Shown here: positions 1 to 64,000 of the stretch, piece by piece
Layout: each line of letters begins with the position of its first letter
How positions within the stretch are numbered: the stretch's first letter is position 1
Source of the DNA: an uncultured Pseudomonadota bacterium
GTDB taxonomy: Bacteria; Pseudomonadota; Alphaproteobacteria; RF32; CAG-239
DNA: 64,000 nucleotides
Assembly (NCBI GenBank): GCA_902763905.1
Contig: CACWUA010000001.1
Location: 11-64,010, forward strand
Direction: 5' to 3'
Made by a program: the position numbers and the translations under genes
Notes under the pieces: model-generated
Seen by the model: only the letters and a program-made list of their open reading frames with translations
Database searches by the model: none
What the model was told of the DNA's origin: nothing

Positions 1-145
1 GAAGTTCCCCGACGAGTAAGGTAGCGAAAGCGCCCCGCAACGAGGCGATGGGAACGAGTGTCCGAAGCTTAAATTTGCTACTGAAAAAACAGTGAAAAAA
101 TTTAAGCAAGAAGATCCTCCCTATCTCCACCAATCAAACGAAAGA

Positions 146-175
146 CGGGATTTAGTCCCGTCTTTTTGTTTTAAG
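146..175 (+). terminator. Rho-independent terminator (GACGGGA-tttag-TCCCGTC followed by TTTTTGTTTT)
   Basis: Perfect 7-bp stem with a 5-nt loop followed by a T-run. It lies upstream of the typA promoter region and would terminate whatever + strand gene or RNA ends in the first ~140 nt. Confidence 0.55.
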
Positions 176-324
176 GTTCTACCAGTATATTCTTTAGTGC
201 CTTTTGTTTTACATAAATAAATACGAAAATGCTTGAAAATAAAAAAAAATGCGCTATGGTATGTCGAATTTGAATGACAAGTTTTTAATTTGTTGAACTG
301 ATGCATTTTAAGGGAATGAAACAG

Positions 325-2154
325 ATGAGTATGAGAAATATTGCGATTATAGCTCACGTTGACCATGGTAAGACCACGTTGGTTGACGGATTGTTGAGAC
401 AAAGCGGAACTTTCCGCGATAACCAAAAAGTTGTTGACTGCGTTATGGATAGTAATGACTTGGAGCGTGAACGCGGTATTACCATACTTTCCAAATGTAC
501 ATCAGTTGATTGGAACGGTACCCATATTAATATTGTTGACACACCGGGACACGCTGATTTCGGCGGCGAAGTTGAGCGTATTCTCTCGATGGTGGACGGT
601 GTGGTGTTGTTGGTGGATGCTTCCGAAGGACCGATGCCGCAAACCAAATTTGTGTTGGGAAAAGCCTTAAAAATCGGCTTAAAACCGATTGTGGTAATCA
701 ACAAAGCCGATAAGGCTGATGCGCGTCCGGATGAGGTGCTGAATGAGATTTTTGATTTGTTTGTCAGCCTCGATGCCAATGATGAACAGCTTGATTTTCC
801 GACATTGTATGCTTCGGGACGTAACGGTTGGGCCGTACGCGATTTGGCTGACGAGCACAAGGATTTAACCCCGTTGTTTGAAACTATTTTAAGCTATGTC
901 AGTGAGCCGGTTTGCGAGCCGGATAAACCGTTCAGAATGTTGGCAACCACGTTGGAAGCCGATAAATTCGTCGGCCGTATTCTTACCGGTAAAATCCAGA
1001 GCGGTAGCGTCAAAGTTAATGATACGGTAAAGGTTATCAATCAAAACGGCGAAGTCGAACGCACCAAAATTACCAAAATTATGGCCTATCAGGGGCTTGA
1101 CCGTGTTGCCTTAAACGAGGCGCATGCCGGCGATATCGTCGCGGTGGCCGGTATTGTTAAAGGTACGGTGGCGGATACGATTTGTGCGCTTGATGTGCCG
1201 GTAACAGATTATATTCACGCTCAGCCGATTGACCCACCGACACTTGTGATGACTTTTTCGGTTAATGATTCTCCGCTTGCCGGTCGTGAGGGCGACAAAG
1301 TTACGTCGCGCGTAATTTGGGCTCGCTTGGAAAAAGAAGCTGAAGGCAATATTGCACTCAAAATTTCACGCACCGACAATACCGACAGTTTTGAAGTTGC
1401 CGGTCGCGGCGAATTGCAGCTCGGTGTGCTGATTGAAACTATGCGCCGTGAAGGCTTTGAACTTTCGATTTCGCGTCCGCGCGTGATTATGAAACGCGAC
1501 GAAAACGGTCAACTTTTGGAGCCGATTGAGGAAGTTGTGGTTGATGTTGACGAAGAATTTTCCGGTACTGTGGTAGAAAAAATGGGGCAGCGCCGTGCTG
1601 AAATGACGGATATGATTCCGTCGCAAGTCGGCAATAAAGTGCGTTTGATTTTCCATGCACCTTCCCGCGGTTTAATCGGTTATCATTCCGAGTTTTTAAC
1701 CGATACGCGCGGTACCGGTGTCATGAACCGTATTTTTTACGGTTTTGAGCCGTACAAAGGAGAAATCGAAAATCGGCGCAATGGTGTGATGATTTCGAGC
1801 GAAGACGGGCAAGCAATCGCTTATTCGTTGTGGAAGTTGCAAGACCGCGGCCCGATGTTTGTTGAACATAATTCACCTGTTTATGTCGGTATGATTATCG
1901 GCGAACACAATAAATATAACGATATTGATGTTAACCCGACCAAGTCAAAACAGTTGACGAATATTCGTGCCGCCGGCAAAGACGAAGCCATTGATTTGAT
2001 TCCGCCGAGAAAACTCAGTTTGGAACAGGCTTTGTCGTACATTCAAGCTGACGAGTTGTTGGAAGTTACACCGAAATCGTTGCGTCTGCGCAAGCGTATT
2101 TTGGACCCGATTGCCCGCAAGCGTGCGAGAATAGCTGCCGGCGAAGCGGAATAA
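325..2154 (+). CDS. typA: Translational GTPase TypA/BipA
   Basis: The N-terminus NIAIIAHVDHGKTTLVDGLL is a G1 motif. The ORF is full length (~610 aa) with EF-G-like domains. An AAGGGA Shine-Dalgarno sits ~9 nt upstream of the ATG at 325; in-frame ATGs at 301 and 316 are less likely starts. Confidence 0.9.
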   Translation: MSMRNIAIIAHVDHGKTTLVDGLLRQSGTFRDNQKVVDCVMDSNDLERERGITILSKCTSVDWNGTHINIVDTPGHADFGGEVERILSMVDGVVLLVDASEGPMPQTKFVLGKALKIGLKPIVVINKADKADARPDEVLNEIFDLFVSLDANDEQLDFPTLYASGRNGWAVRDLADEHKDLTPLFETILSYVSEPVCEPDKPFRMLATTLEADKFVGRILTGKIQSGSVKVNDTVKVINQNGEVERTKITKIMAYQGLDRVALNEAHAGDIVAVAGIVKGTVADTICALDVPVTDYIHAQPIDPPTLVMTFSVNDSPLAGREGDKVTSRVIWARLEKEAEGNIALKISRTDNTDSFEVAGRGELQLGVLIETMRREGFELSISRPRVIMKRDENGQLLEPIEEVVVDVDEEFSGTVVEKMGQRRAEMTDMIPSQVGNKVRLIFHAPSRGLIGYHSEFLTDTRGTGVMNRIFYGFEPYKGEIENRRNGVMISSEDGQAIAYSLWKLQDRGPMFVEHNSPVYVGMIIGEHNKYNDIDVNPTKSKQLTNIRAAGKDEAIDLIPPRKLSLEQALSYIQADELLEVTPKSLRLRKRILDPIARKRARIAAGEAE

Positions 2155-2271
2155 GAACAGTGTATTTAAATCTTTTTCATTGAGAGTTGTGCATTTTAGC
2201 ATCAGTCTCTTGCGTTTGCAAAAAACAAACTCTAAATAACTCTCATAGAAAAGAATTCAAAGAGTAAAAAA

Positions 2272-3402
2272 ATGGCAGATACCGAATACTATGATTTGTT
2301 GGAAATAAGTCCGACCGCCTCACCGGAGGAGGTTAAGAAGGCCTTTCGCAAACAAGCGATGAAATATCACCCTGACCGCAATCCGGGGGATAAAGAAGCC
2401 GAGCAAAGATTTAAGCAAATTAATGAGGCTTATGAAGTTTTGAAAGATGAGCAAAAACGTGCCGCTTATGACCATTACGGCAAAGAAGGTATAAACGGAA
2501 TGGGTGGCATGGGCGCCGGCGGATTTGACTTCGGCGGCGGATTTGCCGATGTATTTAATGATATTTTTTCGGAATTTATGGGCGGTGGACGCGGACGTGG
2601 CAATAGAGCCGCTTACGAACAACGCGGCAGTGATTTGCGCTACAATCTCAATATAACGCTGGAAAAAGCCTTTAGCGGAACCGAAGAAGAAATTACCTAC
2701 CCGACCACCGAAAATTGCGAAGCTTGCCACGGCCACGGTACCAAAAACGGCGAAAAACCGTCAGAATGTCCGACTTGTCACGGCAGCGGCAAAGTGCGTC
2801 GGCAACAGGGCGGATTTTTGTTTTTTGAAACTGTCTGCCCGACTTGCGGCGGCAGCGGTTATGCCGTAACCGATCCGTGTCCGAAATGTCATGGTGCGGG
2901 ACAGAAAAAAATCAATAAAACCATCAAAGTCAAGATTAAACCTGGGATTGAAAGTAATATGCGGATTCGCGTTGCCGGTGCCGGTATGGCTGGTATTCAC
3001 GGCGGCGAAAACGGCGATTTGTATGTCGGAGTGGTTGTTGAGCCGCATAAGCTCTATGAAAGAAACGGTGCCGATTTATATACGGCAGTTCCGATTTCGG
3101 TTTGCTGTGCCATTTTAGGCGGTAAAGTGGAAATTCCGGGGATTGACGGCAAAAAAGTTGAAGTAAATGTGCCGGCCGGCACGCAAAATGATACTTTGAT
3201 TAAAGTCAAAGGCGAAGGAATGTGCCTGTATGATACGGAGAAGCGCGGCGATTTATATGTCAGCATCAAAGTTGTGATTCCGACTAAGCTCAGCGACAAA
3301 CAAAAGGAGCTGATTGAAGCTTTCCGTGCTGAAAGCAAAGACGATTCTTGCCAACCGGAAATCAAGGGATTTTTTGATAAAGTAGCCGACTTATTTAAAT
3401 AG
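2272..3402 (+). CDS. dnaJ: Chaperone DnaJ
   Basis: J domain with an HPD motif (KYHPDRN), a Gly/Phe-rich linker, four CxxCxGxG zinc-finger repeats and a C-terminal substrate-binding domain. Confidence 0.92.
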   Translation: MADTEYYDLLEISPTASPEEVKKAFRKQAMKYHPDRNPGDKEAEQRFKQINEAYEVLKDEQKRAAYDHYGKEGINGMGGMGAGGFDFGGGFADVFNDIFSEFMGGGRGRGNRAAYEQRGSDLRYNLNITLEKAFSGTEEEITYPTTENCEACHGHGTKNGEKPSECPTCHGSGKVRRQQGGFLFFETVCPTCGGSGYAVTDPCPKCHGAGQKKINKTIKVKIKPGIESNMRIRVAGAGMAGIHGGENGDLYVGVVVEPHKLYERNGADLYTAVPISVCCAILGGKVEIPGIDGKKVEVNVPAGTQNDTLIKVKGEGMCLYDTEKRGDLYVSIKVVIPTKLSDKQKELIEAFRAESKDDSCQPEIKGFFDKVADLFK

Positions 3403-3551
3403 AAATGTTGTGAAAGATATACATACAATTTGAATAATCGGTCTTGTTGTCTGCAATCTGTATGGCAGTATTCAGGCGTACCCTTCGGCGATAGTTAACA
3501 ACATTTTATGCTTGTGGACTTTTATCCGGATTTTTAAAAACCGTAAATTAT

Positions 3552-5575
3552 TTAATTAGTACGATCAATTAAATCACCGATAGCATCTTCATCGGTGTCA
3601 TCGTCAATCAAATCACCGATATCTTCTTTCGGCAGTTGCAAAGCCGGATATTTCGGTGCACCGGCCGGCGTATCTTTGATGGTGGTCATCATGATATCAT
3701 GCCAAATCTTTGCCGGTAAATTCCCTCCCCCTATTTTATTCATCGGTTTATCATTGTCATTACCTACCCATACGGCGGTGATATATTTGTTAGTCCAACC
3801 GATAAACCATGCATCGCGATAGTTCTGGGTGGTACCGGTTTTTCCGGCAGCAAATATCGGCAGACGCGCATTATGTCCGGTTCCCTGATTAATCACGGCC
3901 TCCAACATTTTGGTTAAATTAAGCACATCGGCGGCATCTAAAATTCGAGCCGGTTTTTCGGTTTGGCGCAAGTAGAGCTGCCGTCCGTCATGTGTTGCAA
4001 TTTCATTGATGGCATACGGCCATACTTCGTATCCTCCGTTAGCTAACACTGCGTAAGCTGTCGCCATATCAATAAGTTTAACGGTGTTTGTTCCCAAAAC
4101 CATTGACGGATCCAACGATAAATCAGTCGTGATACCCATTTTATGTGCATTGGCGGCAATATCTTTAAGATACAGCTCTCGCGAAAGTCTTACCGTTGCA
4201 GCATTGAGCGATTGAGCCAAAGCATAAGTTAAAGAAACATCACCGTAATAACGTTTAGTGTAATTTTCCGGTTTCCATTTACCGATGCTTATAGGGGAGT
4301 CTGAGATGATGCTGGATGGTGTAAAACCGACTTGCAAAGCAGTCAAATAAACAAAAGGCTTGAATGAAGAGCCGGCTTGTCGCCTTGCCTGAACCGCCCG
4401 ATTGAATTGGCTGCGATTATAATCTACTCCACCTACCATGGCTTTAATAGCACCGCTTTTATCTAAAATAACCACAGCACCTTCGCTCACGTTTTTATCT
4501 TTTGCCTCACTGATTTTAGCACGCATGATTTTTTCGGCGGTTTCCTGTAGTTTTTGATCAAGGGTTGTCATAACCACCAAGTCCTCGGTGCGTTCTCCGA
4601 CAAATTCATTGACTTTATCATAAACATATTGTGCAAAATGTTTGCCACCTGTAACGCGATATTCTTGTCCGTTGCCGATAGGCTGATTGAGCGCTTGCTT
4701 ATATTCTTTTTCGCTGATGAATTTATATTTTTTCATGCTGTTCAATACAATGTCAGCACGTTTTAAAGCCGATTCTCGGCGCAAAATCGGATTATAACGA
4801 TTCGGAGCTTTCAGCATACCGGCCAAAATTGCCGCTTCGCGCAAGTTAAGGTCATTTACATTTTTATTGAAATACCAATTTGCAGCGGCATCAGCACCAT
4901 AGTTACCCGAGCCGAAATAAACTCTATTAAGATATAGCGCCATAATCTGCTCTTTACTCATTTTCTTTTCGAGCCACAGCGCCAACAACAGTTCTTGCAC
5001 TTTACGCCGTACCGTCTTATTCGGGGTTAAGAAAATATTTTTTGCCACTTGCTGAGTTATTGTCGATGCTCCTTGAGCATAACGCTTGCGAAAAACATTG
5101 GTAAACACGGCTCGGGTAAATCCGAAAACGTCAAAACCGAAGTGCTTATAAAAACGGTGATCTTCAATGGCAATAACGGCATCTGTCAGATTTTTAGGCA
5201 GATTATTCGGATAAATTACCTGCGCATAAATATTGCCGAATTTCGCTATATCATTACCATTCTCTGCCATAATAACCGTTGACGGCTGTCGAGTGCGCGC
5301 CACGGCTTTTTGAATATTGGGCATGGTAATGTAGCAATAAAAAACATAACCGCATATAAGCAAAAATATTGCCAATCCGCTCCAAAAGGTAAATTTAAGC
5401 AATTTTCTTTTCCATGAAACCCGATGCTTGGATGTTTTCGCATTTTTTTTGCGTTGCATTGCCGGTTGTTTACGCGCAGAAGTAACTTGCTTTGTTGAAT
5501 TTCCGCGTTTGGCTGTGGTTTGCTTTTTCAGCGGTATGGTTTTGTTTTTGCTTGTTTTATTTGTTGCTACTGTCA
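3552..5575 (-). CDS. mrcA: Penicillin-binding protein 1A (bifunctional transglycosylase/transpeptidase)
   Basis: An N-terminal TM segment, a GT51 transglycosylase region (EDHRFYKHFGFD, RKVQELLLALWLEKK) and a transpeptidase region (SSFKPF, KTGTT) are present. The start was moved to the ATG at 5575 because a GAGGAAATC Shine-Dalgarno sits immediately upstream; the longer ORF to 5645 has no RBS. Confidence 0.85.
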
Positions 5576-5706
5576 TGATTTCCTCGTTGCTGATGACTGC
5601 ATTATGCCTTTTATAAGTTAAAGAAATCATAAAGTTTGGGAGCAAAATTTAAAATACTTTGCGCTGTACATAAAACATGATTATATTTTACCCAAGGAGA
5701 AAAAAT

Positions 5707-8421
5707 ATGAGTAAAGTTTGCCTGATTGATGGTTCCGGATATATTTTTCGTGCTTTTTATGCCCTACCCGCCATGACCTCACCCGATGGGACTCCGGTTA
5801 ATGCCGTTTACGGCTTTATTACAATGTTTATGCGGCTTTTGAAAAATATTCCGTGTGATTATTGTGTGGTGCTTTTTGATGCCAAACGGCAGAATTTTCG
5901 CAATGATTTTTTTACCGAATATAAAGCAAACCGCGCCGAAATACCGGAATTGCTGATTCCGCAGTTTGATTTAATACATCAAGCTGTGGAATTAATGGGA
6001 TTGCCTTATGTGATGCAAGAAGGATATGAAGCTGATGATTTGATTGCTACTTACGCACGTCAGGCTCTAGATTCGGGTAAAGAGGCCGTGGTGGTTTCGG
6101 CAGACAAAGATTTAATGCAGCTGATTCGTTCGGGAATTACTTATTATGACGGTATGAAAGATAAATTTTACACATCGGAAGATGTTAAAGAAAAATTTGG
6201 CGTATATCCTGATAAAGTCGTAGATGTACAAGCACTTTCCGGTGATAAAATCGATAATATTCCGGGTGTGCCCGGTATCGGTCCAAAAACCGCTGCCGAA
6301 TTGGTGAACGAATATGGTTCATTACAGGGAGTGCTGGCTAACGCCGATAAAATTAAGCAGCAAAAACGCCGCGAATTGCTGATTTCTCATCACGACGATG
6401 CCGAAATTTCTCTTAAATTGGTTACGCTGAAAAATGATGTTCCGGTTGAACATAATTTGGAAGAATTTAAGTGCAAGGCTCCGCAAAACACAAAATTGTT
6501 GGAATTTATTGATAAATACGGTTTTAAAAGTATTCGTCCAAAGCTGGAAAGATGGATTAATGACCGTTGCAATGAGGTTGGAGCCGAACCGGTACTGCAG
6601 CAATCAGAACCGGAGCCGCAAACTCATTATACCAAAATAGAAAATCGCCGGCAATTGGAAGAACTTTACAAAGAAATTAAAAGAGCCGGACAGATGGCAT
6701 TTCAGACAATGTTTGACGGTCAAAAAACAGTAGGAATCAGTATAAGTCCGCAAGTTTATACGGCTTATTATTTACCGATTCCGAACCAAGCAATCGGGAC
6801 GGATTTGTTTGCTTTTGACAACATTCAGATAAGAGATATGGATTTTGTTGCGGTAAGCAATTTTTTGCAAGCGGTTTTGAATGATAGATATATCTTAAAA
6901 ATTGCAGCAGATATTAAAGCACAGTGGCATCGTTTAAATATGCTTTGCGGAAAAAGAATGAATTTATGGCCGTATGATGATTTGGCAATAATATCATATG
7001 ACTTGGATTCTTCGGAGCATGAGCACACACTTCCGGTGCTGTCGAAAATGTTCTTGGATAAATCATTGGAGGAGCCGAAATCTTCTTCGCGCCGCGAAAT
7101 AATCAATTTTGAAGCGGAAGAAAATGGCGAATATATTTATGCTGTTGCCGATTACGCTTCGCGTCTTTATCCTCTGCTTAAAGAACGTTTATTGGTTGAG
7201 AAAAAGAATTATGTGTATGAATGCATTGATCGCCGTCTGGTCGAGGTTTTATTGGATATGGAAGATGCCGGCATAGTGGTCAACGATAAAACTTTATTGG
7301 AACTCGATGCCGAATTTGAAAAACAGCTGAATCTCATAGAAAAAGATATTTTCGAATTGGCCGGAGAAGAATTTAATATCAGCTCTCCGGTGCAAATAGG
7401 ACATATTCTGTTTGAAAAAATGGGACTTAAAGGCAAGAAAACCACCACCGGACGTTATAATACCGGTGCCGAAGTTTTGGAACAACTGGCGGATGAATAT
7501 GAAATTGCCGCCAAAATTTTGGAATGGCGCACCTATGCCAAACTAAAATCGACTTATACTACCTCGCTGTTGGAAGCACGCGATTCGCATAATCGGGTTC
7601 ACACAACTTTTTCGCAAATCGTTGTTAATACGGGACGCTTGGCATCATCAAATCCCAACTTGCAAAATATTCCGAACCGCACAGATATAGGTCGCCGGAT
7701 TCGCGCATGTTTTGAGGCACAAAAAGGTTATAAATTGGTTGCCGCCGATTATAGCCAGATGGAGCTACGTTTGATGGCTTCGGTTGCCGGCGTAAAAGCT
7801 TTAAAAGAAGCGTTTGCGGACGGTGTTGATGTCCATGCGGCAACGGCAGCGCGGGTGTTCGGGGTGGCACCGGATAAAGTTGATCGTGAGCATCGTACTC
7901 GTGCCAAAGCCATAAACTTCGGTATCATTTACGGGATATCGCAGTTCGGTTTAGCCAAACAAATCAATGTATCGCGTGATGCGGCTAAACAATACATCGA
8001 TTCGTATTTTACCATTATGCCGGAAGTCAGGAGTTTTATGGATAAAACCATAGAGTTTGCCCATCGTTACGGTTATGTGGAAACGCCGTATGGGCGTAAA
8101 TGTTCGGTACCTGACATAAATAACCAAAATCATAGATTATCTTCGTTTGCGGAACGTGCAGCCATTAATGCTCCGATACAAGGCGGAGCGGCCGATATCG
8201 TAAAGCTGGCAATGCAAAGGATTGCCGCTGCTCTCAAAGAGAGAAATTGGGATGCTCGTTTGTTGTTGCAAGTGCACGATGAACTTGTGATAGAGGCAAA
8301 AGAAGACATAGTACCTCAAGTTTCCGCGCTGCTAAAGCAAATAATGGAGGAAACAGCAGATACCGCTGTAAAAATGGTGGCGGAAGTGGGAAGCGGCAGC
8401 AATTGGAATGATGCACATTGA
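5707..8421 (+). CDS. polA: DNA polymerase I
   Basis: 5'-3' exonuclease domain (LIDGSGYIFRAFYA), a 3'-5' exonuclease-like region and a family A polymerase domain (RRIRACF..ADYSQMELR..QVHDELV). An AGGAGA RBS precedes the ATG at 5707. Confidence 0.92.
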   Translation: MSKVCLIDGSGYIFRAFYALPAMTSPDGTPVNAVYGFITMFMRLLKNIPCDYCVVLFDAKRQNFRNDFFTEYKANRAEIPELLIPQFDLIHQAVELMGLPYVMQEGYEADDLIATYARQALDSGKEAVVVSADKDLMQLIRSGITYYDGMKDKFYTSEDVKEKFGVYPDKVVDVQALSGDKIDNIPGVPGIGPKTAAELVNEYGSLQGVLANADKIKQQKRRELLISHHDDAEISLKLVTLKNDVPVEHNLEEFKCKAPQNTKLLEFIDKYGFKSIRPKLERWINDRCNEVGAEPVLQQSEPEPQTHYTKIENRRQLEELYKEIKRAGQMAFQTMFDGQKTVGISISPQVYTAYYLPIPNQAIGTDLFAFDNIQIRDMDFVAVSNFLQAVLNDRYILKIAADIKAQWHRLNMLCGKRMNLWPYDDLAIISYDLDSSEHEHTLPVLSKMFLDKSLEEPKSSSRREIINFEAEENGEYIYAVADYASRLYPLLKERLLVEKKNYVYECIDRRLVEVLLDMEDAGIVVNDKTLLELDAEFEKQLNLIEKDIFELAGEEFNISSPVQIGHILFEKMGLKGKKTTTGRYNTGAEVLEQLADEYEIAAKILEWRTYAKLKSTYTTSLLEARDSHNRVHTTFSQIVVNTGRLASSNPNLQNIPNRTDIGRRIRACFEAQKGYKLVAADYSQMELRLMASVAGVKALKEAFADGVDVHAATAARVFGVAPDKVDREHRTRAKAINFGIIYGISQFGLAKQINVSRDAAKQYIDSYFTIMPEVRSFMDKTIEFAHRYGYVETPYGRKCSVPDINNQNHRLSSFAERAAINAPIQGGAADIVKLAMQRIAAALKERNWDARLLLQVHDELVIEAKEDIVPQVSALLKQIMEETADTAVKMVAEVGSGSNWNDAH

Positions 8422-8441
8422 CAAATCCTTGTTTTATTGAC

Positions 8442-8471
8442 CAAATCGGCAATAAAATACTAAAATGTAAC
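8442..8471 (+). promoter_or_regulatory. Putative sigma70-like promoter (TTGACC-18-TAAAAT) for the Cys-rich protein gene
   Basis: A -35-like and a -10-like hexamer with 18-nt spacing lie ~75 nt upstream of the ATG at 8545. This is a sequence-pattern call only. Confidence 0.25.
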
Positions 8472-8544
8472 AAAAAATTCACATTTCTTCTTTAAAAAGT
8501 ATGTTACACTTATGATGTGGGGATATGTTTAAAGGAGAAATAAA

Positions 8545-10326
8545 ATGCGTATTAAGATGAATATGTCTCGATGTATAGGAGGCATGGCTGTAATGGCTTT
8601 ATGGTTTGTTACGGCCGTATATCCGGCGAGGGCAGACGTCTGCTTTTTGCCGACGGGAATATGTGAGCAAGGAGTTACCACCAAAAACGACACCGCCCAG
8701 TGCACTTTGAATCTCAGTATTTACAAGAGTGCGCCGGTAGAGGGCAAAAAGTGTACAAAAGTCGAGGTTCCCGGGTGTCCGACGGTGTATGAATGTTTTG
8801 ATGACAGCTGCGATGCCCGCGGTTATAAGATCAAAGGCACCACCAGTCAGACTACCTACCCGAACAGTTATAATCCGAATACTTGGACCTGTAACAGTTG
8901 TTTGCAGGGTAAGACGTATTTTTGGAATTGTACTCCGAAACCTTGCTCTAGAGGTACCACCAAAGCCAAAGCATCTTGTGCGGCCGGTTATGAGTGGCAA
9001 GCTCAGAATGATTACGGAATGTCCGGTAATGATAAATGCGGAACTTGCGTTATGAGCAGCTGTCCGTCCGGAACAACTTCGGCTCCGGCCAGCGGATGTC
9101 AAATTTGCGAAGTTAGCAGCAGACTGGTAAATGGCACTAAGTGTTACAAATGCCACAGCATGTCAACTGATTATAAAACTCAAACGCAGATTGACTCTAC
9201 ATACAGAAGAAACTTAGCCGGTTCTTGCTATCACTTTAATTCCAAACAAGCAGCTGACAACACAGTATGTTACAATGTTACGGAAAGTGAATGCGGCACT
9301 GATCAATACAAAGGTAAAGCAACCGTCAACGGCCAGATGGCTTGTCAGTGCGTTAATTATGCATACACTTTTGTAACAACAGACGGCAAAGAAGAAGTCA
9401 ATCTTAATTTTCCGGCAACCGGCGGTACTAGCAGTGTAGGGATAAGTTCGGCAAGGAGTGCTACATATTATGGCGGTGGTTTCAGTGAAGGAATTTATTT
9501 TTCGTCTCGAAATACTGAAGGCAGCGGTTTAAGTGTTAGCACATCTGGTAACGTAACAACAATATCCGCTCCTAAAAATGAGGATCAAACCACGGATAAA
9601 ACTTATACCGTACAACTTATCCAACAGTATTCAAACAAAGTAATTACCATCCATGTAAAAGTGGCTCATGATGCTTGTCCGAATGATTATAAATTTGATG
9701 ATAAATGTGAGCAAACCGGTTGGAGAACAAAAACCGATAACAGAACATCTACCACTGGTAAAGCGTGCTATAAGTGCTATAATGATAATTGCTCGACAGG
9801 GTTTACCAAGGGAACAACTCCGACTAACGGCAACTATGATACCGAGACAACACCGTATGGCTCTAACTGCTATAAAGCAAAGCCGGATGATTGCCCGAGC
9901 GGATATACCAAGGGTTCAACTCCGCTGCCGACAAATCACTATAACACCAGCACCACGCCATTTGGTAGCAACTGCTATCAGCAGATATCGGATGATTGCA
10001 CATACGGTTCTCTGAATCCGGGGTACTGCCCGTATGGCCGGAGTTATGTAGGTAAATCAACTTTAGGCAATGATTGCTATGAATGCGATTCGCCGTCTTA
10101 TTGGTGGGATGACGATGACGACGATGACGACGACGATGACGATGATGATGGTTGCCCAGCCGGTGAAACAATGACTACACACGCAGGTTGCTGTAAATGG
10201 GGTGAATTATATCATACTAGTGGATATTATAGCTGCTGCGAGTGCGGTTCAGATTCCGATTGCCCTAGTACAGGCATCCATGGTACGTATATTGGATGTG
10301 TCGGTTGTGAATGTGAGGGCTATTAA
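8545..10326 (+). CDS. Secreted Cys-rich, Thr/Ser-rich repeat protein with a poly-Asp(14) tract (no recognisable family)
   Basis: An AGGAGA RBS lies 7 nt upstream. The N-terminus is signal-peptide-like (MAVMALWFVTAVYPARA|DV). The protein has more than 60 Cys and internal repeats (TTPYGSNCYKAKPDDCPSGYTKGSTP / TTPFGSNCYQQISDDCTYG). A D14 run is followed by a Cys-dense C-terminus. Confidence 0.6.
   Translation: MRIKMNMSRCIGGMAVMALWFVTAVYPARADVCFLPTGICEQGVTTKNDTAQCTLNLSIYKSAPVEGKKCTKVEVPGCPTVYECFDDSCDARGYKIKGTTSQTTYPNSYNPNTWTCNSCLQGKTYFWNCTPKPCSRGTTKAKASCAAGYEWQAQNDYGMSGNDKCGTCVMSSCPSGTTSAPASGCQICEVSSRLVNGTKCYKCHSMSTDYKTQTQIDSTYRRNLAGSCYHFNSKQAADNTVCYNVTESECGTDQYKGKATVNGQMACQCVNYAYTFVTTDGKEEVNLNFPATGGTSSVGISSARSATYYGGGFSEGIYFSSRNTEGSGLSVSTSGNVTTISAPKNEDQTTDKTYTVQLIQQYSNKVITIHVKVAHDACPNDYKFDDKCEQTGWRTKTDNRTSTTGKACYKCYNDNCSTGFTKGTTPTNGNYDTETTPYGSNCYKAKPDDCPSGYTKGSTPLPTNHYNTSTTPFGSNCYQQISDDCTYGSLNPGYCPYGRSYVGKSTLGNDCYECDSPSYWWDDDDDDDDDDDDDDGCPAGETMTTHAGCCKWGELYHTSGYYSCCECGSDSDCPSTGIHGTYIGCVGCECEGY
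10108..10149 (+). repeat. (GAY)14 trinucleotide microsatellite encoding poly-Asp
   Basis: Fourteen consecutive GAT/GAC codons lie inside the Cys-rich protein gene. Confidence 0.85.
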
Positions 10327-10380
10327 TCTCAATCAGACAGGTTAATATACCCAATCCATAATCAGGTACAAATATAAAAC

Positions 10381-10411
10381 AAAGGGAGGTGGTTTTATCC
10401 TCCCTTTTTTG
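10381..10411 (+). terminator. Rho-independent terminator (GGGAGG-loop-CCTCCC followed by T7)
   Basis: A 6-bp GC stem with a 9-nt loop followed by TTTTTTT, directly downstream of the Cys-rich protein gene. Confidence 0.7.
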
Positions 10412-10459
10412 TTGCATCTTGCGGATTCTTATGCTATACACCTCATCTGAGGTATAAAC

Positions 10460-11032
10460 ATGGCTGATGATGATAAATATAAAAGATGTCCGGAATATTG
10501 TCCGTTTTTGAAGGCTAACGGCACGTTTTGTGAATTGTTTCGCCGACCGCTGCAAACTGTTCAAGGAATATCACAAAAATGCGAAGAATGTAAAAATCCG
10601 GAACAGCGTAAAAGTTCTTATAAAGCACTCGGATTGTCTGTAGATGCTCGTGAACAGATATGGCAAAAAGCAATCTTGAAATATAACGAGATAGAACTGG
10701 GTAAAAAACGTGAAGAAGAAGGTGTGCGCAAAAAATTTGCGGCTCTTTTGGAAGATAAATACGGAGCACGTCCTCCGCTTGAAGGTAATGCGTTCTTAAA
10801 GAATTTGATAATCAATCTTTATATGGTGCTTGATGCCACCGAGCGCAGTATGATGGCGGCCATCTTAAACGGGCGCAACGGCGATAGATTGATTGAAGCC
10901 ATTGAACGTGCGCCCAAAGATGAAACTTTACTGCGTAATTTTCGCCGTGAACTTGATGGGCAATTTCAAGAGCATCAGCTGGAAATTAAACGAGAACAGC
11001 AGCAAAGAGACAATATAAATCAGCGTATTTAA
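10460..11032 (+). CDS. Hypothetical protein with an N-terminal Cys cluster (zinc-ribbon-like) and a charged coiled C-terminal half
   Basis: The ORF is 190 aa and a GAGGT Shine-Dalgarno lies 5 nt upstream. The N-terminus reads CPEYC..C..C-x2-C. No family was recognised. Confidence 0.45.
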   Translation: MADDDKYKRCPEYCPFLKANGTFCELFRRPLQTVQGISQKCEECKNPEQRKSSYKALGLSVDAREQIWQKAILKYNEIELGKKREEEGVRKKFAALLEDKYGARPPLEGNAFLKNLIINLYMVLDATERSMMAAILNGRNGDRLIEAIERAPKDETLLRNFRRELDGQFQEHQLEIKREQQQRDNINQRI

Positions 11033-11094
11033 AATATTTGTTGTATTTTTGTCAAATTGGTTTATAATCTATATAAATCAAAGGAGCAATGATA

Positions 11095-13023
11095 ATGACA
11101 GTTGAGACATTACTTACCAGAACCAAAGACAATTGTGTTATCGCATTTACCGTTTACTTTGGCAATGCGGCTGAAAAAACGCGCTTAAAACACGAGTGCG
11201 AAAACTTGTGCCGAAACCTGAATTATAATGAGTTTAACAGCAATATGCTGCGCTCGCACGGGATATCCTTTGATGCCGACAATACCAATTTTTTACACAA
11301 AGAAATTTCCGGATATCATTATCGCAAAGACCGTGCAAACTTTCGTAATGATATGCGTACCGATCCGCCGGCACAAACAAACACGTTGTCCCTATCCTAC
11401 CGGCTTACCGATGATGAATTTCCGGAGATGTTAAAGAATCTCGGTTTTAAAATCACACCGGTTGATAAGGCGTATAATGTGCGCTATAATCCTTCTCAAG
11501 GAAAGTTTGAGGCAGAAAATTTTGTAAGTACTACAGCAACTGTTTATTCAGATGACCGTAAAATAGAAATAGTCCGTAATCATTTTCGTTTTTCGAGTGC
11601 CGATTATCGCCGCTTAAACGAACTAAAAAATGATTTTTTTAATGCAAGGCAAAGCAATCCGCACTTAAGCATGTCATCTTATGTAAGCGCAATTCCGGAT
11701 TTACGCGACAGAGCCTTATTTGATTTTTATGCCCGCGAAAAAAGTAAAGTGGACAATCGCCGGACGACAATAGCTCACGAAATCAAGCATATTAAAAACG
11801 CTGTGTTACGAGACGGTTTAAACCTTAAGTCAAATAACAAACGCTTAAGCGTTGAAAATTATTACCGTATTGCCGTAGAAAACGAGCGTAGTGCGTATTT
11901 AGAAGAACTTGTGCAGAATATTAATGAGTATTTGCAAAAAGGTAATTATAACGATTTTTCGATGTTTTATGTTAATAATGCGGATTTTGTTGCTGAGCTG
12001 AAGCGCTTGCGTACACCGGCCGAACGTTTGGCATACGTGCGAAATTGGCCGCAATTGCTGGCAGTAAAAATGCGTGATTTTAACAGTAATTATTTGGATA
12101 AATACTTTAATCAGTTTAAGCAAATAACCGAATCGAGTATTGAAAATGCACCGCTCAATGCGCAGCCTGACAATGACGATGCAGAGTTCAAAAAATTGCG
12201 CTCGCTATTTTATAATTATCAGATTTATAATCCGGCGTCACATAGTATGGAATCCGTGAATTTGGCGGATTATCTTACTGCTGATTTGGAGATAAGTATC
12301 AATGATAGAGTGCGTCGTGAAATTATTGAACCGCAGCAAAATTGTTTGAATAGGCAGTTAAGCGATTTTGCCAGCGATAAAGCTGCCGGAAACATAAATC
12401 CGGAATTGATTGAGCCGGCAAAAGCACTAATGCGCGGAGGATTGCAAAGCAGCGAGTTTATAAACGAAGTGGATAATTTTCGTGTCTCTTCTTTGTATGA
12501 AGATGATGGTAATTCATTTCCGCAGCCGACAGCACCGTCGATTCCCAGCGATCATGCTCAATGGAGCAACAATTTGCAGCAATATTGGAGTAATACTGTC
12601 GGATATACCGAACTCGCCAAGAATAATGAAGAATATAAGTTTAAGATTAATGGTGCAACAGTACGGTACTCTTCGGATAAAGATGTTCAGGTTAGTCAAA
12701 ATGCAAATTACCAGTTGTATGTCAAGTTATTGAATGAACCGAGCAAACAGAATGCTCCGATTGAATTTTTGGAGACGCTGCGCAAAGAACAAAAACTGCT
12801 TCTTTATATTGCCTGTATCAATAACGGACGCAAACCTATCGGAGCAGTTCCGACAGATTTTTCGGATATTGAAAATTTGCAAGGCATAGCTCCGGCAGAA
12901 ATAAATAAATTCCGCCATCGGATGCAGCAACAATCAGGTGCGGCTCAAAATGCCAATGCGCAAAGCACTCAAACTCGGGCTCAAAAGATGTGTATGCAAA
13001 AGACTATGCAAAATACGCGCTAA
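11095..13023 (+). CDS. Hypothetical 642-aa protein with an HExxH..E (gluzincin-like) motif and no signal peptide
   Basis: TIAHEIKHIKN contains an HExxH motif, and ENERSAYLEE ~35 aa downstream is a candidate third zinc ligand. The C-terminus is Gln/Asn/basic-rich. The ATG at 11095 was chosen because it lies 9 nt after an AGGAG Shine-Dalgarno, whereas the ATG at 11089 is too close to it. Confidence 0.5.
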   Translation: MTVETLLTRTKDNCVIAFTVYFGNAAEKTRLKHECENLCRNLNYNEFNSNMLRSHGISFDADNTNFLHKEISGYHYRKDRANFRNDMRTDPPAQTNTLSLSYRLTDDEFPEMLKNLGFKITPVDKAYNVRYNPSQGKFEAENFVSTTATVYSDDRKIEIVRNHFRFSSADYRRLNELKNDFFNARQSNPHLSMSSYVSAIPDLRDRALFDFYAREKSKVDNRRTTIAHEIKHIKNAVLRDGLNLKSNNKRLSVENYYRIAVENERSAYLEELVQNINEYLQKGNYNDFSMFYVNNADFVAELKRLRTPAERLAYVRNWPQLLAVKMRDFNSNYLDKYFNQFKQITESSIENAPLNAQPDNDDAEFKKLRSLFYNYQIYNPASHSMESVNLADYLTADLEISINDRVRREIIEPQQNCLNRQLSDFASDKAAGNINPELIEPAKALMRGGLQSSEFINEVDNFRVSSLYEDDGNSFPQPTAPSIPSDHAQWSNNLQQYWSNTVGYTELAKNNEEYKFKINGATVRYSSDKDVQVSQNANYQLYVKLLNEPSKQNAPIEFLETLRKEQKLLLYIACINNGRKPIGAVPTDFSDIENLQGIAPAEINKFRHRMQQQSGAAQNANAQSTQTRAQKMCMQKTMQNTR

Positions 13024-13154
13024 AAGTCGACCTCGATAAATGAGCAAGAAACTTGCAATTTGCAAAAAAATGATTTACGGTACTCAAAAGAGTAAAACAC
13101 CTCTCCAGAGTCAAAAAAACAGCCCTTATCGGCATTAGGAGTTTTGGGATAAAA

Positions 13155-14495
13155 ATGGATAGCAAAACAATATATGCTCTGTCGACATTGTTCGGCAAGT
13201 CAGGAATAGCGGTCATACGAATTTCCGGAAGCGATGCTTTTTCAGTATTTGATAAATTGACGGATATTGATTCTGCAAAAGCAATAAGTCGCAAAATGTA
13301 TTATTCGAAGATTTTTGACAGTGTTTCACATGAAACATTGGATAATTGTATGATAGTCGGTTTTCGTGCGCCTAACTCGTTTACGGGAGAAGATACGGTA
13401 GAAATCAACTGCCATGGCTCTAAAGCTGTAATTCGCAGTATATTGGAAGCTTTGTCTGCCCTGCCCTCTTTTCGTTTAGCCGAGCCGGGAGAGTTTTCGC
13501 GCCGCGCTTTCTATAACGGGAAAATGGATTTAACCGAGGCCGATGGTTTGGCAGACTTAATTGATGCAGAAACTAAAATTCAGCAAAAAACAGCGTTACG
13601 CCAAATGGGAGGAACACTGTTCAACCTCTATAATTCATGGCGCGAAGAACTTGTGGCAATGCAAGCGTATTTGGAGGCTTTTATTGATTTTCCGGATGAA
13701 GAAATTCCTGAGGACACTGTTTTTAAAATTGAAAACACCGTATTTAAATTGATGGAGCAAATATCCGATCATATTGAGGATAATAAGATTGAGGAACGAC
13801 TGCGCGATGGGTTTCAAGTAGTTATATCCGGTCCGACCAACGCCGGTAAATCAAGTTTGATAAATGCACTGGTTAAAAGAAATGTGGCTATAGTTTCCGA
13901 TATTGCCGGAACAACTCGTGATGTTATTGATGCGTACGTTGATATAAATGGTTTTCCGGTTATATTTTCCGATACGGCCGGATTGCGTGAATCATCGGAC
14001 ATTATAGAGCAATTGGGCGTGAAGCTGGCTCAAGAAAAAGTTGCCGCGGCCGATTATAATATTTTCTTGTTTGATGCAGAAAACACTTCACCGGATATTT
14101 TTGCTCAATATTGTAAGCAAAACAGTCACTATTTATTGGTGGCAAATAAGGCAGATAAGATTTCAAACTTTCGCAAAAACGAGCTCGAGGCGCAGGGGTG
14201 CATTGTCATCTCCGCTAAAAATAATGAAAATATTTCTGCAATTTCCAATCGTTTATCTCAATATTTTGATTCGATATATCAACAAAGTTCTGCATCTCTG
14301 ATTACCCGACATCGCTATAAAGAGTCTCTTAAGGAATGCTTGGATAACTTGCAAAGGTTTAATTTGCAAAAGAATATTGAACTTGCTGCCGAAGATATTC
14401 GCTTGGCTTGTCGTGCCATAGGTAAAATTACCGGTCGCGTTGAGGTTAATGAAATACTCGATAAGATATTTAGCAGTTTTTGTATTGGAAAATAA
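13155..14495 (+). CDS. mnmE: tRNA modification GTPase MnmE (TrmE)
   Basis: N-terminal domain GIAVIRISG, a G domain (GPTNAGKSSLINAL, DTAGLRE) and the C-terminal CIGK motif. Confidence 0.9.
   Translation: MDSKTIYALSTLFGKSGIAVIRISGSDAFSVFDKLTDIDSAKAISRKMYYSKIFDSVSHETLDNCMIVGFRAPNSFTGEDTVEINCHGSKAVIRSILEALSALPSFRLAEPGEFSRRAFYNGKMDLTEADGLADLIDAETKIQQKTALRQMGGTLFNLYNSWREELVAMQAYLEAFIDFPDEEIPEDTVFKIENTVFKLMEQISDHIEDNKIEERLRDGFQVVISGPTNAGKSSLINALVKRNVAIVSDIAGTTRDVIDAYVDINGFPVIFSDTAGLRESSDIIEQLGVKLAQEKVAAADYNIFLFDAENTSPDIFAQYCKQNSHYLLVANKADKISNFRKNELEAQGCIVISAKNNENISAISNRLSQYFDSIYQQSSASLITRHRYKESLKECLDNLQRFNLQKNIELAAEDIRLACRAIGKITGRVEVNEILDKIFSSFCIGK
13322..13337 (+). promoter_or_regulatory. parS-like site (TGTTTCACATGAAACA, 1 mismatch to consensus)
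   Basis: One mismatch to the 16-bp TGTTTCACGTGAAACA palindrome; the site is inside mnmE. Confidence 0.5.
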
Positions 14496-14665
14496 CACTG
14501 TATTTAAAGAAATTGAATCAAATTTTTAACTTTCTTTAATAAGATTTTGAAAAGACTCGTCAAATTTTGAATGTATGAGCAGTGTATTTAAATAAATATA
14601 TTTGATTTTTGTTTGCAATTTAAAATGACTTGTTTTATGTTAGGCGCAGTTTAAAAGAGGTGAAA

Positions 14666-16513
14666 ATGATCGAGCAAACAGATGTAATTGTGGTCGGCGG
14701 TGGTCATGCCGGCTGTGAAGCAGCTGCTGCAGCTGCTCGCATGGGTGTAAATACCCTGCTTATAACACATAAAATTGATAAGATAGGTGAAATGTCATGC
14801 AATCCGGCAATAGGCGGCTTGGGCAAAGGGCACTTGGTGCGTGAAATTGATGCTTTAGACGGATTGATGGCTCGCGTGATTGACAAGGCCGGTATCCAGT
14901 TTCGTATGCTGAACTTATCTAAGGGACCTGCCGTTCGCGGACCGCGTGCGCAAGCCGATCGCTCGCTATATAAAAAATTTATGCTCGATGAATTACGTAA
15001 AATCAATAAGTTAGATATAATGGAAGCGTCTGTCGAGGGGCTAATTATAGAAAAAAATCATATCTCCGGCATAGTGTTGTCTGATGGCAGAAAAATTTCT
15101 GCTGCAGCCGTTGTTCTTACTACAGGTACTTTTTTAAATGGAATAATGTTTACCGGCCATCAAACGTCTGAAGGCGGACGTATCGGTGACGAGTCATGTA
15201 AGGGAATAACACCGTATTTAAAACAGGCCGGACTGACATTGGGGCGGCTGAAAACAGGCACTCCGGCTCGTCTTAACGGTAAAACGATTAATTGGGAAAT
15301 TTTGGCGAAACAAGCAGGCGACGAATTGCCTCAAGCCTTTTCATTTTTAACTGATAAAATCACGAATCCGCAGATTGAGTGTGGAATAACCTGCACAAAT
15401 GAATCAACACATAAAATTATTCGAGAAAACTTTTCAAAATGCGCGCTTTTTTCGGGTTTGATTACCGGTCGTGGCCCGCGCTATTGTCCGAGTATCGAAG
15501 ATAAGTTGGTGCGTTTTGCCGATAGAACGTCGCATCAGATATTTTTGGAACCGGAGGGTTATGACACTGATGTTGTATATCCTAATGGTATTTCGACTTC
15601 ATTGCCGGCTGATGTGCAAGATGCCTTTATTCATACAATGATGGGCTTGGAAAATGTGGAAATTCTGCGTTACGCCTACGCTATTGAATATGATTATGTT
15701 GATCCGCGGGAATTAGACCATTGTTTGCAAACCAAAAAGGTAAAAGGATTATATCTGGCCGGACAAATTAATGGTACAACCGGATACGAAGAAGCAGCAG
15801 CGCAAGGACTGTTGGCTGGAATTAACGCGGCATTGAGCGTTGCAGGCGGCGAACAAGAATTTTATATAGATCGCAGTCAAGGATATATCGGAGTCATGGT
15901 GGACGATTTGATTACCAAAGGCGTTGATGAACCATATCGTATGTTTACATCGCGCTCTGAGTACCGCTTAGTGTTGCGGGCTGATAATGCTGATATGCGT
16001 TTGACTGAATTGGGGTATAAAATCGGCTGTGTGAGCGAAGATAGATACAGCGTATTTAAACAAAAAAAACAAGCAATTGAATCTTTTGATATGTATTGCA
16101 GGTCTGTTCCGGTACCTTTTTCTGAAATAGAGAAGCAAGGTTTGAGTGTTAAGCATAATGGCAAAAAGACACTGAAAGATGTTATGAGTTACCCTGATGT
16201 TTCACGTGAAACAATGTGCAAAATTGATTCTAAAATCAATGAGATTGATGATAAAATTTATGAACAAGTTGAAATTGATGCAAAGTATTCGGGGTACATA
16301 AAGCGTGAATATGAGGATATTGCTGTGTTTAAACGCGATGAAAATCTAAAAATACGTGAAGATATTGATTACACCAAGATAGGCGGACTCTCAACCGAAA
16401 TGATCCATCGCTTTTCAACAGTTCGCCCTAAAACTATCGGAGAGGCCTCGAGAATCACCGGCGTGACTCCGGCTGCCATAACAGCATTATTGGGATATAT
16501 TAAAAATGCTTAG
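14666..16513 (+). CDS. mnmG: tRNA uridine 5-carboxymethylaminomethyl modification enzyme MnmG (GidA)
   Basis: An FAD-binding N-terminus ([15 protein letters not shown]) and the full-length GidA architecture. A GAGGTG RBS precedes the ATG at 14666; the in-frame ATG at 14630 is unlikely. Confidence 0.9.
16198..16213 (+). promoter_or_regulatory. parS site (perfect TGTTTCACGTGAAACA)
   Basis: Exact 16-bp parS consensus palindrome inside the mnmG coding sequence. Confidence 0.7.
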
Positions 16514-17351
16514 CGTTCAAAATTATTCATATCATAATCACACCGATTTTTCTGACGGCATAGATTCTCTTATCGCCATGGTTAAGCGAGCTAAAGAAAT
16601 CGGCTTTGCCGAACTTGGTATCAGCGATCATTTAATTGTCCACAAAAATATGTATCAAAGTCCGAGTTGGGCTGATATGCAGCAAAAAAGTGCGGCATAT
16701 ATATATAATGCAGATTTTAAAAGTATATTGGATAAGTATCGTTATCACTGTGATGAAATACGCCGGCTTTCACGTAGCGAAAATTTCAAACTCTATGTTG
16801 GTTTTGAGGTCGATTATTTTACCTACGATGGCTGGGAAGAAGAATTTAAATGGTTTGTATCACAATTGGATTATGATTATTTGCAGAGCGGAAATCATTT
16901 TTTTTGCAACGAGAGCTGTGAAAAAATTATAAATATGGCAAACTTCTTACTGCTATGCCAAGATAATCAATTGCAATATAAATATATTGCGCAGCATTTT
17001 TCTATATTAAAAAAAGCGGTAGAAAGCAGAATGTTCAAATTTCTCGCTCATTTTGATTACTTAAAACGATTTTGCGGAAATGCTTATAGATTTGATCTCT
17101 TTAAGAATGATATTGCTGTAGTGTTAGATGGCTTACAGCAAACGCAAACAGCGCTGGAGGTTAGTACTAAAGGATTGCGAAAAGCCGGAGAACTCTACCC
17201 AGGTGCGGAAATTTTGCAAGAAACTGCCAAACGCGATATAGCAGTTATTATCAATGATGACGCGCATTGTGCAGCCGAACTGGGAATGAGCTTTGATAAA
17301 GCTGAGGCTGAGCTCGTAAAATATGGTATCACCAAGCGTTTAAAATTTTAG
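16506..17351 (+). CDS. PHP-domain phosphoesterase (histidinol-phosphatase/TrpH-like family)
   Basis: The N-terminus HNHTDFSDG...GISDH matches PHP metal-binding motifs. The start ATG overlaps the mnmG stop (ATGCTTAG). Confidence 0.6.
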
Positions 17352-17416
17352 TTTAATAACCGAGATATTTTGTTGCAAATTTAAAAGAATCTCTCATACT
17401 ATTCTGAGAGGATAAA

Positions 17417-18043
17417 ATGGATATAAATTTTGAATTGCAAAAATATGCTGTTTCACGTGAAACAATCCAAAAATTAAACAATTTTGTGGAAATTCTTCGC
17501 GATTGGAATAATAAGATGAATCTGGTCAGTAAAAATTCTATGAATGACGTTTGGGAACGTCATGTTTTGGATTCGTTGCAATTGCTGGATTATATTCCAC
17601 AAAATGCAAAGCACTTGGTCGATATTGGCAGCGGAGCAGGATTTCCGGCTGTCGTGCTGGCGATTGCTATGCAAGAAAAAATGCCACAAACTAAAATAAC
17701 AATGGTTGAAAGTATTACTAAAAAAACGGTGTATTTAAACGATGTGTCGCAAAAATTAGGTTTATCGAATGTTGAAATTGAAAATAATCGTGTTGAAAAT
17801 ATTGTATTTAAAAGTGTTGATGTTGTTACGGCACGTGCAGTTGCTGCTTTGGATATTTTGTGCGGGTATGCCTATAAAATAATCGGTAAAAGCGGTAAAT
17901 TGCTCTTTTTGAAGGGTAAAACATATGAACAAGAACACGCCGTGGCGTGTCAAAAATGGGGCTATGATTTAACTGTTTATCCAAACAAATACTGCGGCGA
18001 TGGTGTGTTGATGGAATTGTGTAATTTGAGGAAAAAACAATGA
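17417..18043 (+). CDS. rsmG: 16S rRNA (guanine527-N7)-methyltransferase RsmG (GidB)
   Basis: SAM-binding motif DIGSGAGFPAVVLAI, ~208 aa, located between mnmG and parA. Confidence 0.85.
   Translation: MDINFELQKYAVSRETIQKLNNFVEILRDWNNKMNLVSKNSMNDVWERHVLDSLQLLDYIPQNAKHLVDIGSGAGFPAVVLAIAMQEKMPQTKITMVESITKKTVYLNDVSQKLGLSNVEIENNRVENIVFKSVDVVTARAVAALDILCGYAYKIIGKSGKLLFLKGKTYEQEHAVACQKWGYDLTVYPNKYCGDGVLMELCNLRKKQ
17449..17464 (+). promoter_or_regulatory. parS site (perfect TGTTTCACGTGAAACA)
   Basis: Exact parS palindrome at the 5' end of the rsmG coding sequence. Confidence 0.7.
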
Positions 18044-18807
18044 AGATAATTTCGATAGCAAACCGCAAAGGCGGAGTTGGTAAGACTACCACAACAATTA
18101 ATATAGCCACAGCATTGTCAGCTATAAATAAAAGAGTGATGGTAATTGATTTTGATCCGCAGGGAAATGCCACAACGTCATTGGGAATAGCCAAAAAGAA
18201 AAATCAGTATTCATCATACAGTGTTCTGACCGGAGGCTGCAAGGCGGCAGAAGCTATAGTGCATACTGATATTCCACGGTTCGATATAATGCCGTCATCA
18301 CCTGATCTGGCTGCGGCCGAAATAGAGTTGGTGGACTTATCGGATCGTGAGTTTGTATTAAAAAAAGCACTGCAAAACTTGGCACAAAATTATGACTATA
18401 TACTCATCGATTGCCCGCCGTCCTTAAATCTAATAACCATCAATGCTCTTGTTTGTTCTGACTCGGTGATTGTCCCTTTGCAGTGCGAATTTTTGGCACT
18501 TGAGGGGTTGGCAGATTTGATTAAGAATATTAATGCGATAAAGAGAAATTTTAATCCTAACTTAAAATTACAGGGAATTATTTTGACAATGTTCAGCCGT
18601 CAAAATAATTTGAGCAAAATGATTGAGGCAGATGTGCGTAAATACTTCGGCGATAAAGTTTATCGCACCGTTATTCCGAGGTGCGTTCGCATTGCTGAAG
18701 CACCGTCATTCGGAAAACCGATTTTGGTATATGATTTTAAGAGTACCGGCGCTCAAGCATATATTCAGCTGGCAAAAGAGTTTTTAATGCGTGAAAAGGA
18801 GGCGTAG
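18040..18807 (+). CDS. parA: Chromosome partitioning ATPase ParA (Soj)
   Basis: Deviant Walker A (KIISIANRKGGVGKTTTTINIA) and a 4-nt overlap with the rsmG stop. Confidence 0.9.
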   Translation: MKIISIANRKGGVGKTTTTINIATALSAINKRVMVIDFDPQGNATTSLGIAKKKNQYSSYSVLTGGCKAAEAIVHTDIPRFDIMPSSPDLAAAEIELVDLSDREFVLKKALQNLAQNYDYILIDCPPSLNLITINALVCSDSVIVPLQCEFLALEGLADLIKNINAIKRNFNPNLKLQGIILTMFSRQNNLSKMIEADVRKYFGDKVYRTVIPRCVRIAEAPSFGKPILVYDFKSTGAQAYIQLAKEFLMREKEA

Positions 18808-19704
18808 ATGAACGCAAGCAATAAAAAATTTGGTTTAGGCAGAGGTATAGAAGCCTTATTGGGAGACGACGAACTGAATTTTAATGACATTGATGGCGAT
18901 GATAAAATTGCAAATAACACTGTATTTAAAGATTTGGATACAGATATTTCGGAAGCTGCGGTTGATAATATAATGCCATGTCAGTTTCAGCCGCGAACAG
19001 CGTTTGATGAGGAATCTCTGCAATCATTAAGTGAGTCCATCAAGGAAAAAGGCGTGTTGCAGCCGCTCTTGGTAAGAAAACAGGGTTTGCATTATGAGAT
19101 TGTTGCCGGAGAGCGCCGTTGGCGTGCCGCACAGAAAGCCGGATTAAAAACCGTTCCGATCATTATTAAAGAATTATCGGATCAAGAAACATTGGAAGTT
19201 GCGTTGATAGAAAATCTGCAGCGCGAAAATTTAACTCCGATTGAAGAGGCGGAGGGATTTAATAAACTTATGCAAGAATATGAGTATACGCAAGATGCTT
19301 TAGGTAAAGTTATCGGCAAATCACGCAGTTATGTTGCCAATAGCCTTCGTTTGCTTGTCTTGCCGGCGGATGTTAAACAAATGCTGAATGATGGTTTGCT
19401 GACGGCAGGTCATGCGCGCGCTCTTGTCGGTTTGCCGGCGGCTTCTGAAATAGCAAAAAAAATTGTAACCAAAGGTTTGAATGTGCGTCAGACTGAGCAG
19501 CTTATCGTCGACATCAAAAACAAAAAAACAAAGCCTGAAAAGATAGCTGATAGGGATTTGTTGCAAATAATTGCCGATTTGGAACGTAAATTAAGCCTAA
19601 AAGTCAAAATTAATGCTGGAAAAAACGGAAAAGGTAGTGTAACATTAAAATATAACAATCCGGCGGAGCTGAGCTCTATACTGGATATTTTGGAACAACG
19701 CTGA
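18808..19704 (+). CDS. parB: Chromosome partitioning protein ParB (Spo0J)
   Basis: ParB box GERRWRAAQKAGL, an HTH region and a C-terminal dimerisation region. The gene abuts the parA stop. Confidence 0.9.
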   Translation: MNASNKKFGLGRGIEALLGDDELNFNDIDGDDKIANNTVFKDLDTDISEAAVDNIMPCQFQPRTAFDEESLQSLSESIKEKGVLQPLLVRKQGLHYEIVAGERRWRAAQKAGLKTVPIIIKELSDQETLEVALIENLQRENLTPIEEAEGFNKLMQEYEYTQDALGKVIGKSRSYVANSLRLLVLPADVKQMLNDGLLTAGHARALVGLPAASEIAKKIVTKGLNVRQTEQLIVDIKNKKTKPEKIADRDLLQIIADLERKLSLKVKINAGKNGKGSVTLKYNNPAELSSILDILEQR

Positions 19705-19722
19705 TTTTATAAGGAGAAGAAA

Positions 19723-19968
19723 ATGCCTACAATCTTGGAAATGATGTTGGAAAATTGCAAAAAAGCCGGATATCACCCGACTGCAAATATTGAAAAAATC
19801 GCCAAAGCTAAAAATATGATGTTTGGCGAAAGCGAATGGCGTCGTTGCCCATGTGATGGGCAAAACGAAAAAAGATACTGCATTTCCGATTTATGCCGCA
19901 GCGATATTGAACGTGATGGTATTTGCCATTGTCGTTGTTATCAAAAATCAGGTACTGACAACGGATAA
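19723..19968 (+). CDS. Small Cys-rich protein with CPC...CHC motifs (ferredoxin-thioredoxin-reductase catalytic-subunit-like)
   Basis: The ORF is 81 aa and a GGAGAAG RBS lies 8 nt upstream. The sequence RRCPCDGQNEKRYCISDLCRSDIERDGICHCRCY resembles the CPC/CHC arrangement of FtrC-type [4Fe-4S]-disulfide proteins. Confidence 0.4.
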   Translation: MPTILEMMLENCKKAGYHPTANIEKIAKAKNMMFGESEWRRCPCDGQNEKRYCISDLCRSDIERDGICHCRCYQKSGTDNG

Positions 19969-19989
19969 ATTTTTATATGGAATTTATGA

Positions 19990-22900
19990 ATGAGGGATCC
20001 CAAGTTTATACATTTGCGGGTACACACGGCGTATTCATTATCGCTGGGAGCCATAACTGTTAAGGATCTTGTTCATAAATTACATGATTTAGATGTGCCG
20101 GCCTGTGCGATTACTGATAGAGGGAATCTGTTTGGGGGTAAAGCATTTTCCAAATTTGCATCTGATGAAGGGATTAAGCCGATACTCGGCTCAGAGTTGA
20201 GTTTACATAACGATGATTCAGAGAATCTATCAATCTCCAAAGGCAATGAACTTGAGCCTAAAAGATTGATTTTGCTGGTGCAAAATCAGGAAGGCTACAG
20301 CTCACTTATGAAACTGTATCGCCGCTATTATATGGATAATACCGAAAACAGTATTTATCCGCAAATTAAAATGGAGAATTTACGGGAATTTAATCGTGGT
20401 CTGATTTGCCTTACCGGCGGCTATGACGGACCGATAGGAGATTTGATTTTACAAAACAGACTTGCCGATGCCGAAAAGAAATTGCTCGAATTAAAAGAGA
20501 TTTTTAATGATAGGTTATATGTGGAAATTTCGCGGGTAGGGTATGCCGAAGAGCAAGCAACCGAAGCACCCTTTTTGGAACTGGCATTTAAACATGAAAT
20601 CCCGCTGGTGGCAACAAATGATGTATTTTTCTTTGATGAGGATATGTATGAGGCACATGATGCTTTGGTTTGTATTGCTGCCGGAGAATATGTAGAAGAA
20701 GAAAATCGCCGCAAATACCTGCCGACAAATCGTTGGCGCAGCGAACAGGAAATGGTCGAGCTCTTTGCTGATATTCCGGAAGCTGTTGAAAATACGGTAA
20801 AAATTGCTGAAAGATGCAATTATTTATCTAAAAAAGTCGAGCCTTTGTTGCCGATATTTATTTGTCCGGACGGAAAAACGCAGGATGAGTTTATTACCGA
20901 AGAAGCGTATAAAGGCTTACACGAGCGTATGGAAGCGCAGGTTTATACACCGGAAACAACACCGGAAGAGCGATTGGCGATTGATGAAGAATATTACGCG
21001 CGCTTGGAATATGAACTCAGCGTAATTAAGAAAATGGGCTTTCCGGGATATTTTCTCATCGTGTCTGATTTTATTCGCTGGTCTAAAACACATGGTGTGC
21101 CAATTGGGCCGGGGCGCGGTTCCGGTGCCGGTTCTATTGTGGCATGGTCGCTTAAAATTACGGACTTGGATCCGATTCGGTTGGATTTGCTTTTTGAACG
21201 TTTTTTGAATCCGGAACGCGTAAATATGCCGGATTTTGACGTCGACTTATGTCAGGAAAATCGTCATAAAACCATTGAATATGTGCAGGAAAAATACGGT
21301 CACGAAAAAGTGGCGCAGATTATAACATACGGCAAGTTGCAATCTAAAGCGGTGATTCGTGATGTGGCACGTGTTTTGCAAATGCCGTATAGTCAAGCAG
21401 ATAAAATTTCCAAGATGATACCACCCGGCTCCGGTGGTAAAAATCCGACACTGCCGGAATCATTGGAACTTGTGCCGGAATTACGGCAGTTACGCGACAG
21501 CGATCCACAGATTAATAAATTGTTTGAGATAGCTATTAAACTTGAGGGATTATATCGCAACTCCGGTATGCACGCGGCCGGTGTGGTTATCGGTGACCGT
21601 CCGCTCGATGAATTGGTGCCTTTGTATAAGGACCCGCGCGCCGATATGCCGGTAACACAATATGACATGAAGTTTGTGGAAGAAACCGGTTTAATTAAGT
21701 TTGACTTCTTGGGTTTGAAAACCCTAACCGTCATTGAGCGCGCTGTGGAATGGGTAAAGAAAATACACGGGATTGAATTGAAAATGGCCGAAGTGCCACT
21801 TGACGATGCCGATACTTATAAAATTTTGCAGGAAGGCAATACCAGTGCTGTATTCCAGTTTGAATCCGCAGGTATGCGTGATGTTATGAAGCAAATAAAA
21901 CCGGACCGTTTTGAAGATTTAATTGCGGTTATTTCATTGTACCGTCCGGGGCCGATGGCTAATATTCCAACCTTTATCAATCGCAAGCACGGCATTGAAA
22001 AAATAGAGTATTTGCACCCTGATTTGGCACCGATTCTTGATGAAACCTACGGGATTATGGTGTATCAGGAACAAGTGATGAAAATTGCCCAAGTGCTCGG
22101 CGGATATACACTCGGCGGTGCCGATAAATTGCGTAAGGTTATGGGTAAAAAAATGGTGGCGGAAATTCCGCACCAGCGAGAAATGTTTACCGAGGGTGCC
22201 ACCAAAAAAGGAATAGATCCTAAAATTTCCGGAGCGATTTTTGACCAGATGGCCAAGTTTGCCGAATATGGTTTTAATAAATCGCACGCTGCCGCATATT
22301 CGCTGATATCTTACCAAACAGCGTATTTAAAAGCCCATTATCCGGTGGAGTTTATGTGCGCAGTTATGGATTTTGATATTACCAATACCGATAAAATCGC
22401 ATTTTATACCGATGAAGTGCGGAAGATGGGATTCAAAGTTTTGCCGCCGGATATAAATTACTCCGATGCGTTATTCAAAGTAGAGGACGGCAATATTCGT
22501 TTTGCCCTTGCCGGAATCAAAAACGTTGGCGAAGCCAATATGAACGCAATCGTTGAAGAACGTGGGCAGAACGGTGTATTTAAAAATCTGTCTGACTTTA
22601 TTCATCGGGTTGATATCAAGCAAATCAACCGCCGACAGATGGAGCAACTGGTAAAAGCCGGAGCTTTTGACGGTTTGGAACAAAACAGAGCAAAATTATA
22701 TAATAATATCGATACGATTTTGCGCCATATTGCCGCAGCGTGCGAAACAAAAAGCAGTGCACAGGCTTCACTGTTCGGAAATCAGGAATTGGCGGCTGAA
22801 GTAAAACTGGATAACACAGGAGGTTGGTCTGACTTAGAGAAGTTGCAGTATGAATCTGAAGCCATTGGCTTCTATTTATCTGCGCATCCCTTGGATGTTT

Positions 22901-23463
22901 ATAAGGACAGCGTTGAAAGATTGGGTATCAAAAAATATACGGACGCAGTAAAAGGTATCAAAAACGGTGATAAGGTGTTGGTTAATCTGGCCGGTTGTGT
23001 GCAGAGCCTGCAAAAGCGCATTGGTAAAACCGGTAAAGAATACGGAATATTGCGGGTAAGCGATACATCTTCGGCTTTTGACGGTTTTGTGTGGAGCGAT
23101 ATGCTGCCGGCGGCAAAAGAGGCGGTGGCACAGGGTGTTCCACTGTTTTTGAGTGCCAAAATAGAGAAAAAAGATGATGATACTCCGCTCCGTATTAATT
23201 TTGATATTGTACGCACACTTGACGAGCAGATTACCTACAACTCCAAAGGTTTGGTAATCGGTATATCCGATGTGGCAGCAGTGCGTCCGATCAGAGAAAT
23301 GCTGTCACACGAAGATTACGGACCTTATAAAATATATATAGTACCGGAACTTGATGACTGGGATGTACGTATACAATTAAAAAACAGTTATGCGTTGGAT
23401 AATGGTAAATTGATGACAGCTATTCGTGCTATATCCGGTGTAACTTTGGTTAAGGAATTGTAA
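19990..23463 (+). CDS. dnaE: DNA polymerase III subunit alpha
   Basis: The PHP N-terminus (IHLRVHTAYSLSLGA), polymerase core (GPGRGSGAGS, FDFLGLKTLTV), OB fold and C-terminal region are all present. Confidence 0.95.
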   Translation: MRDPKFIHLRVHTAYSLSLGAITVKDLVHKLHDLDVPACAITDRGNLFGGKAFSKFASDEGIKPILGSELSLHNDDSENLSISKGNELEPKRLILLVQNQEGYSSLMKLYRRYYMDNTENSIYPQIKMENLREFNRGLICLTGGYDGPIGDLILQNRLADAEKKLLELKEIFNDRLYVEISRVGYAEEQATEAPFLELAFKHEIPLVATNDVFFFDEDMYEAHDALVCIAAGEYVEEENRRKYLPTNRWRSEQEMVELFADIPEAVENTVKIAERCNYLSKKVEPLLPIFICPDGKTQDEFITEEAYKGLHERMEAQVYTPETTPEERLAIDEEYYARLEYELSVIKKMGFPGYFLIVSDFIRWSKTHGVPIGPGRGSGAGSIVAWSLKITDLDPIRLDLLFERFLNPERVNMPDFDVDLCQENRHKTIEYVQEKYGHEKVAQIITYGKLQSKAVIRDVARVLQMPYSQADKISKMIPPGSGGKNPTLPESLELVPELRQLRDSDPQINKLFEIAIKLEGLYRNSGMHAAGVVIGDRPLDELVPLYKDPRADMPVTQYDMKFVEETGLIKFDFLGLKTLTVIERAVEWVKKIHGIELKMAEVPLDDADTYKILQEGNTSAVFQFESAGMRDVMKQIKPDRFEDLIAVISLYRPGPMANIPTFINRKHGIEKIEYLHPDLAPILDETYGIMVYQEQVMKIAQVLGGYTLGGADKLRKVMGKKMVAEIPHQREMFTEGATKKGIDPKISGAIFDQMAKFAEYGFNKSHAAAYSLISYQTAYLKAHYPVEFMCAVMDFDITNTDKIAFYTDEVRKMGFKVLPPDINYSDALFKVEDGNIRFALAGIKNVGEANMNAIVEERGQNGVFKNLSDFIHRVDIKQINRRQMEQLVKAGAFDGLEQNRAKLYNNIDTILRHIAAACETKSSAQASLFGNQELAAEVKLDNTGGWSDLEKLQYESEAIGFYLSAHPLDVYKDSVERLGIKKYTDAVKGIKNGDKVLVNLAGCVQSLQKRIGKTGKEYGILRVSDTSSAFDGFVWSDMLPAAKEAVAQGVPLFLSAKIEKKDDDTPLRINFDIVRTLDEQITYNSKGLVIGISDVAAVRPIREMLSHEDYGPYKIYIVPELDDWDVRIQLKNSYALDNGKLMTAIRAISGVTLVKEL

Positions 23464-23464
23464 G

Positions 23465-24403
23465 ATGGGCAATGATAATCAATATACATTTTTGAGAGTT
23501 TGTCGAACATTCTTAAAAGCAATTTTGCACACTTTTGTGCAATGGAGAATGTTTATCGTTTATGCCGCGTCGCTGACGTTTTTGAATGCTCTGTTTGGTC
23601 GTTGGACTTATTCCTGCAATACGGATATAAAATATTGGTGCTCTTTTGCTCCGGAGAACAGATATATTTTTATAATATATTTGTTATTTTACTGCGGAGC
23701 GGTGTTTTATCTCTTTGCTTCTTTTATAACAGACTTTAAGAACAGTGTATTTAAAGATACTCTTTTTAAGCCTCGTGATATGTTATGTTGTGTTTACTAT
23801 AAAATGCGTATGACATTGTTGCTGTTTATTTTTACTGTCAGCTTAATTCTGGCACTGAGCGGAGCTATATATATAATTCAGAAGCCGGCAGATCCGGATT
23901 TCATAATAGAATTTTGCTGGTTCCTTCTGACCTTTTCTTTGTTGCTCTGGCCGCTATTTATGATACGCTGTTGTGCATGTTTTGCATATTATCTGCAAAC
24001 GGGTAGGTTAGAAATAAAAAAAGTATTTAGCAACACTTCAGGTCGAACACATGTCAGCATAGTTTGGTTTATGCTGCTCATGATGACTCTGCTGATATTG
24101 AATATGCGCTTTATGTTTGATGCAATTTATGTCGAACAGCATTACAATTATTTATTTACAGCTGTTGCAGTAGAATTTCTCGGCAGTGTGTTTAAGTTTA
24201 TATGCTTGGCATTGTATCTTTTGCTCTTTTATTCTCAATATGTGCAAATGGAAAAGAATTCGGCAGAAAAAAATATGGTCTTGGCAAACGATGACAATGC
24301 ATCGGGCAGCCTTGCCATAACACCAACATTATACAATGCATTGGGTAAAAAGAAAAAACATAAGATAAAGTCAAAAGCTGTAAGCCGGAAGAAAAGGAAC
24401 TGA
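23465..24403 (+). CDS. Hypothetical polytopic membrane protein
   Basis: The ORF is 312 aa with ~7 predicted hydrophobic helices and a Lys-rich C-terminus. Its ATG lies 1 nt after the dnaE stop. Confidence 0.45.
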   Translation: MGNDNQYTFLRVCRTFLKAILHTFVQWRMFIVYAASLTFLNALFGRWTYSCNTDIKYWCSFAPENRYIFIIYLLFYCGAVFYLFASFITDFKNSVFKDTLFKPRDMLCCVYYKMRMTLLLFIFTVSLILALSGAIYIIQKPADPDFIIEFCWFLLTFSLLLWPLFMIRCCACFAYYLQTGRLEIKKVFSNTSGRTHVSIVWFMLLMMTLLILNMRFMFDAIYVEQHYNYLFTAVAVEFLGSVFKFICLALYLLLFYSQYVQMEKNSAEKNMVLANDDNASGSLAITPTLYNALGKKKKHKIKSKAVSRKKRN

Positions 24404-24599
24404 TATTTATTATCATGATGTTAACAATAAAATATATGCTGAAATCGAAAAAAATGCTGTCCGATGATTTTATCCACGATATGTAAAATTTTATCATAAA
24501 GATAGTGAAAAGTAAATTTTTATGCTTTAGTATACACTTAACCGGTCAGAGGAACGTAGGTTGCTTTGATCATAGTTTAATTTTTAAAAGGAAGGAAAA

Positions 24600-27119
24600 A
24601 TGTTTAGCAAAGCAAAAATTTGTAAGGTTGTGTTATCAGCCTTGACTGTATTGTTTTCTGCTGTAAGCGTTGCTTCCGCTTCGGAACTTGATTTGGTTAT
24701 TCCGAATTTGGCGGATGCAACATACAGCATATTCGGTCATGATTCTATATTTAATCAGCCGATTACCGGTAACTTTCTGCTTTTGTGTGGTATGGGTATT
24801 TGCCTGCTCGGAATGATTTTCGGTTTGTGGGAATTTTTCAGTATCAAAAAAATGCCGGCTCACGAAGCCATGTTAAAGGTATCTGAAACGATTTATGCCA
24901 CTTGTACGACATACATGAAGCAACAAGCTAAATTGCTGTTTGTTCTTGAGTTGTTTATCGGCGCATGTATTGTTTATTATTTTGCCGGCTTAAACCATAC
25001 ACCATTGCCGCAAGTTGCCATTATCTTGTTATGGTCAATTTTGGGTATTTTAGGTTCGTTTACGGTTGCATGGTTCGGTATGCGGATTAATACTTATGCC
25101 AATTCCCGTACTTCTTTTGCTTCCTTAAAAGGAAATGCTTATCCTGTAATGCACTTACCGCTTCGCTCCGGTATGTCCATCGGTGTATTGCTGATTTGCG
25201 TTGAATTGATTATGATGATGTTCATTTTGGTATTCGTTCCGCGCGAAACGGCCGGCGCTTGCTTTATCGGCTTTGCTATCGGTGAATCTCTGGGGGCATC
25301 GGCTTTACGTATTTGCGGCGGTATCTTTACCAAAATTGCCGACATCGGCGCCGATTTAATGAAGATTATCTTCAAAATTGACGAAGACGATGCACGCAAC
25401 CCTGGCGTTATTGCCGACTGCACCGGCGACAATGCCGGCGATTCTTGCGGCCCGACTGCCGATGGCTTTGAAACATACGGCGTAACCGGAGTAGCTCTTA
25501 TCAGCTTTATCGTATTGGCTGCCGGTAACTTCTTTACCGCTGACGGGGCTTTGGCTTCCGACATCCATGCTCAACAGTTGCAGGCGCGCTTGATTACATG
25601 GATTTTTGTAATGCGCATTTTGATGATTATCACATCGGTATTCTCTTATGCCATTAATGGTTTCTTCTCTAAGCTGATTTACGGTAATTCCAAAGAGTTT
25701 GATTTTGAAAAACCGCTAACCAGCCTGATTTGGATTACTTCCATTATATCCATTGCCGTAACTTTTGCCGCTTCTTATTTCATGTTACCGATTAGAAGCT
25801 TTGGTCCGAATATATGGTGGGAATTGTCGGTAATCATCAGTTGCGGTACATTGGCTGCAGCCATTATTCCTGAATTTACAAAGATATTTACTTCATCTAA
25901 GTCTAAGCATGTTCAAGAAGTTGTAAACGCCAGCCGTGAAGCTGGTGCGTCCTTAAACATCTTATCAGGTATCGTATCCGGTAACTTCTCCGGTTTCTGG
26001 CAAGGCATTGTTATTGCCGGTTTAATGAGTTTGGCATATGCTACCGCATCCGGCCATTTGGCTGATATGATAGCGGGTTTCTTCGGTTATGATGTTTTGC
26101 CTCAATCGCATATCGGTGCAATTATGATTTATCCGACAGTATTTGCGTTTGGGTTGGTTGCCTTCGGCATGCTCGGAATGGGACCGGTTACAATTGCCGT
26201 AGACAGTTATGGTCCGGTTACCGATAATGCTCAGTCCGTATTTGAATTGTCGCAGATTGAAAGCATTAAAGGTATCAAGAAAGAAATTAAGAAGGATTAC
26301 GGTTTTGAACCTGATTTTGAACATGGCAAGCACTTGCTTGAAGCCAACGATTCGGCAGGTAACACCTTTAAGGCCACTTCCAAGCCGGTGCTGATCGGTA
26401 CGGCCGTAATCGGTGCCACTACAATGATTTTCTCAATCATTTTGCTGTTGCATCTTGAATTGAATTTGATTGATGCCCGCGTATTAATCGGTTTGATTTT
26501 GGGCGGTGCCGTGATTTACTGGTTCTCCGGTGCGGCGATCCAAGCTGTTTCCACCGGTGCTTATCGTGCCGTAAACTACATTAAAGAGCACATTAAGCTT
26601 GATACCAAAAAAGCGGCTTCGGTTGAAGATTCCAAGACGGTTGTGAAGATTTGCACGCAATATGCGCAAAAAGGTATGTTCAATATCTTTATCGTAATTT
26701 TCTCGTTTGCGATTGCGTTTGCGTTCTTCGGTCCGGAATTGTTCGCCAGCTACCTGATTTCCATTGCTATTTTCGGCTTGTATCAGGCGCTTTATATGGC
26801 CAATGCCGGCGGTGCATGGGATAACGCCAAAAAGGTGGTTGAAGTTGATTTGAACGAAAAAGGTACACCGTTACACGATGCTTCCGTTGTCGGCGATACG
26901 GTGGGCGATCCGTACAAAGATACAGCTTCGGTTGCCTTGAACCCGATTATTAAATTTACCACCTTGTTCGGCTTGTTGGCAGCAGAAATGTCGGCAAAAG
27001 TATCGGAAGAAAATCCGAACCTTGCCTTAGGCATTGCCTGTGCCTTCTTGGCCATCGGTTTGGTATTTGTATGGCGTTCATTCTACGCTATGCGCATTGA
27101 AGCCAAAAAAATGGATTAA
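24600..27119 (+). CDS. hppA: Membrane-bound H+-translocating pyrophosphatase
   Basis: V-PPase motifs (GDNAGD, VGDTVGDPYKDTASVALNPIIK, DNVGD-like). An AGGAAGGA RBS lies upstream, and the N-terminus carries an ~35-aa signal-peptide-like extension. Confidence 0.9.
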   Translation: MFSKAKICKVVLSALTVLFSAVSVASASELDLVIPNLADATYSIFGHDSIFNQPITGNFLLLCGMGICLLGMIFGLWEFFSIKKMPAHEAMLKVSETIYATCTTYMKQQAKLLFVLELFIGACIVYYFAGLNHTPLPQVAIILLWSILGILGSFTVAWFGMRINTYANSRTSFASLKGNAYPVMHLPLRSGMSIGVLLICVELIMMMFILVFVPRETAGACFIGFAIGESLGASALRICGGIFTKIADIGADLMKIIFKIDEDDARNPGVIADCTGDNAGDSCGPTADGFETYGVTGVALISFIVLAAGNFFTADGALASDIHAQQLQARLITWIFVMRILMIITSVFSYAINGFFSKLIYGNSKEFDFEKPLTSLIWITSIISIAVTFAASYFMLPIRSFGPNIWWELSVIISCGTLAAAIIPEFTKIFTSSKSKHVQEVVNASREAGASLNILSGIVSGNFSGFWQGIVIAGLMSLAYATASGHLADMIAGFFGYDVLPQSHIGAIMIYPTVFAFGLVAFGMLGMGPVTIAVDSYGPVTDNAQSVFELSQIESIKGIKKEIKKDYGFEPDFEHGKHLLEANDSAGNTFKATSKPVLIGTAVIGATTMIFSIILLLHLELNLIDARVLIGLILGGAVIYWFSGAAIQAVSTGAYRAVNYIKEHIKLDTKKAASVEDSKTVVKICTQYAQKGMFNIFIVIFSFAIAFAFFGPELFASYLISIAIFGLYQALYMANAGGAWDNAKKVVEVDLNEKGTPLHDASVVGDTVGDPYKDTASVALNPIIKFTTLFGLLAAEMSAKVSEENPNLALGIACAFLAIGLVFVWRSFYAMRIEAKKMD

Positions 27120-27149
27120 GTCGTTGACTAATTCGTTTTAGTTTGTTAG

Positions 27150-27186
27150 AACGGCGGCATTATCACGATGTCGTCGTTCTTTTTTA
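27150..27186 (+). terminator. Rho-independent terminator downstream of hppA
   Basis: GAACGGCG...CGTCGTTC stem (1 mismatch) followed by TTTTTTAT. Confidence 0.45.
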
Positions 27187-27200
27187 TAAAGGAGTTTGTT

Positions 27201-27830
27201 ATGCTTAATTCTGCGCTTGAATTTATAAAAAGCTTTAATATAACGCAATTTACCGGAGCGTTTATCGTTTTGTTCGCTATTATAGACATTATCGGCACTT
27301 TGCCGATTGTGATGAATTTGCAACGCAACGGCCGCATTGTCAGCGCCTCTCGCGCCAGTATCATATCGTTTATTTTGTTTGTCGGGTTTATGTATATGGG
27401 AGAGGCTTTTTTGGGGTTGTTCAGCCTTGATTTATCTTCATTTGCGGTTGCCGGTTCAATTATCATTTTTGTGATTGCCATGGAGATGGTGTTGGACTTG
27501 GAGATTTTTCGTTCCAATAATGCCACCGGAAACGATGCCACTTTTACACCGGTGGTGTTTCCGCTGATAGCCGGTGCCGGTTCTTTTACGACCTTACTGT
27601 CGATTCGTTCGCAGTACTCTGATTTTAATATTCTGTTGGCGGTGCTGGCAAACGTAATCATTGTTTATTTTGCGCTCAAATCATCGCAAAAGCTCGAAAA
27701 AATATTGTCTCCGGGGGTTATCTGCATCTTTCAAAAGGCTTTCGGGATTATTCTTCTTTCCATTTCCGTAAAGCTGTTTACTTCCAACCTGACCATGATT
27801 GTCGAAAACATCTCCAAGTGTGCGGAATAA
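27201..27830 (+). CDS. marC: MarC family (UPF0056) integral membrane protein
   Basis: The protein is ~210 aa with 6 TM helices and the MarC-type pattern. An AAAGGAG RBS lies 8 nt upstream of the ATG at 27201. Confidence 0.75.
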   Translation: MLNSALEFIKSFNITQFTGAFIVLFAIIDIIGTLPIVMNLQRNGRIVSASRASIISFILFVGFMYMGEAFLGLFSLDLSSFAVAGSIIIFVIAMEMVLDLEIFRSNNATGNDATFTPVVFPLIAGAGSFTTLLSIRSQYSDFNILLAVLANVIIVYFALKSSQKLEKILSPGVICIFQKAFGIILLSISVKLFTSNLTMIVENISKCAE

Positions 27831-27859
27831 CTTTTGCTTGCAATTTTGTTTTGATACGC

Positions 27860-28023
27860 TAATATAAACCTGTCGGCGAGAGGTCGTCGGCGGAGTGTAA
27901 CGGCTCCTCTCAAATAAAATAACTCCTCTGCAACGGGGAGCCGATGGAATATATTGAATACATCGGACTGTATTTGAGCAGTCGTTAACTCCCCACCTTA
28001 AAGGAATTTAGGGTGGTTTTTTT
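27860..28023 (+). ncRNA. Candidate small structured RNA or attenuator ending in a strong intrinsic terminator (27993-28023)
   Basis: Nested inverted repeats: GAGAGG..CCTCTC, GGGGAG..CTCCCC enclosing CCGATGG..CATCGG. They are followed by a 10-bp stem, a GGAA tetraloop and T7 (CCACCTTAAA-GGAA-TTTAGGGTGG-TTTTTTT). Confidence 0.3.
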
Positions 28024-28055
28024 GTTGTGATATTAACAAAAGAGGAGTTACGCAA

Positions 28056-28283
28056 ATGAAAATAAAGTCTTGCTGTATGGATAAACAAACCATACAAGAA
28101 ATCGGTCATCAACTATGGCAAATGCGCCAAGAACGCAGAATGTATCTGCATACGGTATCTTTCCAAACCCGCATTCCCGAGAGAGTAATAGAGGGTATGG
28201 AAATCGGTAAGTTTATTAAATATTCCGCTTTTCGGTGCCTGATGGAGTTCTATGGCAAAAAAATGCGGATTGTTTTTGAATAA
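28056..28283 (+). CDS. Small XRE-family helix-turn-helix protein
   Basis: The ORF is 75 aa and a GAGGAG RBS lies 7 nt upstream. IGHQLWQMRQERRMYLHTVSFQTRIPERVIEGMEIGK fits a Cro/C1-type HTH. It is convergent with virD4. Confidence 0.5.
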   Translation: MKIKSCCMDKQTIQEIGHQLWQMRQERRMYLHTVSFQTRIPERVIEGMEIGKFIKYSAFRCLMEFYGKKMRIVFE

Positions 28284-28285
28284 AA

Positions 28286-28315
28286 GAAAAGCCTCGCTTA
28301 GCGGCGGGGCTTTTA
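28286..28315. terminator. Bidirectional intrinsic terminator between the HTH gene (+) and virD4 (-)
   Basis: AAAAGCCTCGC-ttagcg-GCGGGGCTTTT: an 8-bp stem flanked by an A-run and a T-run. Confidence 0.6.
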
Positions 28316-28333
28316 TCGTTAATAAGGCACTTT

Positions 28334-30547
28334 TTAGGCTTGTGGAGCGTCCATCTCGAAACCTTCGCTGTCATCCTCCTCGGCGTTGTATTCAATACCC
28401 AATTTGGCCAGCATATCGTCATTGATATCTTCACGCTGTGCCACCACCCAATCCGGCACGTTGGCACACGGCGGGAGTTTAGCCAGTTTAGTCATCTTCT
28501 TATCCAAATACCAACGCGGCGAATCGGCAATAATCGGCCGGTCAATATGACTTTGCATCAGTACCACTTGCTTTAACATCGGCAAACTCAAAAGTTGAGT
28601 CGAGCTGATTACCGGAATACCTTGCAGCTGGTAGTTAACGTTTTTCGCCAGCGGGTTAAAGTCTTTACCAAGTGAACCTTCCGTTCGCGAGAACGAAGAA
28701 ATACGAACAGTCTTGTTTCCTATCATCTTAGAGAAACGCTGTGCCGTAACCTCGTTGTTCTGCGAAAGAATAACTTTGCAGGCGGTAGTAGAAATCACCG
28801 TTTCCAAGTCATCTTTTCCGTATTTACCGGAAATTTGCCCCAAGTCTTGTCCGATTAGGAGGTACGACACTTTTTGACCACGACCTACGGCCGGTCCGTC
28901 AATAATGGCCTTCATTTTCGGCATTTGCGGAAACTCGTCGAGCACAAACAGGGCAGGGAACGGTCCCATTTTGCCGTCGGTACGGTTGACGTGATTCGGC
29001 GGATTGGAAATCAGATAAGAGCTCATCAATTCAATAAAGGTCGAACTGATAACGCCCAAAGCGCGCGCATCAACTTGGTTAACCGACAAATACACAGAAA
29101 TAGGCTTCCATTCACCGGTAATCGGGTCTTTCATACCGCGCAAATCCTTAAATTGCAAATCGGAGAAACTGGTACGCGCCTTAACCGCTTGGTTCTTAAA
29201 TACGTTAATACCGGCAAATGCCGTAGAAAGAATGGAACCGCGCTCCTTATCCGGCGTGTTACTCAAAGTACTCAATTCCGTAATACAGCGCTGAGCATAA
29301 CCGTAGTTGCGAGCCTCTTTGATAGCTTCTTCCAACATATCGTGCGTCGGGTCAGCCATTGCCGCCATTTGATCGCCTTCATCCAAACGACGTTGAATTT
29401 CTTGTGCCGCATTAATTTGCGCCTCAGTAATCCATTCCATAATCATGGCAATGCAGGCTTCACGCCCCATCCACCTTGACGGTAGCAGATTCCACGTACC
29501 GATTGGCAGATAGTTTTCCATGGTTAAAGTGCCGTTTTTTAAGTTTTGAATGGCACGCGGAGCTCCCGGATCACGCATATCCTGATAATATCCTTCAAGC
29601 ACTTCTTTGTCTTTTTCATCAAGTTTGCCCTCATAGATGCGACCGATAAAATAGTCGTTGGCGCGGGCGCGATCACACTTTGAAACCACAAATTGAATAA
29701 ATCCGGTTAAGGCTGCACGGCCGGTTTGTGACCAGTGCGGGTCGGCACCGCCTTTCGGATCTTCTACCAAAATATTGCACATGGAATCCACATACATATC
29801 GCGATCCGGCCCTTGTTCCGGAATACAATTCGGCGACAACGGATTCCAGCTTGGATAATAAATACCTTCACTCGGGTTATCTTCCGCACCCCAGTTAATG
29901 ATAAATACCGGCCCCACCTTGGCACGTGCACCGGAAGTTTTGTAACAAAGCTCCGGTTTCGGGTCATTAATCACCAAACTCAAGCCCTCCGAGTGGAAAA
30001 TCGTCGGCATCACCACACCCACGGTTTTACCGGTACCAGGAGGCGCACAGCACAGGGTTGCCAATGTTTCTTTCAAAAGCAAAAACTTGCCGTCAAATTT
30101 TCCCACCACTTGGCAGAAACCGTCAAATCCCAATAATGGCATCTTTTTTATATCGCGCAAATCGGCAATTTTGGCTTGACCTTGATAGTTGACTTGGAAT
30201 TTGTACGGACTGAAAATGGCACTGATGATTATACCGAGTGGAATTGTTATAAAAGGCAGAAGAGGAATCCATAAACTTAAAGAAAATGGTCCGCGGTGAT
30301 TCCATAATTGTTTCCACCATCTTCCATACATTGTAAACAAATGATTAGGATCATGCATAATAATTGTTAAAAACTTCTGTACCACGGTTGTTGACGACTT
30401 AGATAACCCATGACCTACAACATAAGAAAGAGGTAGACTGAAGATAAATAAGATTATGGTGAGACCTATGCAAATAAACAATGTTATCAACATCCATCGA
30501 ACGGCTTTGTCATATTCTTTCCATTCTTCACCACGATCGTTGGCCAT
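28334..30547 (-). CDS. virD4: Type IV secretion coupling protein VirD4/TraG family ATPase
   Basis: Two N-terminal TM helices, a Walker A (CCAPPGTGKTVGVVMPT), the TraG/VirD4 core and an acidic C-terminal tail (EEDDSEGFEMDAPQA). Confidence 0.85.
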   Translation of the reverse strand: MANDRGEEWKEYDKAVRWMLITLFICIGLTIILFIFSLPLSYVVGHGLSKSSTTVVQKFLTIIMHDPNHLFTMYGRWWKQLWNHRGPFSLSLWIPLLPFITIPLGIIISAIFSPYKFQVNYQGQAKIADLRDIKKMPLLGFDGFCQVVGKFDGKFLLLKETLATLCCAPPGTGKTVGVVMPTIFHSEGLSLVINDPKPELCYKTSGARAKVGPVFIINWGAEDNPSEGIYYPSWNPLSPNCIPEQGPDRDMYVDSMCNILVEDPKGGADPHWSQTGRAALTGFIQFVVSKCDRARANDYFIGRIYEGKLDEKDKEVLEGYYQDMRDPGAPRAIQNLKNGTLTMENYLPIGTWNLLPSRWMGREACIAMIMEWITEAQINAAQEIQRRLDEGDQMAAMADPTHDMLEEAIKEARNYGYAQRCITELSTLSNTPDKERGSILSTAFAGINVFKNQAVKARTSFSDLQFKDLRGMKDPITGEWKPISVYLSVNQVDARALGVISSTFIELMSSYLISNPPNHVNRTDGKMGPFPALFVLDEFPQMPKMKAIIDGPAVGRGQKVSYLLIGQDLGQISGKYGKDDLETVISTTACKVILSQNNEVTAQRFSKMIGNKTVRISSFSRTEGSLGKDFNPLAKNVNYQLQGIPVISSTQLLSLPMLKQVVLMQSHIDRPIIADSPRWYLDKKMTKLAKLPPCANVPDWVVAQREDINDDMLAKLGIEYNAEEDDSEGFEMDAPQA

Positions 30548-30563
30548 TTTGCTTTACTCCACT

Positions 30564-32081
30564 TTATTTTATGTTTTTCAAAACGTTGCGTATATTATCC
30601 AGTTGTTTTTTAGTTACTTTTTCATCAGCCTCGCTGAGAATCTTAGAAAACAGCTTAATTTCCTTCGGTGCACCGCGATTTATGCGTGTAACCTCAATTC
30701 CCATTTCGTTCCATATATCAAACATATCATCAGCATTAATAATATTTGCCATTTGAATAATCACACATGAAGTGATTTTTTGCTCAAATTCGTTTTCATC
30801 GAGTGCGGTCTCAATCAGCTTTTTCACATTATTAAGCTTACAAACCGGTGAAACACGATGACTGCTTTCAGAGAACCACAACGGCTCTTCTCCGTTAAAC
30901 ATCTCCTCATCGGCCAACCAATCACCGCTTTCTTTATCGACTAAACATAAGTAGATATCATTTTGTGAAACACCGACAAAGTCAATAAGTGTACCTTTAA
31001 CCGAAATATTGGTAATAACATCATAATTCTTTTGCAACAATGTTTCATAAACCGGACTGCGTGGCGTATCATTTGTTTTGTTATCCGAATTTCTGGAGCG
31101 CCGTTCACTGCTTCTCTCTTCGTCATCGGTATCACGCTGACGTGAACTGCGCCTAGATGTTTCATCAGATTTACGCGAAGATTTGCGCGAAACTTTATCT
31201 CTGTTGTCGCGTCGATTCGCACGCGGTGATTCAAAGTTTTCTTCATCTTCATCATTATCTTCGTCGTCATCATCATCAAAGTCGTATTTCGGCTTGGAGT
31301 GTTTACTCGGCTGGTTGATTTTCTCTTCATTATCATCCGAATGTTTTTGGGATTTTCTCTCGTTTGTCGGTTTTTTCTTTCCTATATCGGCTTTTTCAAA
31401 GGAGTCGATATCCAAATCGAAATCATCATCATCGTCATCGTCAAATTTGAATAATGCGTGGTCAATTGTGGCGGCCACATCAGTCTTTTTCTTAGCCGTA
31501 GCCGGAGCCGGCGACTGAGCTACCATCGGAGCCGCATAAGACGAACCGGCAACTGCTGCCGCCATCGGTGCGGAAGTAGCCGAATTGCCGTAATCGGAAA
31601 TAGGCACTCGCAAAGTATTAATTCCCGTCGGTCGAATCAACTTATATGATTTACGTTTAACCACTCCATAGCGGTTATTGCCTGTAGATACCGACGAAAG
31701 AGGCGACTTGTCGCTATATTTTTTATAGAGTGTATACGGAAGCTTTATTATATTCCATATAACTTCTTCCCAAGCCACCATGCATAGTGTCCACCAACCG
31801 GTAATCAGCATCGGGAAAAATACAATCATTAAAAGAATAAATGCCCACTCTTTAGGCGCGCGCGGAATCCAACCCGCTTTCCATGTTGTAGCGAATTGAT
31901 GCCAATGATCAGGCCAGAAAATATCAAAATGCCAATTACACAGCATAATTACGCGAATACCCTCTGTGAAGACAATCCCCCACAGGCATCCGACAATTAG
32001 AATTCTAAGAAATACCAATATGGATTTCAACTGCGCACTCCGTAAATTTGCCAATACACTCACTATATTAATAGCACTCAA
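30564..32081 (-). CDS. Hypothetical two-TM membrane protein with poly-Asp/Glu and Arg-Ser-rich disordered tracts (DotM-like position and topology)
   Basis: The ORF is 505 aa and its stop lies 16 nt upstream of the virD4 start. It has two N-terminal hydrophobic helices, low-complexity D7/D5EDNDEDEE and SRKSSRKSDETSRRSSRQRD tracts and a ~150-aa C-terminal globular region. Confidence 0.55.
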   Translation of the reverse strand: MSAINIVSVLANLRSAQLKSILVFLRILIVGCLWGIVFTEGIRVIMLCNWHFDIFWPDHWHQFATTWKAGWIPRAPKEWAFILLMIVFFPMLITGWWTLCMVAWEEVIWNIIKLPYTLYKKYSDKSPLSSVSTGNNRYGVVKRKSYKLIRPTGINTLRVPISDYGNSATSAPMAAAVAGSSYAAPMVAQSPAPATAKKKTDVAATIDHALFKFDDDDDDDFDLDIDSFEKADIGKKKPTNERKSQKHSDDNEEKINQPSKHSKPKYDFDDDDDEDNDEDEENFESPRANRRDNRDKVSRKSSRKSDETSRRSSRQRDTDDEERSSERRSRNSDNKTNDTPRSPVYETLLQKNYDVITNISVKGTLIDFVGVSQNDIYLCLVDKESGDWLADEEMFNGEEPLWFSESSHRVSPVCKLNNVKKLIETALDENEFEQKITSCVIIQMANIINADDMFDIWNEMGIEVTRINRGAPKEIKLFSKILSEADEKVTKKQLDNIRNVLKNIK

Positions 32082-32108
32082 ATATTAAAAAAGTGAATAT
32101 ATTTTTCG

Positions 32109-32585
32109 TTAATTGTTCGATTCTTGTATTTTCTCAATAATTTCTTTGCGAAAATCAGTAACATTTTCGGATTTGGTTTTTTTCTTTTCTTGATCAAGCC
32201 TCTCCTTAATGAACTGATCCAACGATTTTTTTTCTTCTATTTTTAAGTTTTTGATATTAACATCGGGAGCCACATAGCCGTCAAACCCGCTGTTAAAGAT
32301 TTTGTTGAGCGGCACCGTCAGTAATTTCATATACTTAAAGTGATATAATTTATACCAACCGTAAAAACAAAGCGGCACCACTGATAAAACCATTGCAATG
32401 ACAATTAAATCCTTGCCCTGCAAGACATTTCCTCTGTTCCAAAAGTTGGACAAACTGCGATAGAACACCGGCGGCGTGGTATGATAAACCAATAGTATAA
32501 TGAGCTGTACCAAGCCGGCCAGAATGGCCATCCACAAAACACAGGCAACTAACACGCAAATAAAATGAAAAAACTTTTTAATCAT
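32109..32585 (-). CDS. Hypothetical small membrane protein (2 TM) with a charged C-terminus
   Basis: The ORF is 158 aa with two hydrophobic helices and sits in the same operon, 27 nt upstream of the next gene. Confidence 0.45.
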   Translation of the reverse strand: MIKKFFHFICVLVACVLWMAILAGLVQLIILLVYHTTPPVFYRSLSNFWNRGNVLQGKDLIVIAMVLSVVPLCFYGWYKLYHFKYMKLLTVPLNKIFNSGFDGYVAPDVNIKNLKIEEKKSLDQFIKERLDQEKKKTKSENVTDFRKEIIEKIQESNN

Positions 32586-32652
32586 CAGCGGCCTTCTCTT
32601 GTACCCTGCGGTCTGATTTGCTGCATCTCATGCTTTTTATTTATGCGGTTTT

Positions 32653-34695
32653 TCATCCTATCGAGATTAATTTTGCGTTTTTTGTTATTCTCTTTGCTTG
32701 CGGCGTTTTGTTCTTTTTTCCTTCAATATCTCTATCCCATTGCTGTTCTTTTTTATGTCCGGAATTTTCCTCTCGTGCCGCTTCATCCGGTCCCATTTTG
32801 GTGGATTTCTTCGGTTTATTGTTACCTTGCACTTGCGCTCGCTCTCCTTCGCTGGGTGTGCGGTAATGATTGTAGAACTTATCAAACTCGACTTCCTGCG
32901 CTTTCATCTGCTGTTCCAGAACTTTTTTCTTGGCCGGATCTTGTTCGGTATGGTATGCACATTGCAAATCTCTCAGAGTCTTACCCTCACAACAGATATC
33001 TGCATAATATCCACCCAATTCTTTTGCCGCCGAATTGGCAATCTTAAGTTTTTCTTTAGGCGGGATTTCGGCATCCGGAGCAAGATGATGCTCAACTCGA
33101 TAATCATTTTCTTTTTGCTTAAATATGACTGAGGTTGTTTCCATCATATCAAACATTTTAATCAATGTTGCTTTCTGAACATAAGCTGCGGCCTCAGCAT
33201 TGCCGTCCAGCTCTTTATCCGGATTTTTTCGAACATATTCATTGGTCGCAAGATGCGCACACAATTTGACCAAATCATTCTTTTTGCCGTCTTTATGGAT
33301 AGGAAAAACAGTTTCCAATTTTTGGGGATCCTTTTCCAATTCTGTAATTTTTTGCATAAAATAACCCTTATCGGAGGCAAAAATCTCATTCATGGTTTCG
33401 GCAAAATTTTGATGTATTTTCGGATCAAATACCACAAACGGCACACCTTTTTGCGGAGCGCCGATAACAGGCTGCCATTTGTCCGGATTTTTGCCGATAT
33501 TGTTTTGAATGCAGCGCAGCATCGGTTGTAATCTTTGCGGATTTTTCATCAAGTCTCCGAATTTATCGACAAAGTCGGCGCGAGTAGCATCAGCCAGTCG
33601 GCTCATTTGCTGCGCAAAAGCGTTAGCTTCCGGCGAAAGCTCAACCGCAGCGGCATTTTGAGGGCTATTACCACTGTTGCCGGCTTTACCAGCAGCTTTG
33701 GCCGCAGCAGAAGTTCTAACCGGAGCTTGTCCTTCTCCGCATAAATAATCCAAACCGGTATCAAGTGTCTTAAATGCTTTTTGCATAACATAGTTAATTA
33801 AACCGAGAAACCAAACGTTATAAAGGTATTGAATTAAATCTTGTTCTTTTACCGGATCAAAATTAAAATCACCTTTTTTACCGCGTTCGGAATCGCGTTT
33901 AGAATCTTCGAGTTGAGCTGTATTTTCCGCTTTTTCATCGTCATTCGGCTTGTTTTCCGGCGGAGTTTCAGCTGAGATATTGAGTTTGTTGCCATCAGCC
34001 GAGAAATTTAATGTATCTGCCTCATTTTCTGGCAATCCTCCCATTCTTATCGGTTCCGATTCGGATTTTTGTTCTTCTGTGCTCTGATTCAATCCTGACT
34101 TTTTTAAGGATTCATTCAGCGCATTTTGCAAAATAAAAGATTTTTTTGCCAAATCCTTATATTTAAGGCTACGTGGTTTGGAGGCATCAACTGCATTAGC
34201 CGCTTTACTTAAAACTTCATCATAATCCAACTTTGCCAATGTTTCGGAAATATCTATCATCACATTGCTGTTTTTATCAAGCAGTTCCAGAGTGTTTTTG
34301 TCTTTAATGCGTTTTTGCTTAAATTCGGCGGCGTACGTATTAAGCGCAACAATTGTCATAATATTTTTGCCGCTTTGCGGATTCTTTTCCGTTAAAAATT
34401 GTACCATTTGCTCGTTGCTTATTTTTCCATCTTCATTAAGCTCTTGCATGGCTTTTAGGGCATTTTTGATACCTGTCAGATTCTGGAATCCGAGTTTTTT
34501 GGTTTCCTCTTTACTCCCGTTCGGAATAGGAGCAGGAAAGATCGCGGCTTTCAGAGCATCGGGCAAATGACCGATACCATATCTAAGCATACCGGCTTTT
34601 ATCAGCTCCATGTCCATATTTACTTCTTTATTCAATTCTGCGCAGAAGAGTTTAAAATCATCAGCTTCATTTGCATTTTTTATATCTTCAGCCAT
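32653..34695 (-). CDS. Hypothetical 680-aa soluble protein, acidic and Lys-rich, no recognised domain
   Basis: Long ORF on the same strand within the virD4 operon. It has no TM segment and no known motifs; codon usage is consistent with its neighbours. Confidence 0.55.
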   Translation of the reverse strand: MAEDIKNANEADDFKLFCAELNKEVNMDMELIKAGMLRYGIGHLPDALKAAIFPAPIPNGSKEETKKLGFQNLTGIKNALKAMQELNEDGKISNEQMVQFLTEKNPQSGKNIMTIVALNTYAAEFKQKRIKDKNTLELLDKNSNVMIDISETLAKLDYDEVLSKAANAVDASKPRSLKYKDLAKKSFILQNALNESLKKSGLNQSTEEQKSESEPIRMGGLPENEADTLNFSADGNKLNISAETPPENKPNDDEKAENTAQLEDSKRDSERGKKGDFNFDPVKEQDLIQYLYNVWFLGLINYVMQKAFKTLDTGLDYLCGEGQAPVRTSAAAKAAGKAGNSGNSPQNAAAVELSPEANAFAQQMSRLADATRADFVDKFGDLMKNPQRLQPMLRCIQNNIGKNPDKWQPVIGAPQKGVPFVVFDPKIHQNFAETMNEIFASDKGYFMQKITELEKDPQKLETVFPIHKDGKKNDLVKLCAHLATNEYVRKNPDKELDGNAEAAAYVQKATLIKMFDMMETTSVIFKQKENDYRVEHHLAPDAEIPPKEKLKIANSAAKELGGYYADICCEGKTLRDLQCAYHTEQDPAKKKVLEQQMKAQEVEFDKFYNHYRTPSEGERAQVQGNNKPKKSTKMGPDEAAREENSGHKKEQQWDRDIEGKKNKTPQAKRITKNAKLISIG

Positions 34696-34775
34696 TAAAG
34701 TATCTCCTTCAAAGCAACTTGATTTTTATTAATTGTATCATAAAAAAATGTTTTTGTCCACAACTATTTCTTTGC

Positions 34776-35738
34776 CTAAACTTTTACTTTTTTCATAAAT
34801 TTACCGATTTCAATATTGACGCGAATGCCATCTTTGGGAGTAACCTTTACCAATCCGAAAAAACGCGGTTTTATTTTGGCAAATTCAATCGGGGCAAAAA
34901 TTGCCGGATTGGTGGTTAGAGCCTTAAATGCGCCGTCAACATCTTTTTGTGCCACACGGAAATAATTGCTGACAAGGCGTTCGGCATCTATCGGAAAATT
35001 TTTTTTCTTTACGGCTTCAACCAAACGTTTTTGACGTTCTTTGCGTTCTAAATATTCTTCATAAAGCATTCGTTTTATGTGTTTTTCCTGATATTTAAGC
35101 AATTTAGCCTGATAAGTCAGTTCACAGCTTTCCATGTCAATCAAGATCTCGACATACGAGATTACGGCTAATTGCAAGTCCTGATCGCGTAAAGTCTCGG
35201 CAAAATTCAAAAATTCTTCATCGGTGGCAGAAACGTTAAATCCACCGACACTGTCCGGATAAATCTCACGCAATACATTCCAGCCGGCAACTAAGTCAGT
35301 CGCCAATAAATGTCCTATACTAGGTTTATAGTTCGGGTACAAAAAATCAATTTCAAACTCCCAGTTTAATGAAGGTATACTCTTGGCCGCACAAATCTTA
35401 TCAATAGAACCGCGATAATTTATATAAGCCTGCGCTAATTCGGATTCTTCACTTCTCAATTCTGGTTTCTTTTCTTCATCTTCAATAACTGTGCGAGCCT
35501 GCTCAAAAGTTTCAGCCAGTTCTTTTTCAAATGCATCTGAAGCGGCATCGTTTTCCGTCTGTCCTTGCTGACTCAAAGCCGGTTCTTCCGGTTTTTCTGC
35601 CGGTGCGGTTACAGCGGTTTCATCATCTTCCTCTAAATCATCAACTTTAGAGTTAATAAAGCTGTTTAAAAGCTTTTCAAAATCATCACCTTGGCTAAAT
35701 TCATTTTCATCACTCATAAAATCAGTACTCCTTTGCAA
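34776..35738 (-). CDS. Hypothetical 320-aa protein with a strongly acidic N-terminal third
   Basis: First gene of the minus-strand operon, divergent from rluD. No recognised domain. Confidence 0.5.
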   Translation of the reverse strand: MQRSTDFMSDENEFSQGDDFEKLLNSFINSKVDDLEEDDETAVTAPAEKPEEPALSQQGQTENDAASDAFEKELAETFEQARTVIEDEEKKPELRSEESELAQAYINYRGSIDKICAAKSIPSLNWEFEIDFLYPNYKPSIGHLLATDLVAGWNVLREIYPDSVGGFNVSATDEEFLNFAETLRDQDLQLAVISYVEILIDMESCELTYQAKLLKYQEKHIKRMLYEEYLERKERQKRLVEAVKKKNFPIDAERLVSNYFRVAQKDVDGAFKALTTNPAIFAPIEFAKIKPRFFGLVKVTPKDGIRVNIEIGKFMKKVKV

Positions 35739-35817
35739 ACTCTTCTTGCATTTAATTATATCAACCCTTATTATAAAATAAAAGTAAAATCATAAAATAA
35801 GATTAAAATAAGGCGAA

Positions 35818-36792
35818 ATGAATACTCAAAATTTAATAATTACCCCAGAAGTAGAAGCAAAATCAGCTAAAATAAGATTGGATAAATATTTGACGCAAAT
35901 TTTGCCGGATATGTCGCGGGCCAGAATCCAAAAACTTATTGCGAGCGGTATGGTAGAGTGTGAAGATGTGATAATTGTCGATAATTCTTTTAAAGTGCGC
36001 ATCGGAGACATTTTTCAGATTACGCTTCCTCCGCCGGAAGAGGCCGCGCCCGTGGCGGAAAATATTGCCTTAGATGTTGTATATGAAGATAATGATTTAA
36101 TTGTGGTGAACAAACCGGCCGGAATGACGGTGCATCCGGCAGCGGGAGCATATAGAGGTACATTAGTTAATGCTCTTTTGTACCATTGTCGCGATAATTT
36201 ATCCGGCATCGGCGGCGTTAAGCGGCCGGGGATAGTACATCGCATCGACAGAGATACCAGCGGTTTGTTGGTTGTAGCTAAAAATGACTTTGCTCATAAT
36301 TTTTTGAGCGAGCAGTTTGCCGAACATTCAATAGAACGAACATATCTTGCGGTTGTATATGGACTGATAAATCCGCCGAGCGGCCGCATCGAAGGCAATA
36401 TAGGACGCAGTAGGTTCGATCGGAAGAAAATGGCAATTGTTGAAAACGGCGGCAAATATGCAGCCACAAATTATAAAACTTTACAAACATATAAAAACGC
36501 AATCTCATTGGTGCAGTGCAATCTTGAAACCGGCCGTACCCATCAAATCAGAGTGCACTTAAGCTCACATGGATACGCGCTTGTCGGCGATAAAGTTTAT
36601 GTAAAAAATAAAAAATCGGAACTTGCTTTATCGGCAGATTTAAAAAATTATGTAAATACGTTTCCGCGTCAGGCTCTTCATGCCAAGAGTTTGGGCTTTA
36701 TTCATCCGCGGAGCAAAAAAATGCTGCAATTTGATTCCGAATTACCTGCAGATATGCAGGAATTAATCGCAAAATTATCAACAGCCATCTAG
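35818..36792 (+). CDS. rluD: 23S rRNA pseudouridine synthase RluD
   Basis: S4 domain plus the RluA-family catalytic motif (HRIDRDTSGLLVVAK). Confidence 0.9.
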   Translation: MNTQNLIITPEVEAKSAKIRLDKYLTQILPDMSRARIQKLIASGMVECEDVIIVDNSFKVRIGDIFQITLPPPEEAAPVAENIALDVVYEDNDLIVVNKPAGMTVHPAAGAYRGTLVNALLYHCRDNLSGIGGVKRPGIVHRIDRDTSGLLVVAKNDFAHNFLSEQFAEHSIERTYLAVVYGLINPPSGRIEGNIGRSRFDRKKMAIVENGGKYAATNYKTLQTYKNAISLVQCNLETGRTHQIRVHLSSHGYALVGDKVYVKNKKSELALSADLKNYVNTFPRQALHAKSLGFIHPRSKKMLQFDSELPADMQELIAKLSTAI

Positions 36793-36892
36793 ATTTTATA
36801 TAAGCGGTTATATATTTTTAAATCTAAAGTTCAGGTTGTGAAACCTTTCGACGATTCTTATCATTTGAACAGTCAACAGAAAGGAGGACAAT

Positions 36893-37765
36893 ATGGAAAC
36901 TGCTCTTACCGGACTGGACTTTTCACCTGATACAAATTTGGGACGTTATTTACAACACATTCGCAAATATCCACTACTCTCGCAAGAAGAAGAATATGAA
37001 CTGGCGGTAAAATATAAACAAACTCAGGATAAAGCGATTGCTTACAAACTTATCACTTCGCACTTACGCTTGGTTATCAAAGTTGTTTCTAAATATAAAG
37101 GATATGGTTTGCCGATTAATGAAATGATATCCGAGGGCAATATAGGTTTATTGTATGCCATAAATAAATTTGAACCGGATAAAGGATTTCGTTTTTCAAC
37201 GTATGCACTTTGGTGGATTAAGGCTGCGGTACAGAAATATATACTTAATTCATGGTCGTTGGTAAAACTTGGCACCACAGCCGCTCAGAAAAAATTATTT
37301 TTTAATCTGCGCAAAATTAAAAACAGTATGAATTTAACCGATGACCGCGAATTATCAAATAAAATTATACAAGATATTGCCGATTCGCTCGACGTCAGCA
37401 CACAGGAAGTAACCGATATGAATACACGGCTTAAAGCTCATGACGGTTCGCTTAATGTATCGGTAGACAGCCAAAACGGCGATGGCGGTACGGAATGGAT
37501 GGATTTTATATATGATACAAAACCCAATCAGGAAGAACAATTCGCATACCGTGAAACCATGAATTATCGCCGCAAACTTTTTCGTCGGGCAATCACGGTA
37601 CTGAATCCGCGTGAAAAGGATATTCTCTATAAACGCCGCATGTGCGAAGATAATATTACGCTGGATGATTTAAGCAAAGTCTACAACATTTCAAAAGAAA
37701 GAGTGCGCCAAATTGAACTTAACTCGATTCGTAAAATAACCAAAGCCATAGAATTAATGCAGTAA
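36893..37765 (+). CDS. rpoH: RNA polymerase sigma-32 factor RpoH
   Basis: Region 2 (ISEGNIGLLYAINKFEPDKGFRFSTYALWWIKAAV), an RpoH-box-like region and region 4 HTH. An AGGAGG RBS lies upstream. Confidence 0.9.
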   Translation: METALTGLDFSPDTNLGRYLQHIRKYPLLSQEEEYELAVKYKQTQDKAIAYKLITSHLRLVIKVVSKYKGYGLPINEMISEGNIGLLYAINKFEPDKGFRFSTYALWWIKAAVQKYILNSWSLVKLGTTAAQKKLFFNLRKIKNSMNLTDDRELSNKIIQDIADSLDVSTQEVTDMNTRLKAHDGSLNVSVDSQNGDGGTEWMDFIYDTKPNQEEQFAYRETMNYRRKLFRRAITVLNPREKDILYKRRMCEDNITLDDLSKVYNISKERVRQIELNSIRKITKAIELMQ

Positions 37766-37824
37766 ACGATATTGAAAAAGACTTGATTGCACATATTTAA
37801 GAAGACATCAATGCGGAGAAAATT

Positions 37825-38955
37825 ATGAAAGAACAGCATAAAAAAATTATCTCAAGAGTGGGAGCAATTGCTCTGTTGGTTATTATTTTAAATATAGGAT
37901 ATTGGACTTATCATCATCGGCATTCTCCGATATCCGTTACAAATGCCGACTTACCTCAAATATCGGTTTTACTGCCGGAGTCGCAGAATATAACTTTGAC
38001 TGATAATTATATCGGGAGGGTTGATGCTATTAATCAGGCGCAAATTGTTCCGTATATCAGCGGTTATATCATCGAAATATCCGCAATCGGCGGCCAATTT
38101 GTGAAAAAAGGTGAAGTATTGGCAACTATCAAACAATCGGAATATGTTGCCGCTCTTGCGCAGGCAGAAGCAGATGTATCTTCAGCCATGGCAGATTTAT
38201 ATAATGCAAAAATAAAATACGAAAGAATGCAAAAAGCCGGTAATAAGGCCGTTTCTCCAACCGATTTGGATAATGCCGAAGCCGGATATCTGACGGCTGC
38301 AGCTGCCTTAAAAAAGGCCGAAGCCGGTCAAGAAACGGCGCAGACCGAATTGGAATATACAAATTTAACCGCACCGTTTGACGGAGTTTTGGGAAATATA
38401 AATATGTCGGTGGGGGAATATGTTTCTCCGCAAAGCCGTAACCTAATGGAAGTGGTGCAATATGATCCGATTCGTGTGGTATTCTCCATTTCAGATAAAG
38501 AATACTTAAATCACTTTCAAAATGAGGCGGTGCAGAATCTGGTGGTCAGATTAAAGATGGCAAACGGTGATATATATGAAAATACAGGTGTGATACAATA
38601 TACGGAAAATGTTGTGAATAATCAAACCGGATCTGTTGCCGTTTATGCTGAATTTGCTAATCCCGAGCGCAAATTGATGCCTAATGCCTATGTTGAGATT
38701 CTGTTGGAAAGAGCTTACGACGATGCCGTTCTTTATCCCAAAAATTATGTAGATATGCGCTCCGACGGTAATTATATCAATGTGGTGCAAAACGGAATTT
38801 TAAAAACTCAGAAGATCCATATTTACGGTACTTATAATAACCAATATGTATTACGCAACGATTTTGCGGCTGATACCTATTTGGTTAATGAAAATATTGA
38901 ACCGCGCATGCTTAATCAAAAAGTGGCAATACATCTGCCGCAAGCGGAGAATTAA
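37825..38955 (+). CDS. RND/HlyD-family efflux periplasmic adaptor subunit
   Basis: N-terminal TM anchor, coiled-coil hairpin and beta-barrel adaptor architecture. The gene is immediately upstream of acrB. Confidence 0.8.
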   Translation: MKEQHKKIISRVGAIALLVIILNIGYWTYHHRHSPISVTNADLPQISVLLPESQNITLTDNYIGRVDAINQAQIVPYISGYIIEISAIGGQFVKKGEVLATIKQSEYVAALAQAEADVSSAMADLYNAKIKYERMQKAGNKAVSPTDLDNAEAGYLTAAAALKKAEAGQETAQTELEYTNLTAPFDGVLGNINMSVGEYVSPQSRNLMEVVQYDPIRVVFSISDKEYLNHFQNEAVQNLVVRLKMANGDIYENTGVIQYTENVVNNQTGSVAVYAEFANPERKLMPNAYVEILLERAYDDAVLYPKNYVDMRSDGNYINVVQNGILKTQKIHIYGTYNNQYVLRNDFAADTYLVNENIEPRMLNQKVAIHLPQAEN

Positions 38956-38958
38956 CGA

Positions 38959-41900
38959 ATGTTTTCTGAATTCTTTATAAATCGACCGCGTTTTGCAATT
39001 GTTGTCTCCATAGTAATGATATTGCTCGGATTATTGGCTTTAGCGGTTTTGCCGGTAGCACAATATCCGGAAATTACTCCGCCGCAAATCGTAGTTTCCA
39101 CAAATTATATTGGCGCCAATGCTCAAGTTCTGGCCGATACGGTTGCCATACCAATAGAAAATGAAGTTAACGGAGTGGATAATATGCTTTATATGTCATC
39201 GTCTTCTGATGACAACGGAGCATATAAACTGACGGTAACTTTCGAAGTAGGAACCGATGCAGACATAGCACAGGTAAAAGTACAAAACCGTTTGCAACAG
39301 GTAATGTCGGAATTACCTCAAGAGGTAACACAATACGGTTTGAATGTCAAAACACAGAATTCCAATATCTTGGCAATGCTGGTGTTGCGTTCACCCAATC
39401 ATACTTACGACGATTTATTTTTAAGTAATTATGCTTACACAAATCTGAAAAACACATTATCGCGTGTCAAAGGGGTTGGAGATGTACAAATTTTCGGCCC
39501 GCAATACAGTATGCGGATATGGCTTAACAGTGATAAACTTTACAGTATGGGATTAACGGCCGATGATGTTATGAATGCCGTCAAAACGCAAAATGTTCAG
39601 GCTTCTGTCGGAAGTGTCGGTGCGGCGCCGAGCAGCAGTGCCAATAAAATAGTCCTGTCACTGACAGCCAAAGGTTTATTGAAAACTGTGGAGGATTTCG
39701 AAAATATTGTGGTCACTTCGGCTGCGGCCGGTGGTATCGTCTATTTAAAAGATGTGGCACATATTGAGCTGGGAGCAGATATCTATAATTTGAAATCGGC
39801 CTATAATGATTCACCTGCTTTAATTATGGCTATTAATCAAACACCTAACTCAAATTCTTTACAAATTATGCAAAACATTCGTAAAAAAATGGCGGAAATA
39901 AGCAAACGTTTACCTTCGGATATTGAATTCCGTGTTTTATATGATTCAACCGATTATGTGCGAGCTTCAATCAAAAGTATTTTGGATACTTTAATTATTA
40001 CGTTTATTTTGGTGGTATTGGTAACATATGTATTTTTACAAAAAATAACTACAACCATGATTCCTCTTTTGACGATACCGGTTTCACTGATAGCCACTTT
40101 TGCTGTGATTTATATTTTGGGATTTAACATCAATATTTTGACTCTGTTTGCCATGATTTTAGCCATAGGTTTAGTGGTTGATGATGCCATTATCGTAGTT
40201 GAGCGGGTACAATATCTTATTTCTAAAGAAAGCTTAAATGCGCATGATGCGGCAGTTAGGGCTATGCACGAAATCGGCGGAGCGGTAATTGCCACAACTT
40301 TTGTTTTGTTGGCGATATTTATTCCGGTCGGCTTAATGGCTGGCATTACCGGAAAAATATATCAACAATTTGCGGTTACTATTGCCACCTCGGTAAGTTT
40401 TTCTTCAATTAACGCATTGACCTTAAGTCCGGCACTATGTGCGATATTTTTACGTAACGAGACAACTCGAGCCGTCGGTGTCTTTTTTCAAAAATTCGAT
40501 ATGTTTCTGAATTGGACGCGCGGTCATTATTTGCGTTTTGTAGGTTATTTGGCCGAGCGGCTGAAGATGACATCATTGCTTGTTTTGATAACAATAGGAA
40601 TTATCGGATTGTTGTTTAAGTTCATGCCCACATCTTTTTTGCCGGAGGAAGATCAGGGAATTTTATTTGCAAATATCCAATTGCCGGACATTGCCGGCAT
40701 CAATCAAACCAATGAAGTAATCAGTGAAATGAATCGACGCATTCAAAAAACACCGGGCGTAAAATATTTTATGACGGTTGCCGGTTATAGTATGCTCGGA
40801 GGGGGCGGAGAAAATGTCGCTTTCGGTGTTGTGGGTTTGGAGCCTTGGGCTGATCGCACCGATAAAAAACTTTCCGCTGATGCGATTCGTAATAGATTGA
40901 GTCAGGAATTTATCGGGTTTAATCAAGCCAAAATAAACTTTTTTGCGCCACCGGCAATTGTCGGAGTGGGACAGAGTAACGGTATTTCTTTTGAATATTT
41001 GGTAACCGACAATGAAATATCCGCTTCGGAATTGGCACAGCAATTAAATAAGTATCTGTCGGAAGTAAACAGCTCACCTGATTTCAGCTATGCTTTTTCC
41101 ACTTTTACCGCCGACACACCGCATATTTACCTCGATATAGACCGCCGCAAAGCCGAATATTATAAAGTAAGTGTGGCAGACTTATTTGCGGTTTTGCAGA
41201 ATAATCTCGGTTCACGTTATATAAATAATATCACCTTAAGCGGACAGGTGAACAAAGTCATATTACAAGCGGACTATGCGTACCGCGGCAGTATCGATGA
41301 TATTAGACGCTTACAGGTGCGCACACAAGATGGAAAACTCATCAGAATAGATAGTTTTGCGGATATCAAAACGGAGCTTTCTCCTAAAATTGTTTATCGA
41401 TTCAATCAATATACATCGGCCGGAGTAACTGCATTATCGCGAGACGGTATCAGCAGCGGTACGGCACTTGATACGTTGGAAAACATTCAGAAAAAAAGCG
41501 GAAACAATTATGATATTGCTTGGACCGGATTGAGCTTGCAAGAGGTAGAAAATCGCGGAGTCGCCGGTATTCTCATTGCTTTGGCAGCCGTATTTTGCTA
41601 TCTGTTTTTGGTGGCATTGTATGAAAGTTGGTTTTTGGCTCTTTCCGTAATTTTCTCGACGATTTTTGCCATATTTGGTGCGCTAATAGGCTTATTTTTC
41701 ATGGGAGAAGCACTTAGCATATATGCTCAGCTCGGTTTGGTGATGCTTATCGGTTTATCGGCAAAAAATGCAATTTTGATTGTTGAATTTACTAAAATGT
41801 ACCGTGAACAGGGATACAGCATAGCCGAGGCTGCGCAAAAGGGAGCAGAGGAACGTTATCGGGCGGTGTTGATGACGGCATTTACTTTTATTTTGGGCGT

Positions 41901-42090
41901 ATTTCCGATGATTATAGCTAAGGGAGCCGGTGCCGGTTCGCAAATAGCCATCGGCTCAGCGGTATTCTTCGGTATGATTTTTGCAACGGTTATCGGCATA
42001 ATTTTTATTCCGGCGCTTTTTGCAATTTTTGAAACGATTAAAGAATATTTTCAAAAACAATCAGAAAACAAGGAGATTGCCGATGTATAA
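38959..42090 (+). CDS. acrB: RND multidrug efflux transporter (AcrB/AcrD/AcrF family)
   Basis: The protein is 1043 aa with 12 TM helices and large periplasmic loops; the AcrB N-terminus [15 protein letters not shown] is present. Confidence 0.9.
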
Positions 42091-43465
42091 AGCCTTATTT
42101 TGCAGCGTGGTTTGCCTGTTCTGTTTATCTTGCAGTGTCGGACCTGATTATAAGCGTCCTCAGTTTTATAATGAAGCAACTATAGCGCAAGAACTCAATC
42201 TCCAAAATATCGCTTCTTTACCATGCAATTGGTATAAGCAGTTTGCTGATTCGCAATTAACCGGCTTGGTGGAACAAGGTTTACAAAATAGCACAAATGT
42301 CAATATTGCCATAGCTCGACTGTGGCAAGCACGGGCTACATTACGGATCAATCAGGCTGATTATTTGCCGCAAGTCGGTTTGAAAGGCGGATATAATTAT
42401 AATAAGGCCAGTGAAAATATCGGATTGACAGCAGATTCACATTATTATTCTGCCGGATTCGATGCTTCTTGGGAACTTGATTTATGGGGTAAAGGACGAC
42501 AACAAATCAAGGCAGATACGGCAACTTTATCGGCGGCAGAATATACGGTACGTGATGTGCGCTTAACGGTAGCTGCTGAAATTGTTGCCGACTATATATA
42601 TTTGCTGCAAAATATGGAAAATTTACGCATAGCAGAACAAAATGTTCGTCTGCAACAAGATATTTTAGATACGGTAAAGGCCAAGTATCAAAACGGGTTA
42701 AGTGATGAAACAGCATATAGCGAAGCACAATATTTGCTTGAGAATACTAAGGCCCAGATTCCTGTTTATCGTGAGCAGACAGAACAATATAGAAATGCTT
42801 TGGCGACGGTTGTCGGCGTAATTCCGTCGGAATTGTCTCTGAAAAAAGCCGATGCTTATAAGTTCATACATCAAAAAGTTGAGCCGGAACTTAATTCCTT
42901 TCCACTATATGTTATACGATTGCGGCCTGACGTGGCGGCTGCCGAACAGCAGTTGATAGCGCAAAATGCTTTGGTCGGCAAAGCTGTGGCCGAATTGTAT
43001 CCGGATATAAGTATCAGTGGGTTATGGGGATATGCGGCATCGGGTGGCAGTAAATTGATTCGCTCAAGCAGTCAGACATATAATTATGCACCCTTGTTAA
43101 CTATGCCTTTATTGGATTGGAATAAGCTACAAAATAATATTGAGATGCAAGAGCACATCCGTCAGGAAATATCGGAAAACTATAAACAAACGGTGCTTAA
43201 TGCGATAGCAGAAATAAAAAATGCTCAAACTTCATTTAAGCAAAATCAAATTGCCGCTAGCAGGAAATATGCTGCCGTAACCAATATGCAAACCGCAGCA
43301 AAACTGACACAGCAAAAATATATCAATGGTTTGATAGAATTTTCAGAGGTTGTTCGCACCCAACAAAATCTTTTAAGCGCACAGCAAGAGTATATTGCCT
43401 CTCAGGCTCAGATTTTGCAAAGTCTTGTCGCTTTTTATAAAGCTGTCGGGGCTCCGGTACAGTGA
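42083..43465 (+). CDS. Outer membrane efflux lipoprotein (NodT/OprM family)
   Basis: A lipobox follows the ATG at 42083 (LFCLSC). The ATG overlaps the acrB stop (ATGTATAA). Two OEP repeats are present. Confidence 0.8.
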
Positions 43466-43469
43466 AGAT

Positions 43470-43928
43470 TTATTGATAATTAAGATCTTCAAACGGAATT
43501 CTGTCGGCCGGTCTTTGCGGTTTATAAACAAATACGTTACTCACTGTCGGAATATCATATCTGCGATGCCAGTAGCCTTTCTTTTCCATACATAAACGAT
43601 ACTCTTTCGGATTCGATTCGGCAGAATCGCGTATAGAATTCACTAACAGCGGCGAAGCCCCGCGGTATGGCACATAACTGGCCCAAATACCTTTTTCTTT
43701 ATGCCAATCTACATGGATATTATAGCGATATTCTTCCGAATAAAACCAGTTTGATATGTGTGGCCAATGAAACCAACCTTCGGCCTGTTTCAAACATTCG
43801 GAATGGTCGCGTGAAAATTTGGCAACACCGGTATTTTCGCGTTCCCAGTGATAAATAATTTGACCTTTACCGCCGTAGGAGGAACAGGCACCTAAAAAGA
43901 AACTCATTAAAATCAATAAATATCTCAT
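43470..43928 (-). CDS. Hypothetical lipoprotein
   Basis: The lipoprotein signal is MRYLLILMSFFLGAC. The start was trimmed to the ATG at 43928 so the gene does not overlap the GST gene. Trp/Tyr-rich; no family recognised. Confidence 0.45.
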   Translation of the reverse strand: MRYLLILMSFFLGACSSYGGKGQIIYHWERENTGVAKFSRDHSECLKQAEGWFHWPHISNWFYSEEYRYNIHVDWHKEKGIWASYVPYRGASPLLVNSIRDSAESNPKEYRLCMEKKGYWHRRYDIPTVSNVFVYKPQRPADRIPFEDLNYQ

Positions 43929-43929
43929 A

Positions 43930-44595
43930 TTAAAAATCCAAATTTGTATAATGGGTTGACGGATAAATATTCTTGATTCGATCATTTAAAATCTCTTTAA
44001 AACTCGGTCGTGATTTAATTTGCGAATACCATTGCTTGGCGTTCTTAAAATCTTCCCACGGCACATCGCCCAAATAATCGATGACGGAAAGTTGCGCCGC
44101 CGCACTGATATCTGCCAGCGAAAAACCGCCGTTGACAAGATAATTATTGCGCTCAACCATCCAATCAATATATTCCAAATGAAAGCGCAGATTATTGATT
44201 CCGACTTGGATTCGTTTAGATTCGGGAGGTTGATGCAAAGCAAAACGCTTATAAACTTTTTCACCTACAATATATTGATAAACTTCGCGATAAAACTTGT
44301 TGTCAAACCAATCAATCAATCTTCTGGTTTCGGCGCGTTCTTTATTGTTACCGTTAATTAAGCGGTTTTGAGTATAAGTTTCTTCCAAAAATTCGGTAAT
44401 GGCATAATTACCGGCGATAATATTGCCGTCAAAAATAAACACCGGTAATTCGCCTGCCGGATTGATTTTCTTTATATCCGTTGATAATGCCCACGGTGTT
44501 TCTTCTTTTAAAACATACAGCATCCTCTTTTCGGCCATCAAAATCCGAATCTTACGGCAGTGCGGTAAAATATTGCTATGCACCAAAAGAACCAT
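43930..44595 (-). CDS. Glutathione S-transferase family protein
   Basis: GST N-terminal thioredoxin-like domain (CRKIRILMAEKRM..ELPVF) and a C-terminal helical domain. An AGGAGG RBS lies upstream. Confidence 0.75.
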   Translation of the reverse strand: MVLLVHSNILPHCRKIRILMAEKRMLYVLKEETPWALSTDIKKINPAGELPVFIFDGNIIAGNYAITEFLEETYTQNRLINGNNKERAETRRLIDWFDNKFYREVYQYIVGEKVYKRFALHQPPESKRIQVGINNLRFHLEYIDWMVERNNYLVNGGFSLADISAAAQLSVIDYLGDVPWEDFKNAKQWYSQIKSRPSFKEILNDRIKNIYPSTHYTNLDF

Positions 44596-44603
44596 ATAAC
44601 CTC

Positions 44604-45602
44604 CTAAATTCCTTCCAAAACATCATCAATTGATTTTTCTTTGACCTGTTGCTCGATAATGTGTCCTGAATTAATCGTTACACCATAGTCGAGATCCTGA
44701 TGTTCTTCCTGTTTTTCTTCAATATTATGCCGTGCAAAGGACGGAGGAACCGTTCCGGCATAAAAATTTTCTTCCTCAGTAACCATTCGCAAAATTTCTT
44801 TCTTTACGGCATTGGCATAATCCGGTTTGGAGAACTCTTCCTGAAAAATTTCCATATATTGAGAAAGTCGCGGTGTTACTTTGGATATAGCAATAAATAA
44901 CGGAATTTTAAATAGCGGTTGATGAGAATAAGCCAAAAAACTGCCTAATCCGTAATGGCTGGCCATCATACGATTATAATACAGTCCACCCAGCATATAA
45001 TCGGCATCTCCCATAATAAGTTTTTCATAACCTTCGTAAGGAGTATCTACGTATTCTACACCCAATTCTTTTATTTGCTGCGCTATAAAATCGCTTATTT
45101 GTTCGGTTTTGGATATTACACCGCGCAAATTTTTCAATTCATTGCGGTTCTTAATTTCAGAGGCTTTTTCCTGTATTGTAATCAGATGTATCGGGTTGGC
45201 AATACTCGCCGGAAAAATCAACTGTAAGCCATTGTATAGATGAGTGTTTGAATAAGCACCGATATATAAATGATATTTACCGCTGCGAACAGCCAGTGTC
45301 AGCATTTTGGGATCTAATTCATCTGCCGTGAGTAATTGAGGCTCTATATTGATACCGTGTTTTCTTAAAACATCTATTGTCGGCTGCAATAAAGCACTCT
45401 CCAAATCAAGCATCGAACTGTTTTTTCTTTTTGAAACATAGCGCGAAAAAGGAGGATAATCTACCAACCCTACGGTTAAAAGAGGTGTGTTGAAATAATT
45501 TTCCACTTTTACCATACCTGAGGTTTCTTCAGCCGAAACGGATGCAATAAAACCGAAAATTAACAAAAAGATAAAAAAACAAAAATTTTTCATTGTCCGC
45601 AC
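44604..45602 (-). CDS. Periplasmic solute-binding-like protein (signal peptide; PBP type-2 fold suspected)
   Basis: Signal peptide MKNFCFFIFLLIFGFIASVSA, ~330 aa. Weak resemblance to amino-acid/transglycosylase-associated SBP folds. Confidence 0.45.
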   Translation of the reverse strand: MRTMKNFCFFIFLLIFGFIASVSAEETSGMVKVENYFNTPLLTVGLVDYPPFSRYVSKRKNSSMLDLESALLQPTIDVLRKHGINIEPQLLTADELDPKMLTLAVRSGKYHLYIGAYSNTHLYNGLQLIFPASIANPIHLITIQEKASEIKNRNELKNLRGVISKTEQISDFIAQQIKELGVEYVDTPYEGYEKLIMGDADYMLGGLYYNRMMASHYGLGSFLAYSHQPLFKIPLFIAISKVTPRLSQYMEIFQEEFSKPDYANAVKKEILRMVTEEENFYAGTVPPSFARHNIEEKQEEHQDLDYGVTINSGHIIEQQVKEKSIDDVLEGI

Positions 45603-45732
45603 CTGTTTTATATCTCCGACATTGCCATATAAGTGTTTTAAGCATAAATAAATTGTGTTAAAAAGATTTTAACCGATTGCATAAAAACAATTATTTTGTA
45701 ACATAATACAAAAGAAAAATGAAAAGTACAAG

Positions 45733-46515
45733 ATGATAAATATAAATAAAAACTTATTTTTGCAGCGAAAGAACAATATAATTGCCATAACCTCGGGTGT
45801 GGGCAGTATGGGCAAAACATGGCTTGCGGTTACATTATCGCACGCATTGAATATGCTGCAACAATCTGTTTTGCTGTTTGATGCGGATAATGGTTTACTG
45901 AATGTTTCCGCACAGATTGAACAAACGGCGCCTTTTTCACTGAATGATGTGGTATCATCGGCGGCAACGCTCAATCAAGCAATAATCTCCGTTAATCGGC
46001 GCAAATTTGATGCTATATCAGGTGATACGGGAGGTAATATATTGGAGAGTACTCCTGTCGGTCGTCTGCAAATTTTGCGGGATGACATAATGTGTCTTGC
46101 TTGCGATTATGATTATTTATTGTTGGATTTGCCGGCATCGGAAAAGATAGCACAAAATATTTTGCCGCCTGAAAGCAATTTGATTTTGGTGTGTACCAAA
46201 GAACCTTCAAATTTGGTATCTACATATAAGTTTTTGCAGACCGCGGCAGCTGCCGAGCGTTATAAGAACATGCAGATTATCGTTAATTATGCTCAATCTT
46301 ATGAGGAAGGTTTGCAAACCTATAATATTTTACGTCGCGCTTGTGAAGAATATATTACACAAACCCCTTTATTATTGGGAGTTGTCCGCCGTGATACCAG
46401 AGTGAGAGATGCTATCCGTAATCGCTTTCTGTTGCTGAACCGCTATCCGAATTCCGAGGCCGCGGCCGATATTATGCAAATTGCTCGCAAAATACTGCAA
46501 AAAGGAGAAAAATAG
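45733..46515 (+). CDS. Degenerate ParA/MinD-family P-loop ATPase (orphan)
   Basis: IIAITSGVGSMGKTWLAVTL is a P-loop that departs from the deviant Walker A KGGxGK[ST]. Downstream it has the MinD/ParA-like LLFDADNGL pattern. Confidence 0.55.
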   Translation: MININKNLFLQRKNNIIAITSGVGSMGKTWLAVTLSHALNMLQQSVLLFDADNGLLNVSAQIEQTAPFSLNDVVSSAATLNQAIISVNRRKFDAISGDTGGNILESTPVGRLQILRDDIMCLACDYDYLLLDLPASEKIAQNILPPESNLILVCTKEPSNLVSTYKFLQTAAAAERYKNMQIIVNYAQSYEEGLQTYNILRRACEEYITQTPLLLGVVRRDTRVRDAIRNRFLLLNRYPNSEAAADIMQIARKILQKGEK

Positions 46516-47660
46516 TGTCGAATTTTGATGCTCTTGGGTATTATGCGATTTTGGAGGTTGATTATGCGGAAGATATTTCCGTAATAAAAAAACAGTATTA
46601 TCAAAAAGCAAAATATTGGCATCCTGATCATAATACCAGTCCCAAAGCTCAGGATATGTTTCAGATGACGTCGGTAGCATACGGTATTCTGCAAAATCCG
46701 CGAACCAGATTGATTTATGACTTGCTGTCATGCATTTACACTACCAAAGATTTTCCACTTATCGGATCATTGAAAATTTATAAAAATCAAAAAGACAATG
46801 ATGATAAAGCACTTCGTGTCTTAAAGCAGCGTATTTGTGTCGGTAAAAGTTTGCAGGAACGTAAAGATATTTGCAATATTCGTGAAGCCGGCAATATGGT
46901 GTTGACCACTGCAATAAACAACTGGCTTAAAGGTTGGTGGCACAAAAACGGATTTAATCGAACATTGTCTGCGATTCGCTATAATATGCAAACAGTGTCT
47001 GCCGATGATAAAGATAACTTGAAATTGCTGATACATAACGCAGTGGCTTATGAACAGGAAAACAACAAGGAAATGGCATGGATTTATGCCAAACAGGCCG
47101 AATCAATGCAAATTACCGATGAGCATACACGGTTATATATCGGTAAGTTTATAGAAATGCTGGATTTTCGTCCGGATAAAAAAGTTGTTTTGCCGTACTG
47201 GAATTCCACCGAATTAAAACGCAAACAGATGATTTTCCCGCTGATAGTTTTTCTATGTGTATTTTTATCGGCCTTATATGTTATGGAGCGCAACGGCATA
47301 TTTGTACGCGGCACAGCTACGGAAAACGAGTATTATGAAGTGCGGCAAATCGGAGGATATCTTGTGCCGTCTGATATGGTGGAATCTCGCATTATAAAAA
47401 CAGGCAGCAATCCTTATGAACAAGATGATATTTGGCATATTGCGGATGATTGCGTAATTTATTACGGTCCGGATACACGTTACTCTCCACTGCGTCATGC
47501 GTATAAAATGCAAACCGTTCGGATTGTCGGATATACTGTTGACAAGAAGTGGTATCAGATTATTATGGATGACGGAGCTATCGGATATGTCCGTCAGAAT
47601 AATTTAGAAAAAGGTTTCGGCACATCGGTACCAGCCGGAAGCCATGTTTTTAAGGGATAG
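46515..47660 (+). CDS. J-domain protein with a central TM helix and C-terminal SH3b-like domain
   Basis: A GTG start overlaps the upstream TAG stop. The J domain carries an HPD motif (YYQKAKYWHPDHN). A TM segment (IFPLIVFLCVFLSALYV) is followed by a C-terminal WYQIIMDDGAIGYVRQNNLE SH3_3-like motif. Confidence 0.6.
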   Translation: MSNFDALGYYAILEVDYAEDISVIKKQYYQKAKYWHPDHNTSPKAQDMFQMTSVAYGILQNPRTRLIYDLLSCIYTTKDFPLIGSLKIYKNQKDNDDKALRVLKQRICVGKSLQERKDICNIREAGNMVLTTAINNWLKGWWHKNGFNRTLSAIRYNMQTVSADDKDNLKLLIHNAVAYEQENNKEMAWIYAKQAESMQITDEHTRLYIGKFIEMLDFRPDKKVVLPYWNSTELKRKQMIFPLIVFLCVFLSALYVMERNGIFVRGTATENEYYEVRQIGGYLVPSDMVESRIIKTGSNPYEQDDIWHIADDCVIYYGPDTRYSPLRHAYKMQTVRIVGYTVDKKWYQIIMDDGAIGYVRQNNLEKGFGTSVPAGSHVFKG

Positions 47661-48788
<1,128 letters not shown>

Positions 48789-48789
48789 T

Positions 48790-49740
48790 ATGGCAAATAA
48801 AACAGAAGTTAATGAAAAGTATCTGGAAAGCTTTAAAAAAGAGAATAAAAAGGCCGGTATCAGAGTTTTTGTGGCCGGCGGCTCGCGTTCCGGCAACGAA
48901 AAACAATATGCGCATGAAGCATATATTCTGGGGCGTAAAATTGTTGAAATGGAATTTAAACTCGACTTCGGACTCTCTAACAGAGGGATTATGGGTGCGG
49001 TGGCCAGAGGTGTTCTCGACGGGTGGAACGATAAACAGGAAGGAAAGGGCGAGTTCCCGATTCAGGGTATTACCACCAAAAAATATTTTGATTTATATCC
49101 GAGTGATGATGACCTTATCCGCAAAATGGATATTGTGGTGGCGCGCACACTGGAAGAACGTAAACGTAAATTATTGAAAGCCGATTTTGTGGTGTTTACC
49201 CCGGGCGGTGTCGGCACTTTGGATGAGTTGGCATACGATTGCGTGGCTATGCAAGACGAAATGTTGCCGATTAAACCATTTATTATCTATAATATCAACG
49301 GTTTTTTTCACCATCTGCTCGAATTTTTGAAGCATATCGCGCAAGAAGGATTTGCCGATCCGGTACCATTTATTGTGGTGGATAATGCCGATGAGCTGGA
49401 AATAGCTTTTCGCTGGCTGAAGCTCAAAAAAATAGATTGCCACAACAGTAAAGAAGTTTTTGTAATGGCACGTAAACTGATTTATGAGTTGCCGTATTAT
49501 AGCAAACAAAAAGAAAATTATGATATGGATGTAGAAACTTGCGCCGAGCGAATGGATTTTATCAAAGAACACGGCTCTGATTTTGACAGACAGGTGCTGC
49601 AGGATGAAATTCGCACAGCATATTTTGAAAACGAAATAGAAAAAATGTATAATCGATTGGCGCAAGCCGGCAAAGATACCGGTATTGTAAGCGAAAAGTT
49701 GGCTGCACTGAAGAAACGGCGTAAAGAGATGATGGAATGA
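48790..49740 (+). CDS. LOG family (TIGR00730) cytokinin riboside 5'-monophosphate phosphoribohydrolase-like protein with a C-terminal extension
   Basis: PGGVGTLDEL motif and a Rossmann-like N-terminus. The stop overlaps the next gene's start (ATGA). Confidence 0.7.
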   Translation: MANKTEVNEKYLESFKKENKKAGIRVFVAGGSRSGNEKQYAHEAYILGRKIVEMEFKLDFGLSNRGIMGAVARGVLDGWNDKQEGKGEFPIQGITTKKYFDLYPSDDDLIRKMDIVVARTLEERKRKLLKADFVVFTPGGVGTLDELAYDCVAMQDEMLPIKPFIIYNINGFFHHLLEFLKHIAQEGFADPVPFIVVDNADELEIAFRWLKLKKIDCHNSKEVFVMARKLIYELPYYSKQKENYDMDVETCAERMDFIKEHGSDFDRQVLQDEIRTAYFENEIEKMYNRLAQAGKDTGIVSEKLAALKKRRKEMME

Positions 49741-51473
49741 ACGTATTTGCCTTCATCTTAAAATATTTGCGCAAAACCAAATTCATGGCTTCGGTCATCG
49801 TTGTGGCGATGATTGTCCGCAGTATTGCCGATAGAGGCGAAGTTTATGCCATGTCGCAGACAATAGGTATATTGCCGGATTACGCCACCGATAAAAGCGT
49901 TCTGAACAAGATTATATTTTATATCGGACTTATGGCCTTCTTTTTGCTGTTGGAAGGCATTACCAATTATATTTGGCGTTATTTCGGCGGCAAATTTCAG
50001 CCGTATTTTTCGAGTTTGATTTATAAAGATCTTTTTGTTGCCGTGCACCATCAATCCATTAATTTTTTTAATATAGAAATGTCGGGAAAAGTTGCATCCA
50101 AAGCCAAAAATATTGTATCCGGAATTCGTGATATTTACGGCAGCGTTTTGTTTGGTTTGCTGCGACCGATAACCGGAATAATTGCCAGTTTGTTCCTAAT
50201 CTGCCGCGCCGATTTATTGATGGGCGGGATTATCAGCGTTTTGAATCTGATTTTTTTGGGCGTAAATGTCGTTATTCGTAAAAAAATCGGCTCATATTCG
50301 GAAAAACGTGCACGCTTTCATGCCGAAGCCGACGGAGTTTTTATCGATACGGTGACCAATTCCGACTTGGTTAAAAGTTTTGCCAATTATTTTTATGAAA
50401 AAGGCTATTTTTACCGTGTTTTGCGCACTGCCGTACGTTCCGAACAGGAAGAACGCACCAAAGACGCATTATATGATTTGCAGGGCAAAACTTTGTTCTA
50501 TATTGTATATTTGGCATCATGCGTTTGCGTGTTTTATTTTTGGTATCTCGGCCGGTTGGAATTGGGTGATGTGGTGATGTCGACATCGCTGATGAACGGT
50601 TTGATGATGGAAATTACCAATATTGGCTTTTTTGCGGGAGAATTTTCACAGGATTACGGACAAGTCAGGGACGGCTTGAACCTGATTTTTCAGCCGTATC
50701 AGGTTAAAGATGCGTCTGATGCTCATAATATAAAAATGCGCGGTCAAGCCGTCAATTTTGATAAAATTACCTATCACTATGAAGATAAAGAAAATCTGTT
50801 TGATAGTTTTAATCTCAAAATTAAGTCCGGCGAAAAAGTCGGTTTGGTCGGTCATTCCGGCAGCGGTAAATCAACACTGATAAAGCTATTGGTGCGTTAT
50901 TATGATGTAAACGGCGGCAAAATTACGGTGGGCGGAGAAGATATATCTAAAGTGCGGCAGAACAGCCTGCGCGCACAAATTGCTGTGATTCCGCAAGATA
51001 CCACGTTGTTTAATCGTACCATAATGGAAAATATTCGCTATGGCAGAATAGACGCTTCTGATGAAGAAGTAATAAAGGCGGCCGAAATGGCCTATGCCGA
51101 TGAATTTATTCGCCGTCTTCCGCACGGATATGACAGCAAGGTCGGCGAGCGCGGCGTTATGCTTTCCGGCGGCGAGCGGCAGCGAATTGCCATTGCCAGA
51201 GCTATTTTGAAAGATTCGCCGATTCTGATTTTGGACGAGGCCACTTCGGCACTTGATAGCGAAAGCGAGCAATATATTCAAAAGTCGCTCAAAAAACTGA
51301 TGAAAAACAAAACGGTAATAGCGATTGCCCATCGGCTTTCCACTTTGCGCGAGATGGATAGGTTGGTGGTGATGGATAACGGCAAAATCATAGAAGAAGG
51401 AAGTCACGATAAACTGTTGGCGGCAAAAGGTGCTTATTACGAATTTTATCAAATCCAAAGTTTGAACAAATAA
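49737..51473 (+). CDS. ABC transporter permease/ATP-binding protein (MsbA-like exporter)
   Basis: Six-TM domain plus NBD motifs: Walker A (GHSGSGKST), signature (LSGGERQR) and Walker B (ILILDEATSALD). Confidence 0.85.
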   Translation: MNVFAFILKYLRKTKFMASVIVVAMIVRSIADRGEVYAMSQTIGILPDYATDKSVLNKIIFYIGLMAFFLLLEGITNYIWRYFGGKFQPYFSSLIYKDLFVAVHHQSINFFNIEMSGKVASKAKNIVSGIRDIYGSVLFGLLRPITGIIASLFLICRADLLMGGIISVLNLIFLGVNVVIRKKIGSYSEKRARFHAEADGVFIDTVTNSDLVKSFANYFYEKGYFYRVLRTAVRSEQEERTKDALYDLQGKTLFYIVYLASCVCVFYFWYLGRLELGDVVMSTSLMNGLMMEITNIGFFAGEFSQDYGQVRDGLNLIFQPYQVKDASDAHNIKMRGQAVNFDKITYHYEDKENLFDSFNLKIKSGEKVGLVGHSGSGKSTLIKLLVRYYDVNGGKITVGGEDISKVRQNSLRAQIAVIPQDTTLFNRTIMENIRYGRIDASDEEVIKAAEMAYADEFIRRLPHGYDSKVGERGVMLSGGERQRIAIARAILKDSPILILDEATSALDSESEQYIQKSLKKLMKNKTVIAIAHRLSTLREMDRLVVMDNGKIIEEGSHDKLLAAKGAYYEFYQIQSLNK

Positions 51474-51627
51474 ATGCAAAAAAATACTTGATTTTTAATA
51501 TAAACCGCATAATATAAACTCAATATGTTGCGACTGCGAAGTGATTCTGCAGTCGGATTTTTTAACCTTAAAGAGGATACCTATATAACAAATATAGGTG
51601 TTTTTTGTTTGATTTTTGGAGGATTAA

Positions 51628-52101
51628 ATGGAAAAGTTTCCGTTGACAAAGACAGGCTATGCCATGTTGGAGCAGGAATTAAAGAGACGTAAGGGAGAGG
51701 ATCGTCCGAGCATTATTGAAGAAATTGCCGAAGCGCGTGCCAAAGGGGATTTATCGGAGAATGCCGAATATTCCGCAGCAAAAGAAAAACAGAGTTTTAA
51801 CGAAGGCCGGATTCAGGAATTGGAAGCGGTTATCAGCCGTGCCCAAGTGATTGACCCGACACAAATGAGCGGCAATATCGTACGTTTCGGCGCTACGGTT
51901 TTGGTGGCTAATGTTGATACCGATGAAGAACGTGAATATCAAATTGTCGGCGATTATGAAGCCGATATCGAAAAAAATAAAATCTCGCTCTCTTCGCCGT
52001 TGGCAAAAGCGCTTATCGGTAAAGAAATCGGCGATATAGCCGAATATCTTGCTCCGTCGGGCAAACGTTCGTACGAAATTTTGCAAGTTAAATGGTTATA
52101 A
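51628..52101 (+). CDS. greA: Transcription elongation factor GreA
   Basis: An N-terminal coiled coil with acidic tip residues and a C-terminal FKBP-like domain; 157 aa. Confidence 0.9.
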   Translation: MEKFPLTKTGYAMLEQELKRRKGEDRPSIIEEIAEARAKGDLSENAEYSAAKEKQSFNEGRIQELEAVISRAQVIDPTQMSGNIVRFGATVLVANVDTDEEREYQIVGDYEADIEKNKISLSSPLAKALIGKEIGDIAEYLAPSGKRSYEILQVKWL

Positions 52102-52108
52102 ACCTTTA

Positions 52109-52133
52109 AGGCCCTCTTTTGAGGGCTTTTTTC
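52109..52133 (+). terminator. Rho-independent terminator after greA
   Basis: GCCCTC-tttt-GAGGGC followed by TTTTTTC. Confidence 0.7.
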
Positions 52134-52199
52134 TTATTATTATGCGCATACTTAAAATCGTTCTTGCCAATTATAAAAAAATAAAATAACTTATAAACA

Positions 52200-52412
52200 G
52201 GTTGTGTTCCTTAGAAAAGAATACGACCGAGGGCTTAGAAAACCCTTTATACAACCAGTCATGGATCCATGACTTTAAATAACAGTGACTGACAATACGT
52301 CTTTGTTGGACGGATGTCGGCTTAATAAGGCTTTGCGCGCGAAAACGTCGAGCCGTCTGGTTGTATACGGTTTTCTAACATCCGCCCGCCTCAAAACGCG
52401 GGCTTTTTTGTA
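52200..52412 (+). ncRNA. Candidate structured RNA or leader with a long-range stem, internal palindrome and intrinsic terminator
   Basis: AGAAAACC..TATACAACCAG (52239-52260) pairs with CTGGTTGTATA..GGTTTTCT (52357-52376). The 16-bp palindrome GTCATGGATCCATGAC lies in between. The 3' end is GCCCGC-ctcaaaac-GCGGGC + T6 (52385-52412). It sits directly upstream of the glycosyltransferase gene RBS. Confidence 0.3.
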
Positions 52413-52430
52413 ACCAAAAGGACGTTAGAA

Positions 52431-53939
52431 ATGAGTATAGATAGTGAAAAAATCGGAAAACCCAAAGTTTCCGTCTTAATGCCGGTTTATAAAACACCGG
52501 AAAATTATTTGAAAGAAGCGATTGAAAGTATTTTAAATCAAACTTTTAGCGATTTTGAATTTTTAATTCTGGACGATTGTCCCGAGCAATCAGTCGAAAA
52601 TATTGTAAAATCATATAGGGATAAACGCATAATATATGCTAAAAATCAGCATAATATGGGGATATCGACAACCCGCAACAAATTGATGAGTATGGCAAGA
52701 GGGGAATATCTTGCAATTATGGATCATGATGATGTCGCTTTGCCCGAGCGTTTTGCCAAAGAGGTGGAATTTCTGGATTTGCATCAGGATGTGGGGGTGG
52801 TTGGTACTTGGTATGAACGATTTCCCCGCACAAAAATTAAAAAGAGGTATATAATAAACAGCCAAATCGAGCGCGATTTAATGTATAATTGCAGTATCTT
52901 GCATCCGTCGGCGATGATTAGAAAATCGGTTTTGACAGATAATAATATTTGTTACGAAGCCGAATTTTCTCCAGCTGAAGACTATCGTTTATGGACACGG
53001 CTCATTGGCAAAACCAAATTCGCCAACATACCGGAGGTTTTGCAAAAATATCGTGAATATGTCGGTAACACTTCTAAAACGCAATCTCAAAAAATGCGGG
53101 AATCCACCCTTAAGATACATAAACTCTTAATTCAGGAACACCCGCAATTAGCACAAAGAAGTGCTCTTGTGCAAACATATAAAATATGCGGTATTCCGCT
53201 GTATAGGCGCAAGTATAAAGGTTGCATCATCAAAGATTCTTATTGCGGATTGATTAAAAGAACTTATCACGAGCCGATTATGATGTTTGATACTTCGACT
53301 TTACCGATTTATATAATCAACTTTAATCGTTTATCTTATTTAAAAAAGATGATAGAAATGCTTGAAAAATATGGTTTACATAATATTCACATCATTGATA
53401 ATGCTTCAACTTATCCGCCGATGTTGGAATATTTAAAACAAACACCGTACACAGTACATTATATGCAAAAAAATCAAGGACACATGGTGTTCTTTTGGAA
53501 CGATGAATTTAAGAGTGTACGTGAAAATAAATATTATGTTTTAACAGATCCTGATGTTATAGCCATTGAAGATTGTCCGTCTGACTTTATGGATTATTTT
53601 TATCTGCTTTTGCAACAATATCCAGAATTCAATAAGGTGGGGTTTTCGCTTAAAACGGACGATATAACCGGAACGCCGGAAGCTACGGAATTGCTAATCA
53701 AATGGGAAAAAATATTCTATAAAAAGCGCTTGAATCGGTTAAAACCGTATATTTATAACTCTTCAATTGATACTACTTTTGCTATGTATCGCCCGCAGAA
53801 AGAATGGAAAAATAAAGATTTTTATAAGGCGATTCGCACCGGATATCCGTATGAAGCGCGCCATTTGCCGTGGTATAAAAATTTATATGATTTATCGGAA
53901 GAAGACAAATTTTATAATAAGACGGATTGTGGCAGCTGA
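52431..53939 (+). CDS. Two-domain glycosyltransferase (N-terminal GT2 domain plus a second GT-A-like C-terminal domain)
   Basis: The N-terminus VSVLMPVYKTPENYLKEAIESILNQTFSDFEFLILDD..IMDHDD is GT2 with a DxD motif. The C-terminal half has a second IINFNRLSYL..IIDNAS..TDPD pattern. Confidence 0.7.
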   Translation: MSIDSEKIGKPKVSVLMPVYKTPENYLKEAIESILNQTFSDFEFLILDDCPEQSVENIVKSYRDKRIIYAKNQHNMGISTTRNKLMSMARGEYLAIMDHDDVALPERFAKEVEFLDLHQDVGVVGTWYERFPRTKIKKRYIINSQIERDLMYNCSILHPSAMIRKSVLTDNNICYEAEFSPAEDYRLWTRLIGKTKFANIPEVLQKYREYVGNTSKTQSQKMRESTLKIHKLLIQEHPQLAQRSALVQTYKICGIPLYRRKYKGCIIKDSYCGLIKRTYHEPIMMFDTSTLPIYIINFNRLSYLKKMIEMLEKYGLHNIHIIDNASTYPPMLEYLKQTPYTVHYMQKNQGHMVFFWNDEFKSVRENKYYVLTDPDVIAIEDCPSDFMDYFYLLLQQYPEFNKVGFSLKTDDITGTPEATELLIKWEKIFYKKRLNRLKPYIYNSSIDTTFAMYRPQKEWKNKDFYKAIRTGYPYEARHLPWYKNLYDLSEEDKFYNKTDCGS

Positions 53940-54194
53940 AATTGGAACAGCGTTCTCGGCTTGGAGCGCATCAGAGATTGTCTGGTTAGTAAGAGAGTTG
54001 ACCATTGGTGGGAAAATATATTTTCAATTAAAAAATCATATCGGCGCACCATTATTCGCATCTTCGGTATAAAAATAACACTTAACAAAGATATGCGAGG
54101 TGATTAGACATACGCAATCAAAAACAAATAATGCTTGCAAAAAGCGTCAAATGTCATATATTCAAGCCAGTTTAATATTTTTTAGGAGATAAAT

Positions 54195-55244
54195 ATGGCT
54201 TTAGTTTCTATGCGTCAGATTCTTGACGATGCGGCCGAGCACAATTACGGTGTTCCGGCATTTAATATCAACAATATGGAACAAATTATCGCCGTAATGC
54301 AGGCGGCGCAAAAAGTAAACGCTCCGGTGATTATGCAAACTTCTACCGGCGCGCGCAAATATGCCGGCGACCCGATGATTCGTCATATGATGGCCGCCGC
54401 TATCGAAATGTTTCCGAATATTCCGGTATGCGTTCACCAAGACCACGGGACTTCGGTTGATATTTGCCAATCGGCAATCGTTAACGGCTATTCGTCGGTA
54501 ATGATGGACGGTTCGCTCGAAACTGACGGTAAAACTCCGGCCTCTTTTGAATATAACGTTCGCGTAACTCAAGAGGTTGTGGCTCGTGCTCACGCCGTCG
54601 GCGCTTCGGTTGAAGGTGAGTTGGGTGTTATCGGTTCTCTCGAAACCGGCAAAGCCGATAAGGAAGACGGTATCGGAGCCGAAGGCAAACTCGACCGCAA
54701 GCGTTTGGTAACAGATCCGGATGAAGCTGCCGAATTTGTGGCGCTCACTCATTTGGATGCCTTGGCAGTGGCTGTCGGTACTTCGCATGGTGCTTATAAA
54801 TTCACGCGCAAGCCTGACGGCGAAATCTTAGCCATCGACGTGATTGAAAAAATTCATGCCAAATTGCCGAATACACACCTCGTAATGCACGGTTCTTCGT
54901 CTGTTCCGCAAGAATTGCAAGATTTAATCAATGCTTATGGCGGCCAGATTCCGCAGACCTACGGTGTGCCGATGGAAGAAATCGTTCGCGGCATTAAATC
55001 CGGCGTGCGCAAAGTCAATGTCGATACCGATTCGCGTATGGCAATCACCGGTGCGATTCGCAAAGTTTATGCCGAAAAACCGTCGGAATTTGATCCGCGT
55101 AAATATCTCAAACCGGCAATTGAAGAAATGCAAAAAGTTTGCGAAGAACGCTATATTGCCTTCGGTGCGGCCGGTTACGGCGATAAAATCAAGCCGATTA
55201 AACTTTCGGATATGGCAAAGCGTTACGCCGCCGGCGAAATTTAA
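54195..55244 (+). CDS. fba: Fructose-bisphosphate aldolase, class II
   Basis: The N-terminus [30 protein letters not shown] and the class II FBA zinc-binding His pattern (HQDHG, HGSSSV). Confidence 0.9.
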
Positions 55245-55261
55245 TCGTTACCATAATAAAA

Positions 55262-55301
55262 AACAAAACCCGTCGAAGAAATTCGGCGGGCTTTATTTTT
55301 T
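55262..55301. terminator. Bidirectional intrinsic terminator between fba (+) and atpF (-)
   Basis: CCCGTCGAA-gaaa-TTCGGCGGG stem (one G·U) flanked by an A-run and a T-run. Confidence 0.6.
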
Positions 55302-55314
55302 ATTGTATTATAAA

Positions 55315-55962
55315 TTAAGAAGCAAATTTATCCAACTCTGTAATTGCCTCATCAATCAGTTGGCTCTTATCTGCATTTTGCAAATAGCGGTTAATGGTTT
55401 TCTGAGCCAAATCCACGGAAACTTTGCTTGCCGATAGATTTATTTCTCCTTGCGCTTTTTGAGTAGAGGCCAATATGCGCCGTTCCGCTTCTTTTTCTTT
55501 GTCTTTTAACTCATTTTTCAAATTAGCTAACTCGCGTTTTTTTAGATTCTCCAAACTGATTTTTGATTTCTGCACAATTTGTTCTGCTTCTTTTTGTGCG
55601 TCAACAAATTTTCGTTCGTAGTCAGCCAGCAGAATTTGGGCATCATCACGCAGTTTAGCAGCATCATCAATGTCCTGCACCACCTTGTCGATACGATTAT
55701 GCAAGGAACTACGTATAACTTTTGACAGAGGTTTCAGCAAAAGCAACACCGCAAGCACAAATGCCATTGCCACCCAAAATTCCACTTCGGCATAAAACGG
55801 AACCTCATGAATTTCCGCAGCCACGTTTTTGCCTACAGAAATCACTTCGGATACGTTTTCGGCTGCGTCCATAATGATATTTTGTGTGGCATCAATTATT
55901 TCTTGACCGGCTGAGATGGCAGCAGCACCGTCATCTGTTTCCGCTATAATTTCTTCATTCAT
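55315..55962 (-). CDS. atpF: F0F1 ATP synthase subunit b (with an ~50-aa acidic N-terminal extension)
   Basis: A TM helix (FWVAMAFVLAVLLLL) followed by a long charged helix. The start overlaps the b' stop by 8 nt. It is the last gene of the atpI-B-E-F'-F operon. Confidence 0.8.
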   Translation of the reverse strand: MNEEIIAETDDGAAAISAGQEIIDATQNIIMDAAENVSEVISVGKNVAAEIHEVPFYAEVEFWVAMAFVLAVLLLLKPLSKVIRSSLHNRIDKVVQDIDDAAKLRDDAQILLADYERKFVDAQKEAEQIVQKSKISLENLKKRELANLKNELKDKEKEAERRILASTQKAQGEINLSASKVSVDLAQKTINRYLQNADKSQLIDEAITELDKFAS

Positions 55963-56443
55963 GCGTTTTTCCCTTTAGAGCTTGCATAGAAACATCCTCT
56001 TTGCTGATTTGCGAGAAACCGAGCTTTTGCACAATTTCGTATGCCAAATCAACGGCAATGGTTTCAATTTGTTGCAAGGTGTCCTTCTTTTCTTTCGCCA
56101 AAGTGAATTCGTTATCGGCAATTTTCTTATTGAGACGCTGCGATAAATCAGCCTCGGCATTGTGCAAATAGCGATTTAATTCATCTTTGCCTTTTTGCAT
56201 TTCGGCTTGCGATGTTTGTTCTGCTTGCATTAAAACCGCGTGATACTTTTCAAGCGATTCTTTTGCTTGCTTATTCAAAGCATCGGCCTTTTGGATATAC
56301 TCATCGATTTTACGCTTGCGCTGCTCTGTTATATCGGCTATTTTCGGAATCACAAAAAACGAAAGCAGAGCCCACAGGGTGCAAAAGCAGACGAGCATCC
56401 AAAAGAACTGCGAAATATACGATGACGGATCTAATTGCGGCAT
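55955..56443 (-). CDS. atpG: F0F1 ATP synthase subunit b'
   Basis: An MPQLDPSSYISQ N-terminus followed by a single TM and then a coiled coil, which is the typical alphaproteobacterial b' arrangement. Confidence 0.8.
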   Translation of the reverse strand: MPQLDPSSYISQFFWMLVCFCTLWALLSFFVIPKIADITEQRKRKIDEYIQKADALNKQAKESLEKYHAVLMQAEQTSQAEMQKGKDELNRYLHNAEADLSQRLNKKIADNEFTLAKEKKDTLQQIETIAVDLAYEIVQKLGFSQISKEDVSMQALKGKTHE

Positions 56444-56464
56444 AGTATATCCTTTGGTTAGTTA

Positions 56465-56701
56465 TTACAAAATCATCAACAGAGCGATAACCAGAATGTA
56501 CAAAGCGATGGATTCGATAGTACCCATTCCGAGGAAGCCGAAAACGGTTACGTCTTTCTTGACTTGCGGGTTGCGACCAACCGTTTCAATCAAAGAAGTC
56601 CAAAGTTTAGTCAAACCCCAAGCGGCAACACTCATGCCCAAAGCGCAGATACCGGCGGCGATGAATGCCAAAGACTTGTCTTGTAAAATTTCGTTTTCCA
56701 T
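56465..56701 (-). CDS. atpE: F0F1 ATP synthase subunit c
   Basis: A 78-aa two-helix proteolipid with the conserved GLGMGTIESIALY pattern. Confidence 0.9.
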   Translation of the reverse strand: MENEILQDKSLAFIAAGICALGMSVAAWGLTKLWTSLIETVGRNPQVKKDVTVFGFLGMGTIESIALYILVIALLMIL

Positions 56702-56731
56702 TTTTTTATCCTTTCGTTAAAGTTAGTTAAA

Positions 56732-57457
56732 TTATTCTTCGTTGCTGATTGCCTGACTCAGGTAAACGCAGCTCAAAATTGTATATATGTAAGCTTGCAA
56801 TAAAGCTATAAACATTTCAAACATAATGATACACATATCCGCAATTAACGGTATAAAACCGAAAAATTGCATAGCAATGATAAATGTACCCAAAACTTTC
56901 AGCATAATATGACCGACAGACATGTTGATGGCAAGACGCAGCGTCAGACTGAACGGTTTGGCCAATAGTGAAAGAGTTTCCACCGGAATAATCATCGGAG
57001 CCATAAATATCGGCAATCCTTCCGGACAAAAAGTATGAAAATAGGAGAGACCGCGATGCTTAATTCCCAAAATTATATTCAGCACAAAACAAAACATTGA
57101 AAGTGTGCCGACAGCGGCAATATGCGAAGTAAAGGTAAAGCTGTATGGGAACAATCCCAACAGGTTGCCGAAAGCTACAAACACAAATAGCGTAAATACA
57201 AACGCTACAAATTTAACTCCTTCTTTGCCCAATGTTTCACCGATAATACTTTGCACAAAATCATAAATAGCCTCAGAAAATGCTTGTCCCATCGTCGGTA
57301 CTATACTGCGCTTTCGCAAACACAGACACAGTCCGAAAAATATTACCGCTACCGTAATTACCATACATAAAGAAGAGTTTGTGAAAGATATATCAGTCCC
57401 GTTTATATCAATCGGAAATATTTTTTTAATTTCAAACTGTTCCAAAGGGTTTTCCAT
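56732..57457 (-). CDS. atpB: F0F1 ATP synthase subunit a
   Basis: Five-TM subunit a with the conserved TLRLAINMSVGH region. Confidence 0.9.
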   Translation of the reverse strand: MENPLEQFEIKKIFPIDINGTDISFTNSSLCMVITVAVIFFGLCLCLRKRSIVPTMGQAFSEAIYDFVQSIIGETLGKEGVKFVAFVFTLFVFVAFGNLLGLFPYSFTFTSHIAAVGTLSMFCFVLNIILGIKHRGLSYFHTFCPEGLPIFMAPMIIPVETLSLLAKPFSLTLRLAINMSVGHIMLKVLGTFIIAMQFFGFIPLIADMCIIMFEMFIALLQAYIYTILSCVYLSQAISNEE

Positions 57458-57462
57458 CTGAA

Positions 57463-57768
57463 CTACTCCTTATTCATATCTTTATCAACTTGTTGTGCCG
57501 CGCGATATAAGTTAAGCGTTCCGGCCGCAACTCCAAACATCGCCAAAACCAGCATTCCTATTGGTTTTGAACCGAAAAGTCTGTCAAATACATAACCGAT
57601 GCACAAGCCAACAATAACCGGTGCTGCAAAATCTGCCGCCATTCGAAATGCGTATTCACAGAACGAACGCAAACGAGAATATTTAGGCTTCGCGCTTTGC
57701 AACGATTTTGTTTTCAGATTGCGAATGCGTTTGTCTATCTCTTGAATGTCATTTGGTAAGTTGTTCAT
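57463..57768 (-). CDS. atpI: ATP synthase protein I-like small membrane protein
   Basis: The ORF is 101 aa with two TM helices and lies immediately upstream of atpB in the canonical alphaproteobacterial F0 operon position. Confidence 0.55.
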   Translation of the reverse strand: MNNLPNDIQEIDKRIRNLKTKSLQSAKPKYSRLRSFCEYAFRMAADFAAPVIVGLCIGYVFDRLFGSKPIGMLVLAMFGVAAGTLNLYRAAQQVDKDMNKE

Positions 57769-57777
57769 TCTCGATTC

Positions 57778-58545
57778 CTAATTATGCAGTCGCATCAGCC
57801 GGTTGTCCAAATATTCTTTAAATGATGAATAGCTGACAGCACCGTAAATAATTTCATTCCCGTCCGCACCGCTGATTAAAAATGCCGGTGTCCCTTGCAT
57901 GTTAAGTTGCTTAAGTGCTTCGTGCCTGGTTGTTACGATGTCAGATGCTTTCTTCTTATCTTTAATACATGCCTGAGCTTCGTCATAGCTCAAGCCGAAT
58001 TGCGTCGCGTAACGCAGCAAGCGCTCGTCTTTGTCATCCATCCACCAAGAACGTTGATTATAAAACAGTTCGTCTAAGAAACCGGCGTAATTATCATAAG
58101 TCATACACTCTGACAACAACGCCGCTTTCATCGAATTTTTATCGAGAGGAAAATTAACAAATATTACCCTCAGCAAGCCCTTATCCACATATTCTCTGAC
58201 GATGAAAGGCATTATATCCAGATGAAAATCGGCACAATGTGGACAGGTGAGTGAGGAATATTCAAACATTGTCAACGGAGCACTTGCGGAACCTACGGCA
58301 TATTTTTGCGAAGCGTTGATAGCAATGTCTTTCGGCAAAACAACGGCAATACCGTTGTATTCAGCGGCATCAGCTATTTGCTTTTTTAAGACAACCGTCC
58401 CGTTTTCATAAACAAATCCTTTGTAATTAAAATAAATCACGGCGGATAAACAGAACATTACAATCAAAGAAAGTGTGTTACTTATTTTCTTTACTATTTC
58501 CTCCACAATATCACTCCTGACGGTTGTTATCGGCATAAACGGCAC
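57778..58545 (-). CDS. dsbA: DsbA-family thiol:disulfide interchange protein
   Basis: A thioredoxin fold with a CPHC active site (SSLTCPHCADFH) and an N-terminal membrane anchor or signal. Confidence 0.75.
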   Translation of the reverse strand: MPFMPITTVRSDIVEEIVKKISNTLSLIVMFCLSAVIYFNYKGFVYENGTVVLKKQIADAAEYNGIAVVLPKDIAINASQKYAVGSASAPLTMFEYSSLTCPHCADFHLDIMPFIVREYVDKGLLRVIFVNFPLDKNSMKAALLSECMTYDNYAGFLDELFYNQRSWWMDDKDERLLRYATQFGLSYDEAQACIKDKKKASDIVTTRHEALKQLNMQGTPAFLISGADGNEIIYGAVSYSSFKEYLDNRLMRLHN

Positions 58546-59038
58546 GTCCCAGTTTTTCGATTGCTTCGCGCAGATCGGGACGCTTAATATTTTTAACTAA
58601 TTCGGTAATATATGATTCTTCATCGGCAGATACAACAGTTTTTTTCACTTTATCAATCGGTTTTTTACCGATGGAAAAGTTCTCAGGTTTGTCATTTTGC
58701 AATATCTTAATTTTGCTTATGGCTTGATAACCGAAAAAAGCATTGATTTGAGCCATGATTTTTGCTTCGTTTTGTTTTATTTCCATGGCAAAGGCACCGG
58801 CCGGAACCGCAATTGTCAAACAGCCGTCGCTCCGCATGTTTTTGGGAAAAACCAATTTTTGCGGCAAACTGTATTGAGCAATTTGCATACCGACAATGCT
58901 GTCCCACGAGGATAATAGTTCTGCCTGCATAAATCCGTTTGCTCCCAAAAGCTGACGGGTAATCGGCAACGCGGTTTGGGCAATGCTGGTCAAGCCTTTG
59001 GCATTGTGTTCCGTATTTATGGTAATTTTACGAGCCAT
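58511..59038 (-). CDS. DUF721-domain protein (DciA-like)
   Basis: The N-terminal ~100 aa (W..IVG..IA..S.P..L....L.I.V) fit the DUF721 pattern found in DciA replicative-helicase operators. The gene abuts xerD. Confidence 0.5.
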   Translation of the reverse strand: MARKITINTEHNAKGLTSIAQTALPITRQLLGANGFMQAELLSSWDSIVGMQIAQYSLPQKLVFPKNMRSDGCLTIAVPAGAFAMEIKQNEAKIMAQINAFFGYQAISKIKILQNDKPENFSIGKKPIDKVKKTVVSADEESYITELVKNIKRPDLREAIEKLGRAVYADNNRQE

Positions 59039-59968
59039 TTATTTTGTATCCTTTTTTGTGATTGTTTCGGTGTATCGCATCAGCGGGTGCTTTTGACATA
59101 TTGTGTTAAATAATTTTTGCGACGTAATATGGGTATAAATTTCCGTAGTTGTTATGTTTTCGTGTCCGAGCATTTTTTGAACTGAGCGTAAATCAGCATC
59201 ATTATTGAGTAAGTGCGTGGCAAACGAATGACGTAATACGTGCGGGGAAATTCGTGACGGATAAATACCGCATTCCGCAGCCAATTTTTTTAAGTCTTTG
59301 TAGAAAGCATCGCGGGTAAAATGCCCGTCTGCAGCGGTTAATGATGGAAAAAGATAGTTGGATGGCACGTTTTTGTTTATAAATTTTTGCCGTAAACTTT
59401 CGTATTTTTTTAATGTGTTGATGGAACTCGCTGCAACCGGTACGATGCGCTCTTTGCTGCCTTTGCCGAAAATTGTAACCTGACCTTTGCTGAAATTGAT
59501 TGCCGTCAACGGCAGTGCCACCAATTCGGAAACACGCATTCCGGTTGCATACATCAAATCCATCATAACTGCGATTCGCTGAATACGATAGTCCTCACTT
59601 GCGGCTGCGGTCTCTGTCAGTAGCTTAATTTCATCTACCGTCAAATATTTCGGCAGTGGTTTTTCCTGCTTTGGGGTTAAAATATTTTGCGCCGGATTTT
59701 CGTTGATAATCTTTTCGGAATATAAAAATTTGCAAAATTCTTTTATCACCGATAGTTTTCGAGCAATAGACTTCGGAGCGAACAGCTGTGTATGCAGATA
59801 TTGCATGTATGCTTCAATGCTTTGTTTGGTTATTTGGACGGCATCTTCAAAATTACCGTGCAGCAAAAATTGTTGCAAGTCATGTTCGTACGCGGCAATT
59901 GAGTTGCGGGCAGCACCTTTTTCAGCCGCCATCATCTGCAAAAAATTATCAATATGTTGTCCGAGCAT
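59039..59968 (-). CDS. xerD: Site-specific tyrosine recombinase XerD
   Basis: The N-terminal core-binding domain and the C-terminal catalytic R..HxxR..Y motifs (LRHSFATHLL...TEIYTHI) are present. Confidence 0.85.
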   Translation of the reverse strand: MLGQHIDNFLQMMAAEKGAARNSIAAYEHDLQQFLLHGNFEDAVQITKQSIEAYMQYLHTQLFAPKSIARKLSVIKEFCKFLYSEKIINENPAQNILTPKQEKPLPKYLTVDEIKLLTETAAASEDYRIQRIAVMMDLMYATGMRVSELVALPLTAINFSKGQVTIFGKGSKERIVPVAASSINTLKKYESLRQKFINKNVPSNYLFPSLTAADGHFTRDAFYKDLKKLAAECGIYPSRISPHVLRHSFATHLLNNDADLRSVQKMLGHENITTTEIYTHITSQKLFNTICQKHPLMRYTETITKKDTK

Positions 59969-59970
59969 GC

Positions 59971-60126
59971 TTATTTATCTAAACTAACAGCAACCTCTTG
60001 CAAAACATGTTCGGTAGGTGCCTGTATATCTTGAATAACAACAAAGCCGATGCCGAGCACAAGCGCGATTAACACGGTATATGCAACAATTCGCGAATTA
60101 TTTGATTTGGTGTAATAGCTTTTCAT
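59971..60126 (-). CDS. Putative 51-aa single-TM membrane peptide upstream of xerD
   Basis: An AGGAAGG RBS lies 7 nt upstream of the ATG at 60126. The stop is 2 nt from the xerD start. The sequence is MKSYYTKSNNSRIVAYTVLIALVLGIGFVVIQDIQAPTEHVLQEVAVSLDK. It is absent from the ORF track only because of the 60-aa cut-off. Confidence 0.3.
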   Translation of the reverse strand: MKSYYTKSNNSRIVAYTVLIALVLGIGFVVIQDIQAPTEHVLQEVAVSLDK

Positions 60127-60179
60127 TTTATCCTTCCTATAAGTATTAAAAAAGATTGATTATATATTAACAAGGTTAT

Positions 60180-60827
60180 ATGCTGAGGTCAATAGTTAAG
60201 AATATAAAAGAAATGAAAATGCCAGAAATAAATAAAATAATACTTCTGGTCGGGTTGATGGGGAGCGGAAAGACAAGCGTCGGAAAGCGTTTGGCGCGGA
60301 GATTGTCTTTGCCGTTTGTCGACGGCGATCAGGAAATCGAAAAAGCCGCCGGTTTATCGCTTGTTGACGTACTTAAGTGTTTCGGCGAAAAAGAATATCG
60401 TGCCGGCGAGGAGCGTGTGATGAAACGTTTATTGCAAGGAGCGCCGTGTGTGCTTGCTTCCGGCGGTGGCTCGTTTGTTGCCGAGACAACTCGCAGATTG
60501 GCTAGAGAAAAAGCACTGACAATCTGGCTTAAAGCTGATATAGATACGCTTTATCATCGCACTGCCGGCCGTACCCGCCGCCCGTTTTTGCTGGGTGATA
60601 ATAATACCGTAAAAAATAAACTTCAGGAATATATCAAGGAGGAATATCCGTATTATTCCGAGGCCGATATTGTGGTGGAAACCAGTGACGAAAGAGTGGA
60701 AAATACCGTGCGTCATGTGGTTGCCGCCATAAATAAATTCTATAAACGTAACAAACAGCAGAGGAAAGAAAATGCGCCCGAACAATCGCACGGCCGAACA
60801 AATGCGGCCGCTGGAAATCATTCCTGA
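60180..60827 (+). CDS. aroK: Shikimate kinase
   Basis: P-loop LVGLMGSGKTSVGKRLA and the rest of the shikimate kinase core. The start is uncertain (ATGs at 60180, 60213 and 60219). A basic C-terminal tail overlaps rph by 56 nt. Confidence 0.8.
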   Translation: MLRSIVKNIKEMKMPEINKIILLVGLMGSGKTSVGKRLARRLSLPFVDGDQEIEKAAGLSLVDVLKCFGEKEYRAGEERVMKRLLQGAPCVLASGGGSFVAETTRRLAREKALTIWLKADIDTLYHRTAGRTRRPFLLGDNNTVKNKLQEYIKEEYPYYSEADIVVETSDERVENTVRHVVAAINKFYKRNKQQRKENAPEQSHGRTNAAAGNHS

Positions 60828-61482
60828 CGTTAATATTTATGCCGAGGGATCATGTTTAATAAAAGTAGGTAATACTCAGGTTTTATGCACAGCCAGCATC
60901 GATAGAAACGTACCGGCATGGCTTAAAGGGCAGAATCGCGGCTGGATAACGGCAGAATATTCACTTTTGCCGCGCGCCACGCAAGCCCGTGTTTCAAGGG
61001 AAACCAAGGGAGTAGGTGGACGTACTCATGAAATTCAGCGCCTTATCGGGCGTTCCCTGCGTGCGGTTACAGATTTGGAGGCAATGCCGGAAATTTGTGT
61101 GCAAATAGATTGCGACGTGCTGCAGGCAGATGGCGGAACCAGAACTGCGTCAATATCCGGCGCATTTGTGGCTTTATATAAAGCAATGCGAAAATTGGTG
61201 CAATCAGGTGAGTTGCCGCGCAATCCGATTCGCGAATACATGGCGGCGATTTCTTGCGGGATTTATGACGGAGAACCGATTCTCGATTTGGAATACGTTG
61301 AGGATTCGCATGCCGGAGCCGATACAAATTTTGTGTTGACCGAAAGCGGAAGAATTGTGGAAATTCAAGCAACAGCCGAAGGTGCTACATTCGGCGAACC
61401 GGAGTTTAACGAATTATTGCGCTTGGCTAAATCAGGGATTCACCAAATTATTTGCGCACAGAAAAAAGTTTTAGGAGAATAA
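60772..61482 (+). CDS. rph: Ribonuclease PH
   Basis: MRPNNRTAEQMRPLEI..AEGSCLIKVGNTQVLCTAS is the canonical RNase PH N-terminus. Confidence 0.92.
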   Translation: MRPNNRTAEQMRPLEIIPDVNIYAEGSCLIKVGNTQVLCTASIDRNVPAWLKGQNRGWITAEYSLLPRATQARVSRETKGVGGRTHEIQRLIGRSLRAVTDLEAMPEICVQIDCDVLQADGGTRTASISGAFVALYKAMRKLVQSGELPRNPIREYMAAISCGIYDGEPILDLEYVEDSHAGADTNFVLTESGRIVEIQATAEGATFGEPEFNELLRLAKSGIHQIICAQKKVLGE

Positions 61483-61483
61483 G

Positions 61484-62077
61484 ATGAAAATAACCGAAAT
61501 TTTGTTTGCCAGCCACAATACCGGAAAAATAAAAGAAATAAAGCAAATATTGGAACCATTTGGTATCAGTGTTAAAACCGCAGCGGATATGGATTTTCCC
61601 GACGTTGAAGAAACCGGCTCTACCTTTGCCGAAAATTCACTTTTAAAATCTCAAACTATTGCCGCGGCTCTCGGTATTCCTTGCCTTGCCGACGATTCGG
61701 GATTGTGTGTTGATGCGCTTGACGGTGCTCCCGGAGTATATTCGGCACGCTATGCTCCCAATCGTGATTTTGATAAGGGTATGGATAAACTTTTGGCAGC
61801 AATGGCGCAAAGTGAGAATAAAAGTCGCAAAGCTCACTTTTCTTGCGTTATATCGTTGGCTTATCCCGATGGTAAATATAATTTGTTTGAAGGTCGTGTT
61901 GATGGTGTTATTGCCGAACATAAAATGCCCGGAGCCGAAGGTTTCGGATACGATCCGCTGTTTATCCCAGACGGTTATGATGTCAGTTTCGCCCAAATGT
62001 CTAAAGAAGATAAAAATAAAATATCGCATCGCGGTCGAGCTATGCGTCAGTTTAAAGATTTTTTGACTTCCATGTAA
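61484..62077 (+). CDS. rdgB: dITP/XTP pyrophosphatase (RdgB/HAM1 family)
   Basis: N-terminus ILFASHNTGKIKEI plus the FGYDPLF motif; 197 aa. Confidence 0.88.
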   Translation: MKITEILFASHNTGKIKEIKQILEPFGISVKTAADMDFPDVEETGSTFAENSLLKSQTIAAALGIPCLADDSGLCVDALDGAPGVYSARYAPNRDFDKGMDKLLAAMAQSENKSRKAHFSCVISLAYPDGKYNLFEGRVDGVIAEHKMPGAEGFGYDPLFIPDGYDVSFAQMSKEDKNKISHRGRAMRQFKDFLTSM

Positions 62078-62087
62078 GGACTTTAAA

Positions 62088-64000
62088 ATGAAACAAAAGA
62101 TTTTTAACATCAATGCAGGAAGCTCATTTGTTGATGTTTTGGCTGAGCGTTATTTGAAAGAATATGAAAGCAATCCTGAAGGCTTGGCTAATGTTTTGTT
62201 CTTATTGCCAAACCGCAGGGCTTGCCAGAGTTTATCTGAGGCATTTGTGCGCTGTCGTGGTCTAACTCCGACTATTTTGCCGCAAATAAAACCGATTGCC
62301 GAGGCTGATGAAGATGAAGTTATTTTGACTTTGGATTCTTCGGTATTGGAAAATTTGCTTCCGGCAATCAATGAAACCGATAGGGTTTTGCAATTTACCA
62401 AACTGATTCTGAAAAAATCAGAGCTTGGGCTGGATAAAGTAACGTTGGCTCAAGCATACGTTTTGGCACGAAATCTTTCTTCTTTGATGGATATGACTTA
62501 TAACGAACAACTTAAATTTGATAAAATCAAAGATTTGGTAGATGCCGAGTATGCGGAGCATTGGCAACAGACATTGGAACTGTTGGAAATTATTACCCGA
62601 AATTGGCCGGAAATATTGCGCGAAAACCAAAAAAATGATGTGGCGGAACGACGTAATTTACTGTTATCTGCAGAGATGGACTTATGGCAAAAAATGCAGA
62701 CTTCTCAGCGGATTGTTGTTGCCGGAACTACGGCAGCATTTCCGATATTGAAACAACTTACCTATACTGTATTGAACTTACCGAACGGAGAAGTTTATTT
62801 ATACGGATTGGATAAATATTTATCGGCGGAAGATTGGGAAAAAATAGATGAGAATCATCCGCAGTATGAGCTTAAAGAATTGTTGGAATATCTGCATATA
62901 TCACGTGATGCAGTGGAAAATATCGATACCGCGTTTTTTACCGTTCGTGAAAAAATCGCGGCGGAGACCATGCGTCCGGCTGAAACAACCGCAGCATGGC
63001 GTGATTTAACTTTACATCCGCTACCCGCAGAGGCGTTTACACATATAAAATTAATCAACTGCGATGATGTCAGACAAGAAGCACAGGCTATTGCTCTGAT
63101 AATCCGTCATACTTTGGAAACGCCGGAAAAAACTGCGGCACTTGTTACAATGGATAGAAATTTATCACGCCGTGTTGTTTCCGAATTACAGAAATGGAAT
63201 ATTGCCGCCGATGATTCTGCCGGAAAACCGCTGAGCCTGTCGCCGATAGGTATTTATTTGCAGCTTATATGCAAATATATGGAAGAACGTACCGATACGG
63301 CGATGATTTCATTGCTTAAGCATCCGTTTACGGCGTGTGGAAAAGCCGTGCCGATATTTTATCATAATGTGCGCAAGCTGGAGTATGCTTTGCGTTCCGG
63401 TATCGATTTTGATGATGAGATTCAAAACTTTTATGATGATTTCTGCGCTCGTATCAGGCCATTGATTGACTTATATGAACAGCCTGCTGTAGATTTACAA
63501 ACCATATTTAAAACTCATATCAGGGTTGCCGAGAATTTGGCTGACACCGACAATAAAAAAGGTGCGCAGATTATTTGGAAAAATGATGCAGGTAATGTTG
63601 CAGCCGAATGGGTAAGCGATTTTGCCATACGCAGTGCTGAATTGCAAACCATAAAGACATCTGAATACAGCGCGTTTATAAGAATGATGCTTTCGGAAAA
63701 AAGTGTTCGCGCCCGTTACGGAACGCATCCGCGGGTTAAGATTTTAGGACCGATTGAAGCCAGACTCACTCAATATGACGTTACTATTATCGGTGAGGCC
63801 AACGAAGGGACATGGCCGAAAATACCGGAAGCTGATATGTGGATGTCGCGTCCGATGAAAAAAAGTTTCGGTTTCCCGCTGCCGGAGCGTCAAATCGGCG
63901 TAATGGCCGCTGATTTTGCCCACTTGCTGAATGCACCGGAGGTATATATAACTCGTGCCAAAAAAGTAGGTAAAGACCCTACAAACAAATCGCGGTGGTG
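62088..64000 (+). CDS. addB: Double-strand break repair protein AddB (alphaproteobacterial type), 5' portion; continues past the window end
   Basis: The frame-0 ORF stays open from the ATG at 62088 to the end of the window. It is missing from the ORF track because it is truncated at the window edge. The translation matches the alpha-type AddB N-terminal region (LFLLPNRRACQSLSEAF...). Confidence 0.7.
   Translation, partial: MKQKIFNINAGSSFVDVLAERYLKEYESNPEGLANVLFLLPNRRACQSLSEAFVRCRGLTPTILPQIKPIAEADEDEVILTLDSSVLENLLPAINETDRVLQFTKLILKKSELGLDKVTLAQAYVLARNLSSLMDMTYNEQLKFDKIKDLVDAEYAEHWQQTLELLEIITRNWPEILRENQKNDVAERRNLLLSAEMDLWQKMQTSQRIVVAGTTAAFPILKQLTYTVLNLPNGEVYLYGLDKYLSAEDWEKIDENHPQYELKELLEYLHISRDAVENIDTAFFTVREKIAAETMRPAETTAAWRDLTLHPLPAEAFTHIKLINCDDVRQEAQAIALIIRHTLETPEKTAALVTMDRNLSRRVVSELQKWNIAADDSAGKPLSLSPIGIYLQLICKYMEERTDTAMISLLKHPFTACGKAVPIFYHNVRKLEYALRSGIDFDDEIQNFYDDFCARIRPLIDLYEQPAVDLQTIFKTHIRVAENLADTDNKKGAQIIWKNDAGNVAAEWVSDFAIRSAELQTIKTSEYSAFIRMMLSEKSVRARYGTHPRVKILGPIEARLTQYDVTIIGEANEGTWPKIPEADMWMSRPMKKSFGFPLPERQIGVMAADFAHLLNAPEVYITRAKKVGKDPTNKSRW

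Follow-up and report, generated by a model that had tools for sequence, protein, structure and literature searches.

Here we describe a 15-nt DNA element that recurs in a single orientation among the parS sites of what is an uncultured gut/rumen alphaproteobacterial lineage. The element, AAC-R-N-Y-GTATTTAAA (written out, AACRNYGTATTTAAA), is asymmetric and AT-rich, with an information content of ~26 bits. It is a cis-acting DNA site, kept by purifying selection to the same degree as parS, and it dictates residues in MnmE, MnmG, RsmG, and ParB. Where oriC can be placed, the array lies on one side of it only, pointing away.

The element in the 64-kb window

The window, the whole 64-kb stretch of DNA that was analysed, contains 13 copies of GTATTTAAA on the + strand and none on the - strand (expected 2.1). 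It is the top-frequency 9-mer there, and all copies lie within 2156-23755. TGTATTTAAA occurs eight times, on the + strand only (starts 2161, 14499, 14583, 17730, 17803, 18921, 22575, and 23746; expected 0.68), a count reached by 0 of 100 shuffles. CGTATTTAAA is present five times, also on the + strand only, at 11024, 13739, 15213, 16051, and 22322, and GTGTATTTAAA has five copies in the window. Exact matches to AACASTGTATTTAAAGA lie at 14494, 18916, and 23741, and with up to three mismatches there are 11 sites versus 0.67 expected. The recurring, one-orientation motif of the original prediction is thus real, and its enrichment in the window exceeds chance when set against shuffles. Its claims of no copy after 24 kb and no reverse-orientation copy also hold, both strands having been searched past 23755 without a single copy. 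The gene assignments were correct and all eight TGTATTTAAA copies exist, though three listed positions (17740, 22576, and 23747) were off by 1-10 nt; the three CGTATTTAAA copies it named are present, but those at 11024 and 15213 had been overlooked. The motif copies and parS sites of the window are as follows, with L numbers denoting other loci in the comparison.

2156..2170, + strand: motif AACAGTGTATTTAAA in the typA-dnaJ spacer, 2 nt past the typA stop; peripheral, lineage-specific
11019..11033, + strand: motif ATCAGCGTATTTAAA (1 mismatch), its TAA ending hypothetical ORF 10460-11032; kept in L017 at 920
13322..13337, no strand: parS-like TGTTTCACATGAAACA (1 mismatch) within mnmE; kept in L017, L106, and L108
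13734..13748, + strand: motif AACACCGTATTTAAA within mnmE; core copy, in all clade members
14494..14508, + strand: motif AACACTGTATTTAAA where the mnmE-mnmG spacer begins, overlapping the mnmE stop codon; equivalents in L003, L017, L101, and L106
14578..14592, + strand: motif AGCAGTGTATTTAAA (1 mismatch) in the mnmE-mnmG spacer
15208..15222, + strand: motif AACACCGTATTTAAA within mnmG, peptide ITPYLK; core copy
16046..16060, + strand: motif TACAGCGTATTTAAA (1 mismatch) within mnmG, peptide RYSVFK; core copy
16198..16213, no strand: canonical parS TGTTTCACGTGAAACA within mnmG
17449..17464, no strand: canonical parS TGTTTCACGTGAAACA within rsmG
17725..17739, + strand: motif AACGGTGTATTTAAA within rsmG, peptide KTVYLN; core copy
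17798..17812, + strand: motif AATATTGTATTTAAA (1 mismatch) within rsmG
18916..18930, + strand: motif AACACTGTATTTAAA in the 5' part of parB, peptide NNTVFKD; kept in L017, L101, L106, and L108
22317..22331, + strand: motif AACAGCGTATTTAAA within dnaE; lineage-specific, in L017
22570..22584, + strand: motif AACGGTGTATTTAAA within dnaE; lineage-specific
23741..23755, + strand: motif AACAGTGTATTTAAA within membrane ORF 23465-24403; lineage-specific, in L017 at 13645

Hosts of the motif in the window are the typA-dnaJ and mnmE-mnmG spacers, mnmE, mnmG, rsmG, parB, dnaE, and the membrane ORF. Coding copies are read in two frames, as N-x-V-F-K or T-x-Y-L-K/N; a TAA lies in the third frame and terminates ORF 10460-11032. 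Plasmid iterons and the parC and sopC sites are tandem, regular direct repeats in a non-coding stretch of a few hundred bp, whereas the copies here are irregularly spaced (73 to 8863 bp in the window) and mostly within coding sequence. Tight spacing is confined to the mnmE-mnmG spacer, with 2-3 copies 31-106 bp apart; this spacer holds 2-3 copies in each of L098, L101, and L106.

Several familiar classes of element were rejected. An extended -10 promoter would not explain the motif: the 79 aligned copies share no conserved -35 region, and the motif does not overlap promoter-like matches. The CtrA box is TTAA-N7-TTAA, and the 79 aligned copies contain one TTAA with no conserved partner 7 nt away. 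DNA uptake sequences (USS/DUS) are present in thousands of copies genome-wide in both orientations and are ruled out here by the few, local, one-strand copies. Chance or AT-richness is ruled out by the shuffles, by a scan of 1.27 Mb of non-clade DNA that returned zero copies, and by viral contigs, which carry the motif as singletons only, in both orientations.

Conservation and confinement to the parS block

We compared at least 16 related loci (MnmG 68-95% identical, GC 31-45%), drawn from metagenome assemblies as contig stretches rather than complete chromosomes, so that secondary clusters may lie farther away. The motif occupies orthologous places in the mnmE-mnmG-rsmG-parA-parB block and is always on the same strand, the conservation that the original prediction had suggested looking for in related genomes. 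Each clade genome carries 7 to 13 copies, all in one orientation. Copies with at most one mismatch are on the + strand throughout, apart from one - strand match in L002 (1 mismatch) that looks like chance. The mnmG copy at 16046..16060 is found in 12 of 13 clade genomes, having been lost in L001, and at the place in rsmG equivalent to 17725..17739 relatives have two copies at a distance of 45 nt.

When codon alignments were scanned blind, no 15-nt stretches of these genes proved more conserved than the motif and parS. For mnmG, the motif copy at 15208..15222 ranks first, with 15 of 15 bases invariant in 11 genomes, and the parS at 16198..16213 ranks second. The top-ranked stretch is the motif copy at 13734..13748 in mnmE (9 genomes) and the parS at 17449..17464 in rsmG. 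The codons for ITPYLK in mnmG (ATA ACA CCG TAT TTA AAr) do not differ among 13 genomes, with five synonymous positions of this first mnmG copy frozen, and the outgroup MnmG peptides at this place are unrelated to ITPYLK. The DNA therefore constrains the protein and not the reverse. Across the clade loci, 102 of 129 copies fall within sense-strand coding sequence and 25 are intergenic. The two frames and the intergenic copies, along with the frozen synonymous sites and unrelated outgroup peptides, rule out a codon or amino-acid artefact and bear out the DNA-level signal that had been predicted.

The core, from mnmE to parB, holds 61 copies in 68 kb (0.89 sites/kb). Clade DNA outside the core has 12 copies in 202 kb (0.06/kb), all within ~15 kb of it, and the clade loci far from parAB (L100, L102, and L104) were scanned and contain none. 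The extent of the array matches that of the parS cluster, mnmE to parB, with spill of up to ~15 kb into the flanks and a footprint of ~7-20 kb. Peripheral copies (dnaE, the typA end, and AsmA) have been gained and lost among lineages near the centromere only, as would be expected from position-dependent selection. An exact search with the TypA of the window returned no recorded entry. L102, whose TypA is 98% identical, has no counterpart of the copy at 2156..2170; the dnaE copy at 22317..22331 is missing from the dnaE of L098, L101, and L100 and degenerate in L018.

This distribution bears on whether the motif is a genome-wide polar word, such as Chi for AddAB or KOPS/AIMS for FtsK, that only appears to be clustered here. 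Chi sequences are 5-8 nt and KOPS 8 nt; both occur genome-wide and are inverted between replichores, and the skew of KOPS-type 8-mers flips at oriC and dif. The motif resembles Chi, KOPS, and SRS as a strand-polar word co-oriented with replication, with the orientation that Chi and KOPS have on the leading strand. A cognate enzyme gene is also present, in agreement with the AddAB noted in the original prediction: an alphaproteobacterial addB (TIGR02786, E=6.5e-158) begins at 62088 and runs off the right edge past 64000. However, known Chi and KOPS sequences are far shorter than this motif of 15 nt and ~26 bits, which is local and one-sided and absent from 24-64 kb of the window. In the DNA sampled, it is neither a genome-wide short word nor inverted across oriC. 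With the 202 kb outside the core nearly empty and 9.5 kb across oriC empty (see below), the Chi and KOPS/AIMS roles therefore fail, and Chi for the AddAB of the window was rejected on length and locality. We regard a genome-wide word as very improbable.

The parS consensus, TGTTNCACGTGAAACA, is a 16-bp palindrome and has no orientation. Three parS sites, at 13322 (mnmE, 1 mismatch), 16198 (mnmG), and 17449 (rsmG), are interleaved with the motif, which is therefore a second, separate element. This interleaving and the confinement to the mnmE-parB block in relatives uphold the link to the parABS locus drawn in the original prediction. Like parS, the motif forms multiple short sites a few kb from parAB beside oriC, many of them within mnmE, mnmG, and rsmG, and is conserved at the nucleotide level inside genes across deep divergence. 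Unlike parS, it is asymmetric, always on one strand, and found in one lineage only; it shares no half-site with the canonical parS with which it coexists. A variant parS was rejected, as the motif is not palindromic and parS is present separately. Alternatively, ParB or a ParB-associated factor could use the motif as a second recognition sequence, giving a composite centromere like P1 parS. The strict co-localisation with parS is consistent with this, including an L101 copy that begins 13 bp after parS, as is a degree of conservation equal to that of parS. However, the ParB has an ordinary three-domain architecture and length, perfect canonical parS is available to it, the motif is unlike a parS half-site, and motif-parS distances vary with no fixed spacing. 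A second ParB site thus seems improbable.

Orientation relative to oriC

A DnaA-box cluster was searched for in the 64-kb window and not found, and an oriC inside the window was rejected; in relatives, oriC sits between coaE and rho. In L109 and L112, a DnaA-box cluster between these two genes and a GC-skew sign change mark its position. In both, the array begins 3-5 kb right of oriC, and the 9.5 kb to the left contains zero motif copies on either strand. L002, L005, L008, and L014 have the same layout of oriC and array. The oriC of L005 carries TTAA repeats. The original prediction had suggested examining skew about the origin; there are no mirror copies left of oriC in L109 and L112.

The motif points away from oriC, along replication and transcription. 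The three directions coincide in every genome seen, with the thyX copy described below as the sole exception, and their effects are therefore inseparable here. Copies are found on both sides of parS sites with no flip, so the polarity follows the global direction and not the centromere.

The motif could be a polar replication-linked element, in the form of a Tus/Ter-like barrier or pause that shields the origin and centromere from forks or nucleases heading toward oriC. It could otherwise be read on the lagging-strand template, single-stranded for a while as the centromere is copied, and serve segregation as a sensor of replication timing. The common orientation away from the mapped oriC and the lack of a flip across parS are consistent with either form, and the geometry would place the copies on the lagging-strand template of the rightward fork. 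Tus-Ter, RTP-Ter, and CTCF-type barriers use asymmetric sites of ~15-23 bp in same-orientation series, with orientation decisive, and the motif likewise forms a same-orientation series on the + strand. However, Ter series lie on either side of the terminus, one arm mirroring the other, whereas this array is next to oriC on one arm only. Both arms should carry a general fork-control device, and the neighbouring genes scanned include no Tus/RTP-like gene or domain. We consider a replication-linked element unlikely.

We also doubt that the motif is a co-transcriptional signal, acting on the non-template strand or nascent RNA in the manner of RfaH-ops or a pause/anti-termination site. Such a signal would let RNA polymerase continue, or make it pause, across the ParB-coated mnmE-to-parB genes. 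RfaH-ops sites are found on the non-template strand in the leaders of long operons. The array does span a long run of co-oriented genes, and the copies lie on the coding strand of co-directional genes, 102 of them within sense coding sequence, mostly deep within genes or at gene ends. However, L005 has one perfect copy antisense within the thyX 3' end, downstream of a terminator-like hairpin ending the parB operon, which counts against a sense-RNA signal. Unrelated transcription units (typA, an acylphosphatase gene, and AsmA) likewise have copies at their ends, yet near the centromere only, and equally long co-oriented runs at 36-55 kb of the window have no copies. The motif has no Rfam match and no structure-forming potential, and no known RNA family or tRNA was found in the 64-kb window.

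A putative site array for an origin-domain factor

The motif is as strictly conserved as parS, and we therefore propose that it forms a putative, previously undescribed binding-site array. We give roughly even chances to these being polar sites for a putative factor that acts on the centromere/origin domain with ParB-parS. Each copy would be a high-affinity site for one sequence-specific protein that binds double-stranded DNA. This binder, with ParB-parS, would mark or organise the centromere/origin-proximal domain, possibly through anchoring, compaction, or control of ParB/SMC behaviour. A site for a nucleoid or partition protein near parABS is also the best survivor of the roles first suggested for the motif, those of KOPS/AIMS and Chi having been discarded.

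The proposal reaches the polarity only indirectly, as a simple anchoring or marking protein would need no single orientation. The factor may work directionally, or the asymmetric, tight complex may be tolerated only where replisomes and RNA polymerase can pass. A stronger version is possible but doubtful, in which parS and the motif work together and the latter is a second, strand-polar element of the centromere, with a new protein imposing direction on a centromere process or with the array itself sensing centromere replication. Direction could be imposed if replisomes, ParB clamps, or SMC loop extrusion were blocked or paused one way only, as at oriented CTCF sites, under selection strong enough to rewrite local protein sequences of housekeeping genes.

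For an origin-domain organiser, cis sites confined near the origin and distinct from parS are present. A dedicated trans-acting protein was not found among the neighbourhood genes scanned, and family searches of genes in and around the array gave no obvious extra DNA binder. Genes of the array region encode tRNA/rRNA modification enzymes, a HisJ-like phosphatase, HD-domain proteins, and ParAB. A clade-specific PHP protein was rejected as the binder, being a HisJ-like histidinol phosphatase, as were the inserted genes, which encode HD-domain, EPSP synthase, and NUDIX proteins. No family match was obtained for the ORFs at 8545, 10460, and 11089. The trans-acting protein may be encoded elsewhere. 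Literature searches for the motif sequence or for a non-palindromic, origin-proximal parS returned nothing relevant.

Orientation also matters in DnaA-box arrays, but oriC in this clade uses canonical TTATCCACA boxes, which the motif does not resemble. DnaA is reported to bind the Caulobacter centromere (Mera et al. 2014, as cited in PMC6667618), an alphaproteobacterial precedent for an asymmetric-site protein at the parS region besides ParB. In Bacillus subtilis, RacA binds ram, a GC-rich palindrome (TGACGCCGGCGTCA) in 25 regions over ~600 kb, and this is likewise a clustered second family of origin-proximal sites working beside Spo0J-parS (PMC4914108). The motif differs in being AT-rich, polar, and within ~7-20 kb, and no RacA-like gene was identified. 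Escherichia coli maoS is a single-copy, non-palindromic, 17-nt cis element near oriC, beside maoP, that organises the Ori region in cis with a lineage-restricted trans factor (PMC5023128). The motif is similarly non-palindromic and near oriC, but has no candidate gene beside it and is present in 7-13 oriented copies.

The usual view is that palindromic parS and ParB define bacterial centromere regions. In this lineage, the same few kb contain a second cis element that is as conserved as parS, asymmetric, and uniformly oriented. If a protein reads the motif, it would be a new player in alphaproteobacterial origin/centromere organisation, and the polarity would indicate a directional step in segregation, in SMC/ParB dynamics, or in the coupling of replication to segregation. 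To our knowledge, model species have no known directional step of this kind at the centromere. The motif is also a practical marker of the centromere/oriC region in these abundant uncultured gut/rumen bacteria.

The motif in the window

The exact words TGTATTTAAA and CGTATTTAAA occur eight and five times in the 64-kb window, where about 0.7 occurrences of each would be expected; all are on the + strand, and no shuffle attained either count. Their common core, GTATTTAAA, is the commonest 9-mer of the window, with 13 copies on the + strand and none on the - strand (2.1 expected). All copies lie within 2156-23755, and none was found in the remaining 40 kb. Alignment of the flanks lengthens the element to 15 nt, AAC-R-N-Y-GTATTTAAA, and in 79 aligned copies the consensus reads (A)(A)A-A-C-R-N-Y-G-T-A-T-T-T-A-A-A and conservation stops there. 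The GTTTTTAAA variant is tolerated in one lineage (relative locus L001). The motif observation is real: its original description was accurate save for three coordinates, which were off by 1-10 nt, and the accompanying list of CGTATTTAAA copies was correct apart from overlooking two, at 11024 and 15213. The genes and sites concerned are as follows.

First 27 kb, left part: typA, dnaJ, a class A PBP gene (- strand), polA
First 27 kb, after polA: three proteins without a family match
First 27 kb, middle: mnmE, mnmG, PHP/HisJ-like phosphatase gene, rsmG, parA, parB
First 27 kb, after parB: small Cys-rich ORF, dnaE, membrane ORF, H+-pyrophosphatase gene
13322: parS-like site, one mismatch to TGTTTCACGTGAAACA
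16198 and 17449: canonical parS, TGTTTCACGTGAAACA, exact
62088-64000 (+): incomplete alphaproteobacterial addB (TIGR02786, E=6.5e-158)

Because canonical parS is present separately, the motif is not the ParB site but a second element interleaved with parS. That it might be a second box for ParB is countered by an ordinary ParB and by a motif unrelated to parS. Measured against their defining features, the motif also does not qualify as parS, Chi, KOPS, a DnaA box, a CtrA box, a Ter site, an iteron or an uptake sequence. The window contains no DnaA-box cluster, Rfam family or tRNA. The earlier proposal that AddAB is encoded here is borne out by addB, which crosses the right window edge without a stop codon inside the window and is hence absent from the ORF list.

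Several other features were observed. Neither Pfam nor NCBIfam matches any of three successive ORFs at 8545-13023, of 593, 190 and 644 aa. The 190-aa ORF encodes a Cys-rich N-terminal segment (CPEYCP...C...CEEC), its stop codon falls within a motif copy, and both it and the 644-aa ORF have homologues between typA and mnmE in relatives L101 and L106. The 81-aa Cys-rich ORF immediately 3' of parB (19723-19968, +) is kept in L005, L098, L101 and L106-L108, and its CPC...C...CHC pattern presumably resembles that of ferredoxin-thioredoxin-reductase catalytic subunits. Between 27146 and 35738 lies a block of genes on the - strand where GC skew is negative; with its T4SS coupling protein of VirD4/TraG type (28334-30547) and large ORFs that match no family, it resembles a portion of an integrated conjugative element. 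L098, L101 and L112 likewise encode a homologue of the coupling protein close to the origin region. Downstream of the gene for a second ParA/MinD-like ATPase (260 aa) lies that of a DnaJ-domain protein whose C-terminus carries an SH3 domain (both within 45733-47660, +), and neither motif nor parS is near the pair.

Conservation and selection in relatives

Relatives, all of them metagenome assemblies, were retrieved by MnmG, with further loci obtained via DnaE, TypA and Rho homologues. MnmG places the window among uncultured gut and rumen Alphaproteobacteria, with a goat-rumen MAG as best match (95% identity). Every clade member carries the motif on the gene strand of the mnmE-to-parB block, across MnmG identities of 68-95% and GC contents of 31-45%. 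The outgroups Rhodobacteraceae and Kordiimonadaceae have parS but neither the motif nor an analogous oriented word. The few - strand GTATTTAAA matches in relatives have no AACRNY prefix and are due to chance.

Codon alignments of mnmG (11 genomes), mnmE (9) and rsmG (9) were used to rank all 15-nt windows by nucleotide identity, blind to the motif. The motif ranked first in mnmG (15/15 invariant, with parS second at 14/15) and in mnmE, and second to parS in rsmG. The first mnmG copy has the same codons, ATA ACA CCG TAT TTA AAr, in 13 genomes while adjacent codons vary, and outgroups have unrelated residues in place of the ITPYLK peptide, so the DNA word constrains the protein. Coding copies are read as N-x-V-F-K or T-x-Y-L-K/N, in two of the frames, and the third, which includes TAA, is used at gene ends only. 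Another 25 of 129 copies are intergenic. Selection on the element is as strong as on parS.

In L098 the mnmE-mnmG spacer contains a tandem duplication of ~105 bp (4100-4310), each unit having a motif copy at its end, preceded by a TTGAATTGACTCAA inverted repeat; the corresponding spacer of the window has TTGA/TCAA dyads of a similar kind (14510-14570). Between mnmG and rsmG, L109 has four tandem PHP/HisJ-like phosphatase paralogues (17630-20951), none containing a motif copy, where the window has one such gene (16506-17351).

Distribution and polarity

Counted with at most one mismatch, the mnmE-to-parB core of eight representative clade loci holds 61 copies in 68 kb (0.89/kb), all on the + strand, vs 12 in 202 kb (0.06/kb) of other clade DNA, all within ~15 kb of the core; these figures describe clade loci rather than whole chromosomes. 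There are no copies in L102, or in L100 and L104, where dnaE or typA is elsewhere in the genome. In relatives with 79% and 75% DnaE identity, dnaE is still 3' of parB and is copy-free, so the copies in dnaE, the typA end and the membrane ORF of the window are recent, position-dependent gains. L106 has gained three copies 13-15 kb upstream, inside asmA and past its end. No exact copy was found in 1.27 Mb of non-clade metagenomic DNA, and a viral contig scan returned singletons only, in both orientations. A Chi or KOPS function, as originally suggested, is refuted by this distribution.

L109, taken from a 1.89 Mb contig (ENA ERZ28753057 contig_5014), and L112 have a canonical DnaA-box cluster between divergent coaE and rho, exactly where GC skew flips from about -0.3 to +0.1. 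The same signature is present in L002, L005, L008 and L014, and the coaE-rho region is the computationally predicted oriC of the lineage.

Candidate oriC between coaE and rho (converging perfect DnaA boxes, GC-skew sign change)
L005: 2660-2960
L109: 9539-9886
L112: 9493-9840

In L005 the candidate also includes successive TTAA-N6-8-TTAA repeats that recall CtrA sites. Elsewhere in this locus, ~0.8 kb of non-coding DNA between the parB operon and thyX (19570-20340) holds repeated MITE-like units (e.g., gtgaccttaactttgggctgaaagcttagaaagtgagg, twice) and purine-rich tracts.

The array begins in mnmE, 3-5 kb right of the candidate oriC, and is oriented away from it, with no copy on either strand in the 9.5 kb to the left. 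It has no mirror image on the other replichore. Copies flank parS sites on both sides with orientation unchanged; since there is no flip across parS, polarity follows a global direction, the one in which both replication and transcription run, and is not toward the centromere. Orientation relative to these two processes is inseparable for every copy except one. Three findings weaken the case for a co-transcriptional signal read on the non-template strand or in RNA: L005 has a perfect copy antisense within thyX, some copies stand where unrelated genes end, and other long operons have none. The polarity would also fit a polar barrier or sensor linked to replication, but the array occupies one side only.

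A putative partner of ParB-parS

The data establish that the motif is a lineage-specific, strand-polar cis element of the centromere/origin-proximal domain. We infer its binder and function: in the best-supported mechanism, which has about an even chance of being correct, the array sites would be occupied by one putative sequence-specific DNA-binding protein working with or beside ParB-parS. No candidate binder gene is encoded in the array neighbourhood. The uniform orientation may mean that the factor acts directionally, or that an asymmetric tight complex would be tolerated only in the orientation that replisomes and RNA polymerase can get through.

In its way of working, the element appears most like the origin-domain site families that accompany parS. 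These include the palindromic RacA-ram site of B. subtilis, found in 25 regions across ~600 kb (PMC4914108), and the single 17-nt maoS site of E. coli (PMC5023128). A third is DnaA, which binds at the centromere of Caulobacter (Mera et al. 2014, cited in PMC6667618). The element differs from all three in its sequence, in the number of copies and how tightly they are packed, and in its strict polarity. Our search of the literature found no description of the element, which does not prove that none exists. The element belongs to an already known kind, the origin/centromere cis-site arrays, and because of its polarity there is a credible chance that it is mechanistically new.

Follow-up and report, generated by a model that had tools for sequence, protein, structure and literature searches.

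What kind of protein is encoded at 8545..10326 of the 64,000-nucleotide stretch of DNA analyzed here (the window; all coordinates are window positions on the plus strand), and how much does the run of 14 aspartates near its end tell us about its role? The first-pass annotation had described a secreted, cysteine-rich repeat protein that might act as a cation-binding surface adhesin or host-interaction protein, or as a metallothionein-like metal buffer. The best reading, to which we give about an even chance, is that the protein is exported, hypervariable and probably exposed at the surface, with a structural or adhesive role.

The open reading frame is real, intact and under purifying selection. 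It runs from ATG to stop exactly over 8545..10326 and encodes 593 residues, as first annotated; a decaying pseudogene, named at that stage as what would refute the reading, was not borne out, as there is no frameshift, dN/dS against the nearest strain is 0.26, and all ten cysteines of the C-terminal tail are kept there. The features of the protein are not chance: the same 593-aa sequence, D14 included, is encoded on at least four contigs of 50-200 kb, and ~35 cysteine columns are invariant in an alignment of homologues only ~40% identical.

The gene is framed by control signals of its own. A Shine-Dalgarno sequence, AGGAG (8533..8537), lies 7 nt ahead of the ATG and is conserved in orthologues. 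Upstream of it, a consensus scan finds a promoter-like region, TTCACA-16-TATGTT (8478..8510), in keeping with the putative promoter claimed earlier, although the match is to the consensus only; the extended -10 of orthologues, TGCTATAAT, aligns with TGTTACACT at 8502-8510 of the window. A conserved element, AAAATGTAACAAAAAATTCACA (8462..8483), an imperfect palindrome TGTAA-N8-TCACA, lies ~65-80 nt ahead of the start codon. Its exact 16-mer occurs once per locus at 11 loci, always 5' of a family gene, and these include the distant L012 member, with 24% protein identity and a different genomic context; the paralogues in L008 and L016 carry a close variant 5' of the gene, and the 64-kb window contains a single match even when up to three mismatches are allowed. 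It may be a regulator-binding or promoter element that the members of the gene family have in common. Downstream, the strong terminator described at first pass is an intrinsic hairpin, AGGGAGG / CCUCCCU with a 9-nt loop followed by U6 (~10383..10410), whose GGGAGG-9nt-CCUCCC stem-loop has a folding energy of -14.2 kcal/mol (z -3.2); it is identical in L020, and an automated terminator scan missed it because the loop exceeds 8 nt. An Rfam search of the window gave no match.

The N-terminus points to export. Judged manually by hydropathy and the AxA rule, aa 1-30 (MRIKMNMSRCIGGMAVMALWFVTAVYPARA; 8545..8634) form a signal peptide, conserved in all orthologues, with a basic n-region (R2, K4, R9), a core of hydrophobic residues over positions ~10-26, and a predicted SPase I cleavage site after A-R-A (-3/-1), before D31. 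This Sec-like appearance agrees with the Sec-type signal peptide claimed earlier, and its conservation is consistent with secretion. Behind it stands an invariant mature N-terminal motif, D-V-C-F-L-P-T-G-I-C-E-Q-G (aa 31-44; 8635..8676), the hallmark of the family, which is 79-86% identical where the remainder of the protein is 23-53% identical, sits 1-5 residues beyond the point of predicted cleavage in most of the full-length members that were found, and has a pLDDT below 50 in the AF2 model. We regard this motif as a candidate anchoring or sorting handle. Bacterial lipoproteins carry a lipobox, [LVI][ASTVI][GAS]C, where the signal peptide ends; in the members inspected it is absent, the residue before the first mature cysteine being I, V or L, and the cysteine is instead preceded by an AxA SPase I site, so a lipoprotein cysteine was ruled out. 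FLPTG was likewise ruled out as a sortase signal: sortase substrates have L-P-x-T-G at the C-terminus, ahead of a hydrophobic segment and a basic tail, whereas FLPTG contains LPTG without the x and lies at the mature N-terminus, and the C-terminus has no hydrophobic segment, the best 19-aa hydropathy window being the signal peptide.

Distal to this motif the protein is predicted to be modular. An N-terminal Cys-rich domain with 21 cysteines (aa 58-272; 8716..9360) is modelled as a stack of beta-hairpins with CxxC...CxxC pairs and has no known fold relative. It is followed by a Cys-free Ig-like beta-sandwich of 8-9 strands (aa 273-375; 9361..9669) with pLDDT mostly 80-93, the most divergent folded part of the protein at 23-33% identity to orthologues. 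The AlphaFold prediction proposed at first pass thus gave confident all-beta models, built with AF2 on shallow alignments of 10 and 24 sequences. The full-length model matches Ig-like folds only, and weakly (the SbsC S-layer protein at E 6.5e-4, titin, cadherins, and 2mqc with a TM of 0.67); these matches are lost when aa 58-272 are searched alone, and neither sequence profile nor fold placed the protein with any PDB chain. An exported, multi-domain, disulfide-stapled, all-beta protein is a description that we hold with middling confidence.

Four tandem Cys-rich units of ~34-36 aa come next (aa 376-516; 9670..10092), with the consensus DDC-P-x-G-Y-T-K-G ... T-T-P-[YF]-G-S-N-C-Y. The first-pass annotation had seen two near-identical repeats of ~45 aa; repeats do exist, with a period of 34-35 aa, and the best two copies (aa 414-447 and 448-482) share 56% of their residues and 67% of their nucleotides, with a degenerate outer unit on either side. 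The DNA shows an internal repeat of 70% identity. Among homologues the number of units varies, and units occur in 2-Cys and 4-Cys versions: the extra two cysteines are both present in 11 units, both missing in 20 and discordant in one (Fisher 9e-8).

This pairing bears on the chemistry of the protein. The mature protein has 46 cysteines and the signal peptide one, 47 in all (7.9%), fewer than the >60 reported earlier. Every segment of the window protein carries an even number of them, as do 34 of 48 family members (P ~0.003). Because cysteines are gained and lost in pairs, disulfides are indicated rather than metal clusters.

The 14-Asp run near the C-terminus is indeed uninterrupted (aa 522-535; 10108..10149), encoded by mixed GAT and GAC codons, and the comparison between strains suggested at first pass shows that its length varies: in the nearest strain it is D10, 12 nt shorter and still in frame, with the same sequence on both sides. 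Acidic runs in the other family members never exceed five residues, and the L008 paralogue has poly-Ser runs of 12-68 residues at the equivalent position. Given D10 in the nearest strain and poly-Ser in the paralogue, D14 behaves as a variable linker; it is lineage-specific, length-polymorphic and not the core of function, and the emphasis first placed on it was not upheld. The Cys-dense C-terminus, also claimed, is present as a lineage-specific tail of 58 residues with 10 cysteines (aa 536-593; 10150..10326 including the stop codon), in which the two strings quoted earlier lie at aa 549 and 585. Its pLDDT is below 40 in the AF2 model, and 48 of its 58 residues are identical in the nearest strain (dN/dS 0.53). 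Could the tail have decayed from the C-terminal module that the homologues carry (G.WG..C..D.DC..SSD[YF].L.C...C.EC), with D14 expanded from the acidic motif of that module? We rejected this as unsupported: an HMM built from 11 homologue modules scores the tail at -0.4 bits, with only 'SDSDC' in common. The module is not encoded in the other frames.

These features define an orphan family, named here the 'CFLPTG-N-terminal Cys-rich' family, by a signal peptide, a mature N-terminal [IV]CFLP[TS]GxC, the Cys framework of the N-domain and the Ig-like domain. All four are found in the window protein and are invariant in alignments A1 and A2. A profile search returned 20 representatives at E <= 1e-30; members range from 409 to 2425 aa and differ in repeat number, and the C-terminus of the family is modular and expandable. 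The family is tiny, uncharacterized and known only from uncultured rumen Alphaproteobacteria, and a search of the literature and supplements found no description of it. The earlier statement that no family could be recognized held up: the window protein matches no Pfam family at E up to 10, its lone NCBIfam match, at 13.7 bits where the cutoff is 240, counts as noise, and 24 family members plus 6 long members gave isolated sub-threshold noise only. At permissive thresholds, Pfam and NCBIfam gave no match to Giardia VSPs, ciliate surface antigens, furin-like, EGF-like or Myxococcus Cys-rich repeats, and the likeness to these families is one of composition and CxxC spacing only. Two distant hits, P0038 and P0050, have a prepilin-type leader (G|RSMVEMLGVIG), which we examined as a sign that the repeat is carried on fibres; as NCBIfam gives no pilin match, it is only a lead.

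The locus itself diverges abruptly, the gene changing much faster than those on either side of it. In every genome pair the flanking proteins are 80-88% identical and the Cys-rich protein 39-52%. By blastn against L002, L004 and L006, similarity is continuous at ~76% identity up to window positions 8672-8686, near codon 45, and is back at 10370-10409, at the terminator; between them lies a hypervariable cassette (8687..10369), which starts near codon 47 and stops just short of the terminator, and in which no similarity at DNA level to the syntenic loci in related genomes can be detected. P0002 and P0003 show a mosaic of dS beside an upstream flank 96% identical, and between the window and L001 dS falls along the region. 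The conserved 5' and 3' ends could, on this sequence pattern, act as recombination arms. The comparisons gave no support to positive selection, since dN/dS never exceeds 1 pairwise or in sliding windows, and the high divergence could partly reflect relaxed constraint at non-Cys positions. A silent-cassette mechanism was rejected, and so was a diversity-generating retroelement (DGR), which would show a template repeat near the variable region and a nearby reverse transcriptase: the window has no template copy, the gene's own tandem repeat is the only part of it that is duplicated there, no neighbor encodes a reverse transcriptase, and the variability covers the whole mature protein. A phage or plasmid origin was rejected too, as we found no relatives on viral contigs or plasmids. 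The gene lies among polA, mnmE and two ORFs of unknown function, orf190 and orf644 (the latter with a HEIKH motif). It forms with these two a trio that is syntenic in all orthologous loci; the paralogues in L008, L012 and L016, however, do without both neighbors, and among genomes this closely related the common gene order has probably just been inherited. An operon with the pair was not adopted, and no partner gene is conserved across the multigene family.

How might such a protein work? As an exported, surface-exposed structural or adhesive protein, it would leave the cell by the Sec route, with the signal peptide cut after Ala30. Its 46 mature cysteines, whose pairing the counts support, would form ~23 disulfides and make the molecule elongated, rigid and resistant to proteases. 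At the N-terminus the invariant peptide, DVCFLPTGICEQG, would be the constant end that tethers or sorts the protein, and everything distal to it the exposed, variable end in contact with the environment: the Cys-rich hairpin domain, the Ig-like domain, the 34-aa Cys repeats, the D14 linker and a terminal Cys-knot. D14 may serve as a flexible, polyanionic spacer that drifts in length from strain to strain, any binding of Ca2+ or Mg2+ being incidental. Homologous recombination across the conserved leader and terminator would swap old, highly divergent alleles. The comparisons above make the divergence pattern plain, and we infer as its cause a diversifying or frequency-dependent pressure from phages, protists or competitors. 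The surface or host-interaction role suggested at first pass would fit this pattern. The rumen is strongly reducing, which makes it an awkward setting for an exposed disulfide-rich protein.

The strongest competitor, which we rate as clearly less probable, at roughly one chance in four, takes the protein to be soluble instead of a cell-bound coat or adhesin. It would then be a secreted disulfide-rich effector, toxin or binding protein directed against other rumen organisms such as ciliates, fungi and competing bacteria, or else a binding or scaffold protein of the periplasm. The signal peptide would suit it, and small disulfide-rich modules that evolve fast are common among secreted effectors too. 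Pfam and NCBIfam gave no autotransporter, T1SS-RTX, T9SS-CTD or PEP-CTERM domain in the window protein or the long homologues; because no outer-membrane anchor or autotransporter, T1SS, T9SS or lipoprotein signal was found, the protein could be periplasmic or released. A type IV secretion (T4SS) coupling protein and several unknown ORFs in the window hint at an interactive lifestyle, even though a protein exported by Sec would not pass through a T4SS. Against a soluble factor, if not decisively, a strictly conserved N-terminal peptide beside a hypervariable body suggests one fixed, tethered end, and lengths of up to 2425 aa, repeat arrays and Ser-rich or Asp-rich linkers are more typical of cell-surface fibres than of effectors that diffuse.

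A metallothionein-like cation buffer, in which CxxC, CC and CxC clusters bind soft metals and D14 binds Ca2+ or Mg2+, is far less probable still, and we think it very unlikely. The protein does share such clusters with metallothioneins; it has eight CxxC motifs, several of them spaced CxxC-x11-CxxC as in zinc ribbons, a mature net charge near -20 with the polyanionic D14, and the cysteine-packed tail. Metallothioneins, however, are ~20-30% cysteine with few or no aromatics, their cysteines serving as metal-thiolate ligands, whereas this protein is exported, has 8% cysteine rather than the ~30% of a metal buffer, is rich in aromatics (42 Tyr, 12 Phe, 8 Trp), has a confident beta fold, shows even counts and paired covariation of cysteines that indicate disulfides, and matches no metallothionein or other metal-binding family; nor is D14, replaced by D10 in the nearest strain and by poly-Ser in the paralogue, present in any other member. 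The last explanation, that the odd C-terminus with D14 and its unique tail reflects a frameshift or assembly error in a decaying or spurious ORF, takes its appeal from a terminus that does not match the homologues' module and is 70-270 aa shorter than theirs, and from a related MAG contig that breaks just ahead of the D tract. It is effectively refuted: the remaining frames are riddled with stops, and no sequence resembling the C-termini of the homologues can be read from them; an identical protein is found on several contigs; a second strain keeps the tail with all ten cysteines and an in-frame D10; and conservation extends to the Shine-Dalgarno, the promoter element and the terminator. That the odd C-terminus stems from a frameshift or truncation was rejected.

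The surface-exposed structural or adhesive protein favored here can be compared with several known systems. One analogy is with protozoan variant surface proteins (Giardia VSPs and the surface antigens of Paramecium and Tetrahymena), which are likewise exported, rich in CxxC, Thr and Gly, multigene, and built from a conserved end and a hypervariable body; they are considered to give the cell a coat that withstands proteases in a gut-like environment. In contrast to these, the family is bacterial, lacks a C-terminal transmembrane anchor, has its conserved end at the N-terminus, and gives no Pfam VSP or Paramecium antigen match (window protein at E <= 10, 24 members at E <= 0.1); the analogy draws on features other than switching or mutually exclusive expression. 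Bacterial Ig-like and S-layer proteins (SbsC, Big-domain adhesins) share the signal peptide, all-beta character, Ig-like sandwich and variable repeats. The likeness is weak, however, being confined to one ~100-aa domain (E 6.5e-4; TM <=0.3 against multi-domain targets), while the Cys-rich domains that make up most of the window protein have no counterpart there, and no SLH, Big or other Pfam domain is present. Gram-positive Sdr and serine-rich repeat adhesins also have a strain-variable, low-complexity acidic or Ser stalk between modules, but in this diderm alphaproteobacterium the stalks are homopolymers rather than SD dipeptides, there is no C-terminal LPXTG, and the window tract is much shorter. 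The sharp drop in similarity, conserved ends and mosaic dS recall the flagellin central domain and pilin, O-antigen and capsule loci, although the gene product is unrelated.

It is conceivable, if improbable (we would put it at about one chance in eight), that the family is a bacterial counterpart, by analogy, of the protozoan variant surface families: dispersed multigene coat proteins with a Cys-rich beta-hairpin fold not seen before. Its members would then share a promoter-proximal element and an N-terminal anchoring peptide beneath a hypervariable exposed body, and would be co-regulated or alternately expressed, recombining, and evading phages, protists or host factors. The family is among the fastest-diversifying exported products of these poorly understood, uncultured rumen Alphaproteobacteria, and that rapid diversification makes it a strong candidate for the molecule by which they meet phages, protists, plant surfaces or the host. 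D14, for its part, matters little. As the N-domain is modelled confidently and matches no solved fold, its structure would be well worth determining; study of the CFLPTGxC peptide could bring to light an unrecognized tethering or sorting route in diderm bacteria, and that of the shared upstream element a regulon. The conserved-variable-conserved arrangement of the locus also offers a convenient strain-typing marker for these Alphaproteobacteria.

The open reading frame at 8545-10326 (+), encoding 593 aa, lies exactly where the first-pass annotation had placed it, and is a real gene. A Shine-Dalgarno-type AGGAG stands 7 nt before its ATG, and the proposed terminator follows the stop codon as a GC-rich hairpin with a U6 tail (-14.2 kcal/mol, z -3.2), overlooked by a consensus scan because its loop is 9 nt. 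By manual judgement the N-terminus is laid out like a Sec-type signal peptide: its n-region is basic, residues ~10-26 form a hydrophobic core, and A-R-A precedes D31. The identical protein occurs on at least four contigs of 50-200 kb whose record names indicate an origin in cattle rumen metagenomes. Searching 5.8 billion protein clusters yielded 9 relatives, and a profile run against 1.84 billion representatives gave 44 at E<=1e-3 and 20 at E<=1e-30; in the alignment about 35 Cys columns are invariant among family proteins sharing only ~40% identity. The gene is clearly under purifying selection relative to the nearest strain (loci L001 and L020), with a dN/dS of 0.26 over its body, above the values for polA (0.11), PBP1A (0.08), dnaJ (0.04) and bipA (0.015) in the same comparison.

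We determined the layout of the protein from the alignment, two AlphaFold models and fold searches. The signal peptide (aa 1-30) is followed by an invariant peptide, D-V-C-F-L-P-T-G-I-C-E-Q-G (aa 31-44; 79-86% identity vs 23-53% elsewhere), which is modelled at low confidence and in most full-length members sits 1-5 residues past the predicted cleavage site. Next come a short variable linker (aa 45-57), an N-terminal Cys-rich domain (aa 58-272), a Cys-free Ig-like sandwich (aa 273-375), four Cys-rich units of ~34 aa each (aa 376-516), the D14 tract (aa 522-535) and a 58-aa C-terminal tail with 10 Cys, in which the previously quoted Cys-dense strings are present. The repeats, described earlier as near-identical and ~45 aa long, have a period of 34-35 aa and are 56% identical in their two best copies, and the more than 60 cysteines reported are 47 (7.9%). 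Only the Ig-like sandwich has fold matches, all of them weak and of a generic kind, to S-layer SbsC, titin, cadherins and a small Bacteroides domain; the main domain has no relative detectable in fold searches. Neither the window protein nor 24 relatives match Pfam, NCBIfam or PDB sequences, in agreement with the initial failure to recognise a family, and the profile libraries and literature searched hold no description of one. What appears new is the family and its main domain; hypervariable exported repeat proteins, which it seems to represent, are already well known in bacteria. Short members (409-434 aa) run from the signal peptide through the Ig-like sandwich only, and long members, of up to 2425 aa, have extra repeats and further Cys modules, which makes the N-terminal part a constant core and the C-terminal part expandable. 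A kindred Cys repeat (..G.xCYxC..DxCPxG..) occurs in the distant proteins P0038 and P0050 after an N-terminus resembling a prepilin-type leader (G|RSMVEMLGVIG, Glu at +5), with no pilin domain confirmed by NCBIfam.

The gene is a sharply bounded divergence hotspot. In every syntenic genome pair PolA, MnmE and the product of orf190, a downstream gene, are 80-88% identical, vs 39-52% for the window protein. DNA similarity to the orthologous loci L002 and L004 is unbroken at ~76% from PBP1A and polA across the intergenic region to ~130 nt into the gene; with L006, which has a different upstream gene, it covers only the promoter region and the same ~130 nt. In all three, similarity ends at window 8672-8686 (~codons 43-47), just past the CFLPTGICEQG motif, is undetectable for ~1.7 kb, and is back at the terminator (10370-10409). 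The closer orthologues P0002 and P0003 share 96% identity over the upstream 83 nt, with an in-gene dS of 0.3-0.5 in the N-terminal half and saturation in the C-terminal third; their overall dN/dS is 0.21 and never exceeds 1 in sliding windows. The picture is one of old divergent alleles, presumably moved by homologous recombination via conserved flanks, and is reminiscent of flagellin, pilin and O-antigen loci, where divergent alleles are likewise recombined between conserved flanks. It does not fit a burst of point-mutational positive selection, and a DGR is not involved, because both a template repeat in the window and a reverse transcriptase are absent. Against L001, dS declines steadily across window 300-10326 (dnaJ 1.12, bipA 0.65, PBP1A 0.47, polA 0.26, Cys-rich gene 0.14), which suggests a recent recombination tract over the right-hand side.

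The first-pass annotation had put much weight on the D14 run, which is present at window 10108-10149 in mixed GAT/GAC codons; we see the interest instead in the family itself, its new domain and N-terminal motif, the structure of the hotspot and a shared cis-element. The run is not a family feature: elsewhere in the family acidic runs do not exceed 5, and in the alignment orthologues carry unrelated sequence at its position. The comparison of tract length between strains proposed earlier gave D10 in the nearest strain's full-length allele (P0064, locus L020, identical to the L001 fragment), a difference of 12 nt, in frame and with identical flanks, and the tract is therefore length-polymorphic. 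The L020 tail matches the window tail at 48/58 positions, keeps 10/10 Cys and has a dN/dS of 0.53; the tail is therefore genuine and its Cys positions constrained, yet it evolves fast. An HMM test gave no support to reading the tail as a degenerate version of the C-terminal module seen in the homologues. In a 775-aa paralogue from the nearest strain's MAG (L008, 6001-8328), poly-Ser runs of 12, 16, 68, 7 and 15 residues, in which all six Ser codons appear, occupy the equivalent place between the last repeat (LGSQCYIC vs LGNDCYEC) and small Cys-dense modules. Both poly-Asp and poly-Ser use mixed codons, which suggests that the runs are kept by selection at the protein level and not produced by simple DNA slippage. 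Because the tract is not family-wide, varies in length, has a poly-Ser counterpart and uses mixed codons, we read D14 as a flexible polyanionic spacer; since it shifts the net charge of the mature protein from about -6 to -20, some cation binding is likely to occur incidentally, but not as the conserved function. The L008 poly-Ser also separates duplicated 30-aa Cys modules (CDISSSDCGNCYYFNSDLCRCIYSPSAC). The goat-rumen MAG contig JAFSWL010000049.1 (L001/L007) stops 27 nt short of the tract, probably because the assembly broke on the GAY repeat or on strain heterogeneity; L020, a longer contig of this allele, reads through it as D10.

Paralogues lie in unrelated housekeeping settings, beside SecDF and succinyl-CoA ligase (L008), DnaK and AhpC (L012) and SufBCD (L016); in L016 two family members stand in tandem, one long (6001-9780) and one short (9922-11205). 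The short L016 form (427 aa) ends, as does P0017, with a predicted amphipathic helix (SGVRATIGRAIVNGFNSFKSLFE) that could be a membrane-association segment and is missing from the window protein. A conserved 22-nt block, AAAATGTAACAAAAAATTCACA, lies ~65-80 nt before the start codon (window 8462-8483). It recurs in the orthologues (L002 7921-7936) and, in unrelated genomic contexts, in the distant L012 member of 24% protein identity (5882-5897), with a close variant in L008 (upstream of 6001) and before the first gene of L016 (~5917-5940); in the 64-kb window it occurs once, even at 3 mismatches. Its sequence forms an imperfect palindrome (TGTAA-N8-TCACA), and in orthologues an extended -10 follows ~20 nt downstream, which suggests a candidate site for a shared regulator, centred ~40 nt before the point where transcription probably starts. 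The 6 loci that species-representative genomes yielded all come from rumen MAGs (goat, sheep, cattle) labelled Alphaproteobacteria or Proteobacteria, and named cluster members are likewise Alphaproteobacteria MAGs.

The mature window protein has 46 Cys, with even counts in every segment (2, 22, 12, 10), and the mature count is even in 34 of 48 family sequences (binomial P ~0.003, the sequences being non-independent and some of them fragments). The repeat unit exists in 2-Cys and 4-Cys versions, often adjacent within one protein, and the extra pair is complete in 11 units, missing altogether from 20 and discordant in one (Fisher 9e-8). Such paired gain and loss is the behaviour of disulfide partners, from which we infer the bond chemistry. 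Added to a Cys content of 8%, 42 Tyr residues, the confident beta fold and export, it argues against the metallothionein-like metal buffer raised initially, which we regard as very improbable. Less probable still is a decaying pseudogene, the other frames being full of stops and holding nothing that resembles the homologues' C-termini.

The reading we favour, at about even confidence, is a hypervariable structural coat or adhesin. The protein would be exported, with its signal peptide presumably cleaved, and would be disulfide-stapled and elongated; the constant N-terminal peptide may tether or sort it, the distal domains would face the environment and a putative selective agent there, and D14 would act as a spacer. 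Its main rival, a soluble secreted or periplasmic factor, gains from our finding neither an anchor nor an outer-membrane secretion signal, and is a distinctly less probable but serious possibility.

The window is ordinary chromosome, and the viral contigs and plasmids searched hold no relatives of the protein. Gene order is bipA, dnaJ, PBP1A, polA, the Cys-rich gene, two unknown ORFs, mnmE, mnmG, a PHP protein and rsmG. The two unknown genes, orf190 (10460-11032) and orf644 (11089-13023), are syntenic with the Cys-rich gene in every orthologous locus and missing near paralogues, and we therefore do not treat them as its partners. orf190, 84-88% conserved, shows a CxxxC...CxxC cluster at its N-terminus; orf644, which lacks a signal peptide and any Pfam or PDB match, carries a HEIKH (HExxH) motif and is also fast-evolving (57-65% identity). 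At 28334-35738 (- strand), a block of reversed GC skew encodes a T4SS coupling protein (VirD4/TraG family, E 7e-57), then ORFs of 505, 680 and 320 aa without Pfam matches, and could be a T4SS effector/accessory cluster or a mobile-element remnant. The 505-aa ORF (30564-32081, - strand) has hydrophobic N-terminal segments and, inside a long charged low-complexity region, acidic tracts around 31240-31443 (D7 and DDDDDEDNDEDEE); poly-Asp is therefore not exclusive to the Cys-rich protein in this genome.

Follow-up and report, generated by a model that had tools for sequence, protein, structure and literature searches.

A lineage-restricted HExxH…E protein with a basic Arg-terminated tail at a core locus of uncultured rumen and gut Alphaproteobacteria, a candidate zincin-like metallohydrolase

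Gluzincins (MEROPS clan MA(E): thermolysin M4, BoNT M27, anthrax LF M34, M48, M78) take their third metal ligand from a Glu on the following 'glutamate helix', approximately 20-70 residues downstream, and HExxH together with E-x-x-A on consecutive helices is the signature of this clan. The C-terminal signal of VirB/D4 substrates has the consensus R-x7-R-x-R-x-R. Bacteria-killing type IV secretion systems (T4SSs) of Xanthomonadales and others deliver X-Tfe effectors that carry an XVIPCD domain (PMC8740702). MtPrpR possesses a DIII domain that is IrrE/M78-like (PMC6765138). Here we describe a protein with an HExxH…E motif (the HExxH protein) encoded in the window, the whole 64-kb stretch of DNA that was analysed; a preliminary description had put it forward as a metalloprotease effector.

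The locus and its two-gene transcription unit

The HExxH gene starts at the second of two ATG codons (11095) in the database gene calls and in all homologues, which align from M3. The ribosome-binding site lies 8 nt before this codon and just 2 nt before the alternative upstream ATG at 11089, which would open a 644-aa ORF (11089..13023, + strand). The start given in the preliminary description is thus the right one, and the length of 644 aa reported with it belongs to the 11089 start; from 11095 the product has 642 aa. Comparison with a 93%-identical orthologue gave a dN/dS of 0.23, and purifying selection acts on the gene. The protein's rate of evolution is 4-5 times that of its neighbours, a pattern seen more often in proteins that face another organism. 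As had been claimed, it has no signal peptide; a hydrophobicity scan revealed neither such a segment nor a TM segment (maximum KD19 0.76).

The gene order typA-[small190 + HExxH]-mnmE-mnmG-rsmG-parAB was found in approximately 30 of 40 species-level MAGs, and the HExxH gene is universal, single-copy and syntenic among the related uncultured rumen and gut Alphaproteobacteria examined. Since it occupies the same chromosomal position in related genomes, it is a core gene and not an island gene; of the 'lineage-specific island' proposed earlier, the restriction to one lineage stands and the island does not. A mobile-element origin was also rejected, as tblastn against plasmids and phages found no relatives. 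Judged from these comparisons, the gene is a vertically inherited core gene of a rumen/gut alphaproteobacterial clade. Its family comprises approximately 186 clusters at 50% identity, in uncultured host-associated Alphaproteobacteria only, and it is one of few lineage-specific genes held at a fixed core position in the clade. These bacteria are common in ruminants and non-industrialised human guts and their biology is almost undescribed; no functional information was found in the literature on the clade.

Table 1. Positions in the window of the features discussed (residues of the HExxH protein are numbered from the ATG at 11089)
Feature	Position	Strand	Basis or remark
Intrinsic terminator, GGGAGG-loop-CCTCCC + T-run	10384..10411	+	read from the sequence
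small190, 190 aa, operon partner	10460..11032	+	adjacency, conservation, model
Ribosome-binding site GGAG	11083..11086	+	sequence
HExxH protein gene	11095..13023	+	642 aa; database gene calls, dN/dS
N-module, approximately residues 40-470	11206..12498	+	profile search, domain parsing; pLDDT mostly >90
H230-E231-I-K-H234 (HExxH)	11776..11790	+	inside helix 224-244 (DSSP); invariant or at least 90% conserved
E264-N-E266-R-S-A269-Y270	11878..11898	+	inside helix 255-284; superfamily motif [DN]-E-x-[ST]-A
Pro-rich disordered linker, residues 474-486	12508..12546	+	pLDDT <50; alignment gaps, length varies among orthologues
C-terminal alpha/beta domain 'Cmod', approximately residues 487-621, 135 aa	12547..12951	+	W492…Y527…A575 conserved
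Q/N-rich positive disordered tail, Arg-terminated, residues 622-644	12952..13020	+	pLDDT <50
Five-gene operon u320-u680-u158-u505-VirD4-like	28334..35738	-	context only; syntenic

As listed in Table 1, the HExxH gene follows small190, from which it is separated by just 56-62 nt. The predicted terminator before small190 ends the upstream gene for a Cys-rich secreted protein and sets off small190 + HExxH as a transcription unit of their own; it was missed by a simple scan because its loop is 9 nt long. The two genes adjoin in approximately 30 of 40 genomes, and their adjacency is kept at locus L005 despite a swapped gene order, while at 7 of 40 loci the HExxH gene has no adjacent small190. To judge by the sequence, the two genes are paired in an operon. 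In the small190 protein a Cys cluster (C10-x3-C14-x9-C24-x16-C41-x2-C44) at the N-terminus is followed by long helices and then by a Q/N-rich end; the protein has neither a signal peptide nor a TM segment. Its identity between genomes is 58-87% where that of the HExxH protein is 33-62%, its dN/dS is 0.05, and it is confined to the same lineage as the HExxH family (114 clusters). No family match was obtained for it in Pfam or NCBIfam and none in Foldseek (model pLDDT 74.6), nor did these searches reveal an HTH or any other recognisable DNA-binding or substrate-like domain.

A VirD4-like gene (28334-30547, - strand) lies 15.3 kb from the HExxH gene, in accordance with the distance stated in the preliminary description. 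Eleven housekeeping genes stand between them (mnmE, mnmG, PHP, rsmG, parA, parB, dnaE, an unnamed 312-aa ORF, H+-PPase and others). What had been called a virD4 operon is a core five-gene unit that keeps its synteny and an identity of 71-96% between rumen and human-gut contigs. No virB genes were found in the 64-kb window, nor in the 10 kb around the VirD4-like gene at approximately 35 related loci. The Pfam models T4SS-DNA_transf, TraG-D_C and TrwB_AAD_bind match residues 402-687 only of the VirD4-like protein, and every NCBIfam match falls below its cut-off.

The predicted metal site and the domain architecture

The HExxH motif claimed earlier within TIAHEIKHIKN corresponds to residues 230-234 and is conserved across the superfamily. 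In an alignment of 42 orthologues H230, E231, H234 and E266 are invariant and A269 is essentially so; among 51 remote relatives of 15-24% identity E231 and E266 still do not vary, and conservation of H230, H234 and A269 is 90% or higher. With a chance expectation of approximately 0.012 HExxH per protein of the same composition, the conservation seen across these sequences is far in excess of chance. Both His residues are lost jointly in 2 relatives (YECHK), which keep E231. The third ligand had been placed in ENERSAYLEE, approximately 35 residues downstream; a conserved Glu is indeed found there, namely E266, 32 residues past H234, and E264 is not conserved.

In the AlphaFold model of the HExxH protein (pLDDT 88.9, pTM 0.72) DSSP assigns the HExxH motif and E266 to consecutive helices. 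The first helix continues for 10 residues past H234, and E266 is reached 11 residues from the start of the second; in an antiparallel helix pair they would thus lie at matching heights; the heights of H230/H234 and E266 in the model are compatible with one metal site. In terms of sequence and secondary structure, the motif conservation and the placement on consecutive helices give good support to a predicted gluzincin-type metal site in the HExxH protein.

Nothing significant was found for the HExxH protein in Pfam, in NCBIfam (single sequences) or with PADLOC, and Pfam searches with 42 orthologues, 52 Cmod proteins and 51 remote relatives yielded no family match. Peptidase_M78 did not match any of the 93 family members scanned. 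The weak matches that did occur were isolated, with 1-2 members each (DUF2268, 0.0095; eCIS_core, 0.01; Peptidase_Mx1, 0.0026; SprT-like, 0.048). Three profiles, including that of Cmod, detected nothing significant among PDB sequences, and Foldseek of the model against PDB and BFVD returned no significant fold match. Neither in fold nor in family was a match obtained to thermolysin, LF or BoNT, the folds that had been suggested for comparison, or to any other peptidase. Chains of MtPrpR make up 6 of the 7 best Foldseek matches, all non-significant, and we regard them as a weak lead. By these sequence and fold searches the HExxH protein represents an undescribed family with no known relative. 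Of the earlier metalloprotease reading the motif type holds, being conserved at 15-24% identity and placed on consecutive helices; a peptidase family or fold did not emerge.

The protein is modular. The N-module, which bears the conserved motifs, begins with a beta-sheet region and continues as a helical one; it is found alone in paralogues of 440-500 aa. No small190 neighbour occurs beside these paralogues at other loci, so the N-module generally does not need small190. Cmod, which has no Pfam or PDB match, is common to otherwise unrelated signal-less proteins, including another core-locus family. It first appeared to be present on more than 50 unrelated proteins. This impression was discarded, as the 4 Cmod-only proteins whose context was examined (P0255, P0284, P0288 and P0279, alongside approximately 55 further ones) all map to one rapidly evolving locus, leuS-A-X-B-rodA, and Cmod probably occurs in just a few distinct families. 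A search of the window and of the flanks of 55 loci yielded no further gene for Cmod or the N-module.

The disordered Gln/Asn/basic tail noted in the preliminary description was recovered in the model and in the alignments. Its Q/N/S/T content is 40% vs. 18% background, its net charge +3.8 vs. +0.56, and a terminal Arg is present in 88% of orthologues vs. 9% background. A tail dN/dS of 0.69 indicates that the composition is kept and the sequence is not, and the tail does look to be under selection for charge and terminal Arg. The tails of N-module-only paralogues and Cmod-only proteins are positive as well (+3.0 and +2.6 vs. +0.56), and 46-60% of these proteins end in K or R vs. 27% background. 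Like the HExxH protein, all of them are devoid of signal peptides, TM segments and Pfam domains.

Possible functions of the HExxH protein

We tentatively favour the view that the HExxH protein is a zincin-like (gluzincin-type) metallohydrolase, probably a zinc peptidase, which acts inside the producer cell together with small190. We infer that a metal is bound by H230 and H234 from one helix together with E266 from the helix that follows, and that E231 activates water for proteolysis. The flexible linker would tie the catalytic N-module to Cmod and the basic Arg-terminated tail, the latter two forming a docking or targeting module. The HExxH protein would be co-transcribed with a far more conserved, Cys-rich cytoplasmic partner, and our best guess, by analogy with ImmA/ImmR and IrrE/DdrO, is that small190 is the substrate, regulator or adaptor of a regulated protease.

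Several observations speak against this view. No peptidase family or fold was matched significantly, and small190 has no recognisable DNA-binding or substrate-like domain and is absent beside the N-module paralogues at other loci. A purely intracellular protease leaves the conserved positive, Arg-terminated tail unexplained, and the fast evolution noted above also points outward.

The tail fits, in its sequence features, a type IV (VirB/D4-type) C-terminal signal, and from this side it is possible, if rather unlikely, that the protein is an exported metalloprotease effector. Cmod and the basic tail would then be recognised by the VirD4-like coupling protein, the target would be a protist, animal or bacterial cell, and small190 could be a chaperone, adaptor or immunity protein. 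Consistent with this, the disordered Q/N-rich tail retains its charge and Arg end despite drift, positive K/R-ended tails recur on the N-module-only paralogues and the Cmod-only proteins, none of these proteins has a signal peptide, TM segment or Pfam domain, the lineage throughout retains a T4CP-family ATPase, and the HExxH protein evolves faster than its neighbours. The layout of a variable N-terminal part, a shared domain of approximately 135 aa and a Gln-rich/positive tail resembles that of XVIPCD effectors (PMC8740702). However, homology to XVIPCD or BID was not detectable, virB genes are absent from the window and, at approximately 35 loci, from the 10 kb around the VirD4-like gene, and T4CP models cover only the C-terminal half of the VirD4-like protein, below all NCBIfam cut-offs. 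The gene, universal and present once per genome at a syntenic position, lies neither in an island nor beside secretion genes, small190 shows higher conservation than the putative effector, whereas immunity proteins usually show the reverse, and basic disordered tails are also carried by nucleic-acid-binding proteins.

A more far-reaching proposal, which we consider distinctly unlikely, is that the HExxH protein, the N-module paralogues and the Cmod proteins, all of which lack signal peptides and Pfam domains and have Q/N-rich, positive tails with a K/R end, are substrates of an undescribed lineage-wide export system built around the u320-u680-u158-u505-VirD4-like operon, itself devoid of canonical virB neighbours, with the Arg-terminated tail as the signal and Cmod as the domain that docks to the coupling protein. 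If so, these Alphaproteobacteria of gut and rumen would inject effectors, as symbionts or as antagonists.

It is also unlikely that the HExxH…E site serves a non-proteolytic chemistry or holds a structural metal in a protein that is mainly a scaffold or adaptor, with a Cmod and basic tail whose ligand might be nucleic acid or a partner from the cell cycle or the envelope. Other chemistry is known for HExxH domains, as in the ChlB HExxH oxygenase domain (8S5F), no peptidase fold was recovered, and 2 family members persist after the loss of both His. Both Cmod families adjoin cell-cycle/morphogenesis clusters (parAB; mreBCD-pbp2-rodA), and Cmod gives a weak match to the ribbon-helix-helix-like 2KEL (E 0.09). 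Yet that match is not significant, 8S5F was not among the Foldseek matches of the full model, the exact HExxH and E-x-x-A on consecutive helices form the gluzincin signature, and the putative catalytic E231 is invariant even in the members devoid of the His residues. Finally, a toxin-immunity or addiction pair, with the HExxH protein as toxic protease and small190 as cytoplasmic antidote, would agree with the tight two-gene operon and with an adjacency that outlasts gene-order reversal, but is highly improbable for a core, single-copy, syntenic pair with no mobile-element relatives and no PADLOC match, in which the upstream gene would encode the antidote and is much better conserved than that of the toxin, and in which 7 of 40 loci carry the HExxH gene without adjacent small190.

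Comparison with known systems

With the DNA-associated metalloproteases SprT, Wss1 and ArdC the HExxH protein shares basic regions and the combination of a predicted cytoplasmic HExxH module with a second module that may bind nucleic acid. It differs from them in that Glu takes the place of His as the predicted third ligand, its domains stand in the opposite order to those of ArdC, and the SprT-like Pfam model touched only 2 of 51 relatives (E 0.048).

VirB/D4 substrates such as Agrobacterium VirE2/VirF and Bartonella Beps likewise have no Sec signal and a disordered, net positive C-terminus with Arg near the end, but the HExxH protein has no BID domain, and no virB operon was found in the 64-kb window or at approximately 35 loci. 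As in the XVIPCD X-Tfe proteins, an enzymatic N-terminal part is followed by a folded domain (approximately 120-135 residues) and an unstructured Gln-rich positive tail (PMC8740702), and the conserved domain is common to proteins with differing N-terminal parts. In contrast to XVIPCD, 80-320 residues come after the domain in other Cmod proteins, the genes are core and syntenic with no X-T4SS cluster found in the 64-kb window, and the neighbour small190 encodes a conserved, predicted cytoplasmic Cys-rich protein and not a lipoprotein-type immunity protein. The XVIPCD structure 7MU9 was neither among the Foldseek matches listed nor in the Cmod profile search of PDB sequences. Cmod and the tail connect several 'dark' protein families and may also connect them to the conserved VirD4-like operon; this connection is a testable entry point to how the clade interacts with its surroundings.

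ImmA/IrrE (M78) with ImmR/DdrO offer the parallel of a presumably cytoplasmic HExxH…E protein beside a small, more conserved partner, and the best, non-significant structural neighbours are the chains of MtPrpR, with its IrrE-like domain. The differences are that the HExxH protein has no Peptidase_M78 match, that its partner combines a Cys cluster with long helices and no detectable HTH, and that its extra C-terminal domain and basic tail are absent from ImmA and IrrE.

Unlike gluzincins in general, the HExxH protein has no profile match to peptidase families and no significant Foldseek match, its motif helix is preceded by three helices and not directly by a beta-sheet, and its N-module of approximately 430 residues is much larger than a minimal zincin. 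As in gluzincins, the HExxH motif lies in a helix, a Glu follows on the next helix 32 residues past the second His with a small residue at +3 (E-x-x-A), and the presumed catalytic Glu is invariant. If the site is catalytic, the HExxH protein would represent a zincin-like peptidase family that is new, as is the architecture of its domains.

Motif conservation and predicted metal site

The open reading frame at this position (11089..13023, +) encodes 644 aa. Because the identical database copy (P0001, 100%) and all homologues start at the second Met, at 11095, and a GGAG (11083-11086) lies 8 nt ahead of this ATG, we placed the start of the HExxH gene there. The coordinates of the preliminary description thus hold, and the 644 aa it gave belong to the 11089 start, the product being 642 aa. 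Residues are numbered from the ATG at 11089.

The protein contains a single HExxH (HEIKH, residues 230-234; chance expectation ~0.012) and, by sequence scan, no hydrophobic segment. A search of 5.8 billion proteins returned 82 homologue clusters, all unnamed, of 630-685 aa and 29-61% identity and from uncultured Alphaproteobacteria; a profile query against 1.84 billion representatives yielded 186. H230, E231, H234 and E266 were invariant in an alignment of 42 homologues, in which N237, E264, R267, S268, A269 and Y270 were at least 90% conserved. Among 51 remote relatives examined (15-24% identity), E231 and E266 were the sole invariant positions, with H230, H234, A269, N87, W331, Y339 and P382 conserved in at least 90%; the signature of the superfamily reads HE-x-[KH]-H-x2-N ... 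[DN]-E-x-[ST]-A. As E264 is not conserved across the superfamily, E266 is the candidate third ligand. Conservation thus bears out both the HExxH and the downstream Glu placed like a gluzincin third ligand; the observation holds, and the motif is certainly functional. In two remote relatives (P0246, P0277) YECHK replaces HExxH, both His being gone together, and A269 is changed too; they retain E231 and E266 and may be pseudo-enzymes.

In an AlphaFold2 model built from the 42-sequence alignment (pLDDT 88.9, pTM 0.72), helix 224-244 holds HExxH and the following helix, 255-284, holds E266, while residues 474-486 and 622-644 are disordered. H234 lies 10 residues short of the first helix end and E266 11 residues into the second, positions that would suit an antiparallel helix pair forming one metal site. 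Foldseek against the PDB gave no significant match (top E values 0.66-1.4); six of the seven best, non-significant matches were M. tuberculosis PrpR chains, whose DIII domain is IrrE/M78-like (PMC6765138), and we treat the resemblance as a lead only. Single-sequence and profile queries found no match in Pfam, NCBIfam, PADLOC or PDB sequences, and so the family is undescribed. The motif is best read as a gluzincin-type metal site, with fold and activity putative.

Coordinates of the features discussed (in the window unless a locus of a related genome, L, is named)
Feature	Position	Strand	Remarks
Cys-rich secreted-protein gene	8545-10326	+	593 aa, signal peptide
Strong terminator	10384-10411		stem + T-run; between Cys-rich gene and small190
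small190	10460-11032	+	~60 nt ahead of HExxH gene
HExxH gene	11095-13023	+	642 aa; ORF, homologue starts, GGAG
PHP-domain gene	16506-17351	+	281 aa; overlaps mnmG end by 8 nt
parB-dnaE gap	19705-19989		286 nt
VirD4-like gene	28334-30547	-	737 aa; T4CP Pfam models match residues 402-687 only
VirD4-like operon	28334-35738	-	u320, u680, u158, u505, VirD4-like
Gene between parB and dnaE	L001 18742-18987		no Pfam match
N-module-only paralogues	L054 10001-12226; L055 10001-11344; L051 947-2425
leuS-A-Cmod-B-rodA locus	L048 8737-13038; L050 8753-14425; L052 8724-13664; L053 731-6575

Two independent modules

Profile searches resolved the protein into two independent modules. The N-terminal one (~40-470), which carries HExxH, makes up proteins of 440-500 aa by itself in related MAGs; their genes lie elsewhere, at core-like loci (grpE-X-ftsK, and fba-X-der followed by bamB), with no small190 neighbour. 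The L054 copy has an ankyrin-repeat protein gene and Fe-hydrogenase genes in its vicinity.

The C-terminal module (Cmod, ~487-621) was found in 59 further clusters lacking the N-module. All four context-checked Cmod-only proteins are encoded at one locus, leuS-A-X-B-rodA-pbp2-mreDCB, so the distinct Cmod families are probably few. Transmembrane segments and signal peptides were absent from all 49 Cmod proteins checked, and none carries a meaningful Pfam domain; the best PDB match was a ribbon-helix-helix protein (E 0.09), with no relatives found there. The leuS-rodA locus is a second 'dark' locus conserved in related genomes: the Cmod protein, very variable (600-1100 aa) with acidic and Gln-rich linkers, is flanked by A (~390 aa) and B (~400 aa), and none of the three has a Pfam match.

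A core locus and a conserved, putative partner

The window is core chromosome, ordered typA, dnaJ, class A PBP, polA, Cys-rich gene, small190, HExxH gene, mnmE, mnmG, PHP protein, rsmG, parA, parB, dnaE. Across 40 species-level MAGs (rumen, deer, yak, horse, human gut) and further contigs, typA-small190-HExxH-mnmE-mnmG was present in ~30 of the 40, the dnaJ-PBP-polA-Cys-rich block being an insertion in the window's sublineage. No plasmid or phage relatives of the HExxH gene were found. Given this recurrent synteny, the proposed lineage-specific island is wrong: although restricted to one lineage, the gene belongs to the core. The PHP-domain gene keeps its mnmG-rsmG position in all relatives examined, and relatives carry a called gene of 80-81 aa where the window has the parB-dnaE gap. 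The Cys-rich protein has very many Cys, a run of 13 consecutive Asp and no family match; its copies, between polA and small190 only in this sublineage, are 37-87% identical.

The 190-aa small190 is confined to the HExxH-gene lineage and stays adjacent even in L005, where the gene order is swapped. Its cysteines C10, C14, C24 and C44 are invariant (C41, at least 90%), long helices follow this cluster, and no family or fold match was found. By eye, residues ~111-150 (10790-10915; LDATERSMMAAILNGRNGDRLIEAI) resemble a LuxR or sigma-70 region-4 type helix-turn-helix, with no profile support. Of four readings we rank first, tentatively, an intracellular protease paired with small190.

C-terminal tail and the effector reading

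Export as an effector ranks second and is possible, if rather unlikely. What keeps it alive are the tail statistics and the protein's faster evolution; the arguments from the island and from virD4 proximity are lost. Identity to the window is 33-62% for the HExxH protein, against 58-87% for small190, 64-85% for mnmE and 92-99% for typA, and dN/dS versus a 93%-identical orthologue is 0.23, against 0.05 for both neighbours (motif region 0.15, tail 0.69). Among the last 45 residues are 9 Gln, 4 Asn and 7 Lys/Arg, with a single acidic residue. With 317 ORFs of 250 aa or more at the same loci as background, the last 25 residues of orthologues have a net charge of +3.8 (background +0.56) and 40% Q/N/S/T (18%), ending in Arg in 88% (9%) and in Gly-Arg in 50% (1%); with the disorder modelled at 622-644, the Gln/Asn/basic-rich tail first described is upheld. 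N-module-only and Cmod-only proteins show net charges of +3.0 and +2.6, and 46-60% of them are K/R-terminal, against 27% of background.

As for the virD4 operon reported 15 kb away, a VirD4-like gene is present, last of five, but the operon is core, no virB gene lies within 10 kb in ~35 long rumen/human-gut contigs, and the distance carries no information. The operon, syntenic among relatives (loci L056-L131), adjoins rluD and rpoH in these contigs at 71-96% VirD4-like identity, conserved like housekeeping genes, so a core coupling-protein-like ATPase exists; a canonical T4SS was not seen in the window or in these 10-kb surroundings. VirD4-like scores under every NCBIfam cut-off, and its four operon neighbours, two with N-terminal transmembrane segments, match no known family. 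The operon could encode an undescribed T4CP-based machine.

A non-proteolytic or scaffold role, ranked third, appears doubtful, and a toxin-antidote pair, ranked last, very improbable.

Composition and terminal residue of the tail are conserved and its sequence is not, which argues for recognition of the free C-terminus by some factor; VirB/D4-type signals would fit this pattern. XVIPCD effectors have a folded domain and then a Gln-rich, positively charged tail (PMC8740702). Neither the listed Foldseek matches of the full model nor the Cmod profile against PDB sequences showed XVIPCD homology; the likeness is one of layout, the HExxH protein likewise having a folded domain followed by a basic, Gln-rich tail.

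Follow-up and report, generated by a model that had tools for sequence, protein, structure and literature searches.

T4CPs, the coupling proteins of T4SS, are normally studied on plasmids or within virB, tra or dot clusters, and in Rickettsiales rvhD4 stays linked to rvhB8-B11. The rvh T4SS of Rickettsiales (see PMC11077975) is chromosomal, vertically inherited and alphaproteobacterial, with its genes in scattered islands and some components duplicated. The Dot/Icm coupling complex of Legionella, made up of DotL, DotM, DotN, DotY, DotZ, IcmS, IcmW and LvgA, is a precedent for a T4CP that acts together with additional proteins of the membrane and the cytoplasm (PMC12857230). The bacteria-killing X-T4SS of Xanthomonadales, also chromosomal, has VirD4-recognised toxins with adjacent immunity genes. 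In the VirB/VirD4 systems of the MPF-T type on megaplasmids of Erythrobacter aureus, Sphingosinicella sp. and Microvirga sp., the T4CP gene is the last one of a canonical virB2-B11/virD4 cluster, on a replicon of conjugative type.

The window, i.e., the whole 64-kb stretch of DNA analysed here, originates from a goat-rumen alphaproteobacterial MAG. An earlier note on this DNA had described an operon of five co-oriented minus-strand ORFs at 28334-35738, with virD4 as the last gene and gaps of 16-80 nt, and this layout was confirmed. The features of the locus are the following.

28334..30547, minus strand: VirD4/TraG-type T4CP of 737 aa, the 3'-most of the five genes
30564..32081, minus strand: p505, an ORF of 505 aa, probably 488 aa with a start at 32030
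32109..32585, minus strand: p158, a small inner-membrane protein of 158 aa
32653..34695, minus strand: p680, a soluble, K/E/N-rich protein of 680 aa
34776..35738, minus strand: p320, the first gene of the operon, an ORF of 320 aa, probably 313 aa with a start at 35717
28287..28314, no strand assigned: hairpin between the convergent stops of virD4 and the 75-aa HTH gene
28056-28283, convergent to virD4: HTH ORF of 75 aa

Counted from virD4 towards p320, the intergenic gaps are 16, 27, 67 and 80 nt, and the terminator scan gave no terminator-like sites in any of them. The shorter starts of p505 (30564-32030) and p320 (34776-35717) were indicated by both homologues and gene callers; with the start at 32030, the gap between p505 and p158 grows to 78 nt. 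For the hairpin at 28287-28314, which is flanked on both sides by A/U runs, the folding energy is -18.1 kcal/mol when the plus strand is folded, with a z of -3.5, and -12.6 kcal/mol for the minus strand, with a z of -2.5. It was not among the sites listed by the consensus terminator scan; judged by its letters and folding, it resembles a bidirectional intrinsic terminator and marks the 3' end of the operon. The convergent HTH gene and the terminator previously placed downstream of virD4 are both present, the latter as this terminator-like hairpin. The HTH gene, however, is restricted to the closest relatives of the window and is outside the conserved unit. Elsewhere, Pfam showed housekeeping genes throughout the window (mnmE, gidA, parAB, dnaE, polA, ATP synthase), and an Rfam scan of the window returned zero matches.

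The identification of VirD4 proved sound. Its best Pfam family was PF02534 (T4SS-DNA_transf) with 193.7 bits (7e-57; cut-off 20.1), followed by PF12696 (TraG-D_C) with 76.3 and PF10412 (TrwB_AAD_bind) with 63.1; the NCBIfam VirD4/TraG models matched as well, every one under its equivalog cut-off. The protein is built of two N-terminal TM segments (20-38 and 94-112), an all-alpha domain, a nucleotide-binding domain, in which Walker A reads GTGKT and Walker B reads LFVLDEF, and an acidic C-terminal tail. PPGTGKT and FVLDEFP are invariant in the orthologue alignment, and the conserved tail, VPDW..AQREDINDDMLAKLG..Y, also has invariant columns. On sequence grounds, VirD4 can be robustly assigned as a bona fide VirD4-type coupling protein keeping every T4CP feature. 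A rough neighbour-joining tree placed it adjoining the T4CPs of alphaproteobacterial megaplasmids with complete virB2-B11/D4 clusters. These T4CPs, its nearest group in the tree, belong to the same family, have the same domain order and are 33-35% identical to it over >90% of the length. Unlike the megaplasmid genes, virD4 of the window is chromosomal, lies far from any virB and has four unrelated genes on its 5' side.

These four partners had been called unrecognisable, which was too strong for p505 and p158. The architecture of p505 comprises a W-rich 2-TM hairpin, two conserved motifs, one of them basic (VVKRKSYK.IRP) and the other acidic (FKFDDDDDDFDLDIDSFEK), a disordered charged linker of ~200 aa and a C-terminal domain. 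This last part of ~165 aa is a cytoplasmic domain of the PD-(D/E)xK/NERD fold, with the restriction-endonuclease-like alpha-beta-beta-beta-alpha-beta core. The Pfam NERD model gave 20.2 bits for p505 of the window, under the cut-off of 22.1, and matched 53 of the 66 orthologues at E<=0.1 (best 6.5e-6). In a by-eye reading of alignment and secondary structure, an Asp of strand 2 is nearly invariant, but no canonical (D/E)xK catalytic triad is apparent: at the end of strand 3, which reads V-D-K-E, the Lys lacks an acidic residue two positions before it. Compared to the NERD and PD-(D/E)xK superfamily, p505 is distinguished by its 2-TM anchor, fused through the long disordered linker, and by an invariant acidic cluster, D..E.GDWLADEE.FNGE.PLWFSE..HR, in place of an evident triad. 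It is found directly 5' of VirD4 in a graded series of loci in which the identity of VirD4 falls as low as 54%, and defines a new T4CP-associated protein family. To our knowledge, nuclease-fold proteins are not known as T4CP accessories. A short linear motif (K.IRP or KYDF) common to the linker of p505 and the tails of the pentapeptide-repeat partners described below was considered and dropped, since an HMM search gave no support.

The small protein p158 is a 2-TM hairpin (TM 8-26 and 60-78) followed by a short charged tail. Its family was aligned to the p505 N-terminal family by hhalign with a probability of 98.5% (E 2e-15, 102 columns), hence p158 is a paralogue of the p505 N-terminal membrane domain. 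No consistent match of p158 was found in Pfam or PDB, and homology to PgaD or VirB3 is not claimed, as the hits to PgaD (9e-4) and PrgI (0.16) came from one of 23 orthologues each.

No TM segment is predicted in p680, which is soluble and evolves fast, its orthologues being from 427 to 1069 aa long; conservation is limited to a core of ~40 residues, at window residues ~272-319 (..DLIQYLYNVWFLGLINYVMQKAF..). The 73 orthologues form a single BLAST-connected family, present in every locus with a VirD4 at least 70% identical, and Pfam, NCBIfam and PADLOC searches with p680 were empty. In p320, an acidic disordered N-terminus with a conserved DDFEKLL..FI motif is followed by an all-alpha domain with a conserved basic C-terminus; the protein is a helical bundle of unassignable fold. 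Searches of VirD4, p505, p320 and p158 against PDB sequences, with single sequences and with profiles, returned low-complexity noise only, and none of the partners matched a known T4SS or coupling-complex protein.

About 405 species-representative genomes of Alphaproteobacteria from gut and rumen yielded relatives of VirD4. The operon gene order is kept across about 150 related loci, usually adjoining rluD-rpoH, and is constant in every related locus with sufficient flank, so that the five-gene block is indeed co-conserved. VirD4 identity is 73-100% over 80 species genomes; in the ~75% group, VirD4 is 74-76% identical, RpoH about 73% and RluD 60-66%. Since the order is constant in a housekeeping context and VirD4 is as conserved as RpoH, virD4 is a constrained core gene rather than a relic. 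Searches of p505 and p320 against plasmids, and of p505 against viral contigs, gave zero matches. The five-gene block is not a mobile element, and is best explained as vertically inherited in a large clade of Alphaproteobacteria that live uncultured in gut and rumen. In deeper relatives, the upstream partner of VirD4 is a pentapeptide-repeat protein and not a nuclease-fold one, and nine deeper relatives all sit among housekeeping genes without virB. Our literature searches on RF32 with T4SS, on orphan T4CPs and on pentapeptide proteins with VirD4 found nothing relevant.

Some further genes were observed around the operon. A gene of 91-99 aa lies 5' of p320 in distant relatives; it encodes a DUF6476 protein, is absent from the window and is probably unrelated. 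Two polytopic membrane proteins, u312 and dn253, are encoded near virD4 in some subclades only; with an hhalign probability of 27%, it is doubtful that they are homologous to each other.

The earlier statement that no virB genes occur in the 64 kb was upheld, as tblastn with VirB2-B11 of the nearest plasmid clusters gave zero matches in the window and Pfam showed housekeeping genes. Within 10 kb of the operon, virB was absent in 163 of 164 related loci (84/84 species-representative loci and 79/80 metagenome loci). The exception, L126, comes from a different lineage (GC 54% vs about 41%), with a VirD4 60% identical to that of the window and the same p158-like/p505/VirD4 operon. VirB9 (Pfam CagX 1.9e-12), two VirB8 (3e-21 and 2e-10) and a VirB7-like ORF are encoded there in the order virB7-like/virB8/virB8/virB9, 6-9 kb from the operon and with housekeeping genes between; VirB4, VirB6, VirB10 and VirB11 were not seen in L126. 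The presence of virB genes near the same operon indicates that the L126 lineage has a scattered chromosomal virB set. The two virB8 copies recall the duplicated components of the rvh system, which the operon also resembles in being chromosomal, vertically inherited and alphaproteobacterial. In contrast to rvh, virD4 of the window stands apart with partner genes of its own, and the window showed no genes of the rvh type.

In 50-58 related loci, two co-oriented genes are found directly 3' of virD4; neither occurs in the window or in the relatives closest to it. The first has an invariant H..P..GG..N..H..H pattern, and Pfam and PDB profiles gave it no family and no recognised toxin domain. An HNH assignment of this gene was rejected, as the motif was seen by eye only and the same profiles were empty. 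The second was recognised as SUKH/SMI1_KNR4, a family of the immunity type, in 17 of 28 members (best 1.6e-5). From its gene content the arrangement looks like a toxin-immunity pair, and the system may thus deliver toxins to neighbouring cells. The pair and the chromosomal location are the likeness to X-T4SS; the differences are that the pair is missing from the window, that its upstream member has no recognised toxin domain, and that the system described here is known from its genes.

The virB genes of L126 and the SUKH pairs after virD4 favour a T4SS encoded elsewhere. We regard it as reasonably probable that the operon is the module which supplies the coupling protein, along with lineage-specific partners, to a chromosomal T4SS of the VirB type whose genes are dispersed. 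The operon would encode a substrate-receptor module, and we infer that the channel genes, including virB, lie elsewhere in the source genome. VirD4 would be a hexameric inner-membrane ATPase, and p505 its obligate lineage-specific partner, anchored beside it by the 2-TM hairpin and physically associated with it. A long, flexible and highly charged tether would keep the nuclease-fold domain in the cytoplasm, where it would probably dock or process substrates. The membrane hairpin of p505 is present a second time as p158, and p320 and p680 would be adaptors, chaperones or substrates.

With the Dot/Icm coupling complex, such a module would share the concept of a T4CP with dedicated partners, one of them membrane-anchored and encoded beside the T4CP. 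By analogy, the conserved C-terminal tail of VirD4 could be an adaptor-binding site. The differences are considerable: the operon partners have no sequence or fold similarity to any Dot/Icm protein, VirD4 of the window is of the VirB/D4 type and not of the DotL type, and the main partner has a nuclease-fold domain, which DotM does not. The earlier note had suggested a lineage-specific coupling module analogous to Dot/Icm. Co-conservation, housekeeping context and the p505 pairing speak for the module, while no homology behind the analogy was found; likeness to DotM, DotN, IcmS, IcmW and LvgA was looked for in sequence and fold without success. The alternative given there, a set of co-expressed substrates, fails for the membrane proteins p505 and p158 and is possible only for the soluble p320 and p680. 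With p505 and p158 in the inner membrane, and p505 universal with VirD4, a lineage-specific coupling complex fits better than a substrate set.

A second reading, which we consider unlikely, is that VirD4 and p505, together with the p158 hairpin, form a self-contained inner-membrane machine for nucleic-acid translocation and processing with no VirB channel. The nuclease domain would cut or hold DNA pumped by the ATPase, possibly in DNA donation or release or in processing of incoming DNA. Loose analogues are HerA-NurA and, in Thermus, the "transjugation" ATPase TdtA and its nucleases. The universal and tightly spaced p505-VirD4 pairing agrees with such a machine, as does the supported PD-(D/E)xK/NERD fold, but p505 has no evident canonical nuclease triad and is replaced by the pentapeptide-repeat protein upstream of VirD4 in deeper relatives. 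Likewise, virB is missing from about 165 contexts and the nine deeper relatives, yet virB8 and virB9 lie near the same operon in L126, and the SUKH gene and its preceding gene, found behind virD4 in many relatives, point to proteins being exported to other cells. VirB4/VirD4-like ATPases can act with non-canonical partners (review PMC12857230); against this, T4CPs operating without a T4SS or other envelope-spanning channel are not known.

We find it doubtful that the soluble partners are cargo, i.e., that p680, and perhaps p320, are T4SS effectors co-transcribed with VirD4, and p505 and p158 accessory subunits. VirB/D4 substrates have positively charged C-terminal signals. Over their last 25 residues, p680 has a net charge of +2.7 and p320 one of +4.2, against a background of +1.2, which goes in that direction, and the pentapeptide-repeat partner ends in a basic tail in the deeper relatives read (four shown). 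However, the charge excess of p680 is modest, and the C-terminus of p320 is not a free tail but conserved and folded. The very fast evolution and variable length of p680, set against a VirD4 that keeps at least 73% identity, would suit an effector, but the operon position of p320 and p680 is fixed across the clade, which is more machinery-like, and no toxin or enzyme domains were found in either. Anti-phage or anti-plasmid defence by a membrane ATPase with a nuclease is very improbable, given that PADLOC models match 0/5 operon proteins (in PADLOC-DB, the five proteins and the HTH gene gave nothing at E<=0.1 save a chance-level Cas3 fragment, E 0.051), that the locus is syntenic, near-universal in the clade and beside rluD-rpoH, outside variable islands, that homologues of p505 and p320 on plasmids, and of p505 on viral contigs, were not found, and that the ATPase is a full T4CP with its transmembrane domain.

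VirD4 of the window is a core, vertically inherited chromosomal gene with a fixed partner set found in no described system. If it serves a dispersed T4SS, common uncultured gut bacteria would possess an unstudied secretion system, possibly directed against neighbouring cells, and its receptor complex would be unlike both models known so far, in which VirD4 acts alone or DotL acts with DotM, DotN and IcmSW. If it works independently of VirB, it would be the first demonstrated case of a coupling protein that functions in the absence of a T4SS, a domesticated one that has taken on a new cellular role throughout a clade of gut Alphaproteobacteria. Under either reading, p505 is a directly testable new T4CP-associated family.

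The five minus-strand ORFs described in the earlier note were recovered at exactly the same positions in an ORF check of the window, and the intergenic distances of 16-80 nt agreed as well. A terminator scan of these gaps gave no terminator-like sites. According to homologues and gene callers, the true start is later than that of the longest ORF in two genes, which shortens the "505-aa" protein to 488 aa and the "320-aa" protein to 313 aa. The operon and two of its neighbours are as follows.

Features of the window
34776-35738, minus strand: p320, first gene of the operon
32653-34695, minus strand: p680
32109-32585, minus strand: p158
30564-32081, minus strand: p505, two-TM hairpin, charged linker and PD-(D/E)xK/NERD-fold C-terminal domain
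28334-30547, minus strand: virD4, last gene of the operon
28056-28283, plus strand: convergent HTH gene, 75 aa, weak HTH_25 match
23465-24403, plus strand: polytopic membrane protein, about 5 TM, 312 aa, family unassigned

The last ORF had been called VirD4, and Pfam, TM prediction and motifs identify it as a full VirD4/TraG-type coupling protein. It matched T4SS-DNA_transf (7e-57), TraG-D_C (3e-21) and TrwB_AAD_bind (3e-17), and two TM helices were predicted at the N-terminus. In the alignment of homologues the Walker A and B motifs were invariant, and the acidic C-terminal tail was strongly conserved. Among NCBIfam models only generic VirD4/TraG ones were hit, all far under the equivalog cut-offs, and the protein is therefore a divergent member of the family. 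Between virD4 and the HTH gene lies a strong hairpin with U runs on both strands, in keeping with the bidirectional terminator and convergent HTH gene proposed for this place. Of the relatives, only the closest (L001, L002, L005, L008 and L010) have the HTH gene, which was therefore placed outside the conserved unit. The 312-aa membrane protein was convergent to virD4, at 0.1-4 kb distance, in 18 relatives; another subclade carries a different 5-TM protein of 240-250 aa directly 3' of virD4 (e.g., L003:12220-12981), and the two are doubtful homologues (hhalign probability 27%).

Outside the operon the window carries housekeeping genes of an origin-proximal region (mnmE, gidA, parAB, dnaE, polA, rluD, rpoH, an RND efflux pump and ATP synthase). 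Pfam, and tblastn for virB, bore out that the other genes of the 64 kb include no T4SS machinery, relaxase or mobile elements, and no Rfam family reached gathering score across positions 1-64000. Three successive plus-strand ORFs at 8545-13023 had no Pfam match; the first encodes a secreted, Cys-rich, repetitive protein of 593 aa with a run of 13 Asp, and the other two encode proteins of 190 aa and 644 aa, the latter soluble.

All four partners of VirD4 had been considered unrecognisable. This holds for p320 and p680, which are without family match, but p158 and the p505 hairpin are paralogous (hhalign 98.5%, E 2e-15). The p320 protein is all-alpha, and its structural neighbours in the fold comparison were uninformative. 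No TM segment was predicted in p680, which is of biased, K/E/N-rich composition; its orthologues form one connected family with a conserved core of only about 40 residues. In Pfam, NCBIfam and PADLOC the partners matched no model of a T4SS, Dot/Icm or defence protein. Searches of plasmids with p505 and p320, and of viral contigs with p505, gave no homologues.

A scan with one genome per species gave about 405 loci with a VirD4 relative. The 80 loci fetched all belong to uncultured bacteria of the gut or rumen, labelled Alphaproteobacteria or Proteobacteria with few exceptions, and one was Candidatus Scatocola, put in Rhodospirillales by NCBI; we take the clade to be the order RF32 in GTDB. The window VirD4 is 100% identical to that of a goat-rumen MAG, "Alphaproteobacteria bacterium RGIG3536". 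The check for co-conservation suggested in the earlier note showed that the five genes stay together: wherever the flank was long enough, the locus had the order p320-p680-p158-p505-virD4. The block usually adjoins divergently transcribed rluD-rpoH; one subclade is without p320 at the block, which is preceded by SecY, CysS or GyrB instead. In more distant relatives a single-TM DUF6476 protein of 91-99 aa is encoded between rluD and the operon, directly upstream of the p320 homologue in L050 (5343-5627) and 33 other loci; the window has no counterpart.

Identity to the window proteins among the more distant relatives (roughly 75% group)
VirD4: 74-76%
RpoH: about 73%
RluD: 60-66%
p320: 40-50%
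p505: 35-45%
p158: 22-32%
p680: almost none

Judged from these comparisons, the operon is core and vertically inherited, with the VirD4 ATPase under unusually strong constraint.

The closest coupling proteins (T4CPs) of annotated replicons were 33-35% identical to the window VirD4; they are encoded last in canonical virB2-B11/virD4 clusters of alphaproteobacterial megaplasmids. When 1.84 billion representative proteins were searched with a profile, a graded set of relatives closer than these was returned, and none of nine inspected contexts, all chromosomal and housekeeping, had virB within 10 kb. The "orphan" relatives formed one group beside the megaplasmid T4CPs in a rough neighbour-joining distance tree without support values. 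In the window's branch a p505 homologue is directly upstream of virD4, and in a deeper branch this place is taken by a pentapeptide-repeat protein gene in five of nine contexts.

Pentapeptide-repeat genes directly upstream of virD4
L090:9006-9998
L091:8772-10001
L093:8672-9997
L094:7216-8376
L096:8789-9979

These deeper relatives have VirD4s of 28-40% identity and pentapeptide proteins of 330-441 aa, with charged, mostly basic C-terminal tails in all four read; the contexts are chromosomal housekeeping with virB absent nearby. Directly 3' of virD4, L094 also carries a prepilin peptidase (Peptidase_A24; 10630-11334), and small proteins with type IV pilin-like N-termini (G-x-S-M-x-E, then a hydrophobic helix) adjoin virD4 at L088:13456-13803 and L087:9503-9958. 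In the metagenome scan, VirD4s 54-57% identical to the window were accompanied by p505 only, those at 58-64% by p320, a longer p158-like protein and p505, and those at 70% or above by all four partners. This stepwise series makes the p505-VirD4 pair the invariant core.

Among the related loci, virB genes near the operon were seen in L126 only. Its VirD4 is 60% identical to that of the window, within a p158-like/p505/virD4 operon of the same arrangement.

L126:836-4059, minus strand: virB genes, 6-9 kb upstream of the virD4 operon

The set comprises VirB9 (CagX domain and C-terminal SPOR), two VirB8 paralogues and a small VirB7-like ORF; genes for an esterase and a DEAD-box helicase stand between it and the operon. 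Thus scattered chromosomal virB genes do occur close to the operon in at least one sister lineage, and the duplicated virB8 recalls the rvh system of Rickettsiales.

The most economical reading, which we consider reasonably probable, takes the operon for the coupling-protein module of a chromosomal T4SS of VirB type whose genes are dispersed. The channel genes would lie elsewhere in the genome, as in Rickettsiales. The coupling complex would have p505 and p158 as membrane subunits specific to the lineage, and p320 and p680 would be adaptors or substrates. The main rival, a VirB-independent membrane machine of VirD4 and its nuclease-fold partner, seems rather unlikely to us, and survives because virB was not seen in the 64-kb window or around the operon in about 160 relatives and such a partner is without known precedent among T4CP accessories. 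A defence system is disfavoured, since PADLOC gave no matches and the location is fixed, near-universal and syntenic.

For the VirB-type coupling module, a possible cargo is suggested by two co-oriented genes that stand directly 3' of virD4 in 50-58 of the related loci, some of them in the group with at least 72% identity; the window lineage lacks the pair.

Examples of the gene pair downstream of virD4
L126:12304-13791
L088:12265-13334
L052:12237-13275

The first gene encodes 200-360 aa without family match, with an invariant H..P..GG..N..H..H pattern that looks HNH-like by eye. For the second (144-180 aa), 17 of the 28 members matched SUKH/SMI1_KNR4 (best 1.6e-5); this family is known mainly for immunity proteins of polymorphic toxins. 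From its sequences the pair looks like a putative toxin and immunity gene, and toxin delivery to neighbouring cells is plausible for part of the clade at least.
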